From: Mobula hypostoma
Lineage: Eukaryota
Length of the DNA: 64,000 nucleotides
Direction: 5' to 3'
Assembly (NCBI RefSeq): GCF_963921235.1
Contig: NC_086099.1
Coordinates: 117,180,001-117,244,000, forward strand
A program made the position numbers and the translations under genes. Of this stretch, positions 1-64,000 are shown one piece after another; the stretch's first letter is position 1; each line of letters opens with the position of its first letter. Below the pieces are notes generated by a model. The model did no database searches. It was not told the DNA's origin and was given only the letters and a program-made list of their open reading frames with translations.

Positions 1-1764
1 TGTGTGACTACAGGTCATAAGATCTTCTCCTAAAATGGAAACAAAAGAAAGGATGCTCATCAACATATATAGTTTAGATTCAGAAAGGGAGCCTGGAATC
101 CCAAGGGATAAAAAAAAATGGGAGTGTTTCTTCTGCAATTTAGGTTTTCTGACCCTGCCCACTATTGAGGACATCGGTGACATCCATCGTCACCATCTGC
201 CACATGCTCTCCTGGTTACTATCGTCAGATGAGGTACAAGAGCCTCAAGACCCATGCTCAACAATTTAGGAATAGTTTCTTCCCCTCTGCCATCAGATCT
301 CTGAATGGTCCAGGAACCCATGAATGCTACCTTTTTTTTTTGCATTATTTGTTTTTGTAATTTTAGATTATGTCTGTGCACTGTTCTAGTACTGCAACAC
401 AGCAAATTTCTCATCATTACACATCATGTAAAAAATCTGATGAGGATTATGGGTAATGTAGTCAACAGTTTCAAAATACCAAAGAGAATTCAAAGGACTT
501 GGCAAAATGGGACTTTTAGGGCATAGTTTCAAAATTAAAGGCCAGCCTTTCAGGAAACAGCTCCTTTGTAGATAGCCGTATCATTAATTCCACTTGGAAT
601 GTTTTCAGATAACATTCTGCACATGGCACAGTACTGAAACATAAAGTAGAAAATTATATCCTATGTGGTAATAGTGAAAGGAATCATTTCTTGTGTTCCT
701 TTTCATGTGGTTGCAGCCATTTGCAATAGGATGTGTTATTCCCTTCATCTATCAAGTCAGGAAGCTACCTATCTAGAAAGTTATGAACAATGATCCCAGC
801 AAGGGTAAAGAAATCACTGTCTTTAGTATTCCCACACCCACCATACACCAAGGATTCACCCGTGCTGTCCCCATCCTGCAACTATTTCTCATCCAAAAGC
901 TTCCCCTACTGATTATGTCCAACTTTATCAGACAACAGATCTCAAATTCCACCATCTCCAAATGATCAAACTGCCAGACATCTGGAATTGAAGAATGCAA
1001 ATTTTCCCTAGTATTGGAAACACTGAAAATACCGTCTTTTGTCTCTGTTCAGCCAACAACTCCATTCCACTTTCTGATAACAATGTATAAACTGAAATCA
1101 TAGAATTTGCAATTGTGATATCATATTTGATCAGCTGTATTTTCAATCTCGTACTTTAAATAGGAACTTAGATTACATAAAAGTCTTACCTTTGCTCAGC
1201 TCACCTACTGCTGGACTCTCAGTACATGCCACTGTTGCGTCTATACTAATCCAGTAACCACCATTCTTGTGTTCACCAGCCTCCTAAAACACTGCTATCC
1301 AATCACGTTCTCTCTCACAGTAAATCCTCTTCAGAACATAACCCTTGTGCTTGCATAATTTCAATGTTAAAATTATACTCATTTTCAAATCTGCAGATCT
1401 CTGTTTTCCTTTTCAAATCGAGTCCAGTCTCTGACTCCAAGGTATGTGTCCTCAGATTCTGGTTTACATAGCACAAAATTTAATTGCTTGATCACCAGCA
1501 ATTGTGCCTCAACTACCATGGACTAGGTCTAGAATTCAGTTTTAAACTAACCCCATTGCTTTTCATAATCCACATTTAACACACTATCCCACTCACTCCC
1601 TTCAGCTCTGCATCATTCCAAAATTAATTTCACTATTCTATGTTTCCGCAGTCTGCTATATTCACTAACTGCAACACAATGTCTAAGATTAATCCTATTG
1701 ATTATACAACTACAGCACAAGAATCTTCACACAAACTGCCAAACATCTACAATTAATCTATAGT

Positions 1765-2270
1765 CAGAGTACCTCAGCATAAAAACAGTCCCTTTGGCCC
1801 ATCTAGTAGTACAGAGCAAGTCTTCAAGGCCTGGCAACATAGATTTTCTCTACTCTTTCCATTTTATTGACATCTCCCTGTAGGTAGGTAAGCAGAACTG
1901 CACAGAATACTCGACATTAGGCCCCACCTACATCTTATCAACTTCAACATAACATCCCAGCTCCTGTACTCACTACTTTGATTCATCAAGGCCAATGTGC
2001 CGAAAGCACCCTATCTACCCGTGACACTATTTTAAGGAATTATAGATCTGTATTCTCAAATCCCTCTGTTCTACTACACTCCTTAGTGGCCTACCGTTCA
2101 CTGCACAAGTCTTACCCTGGTTAGTCCTCCCAAAGTGCAACACCCCAGACTTGCATTAAGTTCCACCTGCCATTTTTCCACTTGGTCCAGATCCCACTGC
2201 AAGCTTTGATAGCCATCCTCTCTGTTCACCCTCCGTTTTGATACCATCCTCACATTTGTTGATCTGCTTA
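1765..2270 (-). mobile_element. CR1 3' fragment
   Basis: Similar to the RT C-terminus and 3' end of the other CR1 copies. Confidence 0.65.
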
Positions 2271-3311
2271 AACCCAATTGATTTTTACCTTGCCAAGTGC
2301 CTGAATATCAGCAATCTCAAGCCTACTGGAAATCCCAACTGACCCCGCTCGCTTTTTTGAATCTCGCACTCACAACAAGTCAACTTCTCTCGCGATCTCA
2401 AGCCACTAAATGTCACTACTGGTCCTGCTTGCTTTTCAAACCTCAGGCTCACAATCCACAAGCTCTCGTGATCTCAAACCTGCCAAATGACACAACTGGC
2501 TGCACTTCATTTTTCAAATCTCATACACACAACACAATACACAAGCCAATCTCTGCTCTTTCTATAGTATTCTTATCCAACTGATTAGGAATGAACAACT
2601 TTATTGCTCTTGTTCTAGCCCTTAAATACATATTTCTTGCTTTGGTATAGGTGCTGATTGCTTCCAAATATCTAAGAGTGAAAAGCCATTAGAAATTACT
2701 AAATGAATTTTGTCCCTCCTTCCTGTACAACACAGGTTTAATGTAGCATTTAAATGGCTGTAGCACCCTCCCCATACCAATTAGAACACTAACAGAACAC
2801 AACCCTCATTAAGAGGAAGGTACATGTTACCTTGTTCTGTAACTAATGCAGGTGAGATTCCAATTCTGTCCACTGATAAGTTATAGTTATGTAGGGTGAC
2901 ATATCCCAAAGCACTTCACAATGATTTAAATTTTTTTTTCAAAACAATCAGTTGGCATCTAAACAATCTTGGCCACTTCTTACATCCTTGCTACAGATGT
3001 GTTTTATTGTCATACTGTAGCCTGTTTATGCACAAGATAATAGAAAACATATTTTAAGGATAATAGCCAAGTGATAAACATTAAGCAGGACACCAGAAGA
3101 ACACTGCTTCCTATGGAACCTTGAATATCTACCAGGGGGATCTGGTTGAAAGGCATATTTAAGCAACTACAACAATGTTGGTAAGGTATTGCTCAGATCT
3201 TAAGCTCACTTCTGGAAAAGGACTTAACCCTTCAACAAAAGCTCATGGCAAAGTTGCATTGTAATATAAAGTAAAGAAGAAAAGGGTGAGGTACAGTATT
3301 GCTCTGGTGAA

Positions 3312-3320
3312 TTAGCTTTC
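3312..3320 (-). CDS. Gene B terminal coding exon (ES*)
   Basis: Acceptor ttacttttcag|GAA AGC TAA, phase 0, after a 296-nt intron; candidate minus-strand AATAAA at 3008-3003 and 2605-2600. Confidence 0.65.
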   Translation of the reverse strand, partial: ES

Positions 3321-6300
3321 CTGAAAAGTAATCTGTAACAACAAGCTGCTGGAGTAACTCAGTGGGTCAAACAACATCTGCACATCTGCATCAGGACCAA
3401 AAATGCAGAGGGGAGATTTCCAGTATAATCGGAGAGTGAGACTGGGTGACTGGTGGATCGAGAGAGGCAGGCAGGTTGAGCCAGGTAGGGGAGGGGTACA
3501 GCTGGAGTAGATGACCGATAGAGAGAACAAACAAAGAACCGGGGGTTGGGGGGGAGAGGAGGCAGCTATCTTCTTGAATTTTCAATTGCTATTGTAATGT
3601 TAGGCATGATGCTTACCCATCCTCCTGAACTTTGAATCCATGGCAGCAGCTTTGTATTGATAAAGTTTGTCAACGCAACTTTGACTGTAGGAAGCAATTC
3701 AGGCACTTCCTTAGAAATGTTCATTCCCACAACGATAGCGATTCCAAGGAGATTTATCTCAGGACCCAACTGTTGAGCCTGTGCCTGCAGTTCAGGGGTG
3801 TTGCATAGCCCAGTCACCATCCCCGAAAACACTTCAGAAGCCTTGTAAAAATAATACAATTTTTAATGTAAAACAATTATTAAACAGAATTGCAACTCAG
3901 CACATGCCATTCTAGATATCCAATTTCTTTACCTTTCAGAAGCCATTCCATTTCTGAACAGTTGTCCTCATTTAGATAAGCACTGTATTTTACCGAGTGC
4001 ATTTTGACACATCTTCAGTATTTATTTCTTTTCCCCGTTTGAAATTTTGTTTTCCTCATAAATAAACTATAACAGTCTTCTTGAGTAAGGAAGAATAGGA
4101 ACAAGAGAGAGAGAAATTGAAAGAGAATGATGGAAATGGGACCTGAATTATGGAACTGCAGTAATTGGGTTCCTCCTCTATTGTCTGAACTGTAGATTAG
4201 AACATTCATGTAATGTTAAATCAACATTTTTTCACCAATATTGTGACAATAGCAATGCTCACCTTTCCAGATATACTGACTGAGCTGCTGAGTTTTTCCA
4301 TCATTTTTATTTTAGATTTCCAACACAGAAACACAGAAAACCTACAGCACAATATAGCACTTCGGGCCACAAAGCTGTGCCGAACATGTCCCTTCCTGAG
4401 AAATTACCTGGTGTTACCCATAGCCCTCTATTTTTCTGAGCTTCATGTACTTGCCCAGGAGTCTTCTAAAAGACCCTATCGTATCCACCTCCAGCACTGT
4501 TGCCAGCAGCCCATTCCACTCTCTCACCACTCTGCGTAAAAAACTCACCCCTGACATCTCTGTACCTACTTCAAGCATCTTAAAACTGTGCCCTCTCGTG
4601 CTAGCCATTTCAGCCCTGGGAAAAAGCCTCTGACTATCCACACGATCAATGCCTCTCATCATCTTATACACCTCTAACAGGTCACCTCTCATCCTCCGTC
4701 ACTACAAGGAAAAAAAGGCCGAGTTCACTCAACCTATTCTCATAAGACATGCTCCCCAATCCACGCAACATACTTGGAAGTCTCCTCTGCACCCTTCCTA
4801 TGGTTTCCACATCCTTCCTATAGTGAGGCAACCAGAACTAAGCACAGTACTCCAAGTGGGGTCTGACCAGGGTCCTATATAGCTGCAACATTACCTTGCG
4901 GTTCCCAAACTCAATCCCACGACTGATGAAGGCCAATGCACCATATGCTTTCTTAACCACCGAGTCAACCTGCGCAGCAGCTTTGAGTGTCTTATGGACC
5001 CAGACCCCAAGATCACTCTGATCCTCCACAAGAGTGTGACCATCAATACTATACTCTGCCATCATATCTGACCGACCAAAATGAACCACCTCACACTGAT
5101 CTGGGTTGAACTCCATCTGCCACTTCTCAGCCCAGTTTTGCTTCCTATCAACGTCCCGCTGTAACCTCTGACAGCCCTCCACACTATCCACAACACCCCC
5201 AATCTTTGTGTCATCAGCAAAATTTACTAACCCATCCTTCCTCTTCCTCATCCAGATCATTTATAAAAATCATGAAGAGAAGGGGTCTCGGAACAGATCC
5301 CTGAGGCACGCCACTGGTCACCGACCTCCATGCAGAATATGACCCATCTACAACCACTCTTTGCCTTCTCTGGGCAAGTCAGTTCTGGATCCACAAAGCA
5401 ATGTCCCCTTGGATCCCATGCCTCCTTACTTTCTCAATAAGTCTTGCATGGGGTACCTTGTCAAATGCCTTGCTGAAACCATTTACACTACATCTATGGC
5501 TCTACCTTCAACAATATGTTTAATCACATCCTCAAAAACTTCAATCAGGCTCGTAACGCACAATCTGCCTTTGACAAAGCCATGCTGACTATTCCTAATC
5601 ATATTATGCCTCTCCAAATGTTCATAAATCATGCCTCTCAGGATTTTCTCCATCAACTTACCAACCACTGCAGTAAGACTCACTGATCTATAATTTCCTG
5701 GGCTATCTCTACTCCCTTTCTTGAATAAGGGAACAATATCTGCAACCCTCCAATCGCCCGGAACCTCTCCCATCCCCATTGAGGATACAAAGATTATCAC
5801 CAGAGGCTCAGCAATCTCCCTCTTCGCCTCACACAGTAGCCTGGGGTACACCTTGTCTGGTCCCGGTGACTTATCCAACTTGATGCTTTCCAAAAGCTCC
5901 AGCACATCCTCTTTCTTAATATCTACATGCCCAAGCTTTTCAATCCACTGTAAGTCATCCCTACAATCTCCAAGGTAGTTTTCCCTAGTGAATACTGAAG
6001 CAAAGTACTCATTAAGTACCTCTACTATCTCCTCTGGAAATACCTACAGTTTCTTTTTGGATTTTCATAATTTCTTTCCTCCTATGTGATTAGAACAGCA
6101 AACTTCTTTCACTCTCATTCCACTGAATGGAAAAAAGTGCTGAAACCATACAAGGAGCTTGCAAGCAAGTTCCATAAAGTTAGGCAAGTGCTGTAAATGA
6201 CAGCATATCACTATATAGGCAGTAACAACCTACTTGTTATATCTCTTTGCACTTCACATCTCATCCAGAAACCATTACTCTACAGTTGGAGACTACCATC

Positions 6301-9300
6301 CATTGAAGTTATTCATAATATTTTAAAGACTAGTTATCTCAGTTACAAATCTAGAAGAGTGCTCGGGATGCAGAGGACACCATTATTACCTGGGGATGGG
6401 AGAAAAGACTGCCAAATTCAATTGGGACTGAGCTACATCAGCCAGAGACCACAAGATACAGGAGCAGAATTAGGACATTGGGCCCATCAAATCTGCTCCG
6501 CCGTTCCATTGTGGCTGATTTATCTCTTTGATGCCCCGATTAATCAAGAATCTATTAACCTCCGCTTTAAATACACGCAATGACTTGGTCTCCAAAGCTG
6601 CCTGTGGCAAAAAATTCCACAGATTCATTACACTGGCTGCAGAGATTTTTTTCTCATCTCTGTTCTAAATGGATCTCCTATTCTGAGACTGTGTCCTAGA
6701 CTCCCCCATTATAGGAAACACTCTCTCCACATCCACTCTGTCCTGGCTTTTCAATATTCCATAGGTTTCAATGAGATCCCCCTCATTCTTCTAAAATACA
6801 GCAAGTACAGGCCCAGAGCCATCAAACACACACGTTAACCCTTTCATTCCCGAATCATTCTTGTGAACTTCCTCTGCATCTGGATGCTTTCCAGTGCAGC
6901 ACTCCCAAGTGTGGTCTGAACAATCTCTTATAAAGCCTCAGCATTACATCATTGTTTTTTTCATTCTAGACCTCTCGAAATGAATGCGACCAATGCAGCT
7001 TCTTCATCACAGACCAAACCTACAAGTTAACCTTTAGGGGTGGATGAACTGAAAGTGCAGATTGTTATTAATGATTATGATATAGTTGGGATCACAGAGA
7101 CATGGCTCCAGGGTGACCAGGGATGGGAGCTCAACGTTCAGGGATATTCAATATTCAGGAGGGATAGACACGAAGGAAGGGGAGGTGGGGTGGCGTTGCT
7201 GGTTAAAAAAGAGATTAACGCAATAGAAAGGAAGGACATAAGCCGGGAAGATGTGGAATCGATATGGGTAGAGCTGCGTAACACTAAGGGGCAGAAGACG
7301 CTGGTGGGAGTTGTGTACAGGCCACCTAACAGTAGTAGTGAGGTCGGAGATGGTATTAAACAGGAAATTAGAAATGTGTGCAATAAAGGAACAGCAGTTA
7401 TAATGGGTGACTTCAATCTACATGTAGACTGGGTGAACCAAATTGGTAAAGGTGCTGAGGAAGAGGATTTCTTGGAATGTATGCGGGATGGTTTTTTGAA
7501 CCAACATGTCGAGGAACCGACTAGAGAGCAGGCTATTCTGGACTGGGTTTTGAGCAATGAGAAAGGGTTAATTAGCGATCTTGTCGTGAGAGGCCCCTTG
7601 GGTAAGAGTGACCATAATATGGTGGAATTCTTCATTAACATGGAGAGTGACGTAGTTAATTCAGAAACAAAGGTTCTGAACTTAAAGAGGGGTAACTTTG
7701 AAGGTATGAGACGTGAATTAGCTAAGATAGACTGGCAAATGACACTTCAAGGATTGACGGTGGATATGCAATGGCAGGCATTTAAAGGTTGCATGGATGA
7801 ACTACAACAATTGTTCATCCCAGTTTGGCAAAAGAATAAATCAAGGAAGGTAGTGCACCCGTGGCTGACAAGAGAAATTAGGGATAGTATCAATTCCAAA
7901 GAAGTAGCATACAAATTAGCCAGAGAAAGTGGCTCACCTGAGGACTGGGAGAAATTCAGAGTTCAGCAGAGGAGGACAAAGGGCTTAATTAGGAAGGGGA
8001 AAAAAGATTATGAGAGAAAACTGGCAGAGAACATAAAAACGGACTGTAAAAGCTTTTATAGATATGTAAAAAGGAAAAGACTGATAAAGACAAATGTAGG
8101 TCCCCTGCAAACAGAAACAGGTGAATTGATTATGGGGAGCAAGGACATGGCAGACCAATTGAATAATTACTTTGGTTCTGTCTTCACTAAGGAGGACATA
8201 AATAATCTTCCAGAAATAGTAAGGGACAGAGGGTCCAGTGAGATGGAGGAACTGAGCGAAATACATGTTAGTAGGGAAGTGGTGTTAGGTAAATTGAAGG
8301 GATTGAAGGCAGATAAATCCCCAGGGCCAGATGGTCTGCATCCCAGAGTGCTTAAGGAAGTGGCCCAAGAAATAGTGGATGCATTAGTGATAATTTTTCA
8401 AAACTCGTTAGATTCTGGACTAGTTCCTGAGGATTGGAGGGTGGCTAATGTAACCCCACTTTTTAAAAAAGGAGGGAGAGAGAAACCGGGGAATTATAGG
8501 CCGGTTAGCCTAACGTCGGTGGTGGGGAAACTGCTGGAGTCAGTTATCAAGGATGTGATAACAGCACATTTGGAAAGCGGTGAAATGATCGGACAAAGTC
8601 AGCATGGATTTGTGAAAGGAAAATCATGTCTGACGAATCTCATAGAATTTTTTGAGGATGTAACTAGTAGAGTGGATAGGGGAGAACCAGTGGATGTGGT
8701 ATATTTGGATTTTCAAAAGGCTTTTGACAAGGTCCCACATAGGAGATTAGTGTGCAAACTTAAAGCACATGGTATTGGGGGTAAGGTATTGGTGTGGGTG
8801 GAGAATTGGTTAGCAGACAGGAAGCAAAGAGTGGGAATAAACGGGACCTTTTCAGAATGGCAGGCGGTGACTAGTGGGGTACCGCAAGGCTCAGTGCTGG
8901 GACCCCAGTTGTTTACAATATATATTAATGACTTGGATGAGGGAATTAAATGCAGCATCTCCAAGTTTGCGGATGACACGAAGCTGGGTGGCAGTGTTAG
9001 CAGTGAGGAGGATGCTAAGAGGATGCAGGGTGACTTGGATAGGTTGGGTGAGTGGGCAAACTCATGGCAGATGCAATTTAATGTGGATAAATGTGAAGTT
9101 ATCCACTTTGGTGGCAAAAATAGGAAAACAGATTATTATCTGAATGGTGGCCGATTAGGAAAAGGGGAGGTGCAACGAGACCTGGGTGTCATTATACACC
9201 AGTCATTGAAAGTGGGCATGCAGGTACAGCAGGCGGTGAAAAAGGCGAACGGTATGCTGGCATTTATAGCGAGAGGATTCGAGTACAGGAGCAGGGAGGT

Positions 9301-12300
9301 ACTACTGCAGTTGTACAAGGCCTTGGTGAGACCACACCTGGAGTATTGTGTGCAGTTTCGGTCCCCTAATCTGAGGAAAGGCATCTTTGCCATAGAGGGA
9401 GTACAAAGAAGATTCACCAGATTGATTCCTGGGATGGCAGGTCTTTCATATGAAGAAAGACTGGATGAACTGGGCTTGTACTCGTTGGAATTTAGAAGAT
9501 TGAGGGGGGATCTGATTGAAACGTATAAGATCCTAAAGGGATTGGACAGGCTAGATGCGGGAAGATTGTTCCCGATGTTGGGGAGGTCTAGAACGAGGGG
9601 TCACAGTTTGAGGATAGAGGGGAAGCCTTTTAGGACCGAGGTTAGGAAAAACTTCTTCACACAGAGAGTGGTGAATCTGTGGAATTCTCTGCCACAGCAA
9701 ACTGTTGAGGCCAGTTCATTAGCTATGTTTAAAAGGAAGTTAGATATGGCCCTTGTGGCTACAGGGGTCAGGGGGTATGGAGGGAAGGCTGGGTTCTGAG
9801 TTGGATGATCAGCCATGATCATAATAAATGGCGGTGCAGGCTCGAAGGGCCGAATGGCCTACTCCTGCACCTATTTTCTATGTTTCTATGTTTCTATGAA
9901 TCTTGATCGAGTCTCAAGTCTCTTTGCATCACTGATTTTGCATTTTTCTCCCCATTTAGAAAATAGTCCATGCACTTCTCTACACTAGATTCCATCTGCC
10001 ACTACTTTTTTCCTCTCAGTCTAAGTCTTTTTGCAGATGCCTAGTTCCTCAACACCATCTGCATCTATCTTCATATCATCCGGAAACTTGGCCATAAAGC
10101 CATTGATATATAGCATGAAAAGAAGCGGTCCCAACACCGACCCCTGTGGTACACCACTACTCACCAGTAGCCAACCAGAAAGATCCCTCTTTATTCACAC
10201 AATTTGCCTCCTGCCAGTCAATCAATCCATCGAGCATCTTTCCTGTAATACCATGGGCTCTTATCTTGTTAAGAATCCTCATGTGCAGCACCTTATTAAA
10301 GGCCTTCTAAGAATCCAAGTATACAACACCTACTAATACTCCTTTGTCTATCCTACTTGTTATTGCCTCAAATAATCCCAACAGACTTTTCAAGCAAGAT
10401 TTTCCCTTAAGGAAACCATGTTGAATTTGGCCTATTTTTCATGCGCCGCTAAGTAACCCTAACAATCATCCTTAATAATGGACTCCAACATCTTACCAAC
10501 CACTGAAGTCAGGCTAATTGGTCTATAATTTCCTTTCTTTTGCCTCCCTTCCTTCTCTAAAAGCAGAGTGACATTTGAAATTTTTCTGTCCTCTGGAACC
10601 ATTCCAGAAAGATTCTTGAAAGATCATTACTAATGCCACCACAATCTCTTCAGCTACCTCTCAGAATCCTGGAGTGTAGTCTATAATTTCCTTTCTTTTG
10701 CCTCCCTTCCTTCTTTAAAAGCAGAGTGACATTTGAAATTTTTCTGTCCTCTGGAACGATTCCAGAAAGATTCTTGAAAGATCATTACTAATGCCACCAC
10801 AATCTCTTCAGCTACCTCTCAGAATCCTGGAGTGTAGTCCATCTGATCCAGGTGACTTACTTACCTTAAGACCGTTCAGCTTCCCACTTTCTCCTTAGTA
10901 ACAGCATCTACACTCACTTCTGCCCCCGATACTCTCAAATTACTGGCATTCTGCTAGTCTCTTCCACAGTGAAGACTGACGCAAAATACTTAATAAATTA
11001 GTCCATCGTTTGTTTGTCCCAATAGCTACCTCTCCCACAGCCCCTTTCCAGTGATCTGATATCCATTCTCACCTCTCTTTTGCTCTATATATAGCTGAAT
11101 AAACCTCTTTTATATTATTGGCTAGCCTACCTTAATGTTATCACATGCCATCTTGTAACAAACACCTCTTTTGCTTTTACCTTATCTTTGATTTTACCTT
11201 ATCTTTGATTTCCCTTGTCAGCCATACTTGTGACATCCTCCCTTTAGAATACCACTTCATCTTTGGGATGTATCTATCCTGCACCTTCCAAATTGCTCCC
11301 AGAATCTCCAGCCACTGCTGATCTGCCATCATTCTTGATTGTGTCCCCTTCCAATCAACTTTAGCCAGCTACTCTCTCATGCCTCTGTAATTCATTTTAC
11401 TTCACTACAATACTGATATATCTGAGTTTAACTTCTCCCTCTCAAACTGCAGAGTGAATTCTATCATTATTATCACTGTCTCCTAAAAGTTCCTTTACCT
11501 TAAGCTCCTCAAATCTAGTTCATTTCACAACACCAAATCCAGAATTGCCTTTTCCCTAGGGTGCTCAACCACAAGCTGCTCTAAAAACCCATCTTGTAGG
11601 CATTTTATCTTTTGGGATCCAGCAACAACCTGATTTTCCCAATCCACCTACATACTGAAATCCCCTATGAGTATCATAATATTACCCTTTTGACAAGCTT
11701 TCTCTATGCCCTGTTCTAATTTGTAGCTCACATACTAGCTACTGTTTGGAGGCCTGTATACAATTCCCATCAGGGTATTTTTACCCCTGCAGTTTCTTAA
11801 CTACCCACAAGAATTTTATAAGTCACCTCTTTCTAAGGATTTGATGATTTTTTTTTATAACCAATAAAGCCACCCCACCCCCTATGCCTACCTGCCTGCC
11901 CTTTTGATACAATGTGTATCCTTGGATGTTAAGCTTCCAACTATGATCTTCTTTCAACCATGGCTCAGTGATGCCCACATCTTACCTACCAATCTCTATC
12001 CGTACTACAAGATCATCTACCTTACTCCGCATACTGCATACATTCAAATAACACCTCCAGTCCTGTTTTCACCCCCCTTTTTGATTTTGGGTCCATGTTT
12101 ACACTTCAACTCACCCTACTGACATCAATTTGCCCATCCTTCCTCAGTCTCACTATACACTACATCTGGTTGTATACCAACTGCCCCATCCTCAGCCCTA
12201 TCACTCTGGCCCATCCCACCGCCAAATTAGTTTATAACCCCGCCCCCAACAGTTCAAGCAAACCAGCCGAAGCAAAAATATTGTTTCTCCCTCAGGTTCA

Positions 12301-15300
12301 GGTATAATCCATTCTTTTTGCACAGATCATACCTTCTCCAGAAGAGATCCCAATGATCCCAAAATCTGAACCCCACCCCCCACACCAATTCTTCAGCCAC
12401 ACATTCATCTGTTAAGTCATCCCAATCTTTCTCTCACTGGCACATGGCACAGGCAGCAATCCAGAGATTACTAGCCTGGATGTCCTGCTTTTCAGCTTTC
12501 AACGTAACGCCCTGAATGCTCTCTTCAGGACCTCCTCCCTTTTCCAACCTATGTTACTGGTGCCAGTACCTACTATGAATTTCAGCTGCTCTGTCTTGCT
12601 CTTTAGAATGCTATGGACTCAACTCTTGACCCTGGTACCCAGGAGGCAACATTTCATCTGGGAGTCTCTTTCACGTCTACAGAATCTTCTGACTACTCCT
12701 CTAACTATAGAACCCCTATCACTACTACACACGTCTTCTTCCCCCTCACGTTTTGAACCAGAGCCAGACTCAGTGCGAGAGACCTGACTGCTTTGGCTTT
12801 CTTCTGCTATGTCATCCCTCCCAAAAGTGTCCGAAGCAGTATACCCATTGTTGAGGGTAATGGCCACAGGGCTACTCTGCCTTGGCTGCCTATTCCATTT
12901 CCTCCTCTTGACAGTCACCCAGTTGCCTGTGTAATCTGTATGTAACTGTGTACCTTGGGTGTAACTACCTCTCTGTATGTCCCCTCTATTAACCCCTCAG
13001 CACCTTGAACAGTCTGGAGTTCATCCAGTTCCAATTCCTTGACATTGCCTGTTAGAAGCTGCAGCTGGATGGCTAGGATACTAGATGGCTAGAGCTAAAT
13101 GAGAAGGAAAGGGGAATACATGTTTAAAAATGGGGTGATAATGACAGCGAGTGCCTGTATGAGGCATAGAGAGAGAAAATACACCTCAAGGAGAACTGGG
13201 AATGAATGTAGTGTGTACTGCCAACAAAGAAGAGGTATAGATTCTCTGCAAGGGAAGTGTTGTAGGGCGAGTTTTGTTTAAGGAACATGGTCGAAAAAAT
13301 AGATATGACTGGAGGATTGGTGGGCTTTTCATTTACCTCAGAGATCTAGGCATCAAGAGACCACTATTAATTGCCCCATCTAATTCTCCTTGAGGAAGTG
13401 CAAGTGAGTTTTTTTCCTCAGTGCCACTGAACAGAGAGTTCAAGGATTAAGCCCCGGTAATGTAGAAGGACCAGGGATTCATTTCTAAATCAGGTTTGTG
13501 ACAAACTTAAGTGGAGCTGCAGATAATGTTCAAATGCAACTGCTTGACGATGTATCAACATCTCCATTCCTGACTCCGTGATGGAATAAAGGTAACTGAT
13601 GAAGCAGTTAAAGTTGCCTATGCCCAGGACACTGTCCTGCATCACACACAGCAGGGCAGGCAGCATCTATGGAAAAGAGCAAACAGATGACATTCTGGGC
13701 TGAGCCCCTATGAAGGGTCTAGGCTCAAAATGACGACTGTCACTCTTTTCCACAGATGCTCCGACCTGTTGAGTTCCTCCTGCACTTTGTGTGTATGTTG
13801 CTCTGGATTTCCAGCGTCTGCAGATTTTCTCGTATTTCTGTTCTTTGTTTGCATATAGGGTTTTCGATCTAAAACATCAAACACTACCTGAGTGCCTTCG
13901 ACAATTCTGTTTACTTCTGTAATCTCTGAAATTTGGAAGAACAAGGATATCTCATAGAAATTTGCTAATTTCTTAAGGTTCTACAGGCTACCTTTACGAA
14001 TGATGTCTTTCTGAAGATTCAAATTTCACTTATTAAATCTATTGATTACAGATCAGTAACATAGTTAAAGGAATGGTAAATTTGCTTTGTGTAGCACATT
14101 CTTGACTGTACCACCACTGGCTTCAACATCAAAACATTCCTTTTAGATCATCTCCCTCCAATGAGCTGTTAACTCATAAGTAGTGACAGCGATTGAGAAT
14201 TGACAAACTCTTGACCATTTTCCCCCCAGTTCACCTGTACTATAGAAAACAGGATAATTATCACATTGTTAATGCTGGTGAATGATTGCCACATAAACCT
14301 ATCAGCTGGCAAGTGATGTGTTGTCTAAACTAAGGTGTTGGCTGCTTAGTTTGAATTATGCAACACATTAAATTTTCTGCATATTCTAAGGTTCTGTATG
14401 CTACTTTAATATCTACATACCTGATCCTTTGCCAGCTCACGCAACTTGGGTTGAAGATTTTTCACATGTGGCTGAATTATTTGATTGTATTCATCTCCAA
14501 GCCTCCGCAGACACTGAGCTACCTTGAGAACCTCTTCATCCCCTGCAACACACAAAAAAAACAGAAATGAACAAGAGAAATGAATACATCCTCTCCTCAT
14601 CAAGAAGGGGATTGATTTCAATGTGTTGTGTCAGGAACCAACTTATCACGGCAGTCAATTACTCCAGAATAAGGTAGTATTGCGTATTAAACACAAGAGA
14701 TTCTGTAAATGCTGGAAATCCAAAGCAACAAAGAAAAACACTAGAGGAACTCATTAGGTCAGGCAGCATCTATGAAGGCGAATAAAAAGTCGACATTTCA
14801 AGCCAAGACCCTTCATCATGACTGGAAAAGAAGGGGGCTAGAATCCAAATTGGGGGGGGAGGGGGGAGAAGGGGAAGAAGTATGAGCTAGAAGGTGATAG
14901 GTGATGCCAGATGAGGGGCAAGGTAGCTGGGTGTGGTTGGGGTATGAAGTGAGAAGCTGGGAGGTGATAGGTGGAAAAGGTAAAGGCTGAAGAAGGAATC
15001 TGACAGGAGAGGTTAGTGGACCATAGGAGAAGGGGAAGTGGGGGGGGGGGGGCACCAGGAGGAGGTGATGGGCAGGTAAGAAGGGAAGAGATAAGACTGG
15101 TGCCGGAATGGGGAATGGAAAAGAGAGAAGGGGAGTGGGTGAGAAATTACTGGAAGTTAGAGAAATCAATGTTCATGCCATCACGTTGGAGGCTACCCAG
15201 ATGAAATGAGATGCTTCTGCTTCAGCTGAGTGTAGCCTCATCGTGACAACAGAGGTGGCCATGAACCGAACGGGAATGGAAAGCAGAATTAAAATGGGTG

Positions 15301-18300
15301 GTCAGACACATGGGAAATCCTTCCTGTTGTGGCAGATCTGGTCTTTATATGATTGCAGACCCATGAATACTTTAGCCTTGCCTTTATCAGTCTTTATAAA
15401 ATTGATAACAATACAGCAGTTTACTTGGACTTCCAGAAGGCTTTTGACAAGGTATCCCACAAGAGGTTAATAATCAAATTACAGGAGGTAGAGATTCAGG
15501 GTAAGGTGTGCAAATGGGTGCTGAATTGACTTAAAAACAAAAAAAACAAATTATGGTGAGAGCATCATTTTCACACCTGGATGATGTTAAAAGTGGGGTT
15601 CTGCAGGGATTAGTTTTGGGGCCGGTGCTTTTTTTTTAAATTTGGATAAGCACATAACAAATAAACAAATAAAGTTTGCAATGACACAAAATTAGAGGAA
15701 TGGGCGGACAACATTCAGGCAGCAGAATCAATACAGTTAGATCTAAACAAAATCAGGATGTGGGCAGATGAAATTTAATCTAAGTAAATGTAAAGTATTA
15801 CATATTGGAAGTAGAAACATTAAATATAAATATACAATGGGGGGGGGGCTTTGAGTTAGAAAGAAGGATTTGGAAGTCCTGATAGACTCATCACCATCAA
15901 CGTTTAGACAATGCACAGAAGCAATCAGGAAGGCTAACAGAATATTGGACTACATAATGCACTCAGTGGAGGTCAAGTCTAGAAACTATCTCCTTAAGCT
16001 GTATAATGTGTTTGTGAGGCCACACCTTGAGTAGTTTGTACAATTTTGGTCTCCGTATTGTGAGGGACGTGAAGGCACTGGAGAGTGTTCAGAGAAGGGC
16101 GACTGGACTCTTCCCAGGTCTGCAGGGTATGTGTTATAAAGAAAGAATGAAATCTTTTTAGCCCAAGTAGACATAGAATGAGAGGAGACAAGACAGAAGT
16201 GTTCAAAATCATTGAGGGTGAAAGTAAGGTGGATGCCAGCTGCTAGTTCAACATTAATCCATCATCAAGGACACAGGGCCATAGGTGGAGACTGGTTAAA
16301 CGGAGATTTCAGACTAACATCAGGAAGCATTCCACTACCGGGCGAGTTGTGGACACATGGTACAACTATCTAGTTGTGTAGTTGAGGGTAGTAACTTAGA
16401 GACTTTCAAATCTAAAGCAGAATGGGTGGGATCCTTCATGATGTTAATGGCCCTTTCTCGACACCTTTCAGTATAAACGTCCCTGATGACGGGTGGGCTG
16501 ATGTCAGTGATGCGTTAGCATAGAGCCTTCCTGTTTGCCGCAGTACAATTTCCATATCATGCAGTGATGCACGGTATGGAAACTACAACACTTCTGTAGA
16601 ATGACATGAGTAAAGATGTACATAGTCCAGCTCTTTTTAGCCTGCTGAGAAAGTAGAGGAGCTGGTGACCTTTCCTGACTGTGTAGGATGTGTTCTGGGA
16701 CCACGAGAGGTTGCACAAGATGTGCGCTCTTTGGAATCTGAAACTGCTCGCAGTTATCACTGTTGTAGAGAAGGATGTGAGTGGTGAGAGTTCTCCTGAA
16801 GTTGGTCATTAACTCCTTTGTCTTGTTGACATTGAGGAAGAGATTATTTGTCTGGTATCAGATCTCAAACTCTTCCACCTCATCTCTGTAGGCCATCTCA
16901 TCATTGTCAGTGATGAGCTGCATAGTCATGGCTGAGCAGAGTGTACACCAATGGGCTACACAACCGAATAAAAGATAACAAATATTTTGCCTTTAAGAAC
17001 CACAGCAAAGAAAAACCCTGGGAACTGTTGGCCAATAGTTAGGTAAGTTAGAATTTTGATGAATAAATTGCAACTGGGTAGTCAGCATGGATTTGTGCAT
17101 GATAGATCATGTCTTACAAACTTGATTCTGTTTGATGAAGTGAGCACAAAATTTAGGGCTGGCAGGACAATAGATTTGATTTATGAGATTTAACAAGGCC
17201 TTTGGTAAGGTTCCATATGTTAAGCTGCTGTTGGTTAGAAGATATAAAACTCAGGGAGAGTTGCTTAATGGATACACAATGGCTTGTCAGCAAAAAACAG
17301 AGGTGATAGTGTTTCTCAAACTGAAGGACCGTGATTAGCGCATATCTTGCATCAGTGTTGGACCCATTGTTACTTGTCATCTATATCAAAGATGTCGATG
17401 AGAATATACAAGTCACGAATAGAAAGTTTGCAGATGATGGAAGTATAGGTGGAATAATTAAGGCGGAGAGGTGGAGAAACATCTCTGCCAAAGGAGGTCA
17501 AGATGTTCCTCCCCTCCGCTAGCCTGCAGATCACCCTTGGGAAAGGTGTAGGCACTTGCTTAGCCCCCCGATCAGGTTCATATGAAGCAAGTGGTGGATA
17601 GTCATATGAGTAGCTGGTACATAACACAATTCCTGGTTATGTGACCACTGATACCAGGCAAACAATCTCTGAAGACTATGATTATGGCTGGTGGCCACCA
17701 TCTTGTAAAAACATTACCCAGAAGAAGGCAATGGCAAACCACTTCTGTAGAAATATTTACCAAGAACAGTCAAGGTTATCTACATCATACAACATGGGGC
17801 ATAATGATGATGATAACAGACAATGAAGATTATCAAACCTACAGGAGGATCTTGAGCAACACACACAGAAGTTCCTGGTGAACACAGCAGGCCAGGCAGC
17901 AGCTCTAGGAAGAGGTACAGTCGACATTTCGGGCCGAGACCCTTCATCAGGACTAACTGAAAGAAGAGCTAGTAAGAGATTTGAAAGTGGGAGGGGGAGG
18001 GGGAGATCCAAAATGATAAGAGAAGAAAGGAGGGGGAGGGATGGAGCCGAGAGCTGGACAGGTGATTGGCAAAAGGGATATGAGAGGATCACGGAACAGG
18101 AGGCCCAGGGAGAAAGACGGGGGGGGGGGACCCAGAGGATGGGGGCAAGGGGTATAGTCAGAGGGAGAAAAAGGAGACAGAGAAAAAAAGAATCTGTATA
18201 TAAATAAATAAATAATGGATGGGGGTACAAGGGGGCATCAGCGGAAGTTAGAGAAGTCAATGTTCATGCCATCAGGTTGGAGGCTACCCAGATGGAATAT

Positions 18301-21300
18301 AAGGTGTTGTTCCTCCAACCTGAGTGTGGCTTCATCTTTACAGTAGAGGAGGCCATGGATAGACATATCAGAATGGGAATGGGACGTGGAATTAAAATGT
18401 GTGGCCACTGGAAGATCCTGCTTTCTCTGGCGGACAGAGCGTAGGTGTTCAGCGAAACAATCACCCAGTCTGCATCGGGTCTTGCCAATATATAGAAAGC
18501 CACACCGGGAGCACCGGATGCAGTATATCACCCCAGCCGACTCACAAGTGAAGTGTCGCCTCACCTGGAAGGACTGTCTGGGGCCCTGAATGGTGGTAAG
18601 GGAGCAAGTGTAAGGGCATGTGTAGCACTTGTTCCGCTTACAAGGATAAGTGCCAGGAGGGAGATCAGTGGGGAGGGATGGGGGGTTGGGGACAAATGGA
18701 CAAGGGAGTCGCATAGGGAGCAATCCCTGCGGAAGGGGGGGGGGAGGGAAAGATGTGCTTAGTGCTGGAGGTGGCGGAAGTTACGGAGAATTATATGTTG
18801 GACCCGGAAGCTGGTGGGGTGGTTAGTGAGGACAAGTGAACCCTATTCCTATTCCTAGTGGGGTGGCGGGAGGATGGAGTGACAGCAGATGTACGTGAAA
18901 TGGGGGAGATGTGTTTGAGAGCAGAGTTGATGATGGAGGAAGGGAAGCCCCTTTCTTTAAAAAAGGACATCTCCTTCGTCCTGGAATGAAAAGCCTCATC
19001 CTGAGAGCAGATGCGGCGGAGATGGAGGAATTGTGAGAAGGGGATCGCATTTTTGCAAGAGATAGGGTGAGAAGAGGAATAGTCCAGATAGCTGTGAGAG
19101 TCAGTAGGCTTATTGTAGACATCAGTGGATAAGCTGTCTCCAGAGATAGAGACAGAAAGATCTAGAAAGGGGAGGGAGGTGTCGGAAATGGACCAGGTAA
19201 ACTTGAGGGCAGGGTGAAAGTTGGAGGCAAAGTTAATGAAGTCAACGAGCTCAGCATGCGTGCAGGAAGCAGCACAAATGCAGTTGTCCATGTAGCAAAG
19301 GAAAAGTGGGGGACAGATACCAGAATAGGATTGGAACATAGATTGTTCCACAAAGCCAACAAAAAGGCAGGCATAGGTAGGACCCATACGGGTGCCCATA
19401 GCTACACCTTTAGTTTGGAGGAAGTGGGAGGAGCCAAAGGAGAAATTATTAAGAGTAAGGACTAATTCCGCTAGATGGAGCAGAGTGGTGGTAGAGGGGA
19501 AATGATTAGGTCTGGAATCCAAAAAGCAGAGAGCTTTGAGACCTTCCTGATGGGGGATGGAAGTATATAGGGACTGGACATCCATGGTGAAAATAAAATC
19601 ATTGAAAAGTTTCAGAGCGTGAGAAATGTCACGAACATAGGTAGGAAGGGATTGAACAAGGGGGGATAAAACAGAGGTATGCAGAAATAAGTTCAGTGGG
19701 GCAGGAGCAAGCTGAGACAATGGGTCTACCTGGACAGGCAGGTTTGTGGATCTTGGGTAGGAGATAGAAATGGGAAGTGCAGGGTGTGGGATCTTGCTCT
19801 TGATCAGCTGAGTAAGTGGACCAAGGAATGGTAAATAGAGTCTTCTGGTAAGATGATGATATGCTCTGCCTCAGTGGCCTGTCCGGGTCCAACCAAAGGG
19901 GGATGCTTTGTCTTGCATGTCTTTCTTTTTTTTCCCCCACAATCACAAAAGACTCTGCTAGATACTAAGAACATCAAGTACTGCAGGACTTTCCCATCAC
20001 CGAGCTGCTTGATACAAGGATGGAGCTGGACTTGGGTATCATTGCTGTGTTGTCATCTGGACTTCTCGTGTACCTTTGGATGGTGCATGGTGCAAGTGAC
20101 TGTCTTGGACATTTTTATTGTGATCGCAAGACCCTGTTTTACATTAGTAATAGAATACAAGTCCAGTTCAGTGGTTCATTCATGAGACTGACGGCAGGGG
20201 GGAGCTGCATTCCCTTGTTTGTAGCAAAGACAAGGCCCACGCTGTCGAGTCACCTGTTGTAGCCAACCAGGAGAGGTGGCACAGAGGCAGTGTGGTAAAG
20301 CCTCGGTGGGCTACACTGGGTTGTGAGCTGGCCCCTCCCATCTCTGCTAAGCATCATCCCCCACCCACCGGTGTTCGCTCAGTGGACAGACAGGCTAATC
20401 CAGGCCAATTTAACATGAATTCTACAGTCGAACCATTCAGAGACTTAGACTATATATGTTTTCCTTGGTTCTGNNNNNNNNNNNNNNNNNNNNNNNNNNN
20501 NNNNNNNNNNNNNNNNNNNNNNNNNNNNNNNNNNNNNNNNNNNNNNNNNNNNNNNNNNNNNNNNNNNNNNNNNNNNNNNNNNNNNNNNNNNNNNNNNNNN
20601 NNNNNNNNNNNNNNNNNNNNNNNNNNNNNNNNNNNNNNNNNNNNNNNNNNNNNNNNNNNNNNNNNNNNNNNNNNNNNNNNNNNNNNNNNNNNNNNNNNNN
20701 NNNNNNNNNNNNNNNNNNNNNNNNNNNNNNNNNNNNNNNNNNNNNNNNNNNNNNNNNNNNNNNNNNNNNNNNNNNNNNNNNNNNNNNNNNNNNNNNNNNN
20801 NNNNNNNNNNNNNNNNNNNNNNNNNNNNNNNNNNNNNNNNNNNNNNNNNNNNNNNNNNNNNNNNNNNNNNNNNNNNNNNNNNNNNNNNNNNNNNNNNNNN
20901 NNNNNNNNNNNNNNNNNNNNNNNNNNNNNNNGGTTTCAGATGCCCAAGACACACCGTACGAATAGCACACCAAATGAGCTTGTCATGATGGCGTCCCAGC
21001 GACTCCACCAGGAGTTAAGGGCGCAGACGGACACACACACGGACACACACACACACCCCACCATATATACTCCGGGCAGTCTGCTACATGCTTTGCAGCT
21101 TGGCCCTGGAGGGCGCTGTTTCATGTGGCTGTATTCATGTTGAACTTGAACTTAATTCTGATAAGTACAAGATGCTGCATTTTGAAAGGTTAAACCTAGG
21201 CAAGATTTTCACAGTGAATGGCAAGGCCCTAGGAGTGCTGTACAACAGAATGAGTAAGAAGAATGTTTATAGTTCACTGAAAGTGGAGTCACAGATAGAG

Positions 21301-24300
21301 AAAAAACACAGATACTGCCCGACTTGCTGAGTTCCTAAAGTGTTTTGTGCGCGTTGTTACAGATTGCAGCTTTTGGGATGGTGGCCGTCAGAAGCTTGAG
21401 CATTAAGTATAAGATTTGGGAAGCCATGGTGCAGTGTACGAGATGCTGGCAAGACTGACTGGGAGTACCGTGTTCTGTCTTGGCTGCCTTGCTATAGAAA
21501 AGATGTTATTAAGCTGGAAAGAGTGCTGAAAAGGTTTACTCCAGCAGGACTTATGAACAGTCGACTTTATTCCTTGGAGTACAGGAGATCCTACAAAGTT
21601 GTACAAAATCATGAGGGGCATAGATAGAATGAAAGCACTCGCTCCTCCCTCCAAGGCTGGGGAATTAAGAACTAGAGGGCGTAGGGTTAAGGTGAGAGAG
21701 GAAAGATTTAAGAGAAATTTGTGGTGTACCTTTTTATTTACAAAAAGAGCGGCAGCTACGTGGTATCAGCTGCCAGAGGAAGTGGCTGAGGTAGCTACAA
21801 TGACTTGTGAAAGACACTTGCACAACTACATGGAATGGAAAAGGTTAGAAGCTTACGGGCCAAACCACTGGGGTTAGCATGGATGTGGCTGCTCGCTTCC
21901 ATGGGCCAGCTGGGCTGCAGGCGCAGATCTGTGTGTCTACTGTAAACATCCACATCACATCTATGCAAATAAAAACAGCACAGTCTCTCCCAGGTCCATT
22001 GTATAAAGGAAGGAAGGAGTTGCTTAGAAAAGTGCAACGTTCAGTAATTATATTTTCCATTTTGTAGACCAACTCAAACTTGAGGTAGCATTTGAAGATC
22101 TTTAAGATCTGAAGTGCATTGCTTCAACATAGAGTATAACAAACTTCTTCTTGAAAGCAGGAATGGCTGCACAAATCAAAACTTGCCTGTTCTCAAGAAA
22201 TAGTGACACCACAATCTACTGCATCCTAGTCAGGAACTTGCGCAGTTATTCCTAGCCACATATACAGGGTACAATAAGGACACAAGAAACGCAGCGGCCA
22301 TTTGGTCCCCTTGAGCCTGCTGCACTATTTGACACACTTTATCTCATTTTCACATACTTGCCTGGTTCCTATAATTCGCCAATTTCCCCAAAAACGAGAT
22401 GTCCATCAATCTTGGTCTTCAATGTTCTGGGTAGAAAATTGAGGATTCACAGCTTTTTAACAGAAGTGCTTCTTCATTTCAATTTTAAAGAGGGTGCACC
22501 TTATCCTGAGACCTCAATTCCAAATTCTCCAGGAAGCAAGTATCCTCTCAATATTAACCTTTCAAGATGGGCAGTATCTTAAAGAAAAGCTGGAAATTCT
22601 GGAAATACAATCGTCCCTCGGCATCCGCGGGGGATTGGTTCCAGGGCACCCGCGNNNNNNNNNNNNNNNNNNNNNNNNNNNNNNNNNNNNNNNNNNNNNN
22701 NNNNNNNNNNNNNNNNNNNNNNNNNNNNNNNNNNNNNNNNNNNNNNNNNNNNNNNNNNNNNNNNNNNNNNNNNNNNNNNNNNNNNNNNNNNNNNNNNNNN
22801 NNNNNNNNNNNNNNNNNNNNNNNNNNNNNNNNNNNNNNNNNNNNNNNNNNNNNNNNNNNNNNNNNTCTTCTGGGAACGCTGATGCTGCCTCGTCATCAGC
22901 CGATGCCAATTCTCCTGTGATCTTTAGGTTCTTGAGGCTGTAGCACTTTACATAGCTAGCCAGCCATCCCTTACTAGCCTTAAACTCCTTCCTCTCGCTC
23001 ACAAGTAGCGAGGCGAACAACACTCAAACAATGAGTGCTGGAGAGAGACTGAGGATCTGTGAAATGGTGGGAGGCTACAGCAAGGTATGCCTACACATCA
23101 CTTCATTCGCGTGGATTCAGCGTAGTGCTCAGCGCGCGGCAAATTCAAGTTTTGCTTTTTGGAACTTCCTGGAATTTTTTGTCGATATTTTCGATCCGCA
23201 GTTGGTTGAATCCGTGGATGCGGAGGACCATCTGTAGTTAGATCATGAAGCAATTGTAAACAGAGAGAAGCAGTTCCAGCATTTTCTGTTTTATTTCAGA
23301 TCTGCATCATCTGCTATTCGTTTCGCTTTATCTTCAGGATCTTACATGTTCAGCAATATCATTTATTATTTTTCTGAACTCCTGCAGAGTGCAAGCTCAA
23401 GGTAACCTTGATCTCATGAAAAATCTCGAAGACCATCATATTCTTCCTTAAATACAGAGGCCAACAATATCACCAAATTCTTGTGGAGCTGTGCCAAAAG
23501 GTACCTATTGATAAGCATTCCATTCCTCTTGCAAAAAAGGCCAATATGCCAGTCTTTTAATAAATACCTGAATTTTAATTTTAATGCTTGTGCGACCAAG
23601 ATCTCCGCTAACATCAGCTGTTAATAGGCTTACAATGTGCGCCCTCGATTTCCTATTTTTTGATTTGTATTCATTGTGTATAAACAACATTTCGCACCCC
23701 TGTAAATTCCTCACTTTTAGTTCGGATTCAGCTTCAGCTATTTTTTTGTGCATACTTATGGGAATTCCTTCAACTGTCTTTTATTTCTTCCTCAGCTATC
23801 ACATTTTTAGCCTAGTTTCTCATTACATCTGCTCCTTTTAAGTTTTTTCCCCCAATACTTTGCTGGTTTCTAAAGTTTTTCTAATCTTTAAGCATGCCAT
23901 TGTTATTCACAAAATAATTCAGCCTTTTCTTTCTTTCTAACACTACTCTTAACGCCTTTAGTTAGGCACTTCTTTCTTGTTAATATTTATGAAATATTAA
24001 ACATTGCTGTTGGTCATCTACTGTCACACACTTTAATTTAAAGTCCCTGCCCACCTTAGTCAACACTCAATATGACAAAACTTTTATCGTCAACTCTCTG
24101 TAGTCTAAAAGTGGTTCATCTTATTTCTGGCCCACTCATATCGCATGAAAGTTAATCCTGTCCTCAGTACAGATTAGTTAAGTGCCATCAAGTCGTTGAC
24201 TCATGGCGACCCTATGGATAGTTGCCCTAAATGGGTTTCGATACACGCAAAGGCAGCTCATCGGAGATCACGTTGCAATAAAGCTGTCCTTATTGTGTCC

Positions 24301-27271
24301 ATCCGATTGGTGGCCTTCCTTTCTTCTGTTGTCCTTCCACCATGCTGAGGAGAATATCCTTTTCCAAGGAGCTGTTTCTTCGCATAATATGCCAAAGCAC
24401 AACAGGCGGAGTCCTGTCATTTGGTCCTGCTGAGAGAGACTTGGTTTGATCCTGTTGAGCTGTGGTCCCCAACCTCCGGGCCGCGCACCAATACCGATCT
24501 GCGAAGCATGCAGTGGTGCAGCGGTAGCCGGAACACACCCAGTACATCTTTAAGAAAAAAGCCGAAATAAACAAGCTAATTAATTAGGTGTCACCTCTGA
24601 TCTGGGCGGCACCTAATTAATTAAAAATGCATACACGAGGGAATCTGCAAATGCCGGAAATTCAAGCAACACACACAAAAAATGCTGGTGAACGCAGCAG
24701 GCCAGGCAGCATCTATAGGAAGAGGCCCGAAACGTCAACTGTACCTCTTCCTATAGATGCTGCCTGGCCTGCTGCGTTCACCAGCATTTTTTGTGTGTAT
24801 TACCTAATCAATTAGCTTGTTTATTTCGGCTTTTTACTTAAGGATGTGCTGGGTGTGCTCCGGATACTGCTGCACCGCTGCATTCTTCGCGGATTGGTAT
24901 CGGTCCGCGGCCCGGAGGTTGGGGACCCCTGTTGTTGAGGACTGATTGTTCTGAGAGAGGTCCACAAGATGTGTGATATTTTTCTCTAGCACCACATTTC
25001 AAAGGCATCGATACACTTCCTATCCTCCTCCTTTCCCAACCATATAATGTCATTGAGAACACTATGACCTGCATAAGTAAAATCTTTGTACGTAGAGATA
25101 GATTCTTGTTCCTGCAGATCTTCTCTCAATCCTTAATGGCTACTCTGCCAAGAGTGATCCTTCGTTGGATTTCCTGACTGCTTACCACTTTGGTATTAAT
25201 CATTGATCCAAGTTGAAACTTTCACCACTTCAATTTGCTCTCCATCGAGATTGAAATTGGTTGTGCTGCCAGTAGTCATAACCTTAGACTTCCTTGAGTT
25301 AAGGTACACGTTCAGATCATCTGACTCCATGCCAATTCATATTTGGCACAAATAGGAGTCTAGGTTATTGGGCTGTTTGCTCTGCTTTGGAACTTGTCCC
25401 TTCACTCTGCCTGAAAAGCTGTCTTATTTCTTTGTTATTACTTGCACGAAACTGCAGCTATGAAGAGACGATCCCATCTGAAGCTGAAACAAATTCAAGA
25501 GAAGACGTATGTGACTTTGAGATGTTCAGGTTCCACATGTCAAATATGATCACAGTGCAATTAGAGTACTACACTGGCATGGATTGAGACTGGTTAAAGA
25601 ACAGTAAAGAGGAGGAAGAAAGTAATCATATTCAGTTGGAAGACTATGACTAGGTATTTGACAAAGAGATGAGTGCTGGAACTTCAGGTGTGCACAACCT
25701 ACATCAATGATTTCCATGAGATAAGTTAAAAATTTTGCTGATGATTGAAACCTGGGTCCCAGTGTGGATTGCATGGATTAAAGGTTAGCTGAAAACACAC
25801 AATCAAATGTGTCTTTTGTGTTAAATCAGATTAGCAAAGATTTGCAGGGCAGCCATCAAGTGTCACAATGCTTCCAGCGCCAACATAATTAGCCCACAAC
25901 TAACCTTAACCATCTATGGAATTGTAGGAGGAAACCAGGGCACCCGGAGGAACACCCCATGGACAAGGAGCAGGTGCCAACAGGAAATGAAACCCAATTG
26001 GCGATCGCTGGTGCTGTAAAGTGATGCTCTAAGAGGTACAGTGAACAAATAAGGACATAGCAGGTGAAATATAAAGTAGAAAAAAGCAGCGTATCATTAA
26101 ACAGTGAGAGATTTAAAGGTGTCCACACACAATCACTTAAAGTTAACCTGTAGGTACTGAAAGAAATGAGGAAGGAGCACAATATCTTGGTTATCCTTAT
26201 TGTAAATAGATTTTTGAACAAGAGATATTACTGGAATTTTAACAAGACCGAGTGAAGCCACACTGTACAGCCCTGGTCTCCCTACCCAAGGAAGATGGGT
26301 GCAACCAAAGGTTTATTGGATCAATTCTTGTAATGGGGGAATTGTTCAGTAAGGAGAGTGTTGGTGGAGAGACCCGTACTCTCCTGAATTTAGCAGATAT
26401 AAGCAAACTGTTTCCCAATTGATATATTCCCAGTGCAGCGAAACAAAGCACAAGCCATTCAGGCCTGAGAAAAGAAAATCCTTCACTTACATGGAGCTTG
26501 TAATTCCCTACCTCAGCAGTGCGCACATTCACGACAGACCTTGACAAATTTTTAATTATTAAGGAAATCAAAGGAATACACGGTACACGCAGGAAAGTGG
26601 CGGAGGTTTATTACTGCCTTTGTATGGTTCCATTTAACACCTGGGAATCCAGACTACCTTCAGGGGAATCCAGGGATAAGGGAAAGCAGTGGGATGTTTC
26701 AAAGGTAATCATAATGAACGGCACGAGGAGGGAAAACGGTTGACTCCTGCTTTCATTATTAATCTTATAACAATTCTATTCATGCTCTCCCTCTCTCGCT
26801 GACCCCCAAAGATTTTTAAACTAGATGGGCAACAGAGCCTTCAAACCTCCTGCTCCATCATCTTCACTTCCTCCACATTCCCAAGTATGGCGACACCTCC
26901 TCCCATTACAGACCCTCTTCCACCACCCCACACAGTCCCTCCTCCTACGATAGCCGCCCTCATCCCCCTCCAAACGACAAGGTCCCTCCCCTATCATAGC
27001 CCCTCTTCCTCCAGCCCACCACACGGAATCCATCCCCCTCACAGCATCCCCTTTCTTCATCGCACACCTCTCTCCCACCACAGCCCCTCAGAGACACACA
27101 CACACCACCGCCCGCCCAACTTCCCCCACCCACAGCAATGGAGGCCGCTCAAACGCCCTTCCCGCCAGGCCCCAGGTGCCTCCAACCTGGGTCGCCACAG
27201 TCCGTCTCCAGGAAGTCCTGCTCCAGCAAGTGCTCCACGATGAGCGCGACCTGCTCACTCAGTTCCCGCAT
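3312..27271 (-). CDS. Gene B: second BCL2L15/BFK-like paralog, 4 coding exons (27271-27187, 14542-14421, 3841-3617, 3320-3312), 146 aa
   Basis: Hand-spliced protein: [82 protein letters not shown]...[18 protein letters not shown]. Same exon phases as gene A and the same AKDQ|A junction. BH3 is LRRLGD, BH2 is WIQSSGGW, and there is no TM segment. Confidence 0.85.
3617..3841 (-). CDS. Gene B coding exon 3 (225 nt, ends in BH2 GGW)
   Basis: Acceptor tttttacaag|; encodes ASEVFSG...[11 protein letters not shown]; donor TGG|GTAAGC. Confidence 0.9.
4325..6035 (-). mobile_element. 5'-truncated degenerate CR1 LINE (RT half)
   Basis: Fragmented ORFs [28 protein letters not shown]; CR1-type 3' tail near 4325. 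Confidence 0.92.
7040..9898 (+). mobile_element. Young 5'-truncated CR1/HER1-type LINE with uninterrupted ORF2 (APE endonuclease + RT)
   Basis: 919 open codons containing [32 protein letters not shown] and KFADD; 3' UTR ending in (tttctatg)n. Confidence 0.97.
10523..10838. repeat. Two-copy ~158-bp tandem duplication inside the old CR1
   Basis: ctataatttcc...ggagtgtagt repeated at 10523 and 10681 with few mismatches. Confidence 0.9.
14421..14542 (-). CDS. Gene B coding exon 2 (BH3 exon, 122 nt)
   Basis: Acceptor tttttgtgtgttgcag|; encodes [20 protein letters not shown]...LAKDQ; donor CAG|GTATGT. Confidence 0.9.
14700..15330 (-). mobile_element. Penelope-like element terminal fragment (degenerate hammerhead motif, GIY-YIG C-terminus)
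   Basis: Homologous to 17858-18430; atgatga-agggtcttggctt-gaaa-tg-tc at ~14820-14790. Confidence 0.8.
15400..17460. mobile_element. Degenerate CR1 fragments (+) and a Rex1/Babar fragment (-, ~16420-16960)
   Basis: Remnants of [15 protein letters not shown] and RPHLE; the Rex1-like remnant is [20 protein letters not shown]. Confidence 0.7.
17858..19790 (-). mobile_element. Penelope-like retroelement (RT + GIY-YIG endonuclease + terminal repeat), decayed
   Basis: RT motifs [17 protein letters not shown] and FLDL; GIY-YIG motif [18 protein letters not shown]. Confidence 0.93.
17918..17955 (-). ncRNA. Minimal type-I hammerhead ribozyme motif of the Penelope terminal repeat
   Basis: tagtc-CTGATGA-a-gggtctcggccc-GAAA-tg-TC-gactg: catalytic core boxes, stem I (agtc/gact), stem II, and a minimal stem III. 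Confidence 0.7.
20474..20931. other. Assembly gap
   Basis: N run. Confidence 1.
21140..21910 (+). mobile_element. CR1 3' fragment (probable continuation of the CR1 split at ~17460-17860)
   Basis: Remnants LHFERLN and [10 protein letters not shown]. Confidence 0.75.
22608..23234 (-). mobile_element. Tigger/pogo DNA transposon deletion derivative (contains N gap 22655-22865)
   Basis: TA flanks; TIR-like ends caatcgtccctc...gaggaccatctg; transposase remnant FKASKGWL...[10 protein letters not shown]. Confidence 0.85.
24460..24931. mobile_element. hAT/Charlie-type MITE with ~130-bp imperfect TIRs and an 8-bp TSD
   Basis: Ends ctgtggtccccaacc ... ggttggggacccctg; TSD ctgttgag/ttgttgag. Confidence 0.88.
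24624..24801. mobile_element. Penelope-terminus-derived hairpin inserted in the MITE
   Basis: Perfect 55-bp inverted arms at 24671-24725 and 24744-24798; flanked by acctaattaatta/acctaatcaatta. Confidence 0.85.
27187..27271 (-). CDS. Gene B coding exon 1 (85 nt, phase-1 end)
   Basis: ATG at 27271 (context actATGC); [16 protein letters not shown] aligns with gene [15 protein letters not shown]; donor CAG|GTTGGA gives the phase exon 2 needs; abuts a CpG island. Confidence 0.75.
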
Positions 27272-27352
27272 AGTGCGCCGAACTTGCAATGTGCCCGCTT
27301 CAAAGAAGAAGGAAGTTACTGCACCGCCGCCGTTCTTCCTCTGTGAAACATG

Positions 27353-28272
27353 GGCCCGGTCCCGCTGCCGAGCCCGGGGCAAGCCCCGCCCCCGCTGCCG
27401 CGTCGGACCAAGCCCCGCCCCCGCTGCCGAGCCCGGGCCAAGCCCCGCCCCCGCCCCCGCGATCGGACCAAGCCCCGCCCCACGATCGGACCAAGCCCCG
27501 CCCCGCTGCCGCGTCGGACCAAGCCCGGCCCCGCTGCCGCGTCGGACCAAGCCCGGCCCCGCTGCCGCGTCGGACCAAGCCCCGCCCCCGCTGCCGAGCC
27601 CGGGCCAAGCCCCCGCCCCCGCGATCGGACCAAGCCCCGCCCCGCTGCCGAGCCCGGGCCAAGCCCCCGCCCCCGCGATCGGACCAAGCCCCGCCCCGCG
27701 ATCGGACCAAGCCCGGCCCCGCTGCCGAGCCCGGGCCAAGCCCCGCCCCCGCCCCCGCGATCGGACCAAGCCCCGCCCCCGCTGCCGAGCCCGGGCCAAG
27801 CCCCGCCCCCGCCCCCGCGATCGGACCAAGCCCGGCCCCGCTGCCGAGCCCGGGCCAAGCCCGGCCCCGCTGCCGCGTCGGACCAAGCCCCGCCCCGCTG
27901 CCGAGCCCGGGCCAAGCCCCCGCCCCCGCCCCCGCGATCGGACCAAGCCCCGCCCCCGCTGCCGAGCCCGGGCCAAGCCCCGCCCCCGCCCCCGCGATCG
28001 GACCAAGCCCGGCCCCGCTGCCGAGCCCGGGCCAAGCCCGGCCCCGCTGCCGCCGGACCAAGCCCCGCCCCGCTGCCGAGCCCGGGCCAAGCCCCCGCCC
28101 CCGCCCCCGCGATCGGACCAAGCCCCGCCCCGCGATCGGACCAAGCCCGGCCCCGCTGCCGCGTCGGACCAAGCCCCGCCCCGCTGCCGAGCCCGGGCCA
28201 AGCCCCCGCCCCCGCTGCCGCGTCGGACCAAGCCCCGCCCCCGCTGCCGAGCCCGGGCCAAGCCCCGCCCCC
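27353..28272. repeat. Very GC-rich modular minisatellite / CpG island at the 5' end of gene B
   Basis: Shuffled units gctgccgagcccgggccaagcccc, gctgccgcgtcggaccaagccc and gcgatcggaccaagcccc, joined by ccccgcccc (Sp/KLF GC-box) linkers. Confidence 0.95.
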
Positions 28273-29600
28273 TCGCCGTGATCGTGTCAATCCACGCCCC
28301 CTTGCTTGTTCTGAGCCTGTCTGTTTGAAACCTGTCCCACCCCTCACGGCACTTCCCACAATCGCTTGTCCCACGTGACAGTGACTATACTCACCCCGTC
28401 AGTCTCCCTCTGTGTCTGCATTCCCTTGCCACTGCGGTGAAGTCAAGCCCTCATTATATTTCTGCTCCTACCCACCCACCCACTCCATTTTTACCAACTC
28501 CCGTCCCTTCCTTCCTTCTCTTCTTCCTCACGCTGACCCTAACATTACCCGCCTTAGATCCTCTCCTGCAATCCAGTTGACCAAACCCACCCACCACCAT
28601 TTCCCCTTCAATACCATCTAACCATCACTCTACTCATAACCCTTCCATTCCTCATTCCACATCACCCTATTCTCCCTACCATACTTCACCTATCATCTTG
28701 CACCCATTCCTTTTATATGACCCTTCAGGCCCTGCCTTCACCAACAGTCAGCTGTCCCCATCCCTGCTCCCCTCATCCATCCTCCCACTTGCCATTCCAA
28801 CTCTTTCCTCACACCCAATGATTCAGCATTCACAGCAGGCTGTCTGCCTTGTGAAGGAAGAGATGTAGAGGCGTTTCTGCCTTCTTGCCCTAAGGCAGAC
28901 GTTATCTTAAAAACTTAAGACTGTGTACCATCAAGATCATCAAACATCCAATGTACAAAAAAAAACCAAATTGTGTAAACAATAAAAAGTAAACAAATAA
29001 TGTTAACTGCAGAGTCCTCAGCACTGTGCTGATGGGTGCAGAGTCAGTCCACCAAAGTGCCTTGATCAAATCGCACAAATAGCAAATAAGAAGTAAACAA
29101 AAAGCTCAGGAATATGAACTGCAGGGCTGCCAAAAGTGAGTCCACAGCTGCAGAGTGCATTCAGTGTTAAAGTGAGTGAAGCCCATCAAACCAGGCACCG
29201 TGGGACTGTCAAACACAGGCACACAGTGCTGGACATCTGTTCGTTTTCCACTCATCCTCGACAATTTTAATCCTGATAGTAACGGAGCCAACCACAGATT
29301 AGGAATTTCACCAATGCCGAACCCCTCAGAAGCGCCAGGTTGTTCGGTCAGCCTAAACAGATATTCTTGAAAGGGATATTACAGGCTGCAACCGACCGCC
29401 GTTCAGAAGCAGAAGAGCGTTGAGTCATTTTGTAAGGCCATCAGCAAGATGTCGCCATTGCTCACTGGCGCCCTCTAGCCACAATCAGTAATATGATGAT
29501 CTGCGTGAGGAGATGACATGGTCAAGGACCTCGGGAGAGCAACTTTGCTGATAAAATGGAACAAGTTGTTTTACTTCTTTTGTACAGATAAATATGACGT

Positions 29601-29606
29601 TTTATT
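29601..29606 (-). terminator. Candidate polyadenylation signal of gene A
   Basis: AATAAA on the minus strand ~860 nt after the stop codon, at the end of an AT-rich non-repetitive stretch. Confidence 0.45.
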
Positions 29607-30464
29607 TTAATTTAAATTCATTCTTCAAATATGATTTAATACAGTACAAACAGTTTGAAATGTAAATCCCTTTTGCAGAAGGTAATAACCTGAAATAGTT
29701 AATTCACATACATATTCAATCAGTTCATATCTATTTTAGCATTGTAACCACTTGGTCATACCCACTGAGTCACAGGCATTCACTTACACCCAACTATACG
29801 TTAAAACTATCAATTCACACCTCTGCATTCAAACTCACAGAGTCATACATAAACCCACACTAGCAAATACTGCCTCACGCAAATTCCCTCATGCGTAACC
29901 TCACTATTACCCTCTTCCCCATAGTAAACCACTCAATGTCATGTGTCGTCAGTTCATACTAACATATGATTATACTCACATCCATCCACTGAAAAGATAA
30001 ATGTTATGGCCATTGAGTATATAAATTTAAATCTTTCAGACATCAGTTCAAATGTGTATTGTGCAGAGCAGAAAGTGGGCCATTTTTGCCACATCCAATG
30101 TAATATACTGAAGAAGGTCCTGAGGAAATTCACTGAATACAACAACTGGAGAATGGAGTCTAAAAGAACTGAGGATTCTTCAGGACTGATTGCTTTTAAG
30201 AGCTGCAAAAGAGTAGCAAACTTCACACATACTGCACTTGCTGATATACACAGAAACCTTCAGTCAACCCTGAACAGATGTTTGATTGCAGGTCCCTATG
30301 CACCATGGTGGTCTCACAAGGTATCATCTTTAAGGGATATACATTCCATTCCTCCAGTACAAATTGAAAATTTACATCATTTCTGTGCAATCATCATTTT
30401 TTTCTGGGATGGTGGCAGCAGACAGCCTTTGAGCAGATGTGTTAGAAGATCTCTTGGACGCTCC

Positions 30465-30485
30465 TCACTCAATTTTAATATTTGC
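30465..30485 (-). CDS. BCL2L15: Gene A terminal coding exon (ANIKIE*)
   Basis: Strong acceptor atttcttttccctcag|GCAAATATTAAAATTGAGTGA, phase 0, followed by unique UTR-like sequence and AATAAA at 29606-29601. Confidence 0.65.
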   Translation of the reverse strand, partial: ANIKIE

Positions 30486-33400
30486 CTGAGGGAAAAGAAA
30501 TGTGATTAAAAGGTTGGAGCAGTAGCTGCAACACTAATTTATTGTATCTGTGGTATAGATTTCTTATTGTATGTACCATTTACAATCCTAATGCCTGCTA
30601 CTTCTGCAAGAATACTCCTCATGTACACACAAACTCTTTCCTGTGAATAGTCTGTCACTACACAACCTCACTCCTCCTCCATGTACAGTTGTTCCCTTGC
30701 CTGCAATCACTTCCCATGGTCTTGTCTCCTTCCACACCGGAATATAGTTCTCTGCCAGCATCTTTCTTTTCAGATGCATTCCTTCCCTGGAACACTCATA
30801 TGTCATACGTCTCATATGCATTACTGTGCAAATGTCTTAGGCGCATATATGTAGCTAGGGTGCCTAAGATTTTTAAACAGTGCTCTATTTGTCAATGTGG
30901 AACAAGAGAGCGAGTTTGTTAATCTTGCAGGGGCAAAGGATGTTGGGAATGGCGAGGCTGGAGGGTGTGGGGCAGGTGGCAGAGCAGTGCCAGGGCTGGT
31001 GAGTGGAGGGGACGGGGCTGGGTAACATGGGTGCAGACACCCAGCCCTGAGACACCAGGCAAGGTGATTTGATTCCAAATGACTGGTTTATTGATCATTA
31101 CAGAATGTCTCTCTGCTGCTTCCTGCTCCCTCCCCTCTCCCTTCCTCTTTTCCCAGCCATGATCTCCTCTCCCTGTCCCCTTCCCACTTTCAGTCCACAG
31201 TAGAGACCCATATCAGAATCAGGTTTATCAACATTTAGATATGTAATGATTTTTTTCATGTGGCAGCAGTACATAAATTTACTACAGCAAAGTCTTAGGC
31301 CAGATGGAGCCAGCTTGTGAGAGGTGGAGATAGAGGCTGCAGAATGATAAACAAGGGCATAAAGTTACACATGCTGCAATAAGATAAGTAACGAAACTAC
31401 TAACAGAAACCATGAAGAGAAAAAGGAAATAGTAAATAAATTAGTTGTTCTTATTTTAATAGATGTGGAAGATAGACCACACTCTTTAACAGCTTGAGGA
31501 ACACAAACAGGAAACCTTCCACAAAAGTATTAACCCATTAAGTTTAAGGGCAGCTGTATACAATACTGCAAATATTCAATGTTAAATTCCTTCCTGTTCC
31601 CTGTAGTACCGTATAGAGACTGGAGTCAATGCCCTTCCCCGGTATCCCCTCATAACAGACTCTTCATGTGTCGGTGCTAATATTCCTCACAAATCCTCAC
31701 TCATTCCATTCAGCATTCTTCCCTATTCCTACTCCTGCTTTGTTTTATTTTTGTTGGATTGACATCAATTGCCTCAGTCTTTTCCTGCAGTGGTGAGTTA
31801 CATATTTCACTTTCAAAGCTACTGCATTTCTCTTTAATTTCTGCTGTATATACTGGTTGATTGATGCCCCCTGAATTTAGATAGTCTCATAAGAAACGTA
31901 TATTGTGTATTTATCTTCCCAATCCAATCATAGTTTTGAAGTCTTTTTCTCAGTTCTCCAGAAAATTTTAAGTAATATACGAAAGATACTGGAAATCTGA
32001 ACTAAAGCAGAAAATGCTGAAAAAAATCACCAGATCCAATGGTATTTTCAGACAAATTTAATGTTTCAGGTCTAACACCTTTCATCAGAACTGGAAAAAA
32101 AAGCTAGTTCTCAATTATTAGTGATTGTAGCTCTGTACTCTTAATTCCGGTGTTACTCTCATAAACTATTTTCATGGACTTTCTCCTAAGCTATCAGGGA
32201 CTCCCTGTAACGTGGAAGAATATGCACTGACTACGCTTACATAAGCTAATTATAAGTAAAGTATTGTTGAATTCCAGCCAACTAAAAATCAATCCAAGTG
32301 TTTGTTGACATTTTATTACTTTTGATGACTGATAATTCACCTTGTAAACCATTTGTCATATTGGATTCCGTTGCTCTTATTTTAACTATCATTTTCTGAG
32401 GTGAAGGTGATGTATTTAAATTCCAAGATTGCATCACACAGTATCGATTTATTTAAAAGGTCACCTGCTTCTTAATGTCCTTAAGTGCAAGCTTTGATAG
32501 CAAATTGACTGCAGTCACCCTCTCCTGTATTCAATTGTACACATTTTGTAGCATGTACAATACAAATCTACTGGATCCCCCCAACAAAGCCCTCCATTTT
32601 TCTTTCATCAATGTTCCTAAGAGTCTCTTAAATGTCTCCAATGTATCCACCTCTACCACCACCCTTGGCAGTGTGTTCCACACACCCACCAGTCACTGTG
32701 TAAAAAAAAAACATCCCCCTCCCGTCATCTTAAAATTATGCCATCTTGTATTAATATTTCTGCCCTTAGGGAGAAGGTGCCAGCTGGGGAGGTGCCCTTA
32801 GGGAGAAGGTGCCCTTGGGGAGAAGGTGTTCTTGGGAAGAAGGTGCCCTTGAGGAGAAGGTGCCAGCTGTCTGCTCTATCAATGCATCTTATCTTCTTAA
32901 ACCCTCCTTCACTCCAAAGAGAAATTCCCTGGCTTGCTCACCTTGTCCAACTCCATGCACATTTCCTGTTTAACCTCTGATCATTCCTACCCTCACTCTA
33001 CTTATGTGTATAACACCTTGGGGATTTTCTTAATCCTACTCTTTTCTTAATCTTCAATTATGTGAAGAAAAAAAGGATGACAGGAGTGAAGGTAGAACCG
33101 ATTAGAGATAAAGGTGGGAAGATGTGCCTGGAGGCTGTGGAAGTTAGCAAGGTCCTCAATGAATACTTCTCTTCGGTATTCATCAATGAGAGGGAACTTG
33201 ATGATGGTGAGGACAATATGAGTGAGGTTGATGTTCTGGAGCATGTTGATATTAAGGGAGAGGAGGTGTTGGAGTTGTTAAAATACATTAGGACAGGTAA
33301 TTCCCCGGGGCCTGACGGAATATTCCCCATGTCATGGTCCGGATCGGGGTCTCTTTAAATTTACTTTGTTTATGTTACGATCCGGACCGTTGACTCCCTG

Positions 33401-36400
33401 TTTCCCTTTGGTTCCCTGTTTTCCCGTGTCCCTCGGCCTTGGTGATTAGAGGCAATTTACTTTCAGCTGAACCGGTAGTTTATAGTCTCCAGCTTTCAGC
33501 TGTTTGGCGCGAGAGCTTCTGCAAAGTCACCAAGGTACGGCGTGCCGATGTCATCTGGCCAGAGCAAGCCTGGTCTCTGCCTGAAGCGAGTGCCGGTAAT
33601 TCGCCTTTCCTCGCCGGAGCAACCCTGTCAAGTTACCTCGCCAAAGCGAGCCTGCAAAGTTTCCTCACCGAGGTAGGTCCGTCAGTTAACCCGCCGGAGG
33701 GAATCAAGAACCACTGTCTACTGTTCCCGGGCCGAGTCGAGAGCTTGCCACTACCCGGAGGCTCCAAGTCAAGTCCTGGCCCTGGCGGCATCCAAGTACC
33801 AAGTCAAGTCCCGTCCGTGGCAGCGTCCAAGTTCCGAGTCAAGTCCTGGCCCTGGCGGCATCCACATACCGAGTCAAGTCCTGCCCTGGCGGCATCCACG
33901 TACCGAGTCAAGTCCTGGCCTTGGCGGCATCCAAGTTTCGAGTTAAGTCCTGGCCCTGGCAGTCTGTGATTCCTGTCCTACCCCCCTGTCTGATTCCCTT
34001 CTCTGTCCCTCTCGCCTCTAGCCCTCGTCTGCAGCCCTTGCCTGCACCTCGGTCTAGTTCTATAGCTGGAGCTAGATAGGTACTGTCTGGTGTTCTTTCA
34101 TGTCGGTCTTGTCTTGTCCTTGCCTCCGTGGGGTAGGTCTGGCCGTCTTGCTGTTGCCCCGCGGGGGGTCATGTCTTGTCTTGTCCTCGCCTCCGTGGGG
34201 TAAGTCAGGCCGTCTTGCCATTGCCCCGCGGAGGGTCATGAGTCCCGGCCCTATGTCCTGTACCCAAGGAGGGGTCCCGGCTCTCTGTTCTGTGTGTGAG
34301 TCCCGGCCCTATGTCCTGTACCCAAGGAGGGATCCGGACTCTGTGTTCTGTGTATGTGTCCATGGTTCCATGTACCTGCTCTCCCGAGACCGAGGCTCTG
34401 TGTTCCCATGTTTCTCCTCTCCCTAGCCCATGTCATGTCTATGCCTGGTCTGGGGTCTGAGCCCAAGGCAAGACCCAGGTACTGGGTCCTTGCCCAGTCC
34501 CCGGCTCAGAGTCCATACTGTAGTCTCTTCATGTCGCCTCTAGTTCTGGGATCCGATTCCCAGTCCAAGCCCAGACGCTTGTTCCAGCGTAGTCGTAGTC
34601 CTCAGTCCTTGTCTAGTTCGCTATTCCTGCTTCTGCTTTGCTCTCCTGGTATCAAACAATAAACTCAATTTAATTAACCTCACAAGATGTGTCTTGCATT
34701 TGGGTCCACCCTTGCTCCCAATGCCCTCCCCCATTGTGACACCCCAGGCTGCTCCACGAGGCAGGGGAAGAGATTGCTGAGCCTCTGACTAGGACCTTCA
34801 TGTCCTTGTTGTCCACGGGAATGGTACCAGAGGATTGGAGGGAGGCGAATGTTGTCCCCTTGTTCAAAAAAAGTAGTAGGGATAATCAAGGTAATTATAG
34901 ACCAGTGAGCCTTACATCTGTGGTGGGAAAGCTGTTGGAAAAGATTCTTAGAGATAGGATCTCTGGGCATTTAGAGAATCATGGTCTGATCAAGGATAGT
35001 CAGCATGGCTTTGTGAAGGGCAGATCGTGCCTAGTAAGCCTGATAGGGTTCTTTGAGGAGGAGATCAGGCATATAGATGAGGGTAGTGCAGTGGATGTGA
35101 TCTATATGGATTTTAGTAAGGCATTTGACAAGGTTCCACACGGTAGGCTTATTCAGAAAGTCAGAAGGCATGGGATCCAGGGAAGTTTGGCCAGGTGATT
35201 CAGAATTGGCTTGACTGCAGAAGGCAGAGGGTCATGGTGGAGGGAGTACATTCAGATTGGAGGATTGTGACTAGTGGTGTCCCACAAGGATCTGTTCTGG
35301 GACCTCTACTTTTCATGATTTTTATTAACGACCTGGATGTGGGGGTAGAAGGGTGGGTTGGCAAGTTTGCAGATGACACAAAGGTTGGTGGTGTTGTAGA
35401 TAGTGTAGAGGATTGTTAAAGTTTGCGGAGAGACATTGATAGGATGCAGAAGTGGGCTGAGAAGTGGCAGACGGAGTTCAACCCAGAGAAGTGTGAGGTG
35501 GTACACTTTGAAAGGACAAACTCCAAGGCAGAGTACAAAGTAAATGCCCGGATACTTGGTAGTGTGGAGGAGCAGAGGGATCTGGGGGTACATGTCCACA
35601 GATCACTGAAAGTTGCCTCACAGGTGGATAGGGTAGTTAAGAAAGCTTATGGGGTGTTAGCTTTCATAAGTTGAAGGATAGAGTTTAAGAGTCGCGATGT
35701 AATGATGCAGCTCTATAAAACTCTGGTTAGGCCACACGTGGAGTATTGTGTCCAGTTCTGGTTGCCTCACTATAGGAAGGATGTGGGAGCATTGGAAAGG
35801 GTACAGAGGAGATTTACTAGAATGATGCCTGGTTTAGAGAGTATGCATAATGATCAGAGATTAAGGGAGCTAGGGCTTTACTCTTTGGAGAGAAGGAGGA
35901 TAAGAGGAGACATGATAGAGGTGTACAAGATAATAAGAGGAATAGATAGAGTGGATAGCCTGCGCCTCTTCCCCAGGACACCTCTGCTCAATACAAGAGG
36001 ACATGGCTTTAAGGTAAGGGATGGGAAGTTCAAGGGGGATATTAGAGGAAGGTTTTTTACTCAGAGAGTGGTTGGTGCATGGAATGCACTGCCTGAGTCA
36101 GTGGTGGAGGCAGATACACTAGTGAAGTTTAAGAGACTACTAGACAGGTATATGAAGGAATTTAAGGTGGGGTCTTATATGGGAGGCAGAGTTTGAGGGT
36201 CGGCACAACATTGTGGGCCGAAGGGCCTGTACTGTGTTGTACTATTCTATGTTCTATGTTCTATGTTCTATGTACTCACCATGTCCCCTACTACCACCCC
36301 AAAGTTCTTTCTGGCCACCTTATATTTCTCAAGAGTCCTGTCTGATCATTGCTTCCTGAACCTTAAGTATTCTGCTTTATTGCTCTCAACTAGTTGTTCC

Positions 36401-39400
36401 ATATCTCTTGTCAACCATGGTTCCTTCACCCTACCACCCTTTCCCTTCCTCATTCAGACAAACCTATACAGGACTGCATGCAGAGAGCCCACTGACACTC
36501 ACTCCTCCTGGTATTCACTTCTGTTGCCGTGCGTGCCTCCACATTTACAGAATCTGCCATGTACCTTCCTGATCTACACTCTTTCTCATTCCTTCTCTGA
36601 TGTTTACACTGTCACATGCACATTCTGCATTGCTTCAGTCTTATGTAACCAGTCTCCTTGATCTATCATATGTGCACCCTCTCCTATGAAAACTCCTCTC
36701 CATTCACTCGTGTCCACACCCATTCATAAACCCAGCTGCTTTAATTGACCCCTCTCCTCATTCCAATTCTTTTCAGAATTAATACTCTTCATGCCCATAT
36801 GCACTGATTCTCGCACAATTTTCTCAGCTGAACAACCTGCTCGTTTAATCCTCTGATGCATACATCCTTCCTGTGCATTCATACTGTATAATCTGGATGA
36901 TGAGTGACCCAGAGCACGTGCAGGCCCTTCCTCTCTGCATTAGTTGCCAAAAGCCTTTCTTCCTGTGTTCATTTTAGCTCAGCTGTATTTCACCTGGATA
37001 CAATGTTGAAAGTGAGGAACTTTCCTTCAGAGATTCAAGAGACAACCATATTTAATGGAGTTAAGTATTGAAGTCAAGTAACATTTGATTACCAAAAATG
37101 TTACCACTCGTCCAGTCCTAAAGAAGGGTGCTGGCCTAAAACGTGAACTGTTTATTAATGTCCATAAGGCTATATCATTTGGCCCATCAAGTCTGCTCTG
37201 CCATTTCATCATGAGTGACCCATTTCTCCTCTCCTACCTTCTTCCTGTATTCCTTCATGCCTGACCAATCAAAATCTATCAATCTTTGCCTTAAATATAC
37301 GGAAAGACTTGGCCTCCACAGCTCTCTGTGGCAAAGAATTCCACAGATTCACCACTCTCTGACTGAAGAAATCCCTGCTCATTTCCATTTTAAAAGGACA
37401 CCCCTTTATTTCAAGGCTGCGTCCTCTTGTCTTAGGCTCTCCCACCACAGGTAACATCCACTCTAGCAAGGCCTTTCACCATTCAATGGGTTTCAATTAG
37501 GTCTCCGCACATTCTTCTGAATATAGGCCCAGAGCCATCAAACGCTTTTCATATGATAAATCATTCAATCCTGGAATAATTTTTATGAACCTCCAGTTTC
37601 AGCACATTGTTAATTTCTATAAATGCTATCTGACCTGCCTAATTTCCTTAGCATTTTGGGTCTGTTGCTTTGGATTTCCAGCATCTGCAGAATCTCAGGT
37701 TTTTGTTACCAATGTCTATCTGAATGTTGCAAATAACTTGGATGTGATCAGTGACCCCATTAACGAAGGTGGAGAATCCCTCATTTTTTCATCACTTACC
37801 CATCCATTCGAATTGCTCACCCAGCTTATGAGCTTTGTATCAATAAATGTTTTCAAGGCAGCCCCAATTTCTTCAATTAGGCTTGGCATCTGTTTCATAG
37901 TTTGCATTCCCAATGAAGCTGAGATCTTCAGCAGATTTTCTTCAACTGCAAGTTCCTTCCCACTGGACCAGTTCTGGAAGATTCTGTTCACTGTGCTGGA
38001 AAATAGCTCACATGCCTTTGGAGTAAGTGAGAGACAGGGGGTTCACTTAAAAGATGGCTCAGTGTTTTTACCTTCCTTTTACAGTTCTATACCTCTGAAT
38101 AACCCTTTGCCATCTTTATTCAGCTTTAACCTCAATCCTGCAACCTTCTTCAACCCCATCAGGCCATAGGGCCTTAAGACTTATGAGCAGAATTAGGCCA
38201 CTCATCCTATTGAGGGTGTTCTGCCATTCAACTAACCCTGTGATGTATTTGACCTTCTACTGTTTGGGCCTTTTAAGTGGCAAGTGGCAGCACTGCCTTT
38301 AGCTGCTAAGGGCTTCAGCTCTGAAATCCTTCTGTCATCTCTGACCCCTTTGCATTTCAGCAGGAGATTGTGGGTTGAAGCCTCACTCAAGAAACTTCAG
38401 CATTAAAGTCTATGCTGATATGCTGAAAAATAACAACCACAGCTTTATAGCTAATCAACAATTTTGGAATTGTAGTCATTGTAGTAATGCAGGAAATATG
38501 AAGTCAATTTTCCCCCATAAAGACACAAGAATAATACCAATGTCCAGATAATTTATGTCAGTGGTGTTTAGTGCTTGATATTGGGATTCCTGAGATATAT
38601 AGGTTAGTAGGTTAATTGGTCAGAAGTTGAGATGTAGTGTTCAAGTTGTGTAAGGTGTTGGTGAGGCCTAATTTGAAGACATATGTGCAGTCCTATCTGC
38701 AGGAAATATAAGACTGAAAGAGTACAGGATGTTGCAGGGTCTCTCAAGGCCCTGATTTATAGGGAAAGGCTGGATAAGTCAGGACTTTATTCCTTGGGGC
38801 ATTGAAAAACAAGGGAAGATTTGACAGATGTGTTTCAGATTATGAGGGATATTGATAGGGTACATGCAGGCAGGCTTTTTCACGAAGGTTGGGTGATGAG
38901 GCTAGAACTGGAGGTCATAGGTTAAGGGTGAAAGGTGAAATTCTTAAGGGGAACATAAGAGGGAAATTCTTCTCTTAGAGGGAGGGGAGAGTGTGGAACA
39001 AGCTGCCAGTGGAAGTGGTGGTTACGGGTTTGATTTCAGCATTTAAGAGAAATTGGGAGAAGTATATGAATGGAGGGGTATGGAGGCCTACAGTATGGGT
39101 GCAGGTCGATGGGACTAGACACAGTCTAGAGGGGCCAAAGGGCCTGTTTCTCTGCTGTAATGCTGTATGACAATGCCATTATGATGTGGGTGTAATTGGG
39201 TGGCACGAGTTCATTGGGCCTGTTACCCTGCAGTACTTCTACATAAATAAAAATATCAATATAACACTGTTATTAAAGATATTGTAGCAGGGAATTTCAA
39301 AAAAAGCCAAGATAATCAGGCAAAGTCAGAAAGATCTTGAGAAAGGAAAATCATGTTCGACCAATGTATTAGAGGTCTGAAGAAATGTCGTGCTATAGAT

Positions 39401-42400
39401 ATAGATAAGATGCATTATATACAGAAGGCATTTTTGAAAATGCAGAAAATCGAAGCTCATAGTGTAGGTGATTGCTTTGCTGGGTCGAGAGTAAGGGCAC
39501 CCCTTGCTTAATGGTATTGGTCTATGCCATTAAAAAGGCTGGGGGCACCCTGTCTAGAGGATTGGCTAGCAAACAAGAAATAAAGGGTAGAGTCTGATGA
39601 ATCTTTATTTTTATGGTAGGTTTAATGTAACCAGTGAATGCCAGAAAGATTAATGCTTGAATTTTTACAATATAGATAAATAACTTGATGGTGTATTTAA
39701 TATTTCAGAAATATTTGAGTAATATTGGAAATATATTGTTTGATTAAGCATTCTTTGTTTAAATAATTCATTAAGGGTTATACATAAAAGTACGTGAATG
39801 ACATACATCATTACGCCACTATGTCATATGTTTGTGCCTCATTAAAGTAAAACAAAACTAAACACATGCACCCCAGACTCACGTGTATTTTTTTCGATTA
39901 GTTTATGTTTTGGAGTTACAAACCATAACAAAAATATAAATGGGTGAGTTAGTAAGTTTGCAGATGATACAAAGGTCGGTGGTGTAGTGAATAGCATAAA
40001 TGGCTGGCAAAGGATACAGCGGGATTTTAGATTTGTTGCAGGTATAGACAGAGAAATAGCAGATGGAATTTAACCTGACCAAATGTTAAGTATTGCACCT
40101 TGGTGGGTCAAAGGTAAAGAGACTTGTTAAAGGCAAGACTCTAAATGTGAGCAGAGAGATCTTGTGGTCCAAGTTCATAGCTCCACGAAAGTTGCTGCGC
40201 AGTTTGACGGAGTAGTTAAGATGGTACATGAGATTAGTTGACATATTGAATTCAGAAGTCAAGAATTTATGTTTCAGCTTTATAAAACCCTAGTTAGGCT
40301 GCATCTGGAGTATTGCATGCAGTTCAGGTCATCCTATTTCAGGAAGGATGTCGAGGCTTTGGAAAAGGTACCTGGATTAGAGGGCATGTGCTATAATGAG
40401 AGGTTGGACAAACTTGGGTTATTTTCTCTGAAGCAGCACAGGCTGCGGGGAGATCTGATAAGGGTTTATAGAATTATGGCAGGTATAAATAGAGGAGACA
40501 GACAGTATCTTTTTCTCAGGGTTGAAATGTCTAATACCAGAGGCATGCATTTAAGGCAAGAGGGGGTAGTTTTAAAGGAGATATGAGCGGCAAGTTTTTA
40601 AACAGAGCATGGCAGGTGCCTGGAGTGAGTTGCCCAGGTGGTAGTAGGATGAGATACAGTACATTCGGGACTTTAAGAGATGTTTGGACAGGCACATGAA
40701 TGTGAGGAAAATGGTAGGGTGTGGACACTGTGCAGGCAGGCAGAAGGGATTTGTTCACTTGGCCATTTCATTAGTTATTGGTTGGACACAACATTGTGGG
40801 CCAAAGGGCCTGTGCCTGTGTGCTGTATCGTCCCCTGTTCTAAATTTGCTGACAATTCAAAGTTAGGTCAGAAAGTAAGTTGTGAGGGGGCATTCAGGGG
40901 TTACAAATGGACATATAGATAGGTTAAATGAATGGGCAAAGATCCAGAAATTGGAGTGTAAAGTGGATAAATGTAGAAATGTCCATTTTGATAGGAAACA
41001 TTTAAGAGAAACATATAATTTAAATAATGAGATTATAGTACACAGCAATATGAAGGGGTCTAAGTGATCCATTTGTGAAAAGTTGGTGTGCAGGTGCAGC
41101 AAATAATTAGGAAAGCCAACAGAATATTGTTGTTTATTATGAGGGAAAAGACTTAAAAGAAGGGAGGTAGTGCTTCATTTAAGAGACATTGGTGAGACCA
41201 TGTGTGGAATATGGTGTATAGAGTATCGAAGAATTTGCCAGAAACAATTGAGAAACAAAATGTTTACCAGATTCAACCTTGAAAGGGCAGGCTGTATTAT
41301 GAGGAAAGGTCAAAATGGCTCAATTTGCATAATTGGTGTGTAGAAGCTTGAGAGGGGTTTAGTGGAATCATGTAAGATCCTGTGAGATCTTAACAGGGTG
41401 GATGTGCAGAGGATATTCCTCTGGGAATATCTAGAGCCAGATGTTGCCTTTAAAAATAAAGATTCATGAAAACTGAGAAGAGTCAATAGTTTGTTTTCAA
41501 AGTGTGTGAGTCTTCAGAACTTTGTTCCTTAGAATGCAGTCTTTGAATATTATTTAAGACAGAGGTGGATAGATATTAGGGAAAGAAGGAAGCTGTGAGG
41601 GAAGTTAAGGCTGCATGGATCAGCCATGATTATGGGAATGGCAGAGCTGTCTTGAGGAGCCAAGTAATGAAATCCTGCTCCTAATTCATACGTCAATGTG
41701 CTAACATGATTGGGGAGTAATATTGGCTAATATTTGGGGAAACCTCTATGAATAGCTGTGTGAGATCTATAACCATTTGTGACGGCAGACCAATATCGCT
41801 AACAAACCATCAGGACATGGGAACGAGGTGTGAGCTTACAGTCTTCTGACTGATCAGACACTTGCCATCCAGAGAGTTTGCTAGAATTCTGCTCAGTCCA
41901 TACACTCCACATGCTCAAGATGTCCTCAAAGGCATTGTAGACTCCATTTTAACTCAATTGCAGTACTTCTGACAGGATTGCATCGTGTCATAGAGTCACC
42001 CAAAATCTTTTTCTTGGGAAAAGGTATCAACTTGGCTAATGGTAAAGTTTGTTCACCTACCTGGTCCTTTGCATGGTTTGCTATGAGTGTTTGAAATTCA
42101 TTTGAGAAGGAATTCAAGTGCTCCTGGTTTATCAGGTCTCCCATCTCCCGCAGTCTGTGTGCTAAGGATTTGATCGCCTGCTTTTCTAAATCACAGAATA
42201 AAAATCAAAATAAACACAAAGGCTATAAATCTGAAATAAAATTGAATGTGTTGAAGTACTCAGCAGGTCAGACAGCATCTGTGGAGAGAAGCAGAGAAGA
42301 CGCAGAGTTATGCATTTGAAAAGATCCCGCATGGTAACCCGATCAAGAAGGTTATGGCGTGTAGAATCCAAAGCAAGCTGGCTAACGGGCTTGATAATAG

Positions 42401-45400
42401 GAGGTAAAGGGCAATGATGGAAGGAATTCCCTCTGATCGGAGTTTATAAGAACAAGAATCAGTGCTAAGAGCTTTGCTGCTTGTGATATATATTACCAAC
42501 TTGGATATAAATGTGGGAAGTCTGGTTAGTAAGCTTGCGAGTGACAAGAAACCTGGTGTTATTACAGCCAGCACAGAAGGTTGCCTATATAAAGCAGTTT
42601 ATAAATTAGATGGAGAGTTGTGTTGGAGTTGTTGAATGGAACTTAATCTCAACAATTGCAAGGTGATGTATTTTGGGAAGTCAAATTGGAGTAGGACATA
42701 CAGTAAATGATGGAGTACTGATGAACAGAGAGAATGAGGGGTCCATTGTTCCCTGAAAGTAGCAACACAGCTTGACAGAAAGGTAAAGAAAGCATAGTGT
42801 AACCTTGCTTTCGTAAGTGACGACATAGAATGTAAGATTTGGATCATTATTTTCCAACTGTATAATTAAACATCGGTCAGGCTGCACTTGGAGTACTGTG
42901 TGAAAATCAGGTCACCATGCTGCAGGAAGGATATGATTGCATTGGTGACAGTGCAGCAGAGATTCATCACCATATTGATTGGAAAGGAGGACTTCAGTCA
43001 GTGAGAGAAATTGGGTAGGATGGACTCGTTTTCCTGGAGCAAAGGAAGCTGAGGGATGAACTGCTAGAAATATGTATGATTATGGGAAGTGTGTTTGGGA
43101 GAGATTGTCAAAATCATTTGCTGACAAAAGGGACATCAAAAGAAGAGACAAAAGATTAAAATGAGAGGAAGAATTTTAAAGGGGATCCGAGGGGTATTTT
43201 TTTCACCAGTATAAATAGTTGGTATTTGGAATGTGCTGCCAATGGAGGTGATGGATTTAGATACAATTACTGTGATTAAGAGGTACAGTATTTAGACAGA
43301 CAATTGATAGGCAAGATATAGAAGTATACAGCTTTAATGCAAGCTATGAGCTTTGTGTAGGTAGGCAAAATGGACGGCATGGGTGGCCCAAAGGGTTCGT
43401 TTCTATATCGTATTTCAAGTTGATGTGGCGGATCCCATCCCACACATGCCCTTTTTTTTCTCTATCTTCCTTCCTTCTTTTCAACTTAAAATGTTTGTTT
43501 TCCAGCATTCCAGGCTCATCATCCTGAAATGTAAACATCATCTGCTGCTGCTCGACACCAATGGCTCATGACCCATGAAGTATCTCCAGCATTCGCTGTG
43601 TTTTTATACTGTGTACATGTCCAGTACACATGTTGGTGCAAGGCCAAGTGGTTAAGGTATTGGTCTAGTGATCTGAAGGTCGCTATTTCGAGACTCAGCT
43701 GAGTCAGCTTGTTGTGTCCTTGAGCAAGGCACTTAACCACACATTGTTCTGCAACGACATCGGTGCCAAGCTGTATGGGTCCTAATGCCCTTCCCTTGGA
43801 CAACATTGGGTGGTGTGGAGAGGGGTGAGTTGCAGCATGGGCAACTGCCAGTCTTCCATACAACCTTACCCAGGCCTCACGAGATCCATGGTCTCATGAG
43901 ACTAACAGATGCCTATATGTCCAGTAATTTATCCATTTTTACAGATACCTAAGCATTCATTTAAGATCTCCCCCATCTCTTTTGGATCCACACGCTGATT
44001 ACCACTCTGATCTTCCAGAGGACCGATTATTACAGAGGATGCACACAATTACAGGGTATATTACTAGAGAGGGTAAAATACTGTGTCTAGTTATGGGTAA
44101 ACTATGGGGTATAAAAGTAGGGTAGATAATGAGCATAACTCTGTGATCTCTGTCTCAGAGGCCAACGTCAGGCTACCTTTTAAGAGAGTGAACCCTCACA
44201 AGCTGGCAGGCCCGGATGGAGTACCTGGTAAGGTTCCGAAAACTTGTGCCAAACAACTTGTGGGAATGTTCAAAGACATTTTCAATCTCTCACAATTTCC
44301 ACCTGCTTCAAAAGGGGAACAATTATAACCAGTAGCACTCATATCTCATCATCATCATCATCATCAGGTGCCATGCTCAGTTTGAGCTTTGACTGCCATG
44401 GCCCACACACTCCTGTTTCAGGTCAAGTGGATCAATTCATTGGTATTCATTTCCAATTCTCTGGCTGCTGTCTCCATCATCATTTGTCTTTGTCTTCCTC
44501 TTGCTTTCTTCCCTTCAATCTTTCCCATAATTACCGTGCATTCTAACTCCTCTTTCCTAATCACATATCCAATGAAGTTACGTTGCCTTTTCATGATCTC
44601 ATACATTATCTCTCTTTTTGTGTTTGCTCTGTTCATGACATCCTCGTTAGATATTCATTTTGTCCATGATACTCTTTTCATCCTCCTCAAAAACCACATC
44701 TCTGCTGCTGCAATTCATTTCCTCATGTTACTAGATATAGTCCAACATTCTGATCCATATAACATAACTGCATAAACATAACATTTCAGTACTCTGGGGT
44801 GGGTTGTCATGCCTAGTTTAGTATTGGTCAGTATACTCTTCATTCTCGTAAAGGTGTCTTTTGCCATCCCTATTCTTCTTTTGATGTCCAAGTCGCACCT
44901 GCCATCTGATGTCACCCAGCTTCCTAAGTAGCAAAAGTTCTGTACTTGTTTTATGTCTTCCCCATTTATTCTCAGCCTGCAGATAGGATTCTCCTTCTTT
45001 TTGGATATTACCATACATTCTATCTTTTTGCAATTGATAGATAGACCCATTTTTGCACTTTCTTCAACAATTACATCAATTAAGTTTTGTAGTTCTTCCT
45101 CCGTACTTGCAATTAATCTGCATAGCTGAAATTATTGATGTTTTCACCACCAACTTTGATTCCCAAGATGTCTCTTATTTTTTGTAATATTGTTTCACTG
45201 TACACATTAAATAAATCAGGGGAGCAAACACATCCTTATCTAATGCCTCACTTGATTTTCGTAAACTGACTCACTTCTCCATCTATTCTTACAGCAGCAG
45301 TTTGTTCTCAGTACAGATTTCTGATTAGGTGGAGGTCTTTCGAATCTAGATCTAGAGTTTTCTGTAATATTTCAAGTAACTTGCTGTGTTTCACTGTATC

Positions 45401-48400
45401 AAATGCTTCTGTGTAGTCGATAAAACAAACAAATAAATCGTTTTGCACTTGAATAGCTCGTTCTGATAGTATCCTTAACATTAATATTGCATTTCTTGTA
45501 CCTTTGTCTTTTACAAAATCACATTGTTCTTTGCCTATTTCAGCTTGTATCTTACTTTTAGCTCTTGTCATCAAAATTCTTAAAAGTATCTTGGTGATAT
45601 GACTCACTAAACTTCTGGTCCCATGTAATTCACATTCTATTGCTCCAGCTTTCTTAGGAAGAGTGATAAATACTGATTTTTTTTATCTCTGCAGGTATTA
45701 TTCCAGTCTCATAAATGTCATTGATTGAATCAGTAAGTTTTCCAATTCCATAATCTTCAAGGGCAATAATTTGTTCTATTACTAATTCATCAGGACCTGC
45801 TGCCTTTCCTTTCTTCATCTTATTTATTGCATTACGAGCTTCAGATTTTAAAATACTTGGACCTTCAATGTTTTTTCTTAATTTCTGGTTTTTCGCCTCA
45901 ATTGTCTTCAGTGTACTCAGCCCATCTGTTCATAATCTTATCTTTTCCAATGATATTGGTACCATCCTTTGCTTTCAAACATCCACCTGAAGAACAGAGG
46001 AGCTTTTTACCAGTGATAATCTTGATTTGTTGATTTAACCTTTTTTGGATCAGTAATATGGATTCTTTCTATTTGCTCACATTCCTGGTTTAACCATTCT
46101 TCTTTGGCTTTTTGACATAAGCTTTTAACTTTTTTATCAAAGGACTTATATTCTATAGGGTTTGCTTTCTTCTGTCTCCTTTCTTCCATTAGATTTTTGA
46201 TTTCATCTGTCATCCCTTTATTCTTTTTGCTTTTTTCTTTTTTAGCAATCACTAACTTTGCTGAATCTACCAAGGCATCCTTCAAAGAGTTAAATTTCAT
46301 TTCTATATGATTGCTATCATCTTCAACAGATTCTATTTCTAGACTTTGAAATCTATTCCTTACTTCATTTGTAAATTTTTGTCTTTGGTTTTCTTCTTTA
46401 AGTAATTACAAGTAGTCAAGGCATTGTTCAGGTTTTTGCTTCTTTAGTTTTTTAAGTTTTACTTTTACATGACATATTACTGGGTTATGGTCGGGATTAC
46501 AGTCTGCACCTGGATAAATTTTGCATTGATTCACTGAGTTTCTAAATCTTTGGTTTATAGTTGTAAGGGAGTTTTGTCTTTTATGTTACCGTGGAGGTTA
46601 ATTAAAATAGCTTCTTTGTTATGTTATAATCGGGAATGCTTCTTTGTTATGTTAAACGCTGAGAAAGCTTTGCGCTAGCAGCTTGTTGTGGGTTTAGGGG
46701 GTGATAAGAGGATGCTATGAACAAATTGGGATAGTTGTTGTGATTTTGGTGTATCTGGAAGATTTGTATGTGCGGGGTTTTGAGGCAGAAGGCGGGAGAG
46801 CGAGACAGAGGATGGACCAGGTTCTGTGATGTCCTCTAACAGGGTCAGACCCCGAGGAGGGCGTTTGGCGAGGAGACGGAGACGGACTCGTGTGGAGCGA
46901 CTGGTCGACCACCGCTGTTGGTCCCACGCGTCCGGTCGAGGTGGTCCGAGGGGTCGCAGGGTGAAGAAGAAGGCTCTTGAACTCCAACTGTTTTGTGCAT
47001 GAAGAGATTGAACTTTGATAAGTGTGGCGCCTTTTATTTTCCTTTTATATTTTATTCTCTATTAATTATACAGTTCCAGTAATATCTATAAACTGTAAAT
47101 CATTTAATCTTATCTGGTGTATTGTCTGTTATTTGGGCGGGGTGGGGTACATCACACAGAATCCACACAAACTAATTACCCAGTTTGGCAGGGCCGAGGG
47201 TTGTTTCCCTAGACGACAGCGAGCCAAGCGACCCCGAGGGTGGCCAGGGGGGCCACATAGTAATAAAGTCAATTTGATTTCTAGTGTTATCACCTGGACT
47301 TTTCCAGGTCCACAAGTATCTTGGATGGTTTTTAAAGTAGGTATTCATAATGACCTGATTATTCATCTTGCACCAGTCAACCCATTTCCCACCTCTTTCG
47401 TTTCTTTCCCCTAGTCCAAATTTTCCTATGGTATTTCCATCAGCACCTTGTCCTACTTTAGCATTTAGATCTCCCTTGACAATAACAATATCTTGAGATT
47501 TGCATCCATTCTTTGCTTGTTTATTCATAGAATTTATCTATATCTTCATTTGTTCCATCTGTTGTTGGTGCATATACCTGTATAATTGCTAAATCAAATG
47601 GTTGTCCTCTGAATCTAACAAGAAGCACTCTTTCTGATATTGCCCAATGTCCTAAAACACTATTTGCAATGTTTTCATCCATAAAAATTCCTACTCCATT
47701 AGTATGGGATGTTCCACAAGAATAAACTAATCTGACATATTCCAGCACCTATCCAACAAACTTCGCTAATTCCTATGATGTTAATCTTTAGTCTTTCCAT
47801 TTCATTTATCACATTGTCCAATTTTCCTGCTTGATATAGGGTTCTTACATTCCAAGTGGCAATAATTTTCTTTTGTGTTACTTTAATTTTATGAGCAGTA
47901 GCTTGATGACGGTCAGGGATCCCCTGCTGGCCAGAATCAACCCTACAGAGCGAAACATCTTCAGAGTTGTCTTGAAGATCCTGTTGACGCTGGTGTTGTG
48001 TGATACATTTTGTGAGTTTGACCACGGTTTTCTTAGCAAATTTCAATGGTGGTTTGCTATTGCCTTCCGTTGGGCAAACTAAAGAAATCGCCATTTTTCT
48101 TCCCAAATGTTCATCTGCCTGTACAATAGCCATTGACATTTGAGGTCCTAGCTCATCCACTTTGTCCATGATAAGTTCAGTTACTGAACCTGCCAGATCT
48201 GCTGTTGGCTCTCGCTTGTATCTGGAGCAGGAACCCTTGCAGGTGCCACCATTCCGGGTCAGAGCGGCCCTGGAAGCAATGAATGACTAGGAGTAACTCC
48301 ACTTTCCCCAAAGCTCTGAAAGTCCCCAATCAGAGCCTCATCACTGGTTGCAATTTAGAGTCATACACAGGACTGACTCATATCTACAGTGATGAAATGC

Positions 48401-51400
48401 TTTGAGAGGTTAGTCATGGCTGGAATCAATTCCTGCCTCAGCAAGGACCTCAACCCACTGTAATTCGCCTATCTCCACAATAGATGAATGGCAGATGTGT
48501 TCTCACTGGCTCTCCACATGGCTTTGGATCACCTGGACAACACTAATACCTATGTCAGGATGCTGTTTATTGACTATAGCTCAGTGTTTAACACCATCAT
48601 TTCTACAGTCCTGATTGATAAGCTACAGAACCTGGGCCTCTGTACCTCCCTCCCTCTGCAATCAGATCTTTGACTTCCTAACCAGAAGGCCACAATCTGT
48701 TCAGATTGGTGATAATATCTCCTCCTCGCTGATGATCAACACTGGTGCACCTCAGGGATGTGTGCTTAGCCCACTGCTCTACTCTCTCTGTACCCATGAT
48801 TGTGTGGATAGGCATAGCTCAAATATCATCTATAAATTTGCTGATGATACAACCATTGATGACAGAATCTCTGATAGAAACATAGAAACATAGAAAATAG
48901 GTGCAGGAGTAGGCCATTCGGCCCTTCGAGCCTGCACCGCCATTTATTATGATCATGGCTGATCATCCAACTCAGAACACCGCCCCAGCCTTCCCTCCAT
49001 ACCCCCTGATCCCCGTAGCCACAAGGGCCATATCTAACTCCCTCTTAAATATAGCCAATGAACTGGCCTCAACAGTTTCCTGTGGCAGAGAATTCCACAG
49101 ATTCACCACTCTCTGTGTGAAGAAGTTTTTCCTAATCTCGGTCCTAAAAGGCTTCCCCTCTATCCTCAAACTGTGACCCCTCGTTCTGGACTTCCCCAAC
49201 ATCGGGAACAATCTTCCTGCATCTAGCCTGTCCAATCCCTTTAGGATTTTATATGTTTCAATCAGATCCCCCCTCAATCTTCTAAATTCCAACGAGTACA
49301 AGCCCAGTTCATCCAGTCTTTCTTCATATGAAAGTCCTGCCATCCCAGGAATCAATCTGGTGAACCTTCTTTGTACTCCCTCTATGGCAAGGATGTCTTT
49401 CCTCAGATTAGGGGACCAAAACTGCACACAATACTCCAGGTGTGGTCTCACCAAGGCCTTGTACAACTGCAATAGTACCTCCCTGCTCCCGTACTCGAAT
49501 CCTCTCGCTATAAATGCCAGCATACCATTCGCCTTTTTCACCGCCTGCTGTATCTGCATGCCCACTTTCAATGACTGGTGTATAATGACACCCAGGTCTT
49601 GTTGCACCTCCCCTTTTCCTAATCGGCCACCATTCAGATAATAATCTGTTTTCCTATTTTTGCCACCAAAGTGGATAACTTCACATTTATCCACATTAAA
49701 TTGCATCTGCCATGAATTTACCCACTCACCCAACCTTTCCAAGTCACTCTGCATCCTCTTAGCATCCTCCTCACAGCTAACACTGCCACCCAGCTTCATG
49801 TCATCCGCAAACTTGGAGATGCTGCATTTAATTCCCTCATCCAAGTCATTAATATATATTGTAAACAACTGGGGTCCCAGCACTGAGCCTTGCGGTACCC
49901 CACTAGTCACCGCCTGCCATTCTGAAAAGGTCCCACTTATTCCCACTCTTTGCTTCCTGTCTGCTAACCAATTCTCCATCCACATCAATACCTTACCCCC
50001 AATACCGTGTGCTTTAAGTTTGCACACTAATCTCCTGTGTGGGACCTTGTCAAAAGCCTTTTGAAAATCCAAATATACCACATCCACTGGTTCTCCCCTC
50101 TCCACTTTACTAGTTACATCCTCAAAAAATTCTATGAGATTCGTCAGACATGATTTTCCTTTCACAAATCCATGCTGACTTTGTCCGATGATTTCACTGC
50201 TTTCCAAATGTGCTGTTATCACATCTTTGATAACTGACTCCAGCAGTTTCCCCACCACCGACGTTAGGCTAACCGGTCTATAATTCCCTGGTTTCTCTCT
50301 CCCTCCTTTTTTAAAAGTGGGGTTACATTAGCCACCCTCCAATCCTCAGGAACTAGTCCAGAATCTAACGAGTTTTGAAAAATTATCACTAATGCATCCA
50401 CTATTTCTTGGGCTACTTCCTTAAGCACTCTAGGATGCAGACCATCTGGCCCTGGGGATTTATCTGCCTTCAATCCCTTCAATTTACCTAACACCACTTC
50501 CCTACTAACAAGTATTTCGCTCAGTTCCTCCACCTCACTGGACCCTCTGTCCCTTACTATTTCTGGAAGATTATTTATGTCCTCCTTAGTGAAGACAGAA
50601 CCAAAGTAATTATTCAATTGGTCTGCCATGTCCTTGCTTCCCATAATCAATTCACCTGTTTCTGTCTGTAGGGGACCTACATTTGTCTTTACCAGTCTTT
50701 TCCTTTTTACATATCTATAAAAGCTTTTACAGTCAGTTTTTATGTTCCCTGCCAGTTTTCTCTCATAATCTTTTTTCCCCTTCCTAATTAAGCCCTTTGT
50801 TCTCCTCTGCTGAACTCTGAATTTCTCCCAGTCCTCAGGTGAGCCACTTTCTCTGACTAATTTGTATGCTTCTTCTTTGGAATTGATACTATCCCTAATT
50901 TCCCTTGTCAGCCATGGGTGCACTACCTTCCTTGATTTATTCTTTTGCCCAAGATTACTACCTTTGCGGTCCTTTTTCTCAACTCCCTTCCTAGCTCCCT
51001 ATATTCTCCTTTCAGGACCTCATCCCTTTTCCTACCTATGTCATTGGTACCTATATGTACCACGACATCTGGCTCCTCACCCTCCCACTTCAGGATATCT
51101 TGGACACGATCAGAAATATCCCGGACCCTGGCACCAGGGAGGCAAACTACCATCCGGGTCTCTGGACTGCGTCCACAGAATCACCTATCTGACCCCCTTA
51201 CTATCGAGTCCCCTATCACAACTGCCCTCCTCTTCCTTGCCCTACCCTTCTGAGCTACAGGGCCAGACTCTATGCCGGAGGCATGGCCACTGTCGCTTCC
51301 CCCGGGTAAGTTGTCCCCCCCAACTGTACTCAAACAGGAGTACCTATTGTTAAGGGGCACAGCCACCGGGGTACTCCCTATTACCTGACTCTTCCCCTTC

Positions 51401-52838
51401 CCCCTCCTAACCGTGACCCACTTGTCTGCCTCCTGTGGCCCCGGCGTGACCACCTGCCTTCCACTCCTCTCTATCAACTCCTCACTCTCCCTGACCAGAC
51501 GAAGGTCATCGAGCTGCAGCTCCAGTTCCGTAACGCGGTCCCTTAGGAGCTGCATCTCGATGCACTTGGCACAGATGTGGACGTCCGGGAGGCTTGGAGA
51601 CTCCAGGGCCTCCCACATCCGACACCGAGAACAGCAAACTGCCCTCACACTCATACTGCCCCTCTCCTCAAATAACAACAGAAAATGAATGTCAAACCTT
51701 CCTCGCCTCGCCCGCTTCCGCCTAAGCCCGTTGAGCCAAAGCCCTTAAGCCTTGATGGTGACAAGGAGATGTTCAGGAGATATAACAGCTACTTGAGTGG
51801 TGCCATAGCAACAACTTTAGTAAGACCAAAGGACTGATTTGTGGACTAGAAAGAGTAAGACGAGGGAACACAAACCAATTCTCAAAGAGTGATCAGAAGT
51901 AGAGAGAATGAGCAATTTCAAGTTCCTGGGTGTCAGTATTTTTGAGGACCTAGCCTATCCTAACAGTTATAAAGAAGGCAAGACAGCGGAGGCATTAGGA
52001 GTTTGAGGAGATTTGGTTTGTCACCTAAGACACGAAAACTTCTACAGATGTACTATGGAGAGCATTCTGACCGGCTTCATCGTTGTCTGGTATGGGGGTG
52101 GGGTATACTGCACAGGATTAAAATAAACTGCAGGAAGTTGTAAAATTAGTCAGCTCCATCATGGGTACGAGCCTCAGTAGTATCCAAGACATCTGCAAGG
52201 AGCAGTGCCTCAGAAAGTCTGCATGCATCATTAAGGACCCCCACCACCCAGGAAATGTCCTCTTCTCACTGCTACCATTGGGAAGGAGGTACAAAAGCCT
52301 GAAAGCACACACCCAATGATACAGGAACAGCTTCCTCCCCTCTGCCATCCGCTTTCTTAATGGACATTGGACCCATGAACACTACCTCACTAATTTTTAA
52401 ATTTCTGTTTTTGCACTACTTATTTTAATTAAACTGTTTATTATACAGACTGTATATATTCTAACTGTAATTCAGGTTTTCCCCTAAGTTTATTATGTAT
52501 TGCACTGCACTGCTGCTGCAAAGTTACAACTTTCACAACATATGCCAGTGATAATAAACCTGATTCTGAAGTACGGGCTAGAACTTTGGGCATAAATGCT
52601 GGGCTGAACAACGGGTAGAGTATGAGACTTCTCTCAAGAATTGACAATTAGGCAGTTCCACAGGGTAAAGTATCAGGTAGCAGACAAATTTCACTCTGTC
52701 TAGAAGTTTACCTTCATCACATTCTGAGGCCTCCCCAAGGCATCGGAAGCCGGTGAAAGAATCATCTTCTTCTTCTTCCCCCAGCAGAATATTCACCAGG
52801 TATTCAGTCTGTTCCTTAAATGATGCAGTCACTTCCAT
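30465..52838 (-). CDS. BCL2L15: Gene A: BCL2L15/BFK-like Bcl-2 family protein, 4 coding exons (52838-52712, 42185-42061, 38015-37800, 30485-30465), 162 aa
   Basis: Hand-spliced protein: [100 protein letters not shown]...[22 protein letters not shown]. All introns are GT-AG with matching phases 1/0/0. The N-terminus resembles the BFK start as I recall it (TFEEQTECIVNTLL). BH3 is LREMGD, BH2 is WVSNSNGW, and there is no TM segment. Confidence 0.85.
30820..31300. mobile_element. Tc1/mariner-like non-autonomous repeat; an inverted copy lies at ~62990-63432
   Basis: tactgtgcaaaagtcttaggcac-type termini; shared internal sequence between the two copies. Confidence 0.65.
32767..32870. repeat. Short ~16-17 bp tandem repeat (gggagaaggtgccctt)n
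   Basis: About 6 degenerate units visible. Confidence 0.8.
33060..36272 (+). mobile_element. 5'-truncated CR1 LINE with nonsense mutations, interrupted by a solo LTR
   Basis: RT motifs split by stops; (ttctatg)n tail; host sequence rejoins as ...attcccca|ggctgctcc. Confidence 0.95.
33330..34741 (+). mobile_element. Solo LTR (1412 bp), TGTCA...TGACA, 5-bp TSD CCCCA
   Basis: TSD at 33325-33329 and 34742-34746; AATAAA at ~34658; internal tandem repeats. Confidence 0.88.
37800..38015 (-). CDS. BCL2L15: Gene A coding exon 3 (216 nt, ends in BH2 Gly-Trp)
   Basis: Acceptor ctccaaag|; encodes ACELFSST...[12 protein letters not shown]; donor TGG|GTAAGT at the intron position typical of Bcl-2 BH2 (GW|). 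Confidence 0.88.
38620..41690 (+). mobile_element. Cluster of old nested CR1 fragments (gene A intron 2)
   Basis: Multiple [11 protein letters not shown] and KFAD remnants. Confidence 0.75.
42061..42185 (-). CDS. BCL2L15: Gene A coding exon 2 (BH3 exon, 125 nt)
   Basis: Acceptor ...tgatttag| after a T-rich tract; encodes [20 protein letters not shown]...HAKDQ; donor CAG|GTAGGT. Confidence 0.88.
42310..43410 (+). mobile_element. Old CR1 fragment
   Basis: Degenerate RT C-terminal motifs. Confidence 0.7.
43632..43915 (+). mobile_element. tRNA-derived SINE (second copy at 54790-55078)
   Basis: A-box ggccaagtgg and B-box-like ttcgagac; near-identical body at 54790. Confidence 0.85.
44347..48375 (-). 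mobile_element. Near-full-length RTE-clade LINE with (GAT)n tail and 10-bp TSD ACTCATATCT
   Basis: APE motifs [24 protein letters not shown] and NQIDFI; RT motifs FIDYTEAFD and FCYLGS; TSD at 44337-44346 and 48376-48385. Confidence 0.93.
46562..47257. mobile_element. Solo LTR (696 bp), TGT...ACA, 4-bp TSD TAGT (Gypsy-like), inside the RTE
   Basis: TSD at 46558-46561 and 47258-47261; the RTE frame NQIDFITI|NQRFRN is restored on removal. Confidence 0.85.
48876..51752 (-). mobile_element. Young CR1 of the same family as 7040-9898: 5' region + ORF1 (zinc finger, SGNH esterase) fused by internal deletion to ORF2 RT
   Basis: ORF1 motifs [24 protein letters not shown] and HIGTND; ORF2 nearly identical to the 7040 copy, with a 1-nt frameshift at ~50310; deletion junction at ~50949; short tgat duplication at the ends. 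Confidence 0.95.
52712..52838 (-). CDS. BCL2L15: Gene A coding exon 1 (127 nt, phase-1 end)
   Basis: ATG at 52838; encodes [20 protein letters not shown]...SECDE; donor AAG|GTAAAC. Confidence 0.85.
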
Positions 52839-52859
52839 TAGGAGAAGAAACTTTCAAGC

Positions 52860-53000
52860 AAAAGTTACCGTGACTGCCACTTCTTCCTTATAGTATGGCC
52901 TTGCACTTTAATCTCACAAGTGTACTTGACCACTCCCTATCAGTAACAGTAAATGTTTGCTTCTTCCACTTTCAGTGTAAGATGAGATACAGGAAATGTT
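52860..53000 (-). promoter_or_regulatory. Putative proximal promoter of gene A
   Basis: TATAAG about 50 nt upstream of the ATG; IRF-Ets composite GAAAGTGGAA (52973-52964); ETS core CAGGAAAT at ~52990. Confidence 0.4.
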
Positions 53001-54789
53001 GTAGATGAAGTAATCTTTTAGTACATCTGTCCCCAGAGTGACTGTGCATATTCCTTTCTCACTGCTATTGGTTGATTATCGTCACATGTACCAAATGCAG
53101 TCAAAAACTTGTTTTGCATACGGTTATACTGTTCATACAGATCAGATCATCACTCAGTGCATTAGGCTACAAAAAGGTAAAACAATAACTATGCAGGAAG
53201 TGTCAAAGCTATCAAAAAATGCAGTTCAGGTAAACGCTAATGTGCAGGTTCATGACAAGGTAGATTGTGAGGCCAAGAGTCTATCTTACTGTAAAGGATG
53301 TCCATTCAAGAATCTGACAACAGGATGGAAGCCTGGTGGTACGTGATTTCAGCTTTCAGGCTTTTGTGTCTTCTGCCCAGTGGTAGAGGGGAGAAGACAA
53401 TGTCTAGGGTGGGTGGGTTCTATGATTATGCTGGCTGCTTTATTGAGGCAGTGAAGTGGATATTGAGCCCATGAGCACTACCTCACAACATTTGTTTTCT
53501 CTTTTTGCACTATTTATTTAAATTAACTTTTAAAATATACATACCATAATTCACAGTTTTTTATTATTATGTATTGCAATGTATTGCTGCTGCATAACAA
53601 CTAATTTCATGACATACACCTGTGATATTAAACCTGATTCTTATTAGCCACCTCCTGCTGCCTGTTATTTTTTGCTTTCTCTCACTGAACCAAATTGAAA
53701 CCAACACCATTTTTCACTGGCTCCATGGGCTTTTACTTCCCTGATCTGATCTGTCAGGTACATTGGCTCTTGACAACAGCCTAGCAAAATTCCATGTAGA
53801 CTGTATTCAACGCACTGCCTCATCAACACTCCTGTTTGTGTAACTTCCTGTAAGAATTCAATCCAGTTTATCACTTTCACTAACCGTCACTGCCCTGCTT
53901 AACAATATAAACTGGCTGATGGGAGTTCCCCGAGGTTTCAGTGATCTTTGGGACTTAGCCTCTTCTACGTCATTGGTTTTCTTGTCTTCAGTAAACAAGG
54001 CCCAAAGCTTTGGAATTCCTCTAAAATGTTTAGTCACCTCTGAGTAACTCCACTGAATCCAGTGGCAAATTAGAGTCATAGGGTAACAGCACAGATACAG
54101 GCCCTTTGGGCCATCTAGTCTATGCTGAACTGATCTCCTGCCTAGTCACATGGACCATATCCCATCCATGTACCTATCCAACCTTCTCCTCGATGTTCCA
54201 ATACAACCTGCATCTACCACTTCTGCTGACAGCTCAATCCATACGCTCCATCCTCAGAGTGAAGGAGTTTCCCTCATGTTCCCCTTAAATGTTTCACTTT
54301 TCATCCTAAACCCATGACCTGAGGGGAAAGAGCCTGCATGAATTTGCCCTATCTGTACCTCTCATAACCTATAAGATCTCCCCTCATTCTTCTGTGCTCC
54401 ACAGAAGAAAATCCTCACCTATTCATCCTTTCATTATACAGTCATAGAAACAGGCCCTTTGGCCCATCTAGTCCATTCTGAGCTATTATTCTGCCTAGTG
54501 CTATTGACTGCAATGATGTTTCATTCGAACATGCATCCTCCACCTTCACTATCCACTAAGTGCATTCTACACTTGCACCACTATCTGAGTGAAGACATTC
54601 CCCTTAAATACTTCACTTTTCACCCTTAACCTATGACCCCTAGTTCTAATCTCACACATCTTCTACAGAAAAAGCCTGCTTGCACTTATCGTAGTTATAC
54701 CCCCATTGTTCAACTAAATTCTGCCTATTGCCTAACTTTTCATTAGTTAGAAGTGTCATACAAATGCAGATTGTAATTATTGTAAGTAG

Positions 54790-55078
54790 TGGTGCGTGGT
54801 CAAGTGGTTAAGACGTTCGTCTAGTGATCTGAAGGTCGCTAGTTCAAACCTCAGCTGAGGCAGCGTGTTGTGTCCTTGAACAAGGCACTTAACCACACAT
54901 TGCTCTGCGACGACACCGGTGCCAAGCTGTATTGGCCCTAGTGCCCTTCCCTTGGATAACATCGGTGGTGTGGAGAGGGGAGACTTGCAGCCAGTCTTCC
55001 ATACAACCTTGTCCAGGCCTGCGCCCTGGAAACCTTCCAAGGTGCAAATCCGTGGTCTCACAAGACTAACGGATGCCT
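54790..55078 (+). mobile_element. tRNA-derived SINE
   Basis: tggtcaagtggttaag...gttcaaacc head; same family as 43632-43915. Confidence 0.85.
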
Positions 55079-55974
55079 AATATTAAATTATTGATTCATA
55101 TACTATTTCTCAACACTCCGTGGTAATTTTTTATGTTTCTTTTCATATCTGTGACTTTGGGCAGTTTATTCTCTTAGCAAACAAGGTGAGTGGCTTGAAA
55201 TTCACCTGACCACGTTCAACAACGGGAAGTCCACAGGAAGAAAATGTCACTGAGTTCTGGAGCACAAGAACGGGCCATGCTGCCTTTTACACTTATCTAC
55301 CTCCTGTGTGGTCAGGGTCGGCCATAGATACTGCACCCTAGCTCTGTAGGATATGCAGGCCAGGGCAGTATGATATGAAGAGCAAGCAGTGACCCATGTT
55401 ACAAGCTGCCCCTCTCCACGTAGCTGATAATCCAAAGGAACTGCAGAGACCATTACAGTTTGGCACCAGTGGCATCACAGGAGTTGCCAATCAGCATTGA
55501 ACTCAACGTAGGACTGTCTTAGGAACTCCAACTCCAGATTTTTCCCTGGGATTTATTCCCGAAGACTTCCCTATCAGTGGGTATAGCCGCCAGGCAGTGA
55601 AGGTTTGAGATCAGAGTTTTCCTTCTCCTAGGTGAGCTGCCAACCATGGCTGACGAGCCCCAACTACCTCAGGTGACTAGCTTAAAGGCGCCAGTAACCT
55701 GCCTTTCCCTCTTCTCCTGAAGGTAGAAACAATTCCGCTGGGATTAGTAGCTAAACCATATCTGAAGTTCAGGAGCTGGACTTGGTTGTCAGAGGCTCTT
55801 AGGGATGCACACCATTGGGAGCATTTACTGTAATAGGTAGTGGGAGCTTATCCCCACGACCTCCTCTGGCTATCTCTTCCTCAAGGAACACCTATCTATT
55901 AAATCCATAGCCTTCTGTATTTCGGCAATTCAAAAGATTGTCCAGCTGCTTTTTTAAATAATAAAAACCTGAAA

Positions 55975-56460
55975 TAAAAGCCATACTTGGAATATTGCAT
56001 TTAATCCTGGGTGCCTCATTTTAGGAAGGATGTGGAAGATTTGGAGAGGGTGCAGAGGAGATTTACCAGGATGCTGCCTGGGCCAGAGGACATGTCTTAT
56101 GAAGATGGGTTGAGTGAGCTAGGGTCTTTCTCTTTGGAGCAAAGAACAACGAGTGGTGACAAGATAGTAAAAGCCTTCGAGATTGAGTGAATAGCCAGAG
56201 ATCTTTTTTCAGGGTGGAAATGACTTATGCAAGGGGGCACAATTCTAAGATGATTGGAAGAAAGTGAAGAGAAATGCCAGAAGTAAGTAATTTACCCAGA
56301 GAGTGGTACGGGCACAGAACGCTCTGCCGGGGTGGTGGTAGAGGCCAATACATCAGGGGCATTTGAGAATCTCTTAGATAGGCACAATGAATGAGGGAAC
56401 AATGGAGGGCGATGTAGGAGAGAAGTGCTGGATTGATCTTGAGTAGGTTAAAAGGTCTGT
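55975..56460 (+). mobile_element. CR1 3' fragment
   Basis: [24 protein letters not shown] remnant. Confidence 0.75.
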
Positions 56461-56899
56461 GTCCTACGTTTGAAAACAGAAAATGCTGGAGGTACTCAGT
56501 AGTTGACTAGCAGAGGAAGAAAAGGGTTAATGTTTTAGACTGATGGCCTTCTATTCACTTCCCCATTCCGAGAAAGGGTCATTAAACTAAAAAGTTAACT
56601 ATTTCTCTCTCCTTCAGTGATACCCAATGCGTTGAATATCCCCCAAATTATTTTTTTTTTATTCCGCATTCTATTAATAGAGCTAAGGTGATGTGGAAAA
56701 TCTAAAATGAAAACAGAAAATGCTCAAAGTATTCTTTCGACCAGACTGCAACAGTGTGATTAGATAGAGTGAATGTTTCAGGTTATAGACCTTTGTTGGA
56801 AACAATTTACTATAACTTTTCAACAGCTTTTTAAGCCGTCCTTTATCTAGCCATCTCAGTTAAAAAAACCAAGGGTCCTGTCTGTCTGTTAAAACCCAG

Positions 56900-57600
56900 G
56901 TAGTTTCAATATGAATTTTATTTTCGTAATTTGTTACCAGGGAGAAAGAAGTTCTTTCTCTATAACTGCTGATAAGAGTTTTTGTTTTTTGCCTTTGGTA
57001 AATGAAAGTTTCTCCTGACAGGAATTGGCAGCTAGATTACTCAGCTGGAAGGTTCCAAGTAGGAAGCATGCCAGTTTCTGTAAGTTCTAAATCAATACGA
57101 TCAGAGGTTAATGGCCAGGTTGTTTGCATTGCAAATAGATTGAACATAATAACATAACCACTCTGAGCAGATGATAGGCTGAAGGTGGGGGTAGGACTTG
57201 GTCACAGTGACACAAGCAGGAGGACAAAAACAGAAATATTGGAAATTTGTTTGGTCTTTGGAAACCGTCACCCTATTAATTCTCCCAGCGAAAGTATTTG
57301 TAAAAGCTGTGCAGGTGTGTTTATCCCATAGCCAGGAATAGAGATCATCCAGTCAAATCTCAGTTATTTTTAATGGTGCTTGCTGTGGATGAATGACCTG
57401 CTACATTTCTGATAATAAGAACACTGAGTGCAATATTGGGTGGTGAGGTGATTCGAGGCATTGGGCGAGTTCCTTCTTGTTAATGGTAAGTTGCAGATAA
57501 AGAATGCAGTCATGCTGCTTTAATTGGCGGGATGACGTTTCAGCTGTTTGTGAGTTCAGTAAGAGTTGTTCCAAACAAATTGACCCTGAGGTAAGATGAT
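56900..57600 (+). promoter_or_regulatory. Candidate promoter / non-coding first exon(s) of gene C
   Basis: Unique sequence with TATAAC (56961), CTGATAAG, and consensus donors GTAAGT (57080), ATG|GTAAGT (57486) and GAG|GTAAGA (57591). The gene C ATG exon opens with an acceptor, so an upstream exon must exist. Confidence 0.3.
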
Positions 57601-58544
57601 CTGTTACTTCCTGTTTTTTTTTCCCCTCTTCTTGAGCTGGGTTTCAGGTGATTTAAGGGAAAATTACTCCAATGCAAATCTAAACACCTGACTAAAATGA
57701 TTCAACCTTTATCCTGATTGCGTGTCTCCTCTCTTTAGCTAATCAACAAATCAGTTTCAGAGTGCATTGTGTTCTCATATTGGAAGTTATGTCGTTCTGT
57801 GATCTAAATGATGAATGTAAACTGCTCAGGCATATTGGAACCAGTCTTTCTACGGTCAAGGGAAGAGGTCTGTCCTCTACACTGATTCAGGTAGGCAATA
57901 AGGATCTAATTCCTTACTTCAAAAAATTCTTCAGCATTTGGGCATTGTTGGTAAAAGATGCTGATAGTATAGTCATTGGACAGGAATTCAAGGTTTCAGA
58001 CCGAGTGGCTTTGAAGGACTGGTGATAAATTTCCAAGGCAAATAGTCAATGGCTGAGAGGGGAACAGGAAGGTGATGGTGTGCCCCCATGCTTGAAGGCT
58101 TCCTCTTTCTGTAACTTAACTTCTAGACAATGAAACAGAAAGAGACACCATTCAACCCATCAACTTCATGCTATCTCTCAGCAGATGTAAAGGTTGTGGT
58201 TTTGGAAGGTATTGTTCCCCAGCTCAGGTGAGTAACTGCAAAGCAGTATTAGTAGTTGTACTGCTTATGGTGGTGGATGGTGTGATAATACTGAGAGTTG
58301 ATTTGTCCTGGAAGGTGTTAAATCTTTTGCTGTTGGTGGATCCTCACAATCGAGAGGAGTGGTGAATATCTTTATTCATGTTTGAGGAGGGAGGCTTGAG
58401 GGATCTGGAGATCAGCAACTTGCTGCAGGATATCCAGCTTTGACTGAAATTCATCATCATTGTATTATTGTAATTGGGCTTCACCTGGGCTGCTTCGTTA
58501 GCTGAAAGACTGCAAACAGAACAGAACATTGTGTAATCATAAAC

Positions 58545-59020
58545 AAGAGAGACTCTGCAGGTGCTGGAAATCCAGTGCAACACACACAAAATGCTGGAGG
58601 AACTCAGCAGGCCAGCCAGCATCTATGGAAATGAATAAATGGTCAACATTTCAGACTGAGACACTTCTTCAGGACTGGAAAGTAAGGGGGAAGATGCCAG
58701 AATAAAAAGGGGAAGAGGAAGGGAAGGAGGATAGCTAGAAGATGATAGGTGAAGCTGGGTAGGTGGGGAAGGTGAAGGACTAGAGAGGACAGAATCTGAT
58801 AAGAGAGGAGAGTGGACCATAGGAAAAAGGGAAGGAGGAGGAGATGCAGAGGGAGGTGATAGGCAGCTCAGAAAAGATAAGAGGTTGGAGTGGGGAATAG
58901 AAGAGTAGGGGAGGGCAGGGATTTTTTTATCAGAATGAGAAATCGATATTCATGCCATCAGATTGGAGTCTACCCAGATGGAATATAAGGTGTTGCTCCT
59001 CCACCCTGACGGTGGCCTTC
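58545..59020 (-). mobile_element. Penelope terminal fragment
   Basis: [22 protein letters not shown]; homologous to 17858-18330. Confidence 0.85.
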
Positions 59021-61596
59021 CAGTGTGCTCTGTGGAACCAGCAGCAGTCTGAATGGAATAGCTGGATTGGAGTGGGTGGCACAAAGCTGAATATCCATGA
59101 AGCATCATGAGCTACATCAGAAGCAGCAAGACCGTCTTCAACCCAAATGTGAAAACTCATGTTCCACCATGTCTCCCACTTTACAGTTACCACTAAGTTG
59201 CACCTTGGTGTGGCGGGTTCCTTAGTAGGGTGTCTAGGATTAGCAATAATCAGGATCAGTTATTACCCTAAAACCATCAGGCTCCTGAACTGGTGTGAAT
59301 AACTTCACTCACCACAACTCTGAACTGATTCCATAACCTACCGATTCACTTTCATATTCAACAACTCATGTTCTCAGCAATACTTTTCAAAAATTTGCAT
59401 AATTTGTCGTCTTTTGTGCATTGGGTATTTTTCCATCTTTCTTTGTGTATAAATTCATAAATTCTCTTTTATTTCTTTACTTCCTGGAAATGCCTGCAAG
59501 AAAATGAATCTCAAGGTACTTTGAACTTGAATTTAACCAGCGGTAAAAATTCTGGTGTAATTATAGGACCAGAGGAGGTGGCCACTCCTGTTGATGGTGC
59601 TGTAATCAGAGTACATTTGTTCTTCAGGAGCTGATTGTGAGCTAATCTAGAAATTCCCCTTTCTGGTTACACTCTGTACTCTTGTTCAGCATGAGAGGAT
59701 ACTGGCTCATTGTCTGAAGGCGGTACAGTAATCAGGTGGGTATTTCTTTACGCAGTTTCTATAAGGATCTGGCGACACGCTAAGCCCTCCAAGGACTATT
59801 CCGATCTGCATACCACTGCCTTGTCACTTTGTGTGGGACTGGATATTCCAGGGATTGTGGTGGAGGAGTTTGGCCAATTGTATGATCAAATTCCATGAGT
59901 TTAACTTATGCCAGGCTTAACTTGTCCATTGGATTGCTCTCCTAATTAAAAAAAAAATCGGTTCTCAGATATCTCAGATCATCAAAGGTTCAGTTTATAA
60001 TCAAAGTATACAACTCTGAAATTCTTCAATTCTCCGCTAACCATTTAAACCAAGAAAGAAAAGAACAGCAACCCCCAAATCCCACCTCCCACACAAAAAA
60101 AAATGAGAAGATCGGGCGAATAAACACAAAATATAAAAGCTATAAGACTGAAAAAAAACAAGATTTTATAGTCCAAGTCCACATCCAAAAATGCAGAAAA
60201 AACCTGGTCAGCACTCTCGGCAGCAGCAGGCTCTCCCTCTCTTCGGTAGCGTACCAGAGCAATCAAAAGACAGGCAGCCTACCCTCGACTCTCACTTCGA
60301 TGCTTCAATCACCCTCGTTGCTGTAGTCGGCGAATAGTAGAAGCTTTAATCGGGGCCAAACATCGGCTTGCGCCCCATCCTGCAGCCTGCCCGCTACGAA
60401 GTTTGCACATGCTGTCTCTGCCTCCCGGAATCCTCCGGGGGACTGCCGAGCACTGGAACACCAAAACCATCTCCCGCACTCGCCGCTTTAATCGGCGGAA
60501 TGGATGTTTGCTCATGCTGCCTTTGCCTCCCCGAATCTCGAAGACTGCAAAGCACCAAAGCGATCTCCAAACAACAAAACACGGTCTCCAACAGTTCCAG
60601 AATCGTATCCAAGACGAGAAACAAATATAAAAGACATAAAAGAGGTGAAGAAGATGTCGACCAAAGGAGCGTTGTACGCGGGCACAATCTTGTCTGCGAG
60701 GACAAGCTGTGCGCTTGAATCCAGGGCTGAATAGTCGGCTGGGTTTTATTTTTATTTTAACATGGCAGATTTTGATGCAACTTGAGTGGCATAAAATTCT
60801 AGTTGAAGCATCAGTTGATTCTCAAAGACACAGTTATAGTTGGTCAAGTGTCACATCGATGTCAGACCGGATATGAGGAGAAAATTCCCTTATCTGTAGA
60901 TTATTTTTTGGAATGTCAATCCACTTTTGCCAAAATAAAACTAGGTTCTTTAATTAGCTACTTTAAAATTTTACACCTGTAATGGTGGGATTCGAATACT
61001 GTCCCAGGACAGGAGTGATGGGAAAAAGGAGATCTCTGCTAACATGGTGGTGATGGGCTGAACAGATTCCTTATTTTCCATTTCAATTCTATGCTTCCAT
61101 AGTTTCTGTTGTAAAGCCATCAGTATTGCCTCTATTTACTACTCCACTATTCTATCTTCTTCAATGATTGTGCCTTCAACCTTTTCCAATTTAAGTTCTT
61201 GACTTCCTCCTCCAAGATTTGCCTCACTGCATTGAGTGATTTGTTGCTCTTTGGTTGTGTGTTGTCATGTAACATCTGAATTTATTCTCTGGTGCACAAA
61301 GAATCCAGGTTTGAAATACGATCTGAGAGAGACTCACAAATAACAGCAGTGCATTCGGAGCTTCACATATATAACCCAAAGAATTGCAGGGTGGAAAAAA
61401 CTGGCAGTTCTACATGGACTCTCACGTTTCCTTACAACATCAGGGCCAATTCTCCTTTTGTAATTCAGTGCAAATTTCTTATTTGGTTATTCTTCAGAGT
61501 ATATTAAAGAAGCTTTATAGAAATCTGGAAAAGCAGCTTAATGGAAACAAAAAGGTGAATTAAAGTAGAGTTCTCACAACATGGAATGAGTTAATG

Positions 61597-61860
61597 GGTG
61601 GCACTGTAGCATAATGGTGCAGGTAATAGAGCAGCTCACTCACTGAGACCTGGGTTCTGTCCTGACCATTGCTCCTGTTTGCACTTTCTCCCTTTGATCA
61701 TATGGGTTTCCCCTAAAGATGAGAGAGTTAATAGATTAATCATCCACAGGCAATTCCCCCTGGTGATAGAATCTGGGGGGACTTGATGAGGATAATGGAA
61801 GTGTAAAAGCTGGAATAAGATCTGTGTAAATGGGTGGTTGATGATCAGGGCAGACATTGT
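61597..61860 (+). mobile_element. Degenerate HE1/V-SINE-like SINE
   Basis: gggtggcactgtagc head, gacctgggttc B-box, and tttgcactttctcc...tgggtttcc core. Confidence 0.6.
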
Positions 61861-62076
61861 GGAAATATGCTGGCACCGAAATACATAAGACATTTAAAAT
61901 AGGGATATATATGTGGGGTAAAAAGGGAATTTAAAAATGAATGCATATGGAGAGAGGAATGAGATTTGTTTAGAGGGCAGATAAGCCAAATGCACTTCAA
62001 CTTCCATGAAGGAATGTTTGAATCAATTAGCGAATGAACATGTTTTTTTTTACAGTGAATTTCTGAAACTAAAGCA

Positions 62077-62824
62077 ATGCAGTCGCTACCTGAAGTTCAT
62101 GCCACCAGCCACCTTGGTTGCTCAGAAAACATTGTGAATTTGAACTTTAGCAAACTCCAGCCAAGAAGAGTGGTCGAGGTCTACATCAAACGCAGCTTAA
62201 GTCTAAAGGAAGGTGGTGCCAACAACAAGATAATGAAGTGGAGTTCTCTTCCAGGAAATGTCTCACCAAAAAACATGAAGTGCAAGGAGGGAGCTGGCCT
62301 GAACATTCCATGGAAACATTGCAGGGGTCAAGAAAAAATGCAAAGTGAAACAGAGGGTCAAAAGCATAAAGATAAAGCGATGCCTTCCAGCACCAGCTCT
62401 TCAAACATTGAGTCAAGTGTGGAGAAGTCACCCAGTAAGTGCAGGAGCAAAGATGGGAAAAAAGGAAGAAAGTCTCAAACCTTCTTTGGAAAAATTGTGA
62501 GTTCCCTGTGGAAAAGGAAAAGTGATGAGAAGAAATTTGATGGGCATAAAAGATTGAGAGACCCTGGGCCTCCCCTAGCTGAAAACCCCCCAGAACACAA
62601 TGGAAAACAGCACCTTGCTGGAATCCAGGAGCCACCTGGAGAGCTGCCCATCATTCACAAGCTCAAGAAAAGAAATAGCCTCCGGAGAGTGCTCTCTTTA
62701 AAGAGGAATAATTCTGAAGTTAAAGACATTGGGTTGGCTGGTCCAGGAGCCAGTAAGAGTAAGGATGTCCGACCCAGTCTGCTGGATCTCAACAGTGGAT
62801 GCAGGCCAGAAGAAAACATATCAG
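62077..62824 (+). CDS. Gene C: large first coding exon of a BNIP5(C6orf222)/BCL2L14(BCL-G)-family gene; the rest lies beyond the window
   Basis: Acceptor tgtttttttttacag| with the exon starting at 62056; ATG at 62077; 249 open non-TE codons; donor CAG|GTACGA (phase 1). Motifs RRVVEVYIKRSLSL, KSQTFFGKIVSSLWKRK, KKRNSLRRVLSLKR and RPSLLDL resemble, from memory, the basic/Ser-rich N-terminal half of BCL-G/BNIP5-type proteins. No BH3 exon is visible, so the family call is tentative. Confidence 0.6.
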
Positions 62825-64000
62825 GTACGATATATATCAGTAAAATATAACATAGAAATACAGTTGTGTCAGCATGAGTTAAATCAGTCTGATGGCCTGG
62901 TGGAAGAAGCTGTCCCGGAGCCTGATGGTCCTGATGTTTATGCTGTGGTACCATTTCATGGATGGTAGCAGCTGGAACAGTTTGTGGTTGGGCACCCTTG
63001 CCTAAGACTTTTGCACTGTACTGTAGTAATTTCATGTATTGCACTGTACTGCTGCCATAAAGGAAAACATATTTCATGACAGCTGTGAGTGATGATAAAT
63101 CTGATTCTGATATGGGTCTCTATTGTGGATTAGAGTGAGAAAGGGGACAGGGAGAGGGGAGGGAGTAGGAAGGAGCAGAGAGACATTCTGTAATGATCAA
63201 TAAACCAATTTTTTGGAATCAAATGACCTTGTCTGGTGTCTCAGGGCTGGGTGTGTCTGCACCTGCACCCTCTTCCCACCCTGGCACACCTTCTCTGCCA
63301 CCTGTTCCACACCCCTCCCATGGCATCCACCCTCGCTGTTCCCAACACAACATCCTTTCCTCCCACCAGATTTATAAACTTGCTGTCAGCTCGACGCAAT
63401 ACTTATGTGCCAAAGACCTTTGCACAGTACTGTATGTCATGAAAATCGTTTTGCAGCAGCAGGACAGTGCATGGCAGAAAGTTTACTGTAAGTTACAAAA
63501 ACAAATAATTAGTGCAAAAGAGAAATAACAAGGTGTTGTTCATGGGTTCATTGACTGTTCTGCAACAAAGCAACATGTTGTTACAAAAGCATGGCGAAGA
63601 ATTGAAATTTGCCTGCTTTTGAAGAGTTTCACCAGAACTCCTTAATGTCCTGTGTCCCTACGCATATTAATTTTAAAAACTGCAGATTCTGAAAATCTGA
63701 ACTGAAAAGAAAAACTACTAGAAATATACAACGAACCAGGCAACATTTGCATAGAGAGACACAAGGTTAAAATTTCAGATCAAAGACTTCTCAAAATAAA
63801 AGCTATGAGAAAGGTTCATTGGTCTGAAATCAATGTTTTTTCTTCACAGATGCCACTTGACATGATGAATATTTCCAGAACATTCTGTTCTTGTTTTCCC
63901 AAATCCTTGCATACATACTCATCTCACTATATCATTATTGCTTCTATTCCTACTCAAATACATCAAGCCCCTCTGAAAGTAACACCCCCAAAAAACTTCT

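Follow-up and report, generated by a model that had tools for sequence, protein, structure and literature searches.

The locus examined here raises the question of which Bcl-2 relatives lie side by side in Mobula hypostoma and whether their arrangement is conserved beyond this ray. Among Bcl-2 relatives, least is understood about BFK, BCL-G and BNIP5, and a 2023 review treats the evolutionary conservation of BCL-G as an open question (PMC10244440). The window, that is the whole stretch of 64,000 nucleotides that was analysed, contains two intact four-exon genes on the minus strand, here termed A and B, and a third gene, C, on the plus strand. We consider it very probable that this block, in which a BNIP5-family gene C stands head-to-head with a tandem of BCL2L15/BFK-family genes, A followed by B, is a gene arrangement conserved in cartilaginous fishes.

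Gene structures in the window

The features of the window are as follows.

52712-52838, minus strand: gene A exon 1; start codon at 52838, 42 codons and one extra nt, with GTAAAC as phase 1 donor
42061-42185, minus strand: gene A exon 2, the BH3 exon; entered in phase 1, ending AKDQ/GT in phase 0
37800-38015, minus strand: gene A exon 3; 72 codons, helices alpha3-alpha8, BH2 ending NSNGW/GTAAGT
30465-30485, minus strand: gene A exon 4 (ANIKIE, stop); preceded by the acceptor CCCTCAG and closing the ORF in frame
27187-27271, minus strand: gene B exon 1; start codon at 27271, 28 codons and one extra nt, 100% identity in tblastn of P0001
14421-14542, minus strand: gene B exon 2, the BH3 exon; ending AKDQ/GT
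3617-3841, minus strand: gene B exon 3; 75 codons, BH2 ending SSGGW/GTAAGC
15-29, minus strand: gene B exon 4 (EKIL, stop); the true last exon
62077-62824, plus strand: gene C first coding exon; encodes residues 1-249 of its product P0003 and has one extra nt before a phase 1 donor
20474-20931: assembly gap 1, within gene B intron 1
22655-22865: assembly gap 2, within gene B intron 1

All eight exons of A and B are bounded by canonical GT-AG sites and share the intron phases 1/0/0. In both genes the BH3 exon begins in phase 1 after AG and ends in AKDQ/GT, and the next exon opens with A after AG and ends in GW/GTAAG. The BH3 motifs are LREMGD in gene A (42136-42153, minus strand) and LRRLGD in gene B (14493-14510, minus strand), and the BH2 is followed by an intron directly after its Trp (WVSNSNGW/GT in A, WIQSSGGW/GT in B). 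The BH1 motif NWGR is absent from both full translations, which stop 4-6 residues past GW, so that there is no membrane anchor. A and B would be small soluble Bcl-2-fold proteins that combine a BH3 helix and a BH2 with a pseudo-BH4 helix at the N-terminus. A sequence-only reading of this DNA had already noted the common phases, the AKDQ/A junction, both BH3 motifs, the GW at the donor and the missing BH1 and anchor, and all of these were found again in the complete models. Its description of two complete four-exon minus-strand genes holds for the eight exons and their splice sites, but the last exon of gene B lies at 15-29 and not near 3312, where the reading had placed the start of the cluster.

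Gene A encodes 162 amino acids in an intact 162-codon ORF whose four exons spread across 22 kb of TE-rich DNA. Exon 1 encodes a pseudo-BH4-like N-terminal helix and aligns with the N-termini of A-type orthologs; the N-terminal extension of the A-type model of Narcine has no counterpart in the window. Exon 4 was located solely through DNA homology to Narcine, whose exon 4 region is 72.7% identical to 30355-30624 of the window (E 1e-37); motif searches had missed the true exon. A KNVRRPN exon at 37516 was discarded as the last exon of gene A, as it sits inside a LINE remnant and has no ortholog support.

Gene B encodes 148 amino acids, and its spliced product is 100% identical to P0001, the NCBI model named "BAX-like". 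Its coding sequence spans 15-27271, and these 27,257 nt equal the gene length on record. Exon 1 carries a caspase-type site, LETD, at 27200-27211. Intron 1 (27186-14543) contains both assembly gaps. We found no BFK-like coding sequence near either of them, so no reading frame depends on the gaps, and they bear only on whether exon 1 is physically connected with exons 2-4. This connection is backed by the NCBI model and also by the orthologs of Heterodontus and Narcine, which have the same exon 1.

The third gene, which the sequence-only reading had described as pointing away from gene A about 9 kb upstream of it, is indeed arranged head-to-head with A, the two ATGs being 9.2 kb apart. Its BH3 exon and remainder lie beyond the window end. 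Just beyond the window start, a KLHL12-like gene is convergent with gene B, and this Kelch neighbour was found in Mobula, Heterodontus and Callorhinchus. A search of the window against Rfam gave no match.

Family membership and linkage of the three genes

The proteins of A and B are members of the BCL2L15 (BFK) family. A profile built from both retrieved human BCL2L15 (7ccl) first, with an E value of 8e-11, followed by BAX and BID. In a tree that included BID and multi-domain Bcl-2 proteins, A and B fell into the BFK clade with a support of 92/84. The AF2 model of gene B (pLDDT 85.8) has the BFK crystal structure 7CCL as its best fold match (TM 0.70-0.71); it places the BH3 motif in a helix at residues 28-57 and the LETD loop (residues 17-27) in a non-helical segment of lower confidence. 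P0001 and orthologs of both types score above the Pfam cutoff for BID and at or near that for Bcl-2; A-type orthologs pass the BID cutoff and one of them also that for Bcl-2. The suspected tandem of BFK-like paralogs is thereby borne out by tree, profile search and the fold of gene B.

By sequence comparison, gene C belongs to the BNIP5 (C6orf222) family, Pfam being the sole basis for preferring BNIP5 over BCL2L14. The product of gene C, P0003, reaches 27.3 bits against CF222 (PF15661, C6orf222), barely at the cutoff of 27, and its shark orthologs P0009, P0010 and P0011 reach 44.5-53.4 bits. In NCBI and UniProt the orthologs are named either BNIP5 or BCL2L14, in line with the earlier description of gene C as BCL-G/BNIP5-like. 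Of the BH3 and BH2 expected in the downstream exons, the former is present as a predicted motif, ILQNVGD, in the C-terminal part of P0003, but the family lacks a GGW-type BH2 near its C-terminus, where QDTCWQ is found. Gene C was not accepted as a clear Bcl-2-fold protein (AF2 model, Foldseek E about 0.5; VIA Z at most 6.2).

Public names for the A-, B- and C-type genes are inconsistent and include BAX-like, BID, BID-like, BCL2L15, BCL2L14 and uncharacterized. Genes B and C of Mobula are already in RefSeq, though under labels of this unhelpful sort, and A is the only one of the three that the gene table lacks.

The physical linkage of the three genes recurs in Narcine, where the complete layout is found with only 244 bp between the annotated starts of C and A. 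Does this linkage reflect kinship? The BNIP5-like gene might merely be a neighbour of the BFK pair, sharing with it a convergent BH3 and neither a common origin nor a joint function, and we regard this as falling just short of an even call. The profile-profile alignment of C with A and B covers just 36 columns around the BH3 (probability 34%, E 4e-4), the GGW is missing, the AF2 model has no significant fold match, and there is no BNIP5-like exon within 10 kb of the A-type gene in Callorhinchus (upstream) or Heptranchias. Against a chance neighbourhood speak the head-to-head layout kept in Narcine and the last three exons of Narcine gene C, which show the same 1/0/0 phases as A and B and whose BH3 exon, again as in the BFK pair, has its start 11-12 residues ahead of the LxxxGD core. 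Moreover, the weak fold matches of gene C are nearly all to BCL-xL or MCL-1, and language-model features put its C-terminal part beside the BCL2L14 and BCL2L15 clusters. Beyond the BH3 segment, kinship of C to A and B is only a possibility. That the three genes may act as a functional "module", possibly under joint regulation, is what we infer.

The conserved neighbourhood of BFK-type and BNIP5-type genes would also fit an ancestral array kept in the ray, a scenario that we offer tentatively and hold to be rather unlikely as a whole. Local duplication of one gene with BH3 and BH2, at the time of the vertebrate genome doublings or earlier, would have given rise to both the short BFK-type and the long BNIP5/BCL-G-type genes. 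In bony vertebrates the members would later have been dispersed or lost, so that BCL2L15, BNIP5 and BCL2L14 now occupy three different chromosomes in human, and the B-type would be a caspase-switched BFK paralog lost in bony vertebrates. Human PXT1, which lies next to BNIP5 and carries a BH3, may be what is left of the BFK pair; Pfam scans at E values up to 1-10 returned BID, Bcl-2, a BH3-peptide family and sub-threshold unrelated families, and no PXT1 family. If true, the array would trace the atypical Bcl-2 proteins, which are poorly understood, to a common origin and provide a natural comparison system. The fixed position beside a BNIP5-type gene, together with the matching intron phases, leads to a testable hypothesis on the origin of these odd family members.

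Age, selection and proposed control of the tandem pair

Besides Mobula, the tandem of A followed by B occurs in Callorhinchus, in Scyliorhinus torazame, where the two locus tags are adjacent, and in Narcine. Its occurrence in these three dates the duplication to before crown Chondrichthyes. The tandem duplication would thus have preceded the split between chimaeras and sharks/rays, with both copies retained since. The duplication could be specific to cartilaginous fishes, A and B being co-orthologs of the single BCL2L15 of bony vertebrates, or it could be older, one copy having been lost. We hold the former to be somewhat less likely than not. AU tests leave both alternative topologies standing, among them a clade of A and B (p 0.062), and only one BFK type was seen in bony vertebrates among 82 hits. 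The best tree, in contrast, unites the A-type with bony-vertebrate BFK (95/91) to the exclusion of the B-type, although the order of branching within the BFK clade is not firm. A and B are also only 33% identical over the full proteins (E 1.7e-21) and 36% over the exon 3 products (E 8e-16). Gene neighbours do not settle strict orthology of A or B, because they differ from those of bony-vertebrate BCL2L15: in paddlefish it adjoins a DCLRE1B-type (DRMBL/Lactamase_B_2) gene and a GPCR, and in cartilaginous fishes only BNIP5-like and KLHL12-like genes were seen within 10 kb of the pair. The flanks in Osmerus and Rhinatrema, in Heptranchias and downstream in Narcine were of little or no use for judging synteny.

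Gene A is under purifying selection; compared with Narcine, its dN/dS is 0.47 (Z 2.77, p 0.003). The proposal of an old duplication held by selection is therefore upheld by the distribution of the pair and by this value. It is improbable that gene A is dead or unexpressed in Mobula and that only gene B functions. The gene is absent from the gene table on record, which covers its 3' half. A search for exon 3 in a collection of 5.8 billion proteins, at 59-189 amino acids, gave no match. In addition, the first codon of exon 4 specifies Ala, compared with Glu in the orthologs. However, loss of function is hard to reconcile with the intact frame and splice sites over 22 kb, the selection on its codons, the kept key residues of BH3 and BH2, the similarity to Narcine around exon 4 and the annotation of A-type orthologs in five other species. 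That gene B is the BID of cartilaginous fishes, as the NCBI name of its whale-shark and zebra-shark orthologs, the Pfam BID score and the LETD site ahead of the BH3 might suggest, can be dismissed unless the tree root is badly misplaced, since a separate true shark BID (198 amino acids, IQTD/G) groups with tetrapod BID at 98/91, apart from A and B, and the tree has the B-type proteins on its BFK side (92/84), with BFK also as the best fold match of gene B.

The two BFK-family lineages differ at the residue of the putative caspase switch. The loop Asp, found in LETD of gene B, is kept in five of five B-type sequences that cover the loop and also occurs in bony-vertebrate BFK and shark BID. It is absent from that alignment column in four of the five A-type sequences covering the loop. 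Mobula gene A has SECD/E, so the loss of the cleavage site is not absolute in this species. BFK has been reported to act like BID via caspase cleavage (PMC8814693). By analogy with human BFK and BID, from which we infer caspase activation and possible binding partners, full-length A- and B-type proteins would be latent because the N-terminal helix would cover the core. As the A lineage largely lacks the Asp, it is probably controlled by another route. Gene C would contribute a BH3 protein of the BNIP5 type; in mammals, the BH3 of BNIP5 serves to block BAK (bioRxiv 10.1101/2022.07.24.499430). With two BFK paralogs that have long been retained and that differ in the residue of the caspase switch, cartilaginous fishes provide a natural experiment for asking if BFK acts in the manner of BID. 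The layout in cartilaginous fishes has apparently not been described in the literature. The sequence-only reading had allowed for an already characterised cluster, and our literature search found no paper linking BCL2L15 with BNIP5 or with sharks.

Comparison with known Bcl-2 relatives

A and B resemble human BFK (7CCL) in length (about 150-165 amino acids), in the order of pseudo-BH4 helix, loop, BH3 (LRxxGD) and BH2 (W..GGW) with few residues after it, and in the lack of NWGR and of a membrane anchor. Like BFK, they have a coding sequence split into four exons, one of whose introns is the Bcl-2-family intron directly behind the BH2 Trp, and gene B retains the loop Asp. Unlike BFK elsewhere, they form two tandem copies instead of one, the A lineage is largely without the loop Asp, they share no more than about 24-27% identity with mammalian BFK, and the neighbours are BNIP5-like and KLHL12-like genes and not the DCLRE1B-type gene seen in paddlefish.

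The pair resembles BID in the putative latency of a Bcl-2-fold protein, in a candidate caspase site ahead of the BH3, in a similar alpha5-alpha8 region (NFIN motif) and in family scores above the Pfam BID cutoff; shark BID also ends in GGW. BID, however, forms a separate clade and has a longer loop, and cartilaginous fishes have their own BID.

Gene C is like BNIP5 and BCL2L14 in having a long, basic, Ser/Lys-rich N-terminal exon, followed by a BH3 (ILQNVGD) in the C-terminal part. Its family, at about 410-450 amino acids, is shorter than the 648-position Pfam model derived from the longer mammalian BNIP5, and it is without the GGW BH2 that BCL-G (BCL2L14) has.

Gene models of the BFK-like pair and their surroundings

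The two BCL2L15 (BFK)-like genes A and B have the architecture described in the sequence-only reading: four exons each with common intron phases 1/0/0, BH3 motifs present at the minus-strand positions claimed for them, and neither NWGR nor a hydrophobic tail in either product. Both BH3 exons begin in phase 1 after an AG and have AKDQ at their end, before GT; the next exons also follow an AG, begin with Ala and end in GW before GTAAG. The exon 3 products of the two genes are 36% identical (E 8e-16). That reading had gene B ending near 3312, which is wrong because mapping of P0001, the NCBI product of gene B ("BAX-like"), puts the last exon at 29-15, and the resulting CDS span, 27,257 nt, matches the recorded gene length.

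Features of the window and the Kelch neighbour

27271-27187, 14542-14421, 3841-3617, 29-15, minus strand: gene B exons, by mapping of P0001
52838-52712, minus strand: gene A exon 1, weak match to the Heterodontus N-terminus
30485-30465, minus strand: gene A exon 4, DNA homology to the region around Narcine exon 4
62077-62824, plus strand: first coding exon of the BNIP5-like gene C, residues 1-249 of its product P0003, with the remainder beyond the window
27354-28272, plus strand: GC-rich minisatellite directly upstream of the gene B start
L007:22597-29495 (Callorhinchus locus): Kelch neighbour of gene B, in Mobula just outside the window start

P0001 is the spliced gene B translation, its exon 3 portion being 100% identical to ours, and ortholog C-termini read GGW followed by E-K/N-I/L, as encoded by exon 29-15. 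Both N runs lie inside the 12.6-kb intron 1 of gene B; the reading frames of the gene models are independent of them, and their flanks contain no BFK-like coding sequence. The join of exons 1 and 2 rests on the scaffold, the NCBI model and the orthologs of Heterodontus and Narcine, which have this exon 1 too.

Exon 4 of gene A was not found by motif searches, and the surroundings of Narcine exon 4 align to 30624-30355 with 72.7% identity (E 1e-37). This similarity over about 270 nt (minus strand), including the intron end and the start of the 3' UTR, is far above what 21 coding bases explain and may reflect conservation of a regulatory element or of one in the 3' UTR. The four exons form an uninterrupted 162-codon ORF with GT-AG sites. 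Gene A appears to be unannotated in Mobula, since its CDS overlaps a region listed in the gene table yet is absent from that table.

The window is part of a 232-Mb chromosome of Mobula hypostoma (assembly GCA_963921235.1), has a G+C content of 43.6% and carries abundant decayed reverse-transcriptase ORFs in its introns. An element of about 2 kb occurs in two inverted copies, at 7824-9793 (gene B intron 2) and 48984-50952 (gene A intron 1), that are 97% identical and therefore point to a recently active transposon. Units of 30/59 bp make up the minisatellite, in about 32/16 copies, and the GC-box-like CCCCGCCCC occurs within it. An NCBI ORF at about 27350-28378, listed in the gene table with a 342-aa single-exon product, lies on this repeat; the product has no Pfam match, and the ORF is probably spurious.

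Family identity of genes A and B

A profile of A and B searched against all solved proteins retrieved human BCL2L15 (7ccl) first, with E 8e-11 over nearly the full length, followed by BAX and BID. In Pfam, BID scored above and Bcl-2 at or near the cutoff for the gene B product and orthologs of both types. The AF2 model of gene B is an all-helical bundle (pLDDT 85.8, pTM 0.80) that, among PDB entries, is most similar to the crystal structure of human BFK (TM 0.70-0.71), with other Bcl-2 proteins next. When 1.84 billion representatives were searched exhaustively with a profile, 82 hits resulted, and the 20 checked by name form four groups:

A-type (cartilaginous-fish orthologs of gene A): Heptranchias, Narcine, Chiloscyllium, Scyliorhinus, Callorhinchus
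B-type (orthologs of gene B): Heterodontus, Stegostoma, Rhincodon, Scyliorhinus, Rhinoraja, Callorhinchus
Bony-vertebrate BCL2L15: paddlefish, sturgeon, teleosts, coelacanth, caecilian
BID: includes true shark BID

To judge by their sequences, the other hits look like multi-domain Bcl-2 proteins, tetrapod BID and additional BFK from teleosts and mammals. Public databases name both types inconsistently, as BCL2L15, BAX-like, BID, BID-like or uncharacterized. A maximum-likelihood tree of 50 rows under LG+C20, with multi-domain Bcl-2 proteins as the root, separates a BID clade from a BFK clade (92/84) that unites B-type, A-type (100/99) and bony-vertebrate BFK, in agreement with the earlier proposal of tandem BFK-like paralogs. 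A-type and bony-vertebrate BFK are joined at 95/91. AU tests rejected neither an A+B clade (p 0.062) nor a clade of B with bony-vertebrate BFK (p 0.28), so that the A/B duplication may precede or follow the bony-vertebrate split. Two further proteins in the tree, P0071 and P0084 (153-163 aa, BH3 LRKIGDDF and LAQIGDDF), form a long-branched sister group to BID.

Age of the tandem and linkage to a BNIP5-like gene

The A-then-B tandem is found in the same orientation in Callorhinchus, where 7.4 kb separate the two genes, as well as in Narcine and Mobula; in Scyliorhinus torazame, A and B carry neighbouring locus tags on a single 224-kb scaffold. Chimaeras and elasmobranchs thus diverged after the duplication, and the old duplication proposed from the sequence is borne out. 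Its proposed retention by selection also finds support in the dN/dS of 0.47 for gene A against Narcine (dN 0.27, dS 0.57, Z 2.77, one-sided p 0.003). In Mobula, Heterodontus and Callorhinchus, the next gene after B is convergent and encodes a 564-aa BTB-BACK-Kelch protein; KLHL12 is closest to its Kelch exons among solved natural proteins. Paddlefish BCL2L15 adjoins a DCLRE1B-type gene and a GPCR, the GPCR side being found also in smelt; neither gene occurs within 10 kb of the cartilaginous-fish A/B pair.

Gene C points away from gene A, 9.2 kb from its ATG, as the sequence-only reading had it. P0003 (419 aa, 'uncharacterized LOC134343519') reaches the cutoff of Pfam CF222 (C6orf222, i.e. BNIP5; 27.3, cutoff 27), shark orthologs score 44-53 bits and orthologs carry the names BNIP5 or BCL2L14, consistent with the proposed BCL-G/BNIP5-like identity. 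Its C-terminal part has a BH3 (ILQNVGD) and no GGW. In Narcine (locus L002) the gene C ortholog and the A-type gene are arranged head-to-head, their annotated coding starts 244 bp apart, and the B-type gene comes after the A-type gene; the linked three-gene layout is thus conserved in at least two batoid lineages. The Narcine A-type model (L002:10001-10681) has a 60-residue N-terminal extension, its exons beginning 244 bp from the BNIP5-like ATG, and the orthologous exon lacks the ATG used by other species. The extension is either an artefact of the gene model or a sign that the two genes share a bidirectional promoter.

Evidence for kinship of gene C with A and B is suggestive only. Narcine gene C has last three exons with phases 1/0/0, as in A and B, and its BH3 exon starts at a similar distance ahead of the core motif; language-model features set gene C beside the BCL2L14, CF222 and BCL2L15 clusters. 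The hhalign match to A/B is confined to 36 columns around BH3, and a PDB sequence search had no match. The AF2 model (pLDDT 75.8) has BCL-xL and MCL-1 as top fold matches, but no Z exceeds 6.2 and E is about 0.5. Mammalian BNIP5 blocks BAK via its BH3, which resembles that of BCL-G (bioRxiv 10.1101/2022.07.24.499430).

Each of the three proteins belongs to a known family, and RefSeq already lists two of them. The human genes map to 1p13.2 (BCL2L15), 6p21.31 (BNIP5), 12p13.2 (BCL2L14) and 1q32.1 (KLHL12); with these positions, no single locus in human would correspond to the ray block. Full-text searches found no literature linking BCL2L15 with BNIP5 or BFK with cartilaginous fishes, and one survey of Bcl-2 family evolution mentions neither BFK nor BCL-G. 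The block bears on the evolution of atypical Bcl-2 proteins.

Divergence at a putative caspase site and comparison with BFK and BID

In the family alignment, caspase-type motifs were compared among sequences covering the loop before BH3. All five such B-type proteins have a motif of this kind with its Asp (LETD, LECD, LDVD), as do shark BID (IQTD) and bony-vertebrate BFK (LETD, IETD, LQSD and VEAD among them). Of the five A-type sequences with this loop, four carry Glu at the Asp column or lack an acidic P1 there. In Mobula A the motif is SECD, and the residue after it is Glu, which is unfavourable at P1'. Within the gene B model, confidence is lowest in the LETD loop, which is not helical. 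Human BFK is latent and BID-like, and has been proposed to act once caspase cleavage frees its BH3 (PMC8814693). From this Asp pattern and the human BFK model, we infer that B may be a caspase-switched BH3 donor and that A would be controlled otherwise.

The shark BID P0074 (Hemiscyllium/Chiloscyllium) ends in ...NTGGWQNIH and has thus retained a GGW of BH2 type together with a tail like that of BFK, both of which the tetrapod BID proteins of our set lack. These features fit a common BH3+BH2 ancestor of BID and BFK.

What the first reader, a model, noticed from the sequence alone, without database searches (positions are those of the whole stretch)
27187..27271. Gene B carries a caspase-8-type LETD site just before BH3: a candidate BID-like switch on a BFK scaffold
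Seen in the sequence: ...DFLETD|[21 protein letters not shown], so cleavage would remove helix 1 and leave the BH3 helix near the new N-terminus. Established: (I/L)ETD is the caspase-8 preference; BID is activated at LQTD|G in the pre-BH3 loop; human BFK has an effector-caspase DEVD site in this loop. Inference: paralog B was rewired, or retains an ancestral wiring, from an effector-caspase amplifier to a death-receptor/initiator-caspase (or granzyme) substrate. That would give a second BID-like link to the mitochondrial pathway.
Basis: partly seen in the sequence, partly recalled or inferred. Interest (0 to 1): 0.8.

Follow-up and report, generated by a model that had tools for sequence, protein, structure and literature searches.

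The report
Conserved caspase site in ray BFK paralogue
A devil-ray cell-death gene of the BFK (BCL2L15) family carries an LETD caspase-type cutting site just before its killer (BH3) helix; the site is not a local novelty but an old feature kept for over 400 million years in sharks, rays, bony fishes and caecilians, though nobody has shown that it is cut.

Summary
Window 27271-27187 (minus strand) is exon 1 of a four-exon, 148-aa gene. My spliced model is 148/148 identical to the RefSeq protein "apoptosis regulator BAX-like [Mobula hypostoma]". LETD is residues 21-24, and D24|C25 lies in an 11-residue low-confidence linker between helix 1 and the BH3 helix (AlphaFold2). The fold is closest to the human BFK crystal structure 7CCL.

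LETD is not a chance motif or a rewiring peculiar to paralogue B. All 13 cartilaginous-fish orthologues keep L-(E/D)-x-D followed by C, G or S at this position, and seven of them have LETD. 35 of 42 bony-fish BCL2L15 proteins have [ILV]ExD[GSC] before BH3, against 2-4% in shuffles. Three caecilians have L(E/Q)SD|S. The aliphatic-P4 site is therefore ancestral, and human DEVD|S is derived. The tandem paralogue A has lost the site in elasmobranchs.

In BID the aligned site is IEPD75|S76 (the p13, granzyme B site), not LQTD.

Caspase activation of BFK in a BID-like manner is already published for human BFK. Cleavage of the ray protein, and which caspase would do it, are untested.

Verdict: a new variant of a known kind, of moderate interest.

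The parts
27187..27271 (-). Gene B exon 1: start codon, helix 1 (pseudo-BH4-like), the LETD site and the first part of the linker; ends in phase 1
   Evidence: identical to the N-terminus of P0084; 64% identical to Rhinoraja exon 1
27200..27211 (-). Codons for L21-E22-T23-D24 (P4-P1 of the candidate caspase site; P1' is C25)
   Evidence: conserved column in A2, A3 and A4
14543..27186 (-). Gene B intron 1 (12.6 kb, phase 1), containing the two N gaps 20474-20931 and 22655-22865
   Evidence: the orthologous intron is 22 kb in Heptranchias
14421..14542 (-). Gene B exon 2: rest of the linker and the BH3 helix ([13 protein letters not shown]; LRRLGD = 14510-14493)
   Evidence: Pfam BH3 model Bclx_interact E 1e-4; BIM and BID BH3 peptides are the best PDB sequence hits for the orthologue
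3617..3841 (-). Gene B exon 3: helices 3-7 and BH2 (WIQSSGGW), ending at the BH2-splitting intron (TGG|gtaagc)
   Evidence: Pfam Bcl-2 E 7.5e-4 and BID E 0.02
15..29 (-). Gene B last exon (EKIL + stop)
   Evidence: pyrimidine-rich acceptor; matches the EKLL/ENLL C-termini of orthologues and the C-terminus of P0084
27250..28250 (.). CpG island / GC-rich minisatellite directly upstream of exon 1 (GC 0.71-0.85, CpG o/e 0.95-0.99): the likely promoter
   Evidence: Heptranchias also has a GC-rich island at exon 1
52712..52838 (-). Paralogue A exon 1 ([42 protein letters not shown]), with no canonical caspase site (SECD|E)
42061..42185 (-). Paralogue A exon 2 (BH3, LREMGD), with the same phase-1 acceptor as gene B
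37800..38015 (-). Paralogue A exon 3 (BH2 variant SNSNGW|gtaagt)

Best explanation
Gene B is one of two tandem BCL2L15 (BFK) paralogues that all sampled cartilaginous fishes carry; the window matches Mobula hypostoma. It encodes a 148-aa Bcl-2-fold protein with a pseudo-BH4 helix 1, an 11-residue acidic linker, a BIM/BID-like BH3 helix and a BH2, but no BH1 and no membrane anchor. The linker holds L21-E22-T23-D24|C25. This is the ray's copy of an ancestral SLE(T/S)D|(G/S/C) site present in the jawed-vertebrate BFK lineage and aligned with IEPD75|S76 of mouse BID.

The most likely working (inferred, not shown) is as follows. The full-length protein is latent because helix 1 covers the core. A caspase that prefers an aliphatic P4 then cuts after D24. 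Such caspases are the group III enzymes: caspase-8 or -10 first, with caspase-9 or -6 possible. Helix 1 leaves, and the 124-residue fragment exposes its BH3 only a few residues from the new N-terminus. That fragment engages pro-survival BCL-2 proteins and/or BAX/BAK, as described for human tBFK and tBID.

The site is retained from the ancestor, not rewired. Mammalian DEVD is the derived state, and elasmobranch paralogue A has lost the site.
For: Gene model and identity.

BFK scaffold: the AlphaFold2 model of the window's own protein (pLDDT 84, pTM 0.80) best matches the human BFK crystal structure 7CCL (TM 0.70-0.74; the next best folds reach at most 0.64). The Cetorhinus orthologue gives the same result.

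Site in a flexible linker: helix 4-16, coil 17-27, BH3 helix from residue 28. Residues 21-30 form the lowest pLDDT block, at 58. In Cetorhinus, residues 21-25 have pLDDT below 50.

Conservation: 13 of 13 B orthologues have P4 Leu and P1 Asp with C, G or S at P1'. LETD is found in Mobula, Pristis, Narcine, Rhinoraja, Cetorhinus, Heptranchias and Heterodontus; LEAD in Pristiophorus; LDVD in four orectolobiforms; LECD in Callorhinchus. The linker around the site varies in length and sequence. The pattern [ILV]ExD[GSC] before BH3 occurs in 9 of 13 B proteins and 35 of 42 bony-fish proteins, against 0.02-0.04 per sequence in shuffles, and never in the rest of these proteins. Caecilians have LQSD|S or LESD|S.

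Precedent: human BFK has DEVD41|S42 in the same loop, its truncated form is the stronger killer and is BAX/BAK-dependent, and the structure paper proposes a BID-like mechanism (PMC8814693).

BH3 quality: Pfam BIM-BH3 model E 1e-4; BID and BIM BH3 chains are the best PDB sequence hits.
Against: No cleavage, binding or killing data exist for any non-mammalian BFK. No paper on the subject was found in four library searches.

A tetrapeptide does not fix the protease. P2 varies (T, V, A, C) and P3 is Asp in orectolobiforms. LETD-like sites can also be cut by caspase-6, -9, -10 and, less well, caspase-3.

The linker is short: 11 residues, against about 19 in human BFK and about 40 in BID. L21 follows helix 1 closely, so access for a caspase is not assured.

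P1' is Cys in the ray, which is not a classical preferred residue.

The conserved Leu and Asp could instead serve packing or helix capping.

Exon 1 usage rests on the RefSeq model and on orthology. I saw no transcript reads.
Confidence: 0.55

Rival explanations
1. The site is a real caspase site but works as in human BFK. It would be cut late by executioner caspases (caspase-3/7 or caspase-6) as a feedback amplifier, not by an initiator caspase downstream of death receptors.
For: The only experimental precedent in the family is effector-type cleavage at DEVD41|S42 (PMC8814693). Orectolobiform LDVD|S and several teleost LEVD|S sites carry the P3-P1 pattern that caspase-3/7 like. Caspase-6 accepts an aliphatic P4 (established knowledge, not tested here).
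Against: P4 is Leu in 13 of 13 B orthologues and aliphatic or aromatic in nearly all bony fishes. It is never Asp, the residue caspase-3/7 require most strongly.
Confidence: 0.2
2. The conserved L-E-x-D is kept for a non-proteolytic reason, such as anchoring the linker to the core, capping the BH3 helix or a binding or phosphorylation motif. On this view gene B is not regulated by cleavage.
For: The linker is only 11 residues and follows helix 1 directly. A loose [ILV]ExD arises in 20% of shuffles of this acidic N-terminus, and a second, non-conserved LEQD|F is present.
Against: The pattern that is conserved is exactly that of a caspase site: acidic P3, invariant P1 Asp, a small P1', and variable P2 and flanks. 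It sits in the lowest-confidence part of the model. The homologous position is a mapped protease site in human BFK. The aligned BID position is where the PDB chain named 'BID p13' begins.
Confidence: 0.15
3. The site is aimed at a granzyme-B-like Asp-specific serine protease delivered by cytotoxic cells, like the aligned IEPD/IEAD site of BID.
For: phmmer aligns the shark LETD|C with mouse BID IEPD75|S76, which is the start of the p13 fragment. Several teleosts have IEPD|G or VEPD|G.
Against: From my own knowledge, not tested here: Asp-specific granzyme B belongs to the tetrapod/mammalian chymase locus and has not been shown in cartilaginous fishes. P4 Leu with P2 Thr fits caspase-8 better than granzyme B, which prefers Ile/Val at P4.
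Confidence: 0.05
4. One reading: paralogue B newly changed from an effector-caspase (DEVD-type) site to a caspase-8-type site.
For: Only the contrast with the human DEVD site.
Against: Aliphatic P4 is found in the chimaera, sharks, rays, 35 of 42 bony fishes and three caecilians. By parsimony it is the ancestral state and DEVD is the derived one.
Confidence: 0.03

Closest known systems
Human BFK / BCL2L15 (crystal structure 7CCL; PMC8814693)
   Same: It has the same fold, being the best structural match at TM 0.70-0.74. The domain plan is the same: pseudo-BH4 helix 1, BH3 and BH2, with no BH1 and no membrane anchor. The intron that splits BH2 after GGW is shared. A caspase-type site lies in the helix-1/BH3 loop at the corresponding place.
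   Different: Sequence identity is only 26-27%. The site is LETD|C (aliphatic P4) instead of DEVD|S. The loop is 11 residues against about 19. The BH3 is much closer to BIM and BID. The gene is one of two tandem paralogues in cartilaginous fishes, and the other one (A) shares the FRSL motif with tetrapod BCL2L15.
BID (mouse 1DDB; p15 and p13 fragments)
   Same: It is a latent Bcl-2-fold protein with an inhibitory N-terminal helix and a protease site before BH3. The Pfam BID model matches B orthologues above its cut-off, at 26-44 bits against a cut-off of 25. Shark sLETD|Csss..NIARcL aligns with BID rIEPD|Sesq..NIARhL.
   Different: BID has a loop of about 40 residues carrying the caspase-8 site LQTD|G, and it has no BH2 tryptophan. 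Gene B has WIQSSGGW and a short loop. Structurally BFK is the closest match, and no BID chain is among the top 50. The aligned BID site is the one known as the granzyme B site, not the caspase-8 site.
Bony-fish and caecilian BCL2L15 (for example Anguilla IETD|C, Osmerus IETD|G, Nothobranchius LEHD|G, Albula LQTD|G, Geotrypetes LESD|S)
   Same: They have the same architecture and the same [aliphatic]-E-x-D|small site 8-17 residues before the BH3 leucine.
   Different: Their BH3 is of the FDPxxIAxKLR type. They are single-copy as far as sampled here. They form a separate clade from cartilaginous-fish A and B in the unrooted tree.

Membership tests
BCL2L15 / BFK | BH3 motif (L-x-x-x-G-D) on helix 2 | tested here: met
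   LRRLGD at 14510-14493; Pfam BH3 model E 1e-4
BCL2L15 / BFK | BH2 (W-x-x-x-G-G-W) split by an intron right after the last Trp | tested here: met
   WIQSSGGW|gtaagc at 3617; the same junction is found in paralogue A and in Heptranchias
BCL2L15 / BFK | No BH1 (NWGR) and no C-terminal membrane anchor | tested here: met
   There is no NWGR anywhere in the six-frame translation. The protein ends EKIL, four residues after GGW.
BCL2L15 / BFK | Bcl-2 fold closest to the BFK structure | tested here: met
   7CCL chains rank 1-3, with TM 0.70-0.74 for the window's protein and 0.74-0.79 for the Cetorhinus orthologue
BCL2L15 / BFK | One-to-one orthology with tetrapod BCL2L15 | tested here: inconclusive
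   The tree has three clades (bony vertebrates, A, B) and no outgroup, so the root is unknown. The FRSL motif links A, not B, to caecilian BCL2L15. Synteny with AP4B1/PTPN22 was not tested.
BID | Match to the Pfam BID model above its gathering score | tested here: met
   B orthologues score 26-44 bits against a cut-off of 25. A orthologues and caecilian BCL2L15 also pass, so the model does not separate BID from BFK.
BID | Long pre-BH3 loop with the caspase-8 site LQTD|G, and a C-terminus without a BH2 Trp | tested here: not met
   The loop is 11 residues and BH2 GGW is present. Only the IEPD75-type position aligns.
Caspase-8 substrates | (I/L)-E-T-D at P4-P1 with a small, uncharged P1' | tested here: met
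   LETD|C. P1' Cys is small but is not among the classically preferred Gly, Ser and Ala.
Caspase-8 substrates | Site in an exposed, flexible segment | tested here: inconclusive
   The model shows coil at 17-27 with the lowest pLDDT block. However, the linker is short and I could not compute solvent exposure from coordinates.
Caspase-8 substrates | Cleavage by caspase-8 demonstrated | not testable with these tools
   This needs recombinant protein and protease.

The most novel reading that the evidence does not exclude
The SLE(T/S)D|small site about 15 residues before the BH3 leucine is the original protease switch of a common BID/BFK ancestor. In cartilaginous fishes the duplicated BFK genes divided the work. 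Paralogue B, with the conserved site and a BIM/BID-like BH3, would be the lineage's main, or only, caspase-8-to-mitochondria link, that is, the functional BID of sharks and rays. Paralogue A lost the switch.
Probability: 0.2. Interest if true: 0.75.

Novelty: new variant of a known kind. Interest (0 to 1): 0.55.

Why it matters
BFK is an orphan BCL-2 family member, and the little that is known of its biology comes from human and mouse cells. These results show that its pre-BH3 protease site is one of the best-conserved features of the protein across jawed vertebrates. They also show that the ancestral form has an aliphatic P4, the initiator-caspase type, rather than the mammalian DEVD. Together this suggests that BFK began as a BID-like sensor of initiator caspases and only later became an effector-caspase amplifier in mammals. 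It also ties the BFK site to the IEPD/IEAD site of BID, which supports a common origin for the two latent BH3 proteins. The idea can be tested directly with recombinant proteins from any of about 60 species. It offers a natural series of P4-P1' variants, and a natural loss of the site in paralogue A.

Tried and rejected
- **Paralogue A exon 1:** searching with gene B exon 1 and with regular expressions for the ECIxNxL helix found nothing. It was found only with orthologue proteins.
- **Exon 3 profile against PDB sequences:** the top hits were BAX, BCL-W and BCL-XL BH2 regions, not BFK. Sequence alone misplaces the family; the fold search settled it.
- **Pfam BID versus Bcl-2 scores:** tried as a way to decide between BID and BFK, and rejected because both A, B and caecilian BCL2L15 pass the BID cut-off.
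- **Tree:** it gives three clades without a root, so I do not claim that A and B are a cartilaginous-fish-specific duplication.
- **Canonical BID in cartilaginous fishes:** the family profile search returned no BID from any species at E up to 10. Notes of this scan and the literature gave nothing, so the question is left open.
- **Orthologue DNA:** there was no record for Rhinoraja, and no DNA was available for Cetorhinus or Mobula because the files are too large. Only Heptranchias was read.
- **Literature on fish or shark BCL2L15 cleavage:** nothing was found.
- **Tetrapod relatives:** the search from the caecilian protein reached only two more caecilians, so the point at which DEVD arose within tetrapods is not dated.
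Full report
**1. What is at the coordinates**

The minus strand of 27187-27271 reads [28 protein letters not shown]. LETD (27211-27200) occurs once in the six-frame translation of the window. The ATG has an A at -3. The exon ends CAG|GTTGGA in phase 1. It lies against a CpG island and GC-rich minisatellite at 27250-28250 (GC up to 0.85, CpG o/e about 0.95-0.99).

Joining the two gives ...[27 protein letters not shown], as reported.

**2. The gene**

Using orthologue proteins I completed the model:
- exon 1: 27271-27187
- exon 2: 14542-14421
- exon 3: 3841-3617, ending WIQSSGGW|gtaagc, the BH2-splitting intron typical of the BCL-2 family
- exon 4: 29-15 (EKIL, then stop)

All introns are GT-AG and the product is 148 aa.

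A later profile search returned P0084, "apoptosis regulator BAX-like [Mobula hypostoma]". It is 148/148 identical to this model. Its gene span on GCA_963921235.1 is 27,257 bp, exactly 27271 to 15. The window therefore matches the lesser devil ray, and the RefSeq annotation uses exon 1.

In Heptranchias perlo (L001) the orthologue has the same phase-1 intron 3-4 codons after LETD and a 22 kb intron 1, with a GC-rich island at exon 1. The two N gaps lie inside intron 1 and were left alone.

A second gene, paralogue A, lies upstream on the same strand, at 52838-52712, 42185-42061 and 38015-37800. It has the same intron phases. A and B are 38% identical over exon 3.

**3. What family**

Single exons give only weak Pfam matches: Bcl-2 at 7.5e-4, BID at 0.02 and a BIM-type BH3 at 1e-4.

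A profile of exon 3 from A and B, searched against 1.84 billion representatives, found 43 proteins. Their source names are "bcl-2-like protein 15", "BID-like" or "BAX-like", and they come from sharks, rays, the chimaera, teleosts and a caecilian.

An AlphaFold2 model of the window's own protein has pLDDT 84 and pTM 0.80. It matches the human BFK crystal structure 7CCL best, at TM 0.70-0.74, ahead of BOK, BCL-XL, BAK and MCL-1 at 0.64 or less. The Cetorhinus orthologue gives TM 0.74-0.79.

The protein has BH3 and BH2, no NWGR and no membrane anchor. The BFK scaffold is therefore confirmed.

The Pfam BID model also passes its cut-off for the full-length B orthologues scanned, but likewise for A and for caecilian BCL2L15, so it does not discriminate.

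The tandem A-B pair is old. Scyliorhinus torazame loci 0011767 and 0011768, and Callorhinchus XP_007899788 and XP_007899789, are neighbouring A and B genes. A maximum-likelihood tree gives three clades (bony vertebrates, A, B), with the window's genes beside Narcine (A) and Rhinoraja (B). The tree has no outgroup, so the order of the splits is open.

**4. Is LETD more than chance?**

On its own, hardly. The N-terminus is very acidic, and a loose [ILV]ExD appears in 20% of shuffles, though an exact LETD appears in only 0.5%. A second such motif, LEQD|F, is present and is not conserved.

Conservation decides the matter. In the aligned column every B orthologue keeps P4 Leu and P1 Asp, followed by C, G or S:

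| Site | Species |
|---|---|
| LETD | Mobula, Pristis, Narcine, Rhinoraja, Cetorhinus, Heptranchias, Heterodontus |
| LEAD | Pristiophorus |
| LDVD | Stegostoma, Rhincodon, Chiloscyllium, Hemiscyllium |
| LECD | Callorhinchus |

The acidic run before the site and the spacer after it differ in length and sequence among species.

The same column in bony-fish BCL2L15 holds IETD, LETD, VETD, LEVD, LEHD, VEPD, IEPD, LQTD and similar tetrapeptides. Counts for [ILV]ExD[GSC] before BH3 are:
- 9 of 13 B proteins
- 35 of 42 bony-fish proteins
- 0.02-0.04 expected per sequence from shuffles
- none in the rest of these proteins

The sequences are related, so these counts are not independent events. They do show positional retention across lineages that split more than 400 million years ago.

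Three caecilians have FR(Q/N/S)L(Q/E)SD|S. Human BFK has DEVD41|S42, five residues before the SFD that begins its BH3 peptide (PMC8814693). Anguilla has IETD seven residues before the same SFD, so the sites correspond.

By parsimony the ancestral site had an aliphatic P4, and the mammalian Asp at P4 is derived. Elasmobranch paralogue A has FRSL followed by no usable Asp site; the window has SECD|E. Callorhinchus A has LEVD|S further upstream.

**5. Where the site sits**

In the model of the window's protein, helix 1 is residues 4-16, residues 17-27 are coil, and the BH3 helix starts at residue 28. Residues 21-30 form the lowest-confidence block, at a mean pLDDT of 58. In the Cetorhinus model, residues 21-25 fall below 50.

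A cut after D24 would remove helix 1 and leave C25-G-D-P-G-D-E-E before the BH3 core.

The BH3 ([13 protein letters not shown]) is close to those of BIM and BID. The best PDB sequence matches of the orthologue's N-terminal part are mouse BID and BIM BH3 chains, although the E-values of 0.1-0.4 are weak because the query is short.

In that search phmmer aligned sLETD|Csss...NIARcL with mouse BID residues 71-103, rIEPD|Sesq...NIARhL. The top hit, chain 2voi_B, is named "BID p13" and begins at that Ser. The BFK site thus corresponds to the BID site that yields p13. From my own knowledge this is the granzyme B site, IEPD in mouse and IEAD in human. It does not correspond to LQTD|G, which lies in BID's longer loop.

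**6. How it most likely works**

What is shown:
- the gene model
- the fold
- the location of the site in the linker
- conservation of the site
- BH3 similarity to BIM and BID

What is taken from the literature for the human protein: cleavage in this loop yields a stronger, BAX/BAK-dependent killer, and the full-length protein is closed and does not bind partners (PMC8814693, citing Ozoren et al. 2009).

What is inferred for the ray:
- The protein is latent.
- A caspase preferring an aliphatic P4 cuts after D24. The candidates are caspase-8 or -10, then caspase-9 or -6.
- Helix 1 dissociates and the BH3 is exposed.

I put about 0.65-0.7 on "functional caspase site" and about 0.35-0.4 on caspase-8 in particular.

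Two side inferences come from established knowledge and were not tested. First, a new N-terminal Cys (ray, basking shark, skate, eel) would be a destabilising residue in the Arg/N-degron pathway, whereas Gly or Ser in other species would not, so fragment lifetime may differ among lineages. Second, the post-cleavage myristoylation known for tBID needs an N-terminal Gly, which the ray lacks.

**7. Against**

- There is no experiment on any non-mammalian BFK.
- The linker is short.
- P2 and P3 vary.
- P1' Cys is unusual.
- The Leu and Asp could have structural roles.
- I saw no transcript reads.
- I could not establish whether cartilaginous fishes also have a canonical BID. The claim of a "second" BID-like link is therefore open in both directions.

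**8. Novelty**

The gene is annotated but uncharacterised. The mechanism class, a caspase-opened latent BH3 protein, is known for BID and proposed for human BFK. Two things appear to be new, since four searches of the paper library found nothing. One is the family-wide conservation of an initiator-type site, its ancestral status and its loss in paralogue A. The other is the alignment of that site with the p13 site of BID.

That makes this a new variant of a known kind, of moderate interest to people working on cell death and its evolution. The "rewired" reading does not, and the "ancestral wiring" reading does.

Noticed in passing
window 27350-28378 (+): A 342-aa ATG ORF with no Pfam match lies wholly inside the GC-rich minisatellite upstream of gene B exon 1. 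It is recorded as a called gene in the public collection, but all six frames are open there, so it is probably spurious. The Pristis pectinata model P0075 carries a 107-aa repetitive N-terminal extension (GGGSRRGARGRVQARSS...), which suggests that a similar repeat sits at the promoter in other batoids.
   Followed up: partly
window 7040-9799 (+) and 48985-50325: A long LINE ORF of 919 aa (endonuclease plus reverse transcriptase, Pfam E 1e-33) lies in gene B intron 2. A copy about 94% identical lies in gene A intron 1, which points to recent activity of this element.
   Followed up: partly
window 3616-3560 (-), just after GGW|gtaagc: Reading through the last donor gives [16 protein letters not shown] and then a stop. 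Similar read-through peptides occur in Heptranchias (VSIMS) and in a Logan contig protein, P0006 (VSTIPNITVMITIE). Either the start of the last intron is conserved or an intron-retaining isoform exists.
   Followed up: no
protein P0002 (Stegostoma tigrinum isoform X2): This is an alternative first exon that replaces helix 1 and the LDVD site with an unrelated 33-residue N-terminus. It would amount to a naturally 'pre-truncated' form of gene B. I did not look for an equivalent exon in the window's intron 1.
   Followed up: no
window 52712-52838 (-), paralogue A exon 1: Paralogue A shares the FR(S/C)L motif with caecilian BCL2L15 (FRSLESD|S) but lacks the Asp site in elasmobranchs. This suggests that A is the closer counterpart of tetrapod BCL2L15 and that the switch was divided unevenly after the duplication.
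   Followed up: partly
window 37516 (-) region: The last exon of paralogue A is not settled. KNVRRPN followed by a stop, after a moderate acceptor, is a candidate by analogy with Chiloscyllium KNVNIE.
   Followed up: no
protein P0080 (Pampus argenteus): This teleost BCL2L15 has the site duplicated in tandem (LETDGLETDG) before BH3.
   Followed up: no
beyond window position 1 (loci): The gene downstream of gene B in Mobula, Cetorhinus and Heptranchias is a 564-aa BTB-BACK-Kelch protein on the opposite strand. This conserved neighbour is useful for a synteny test of BFK against BID.
   Followed up: no
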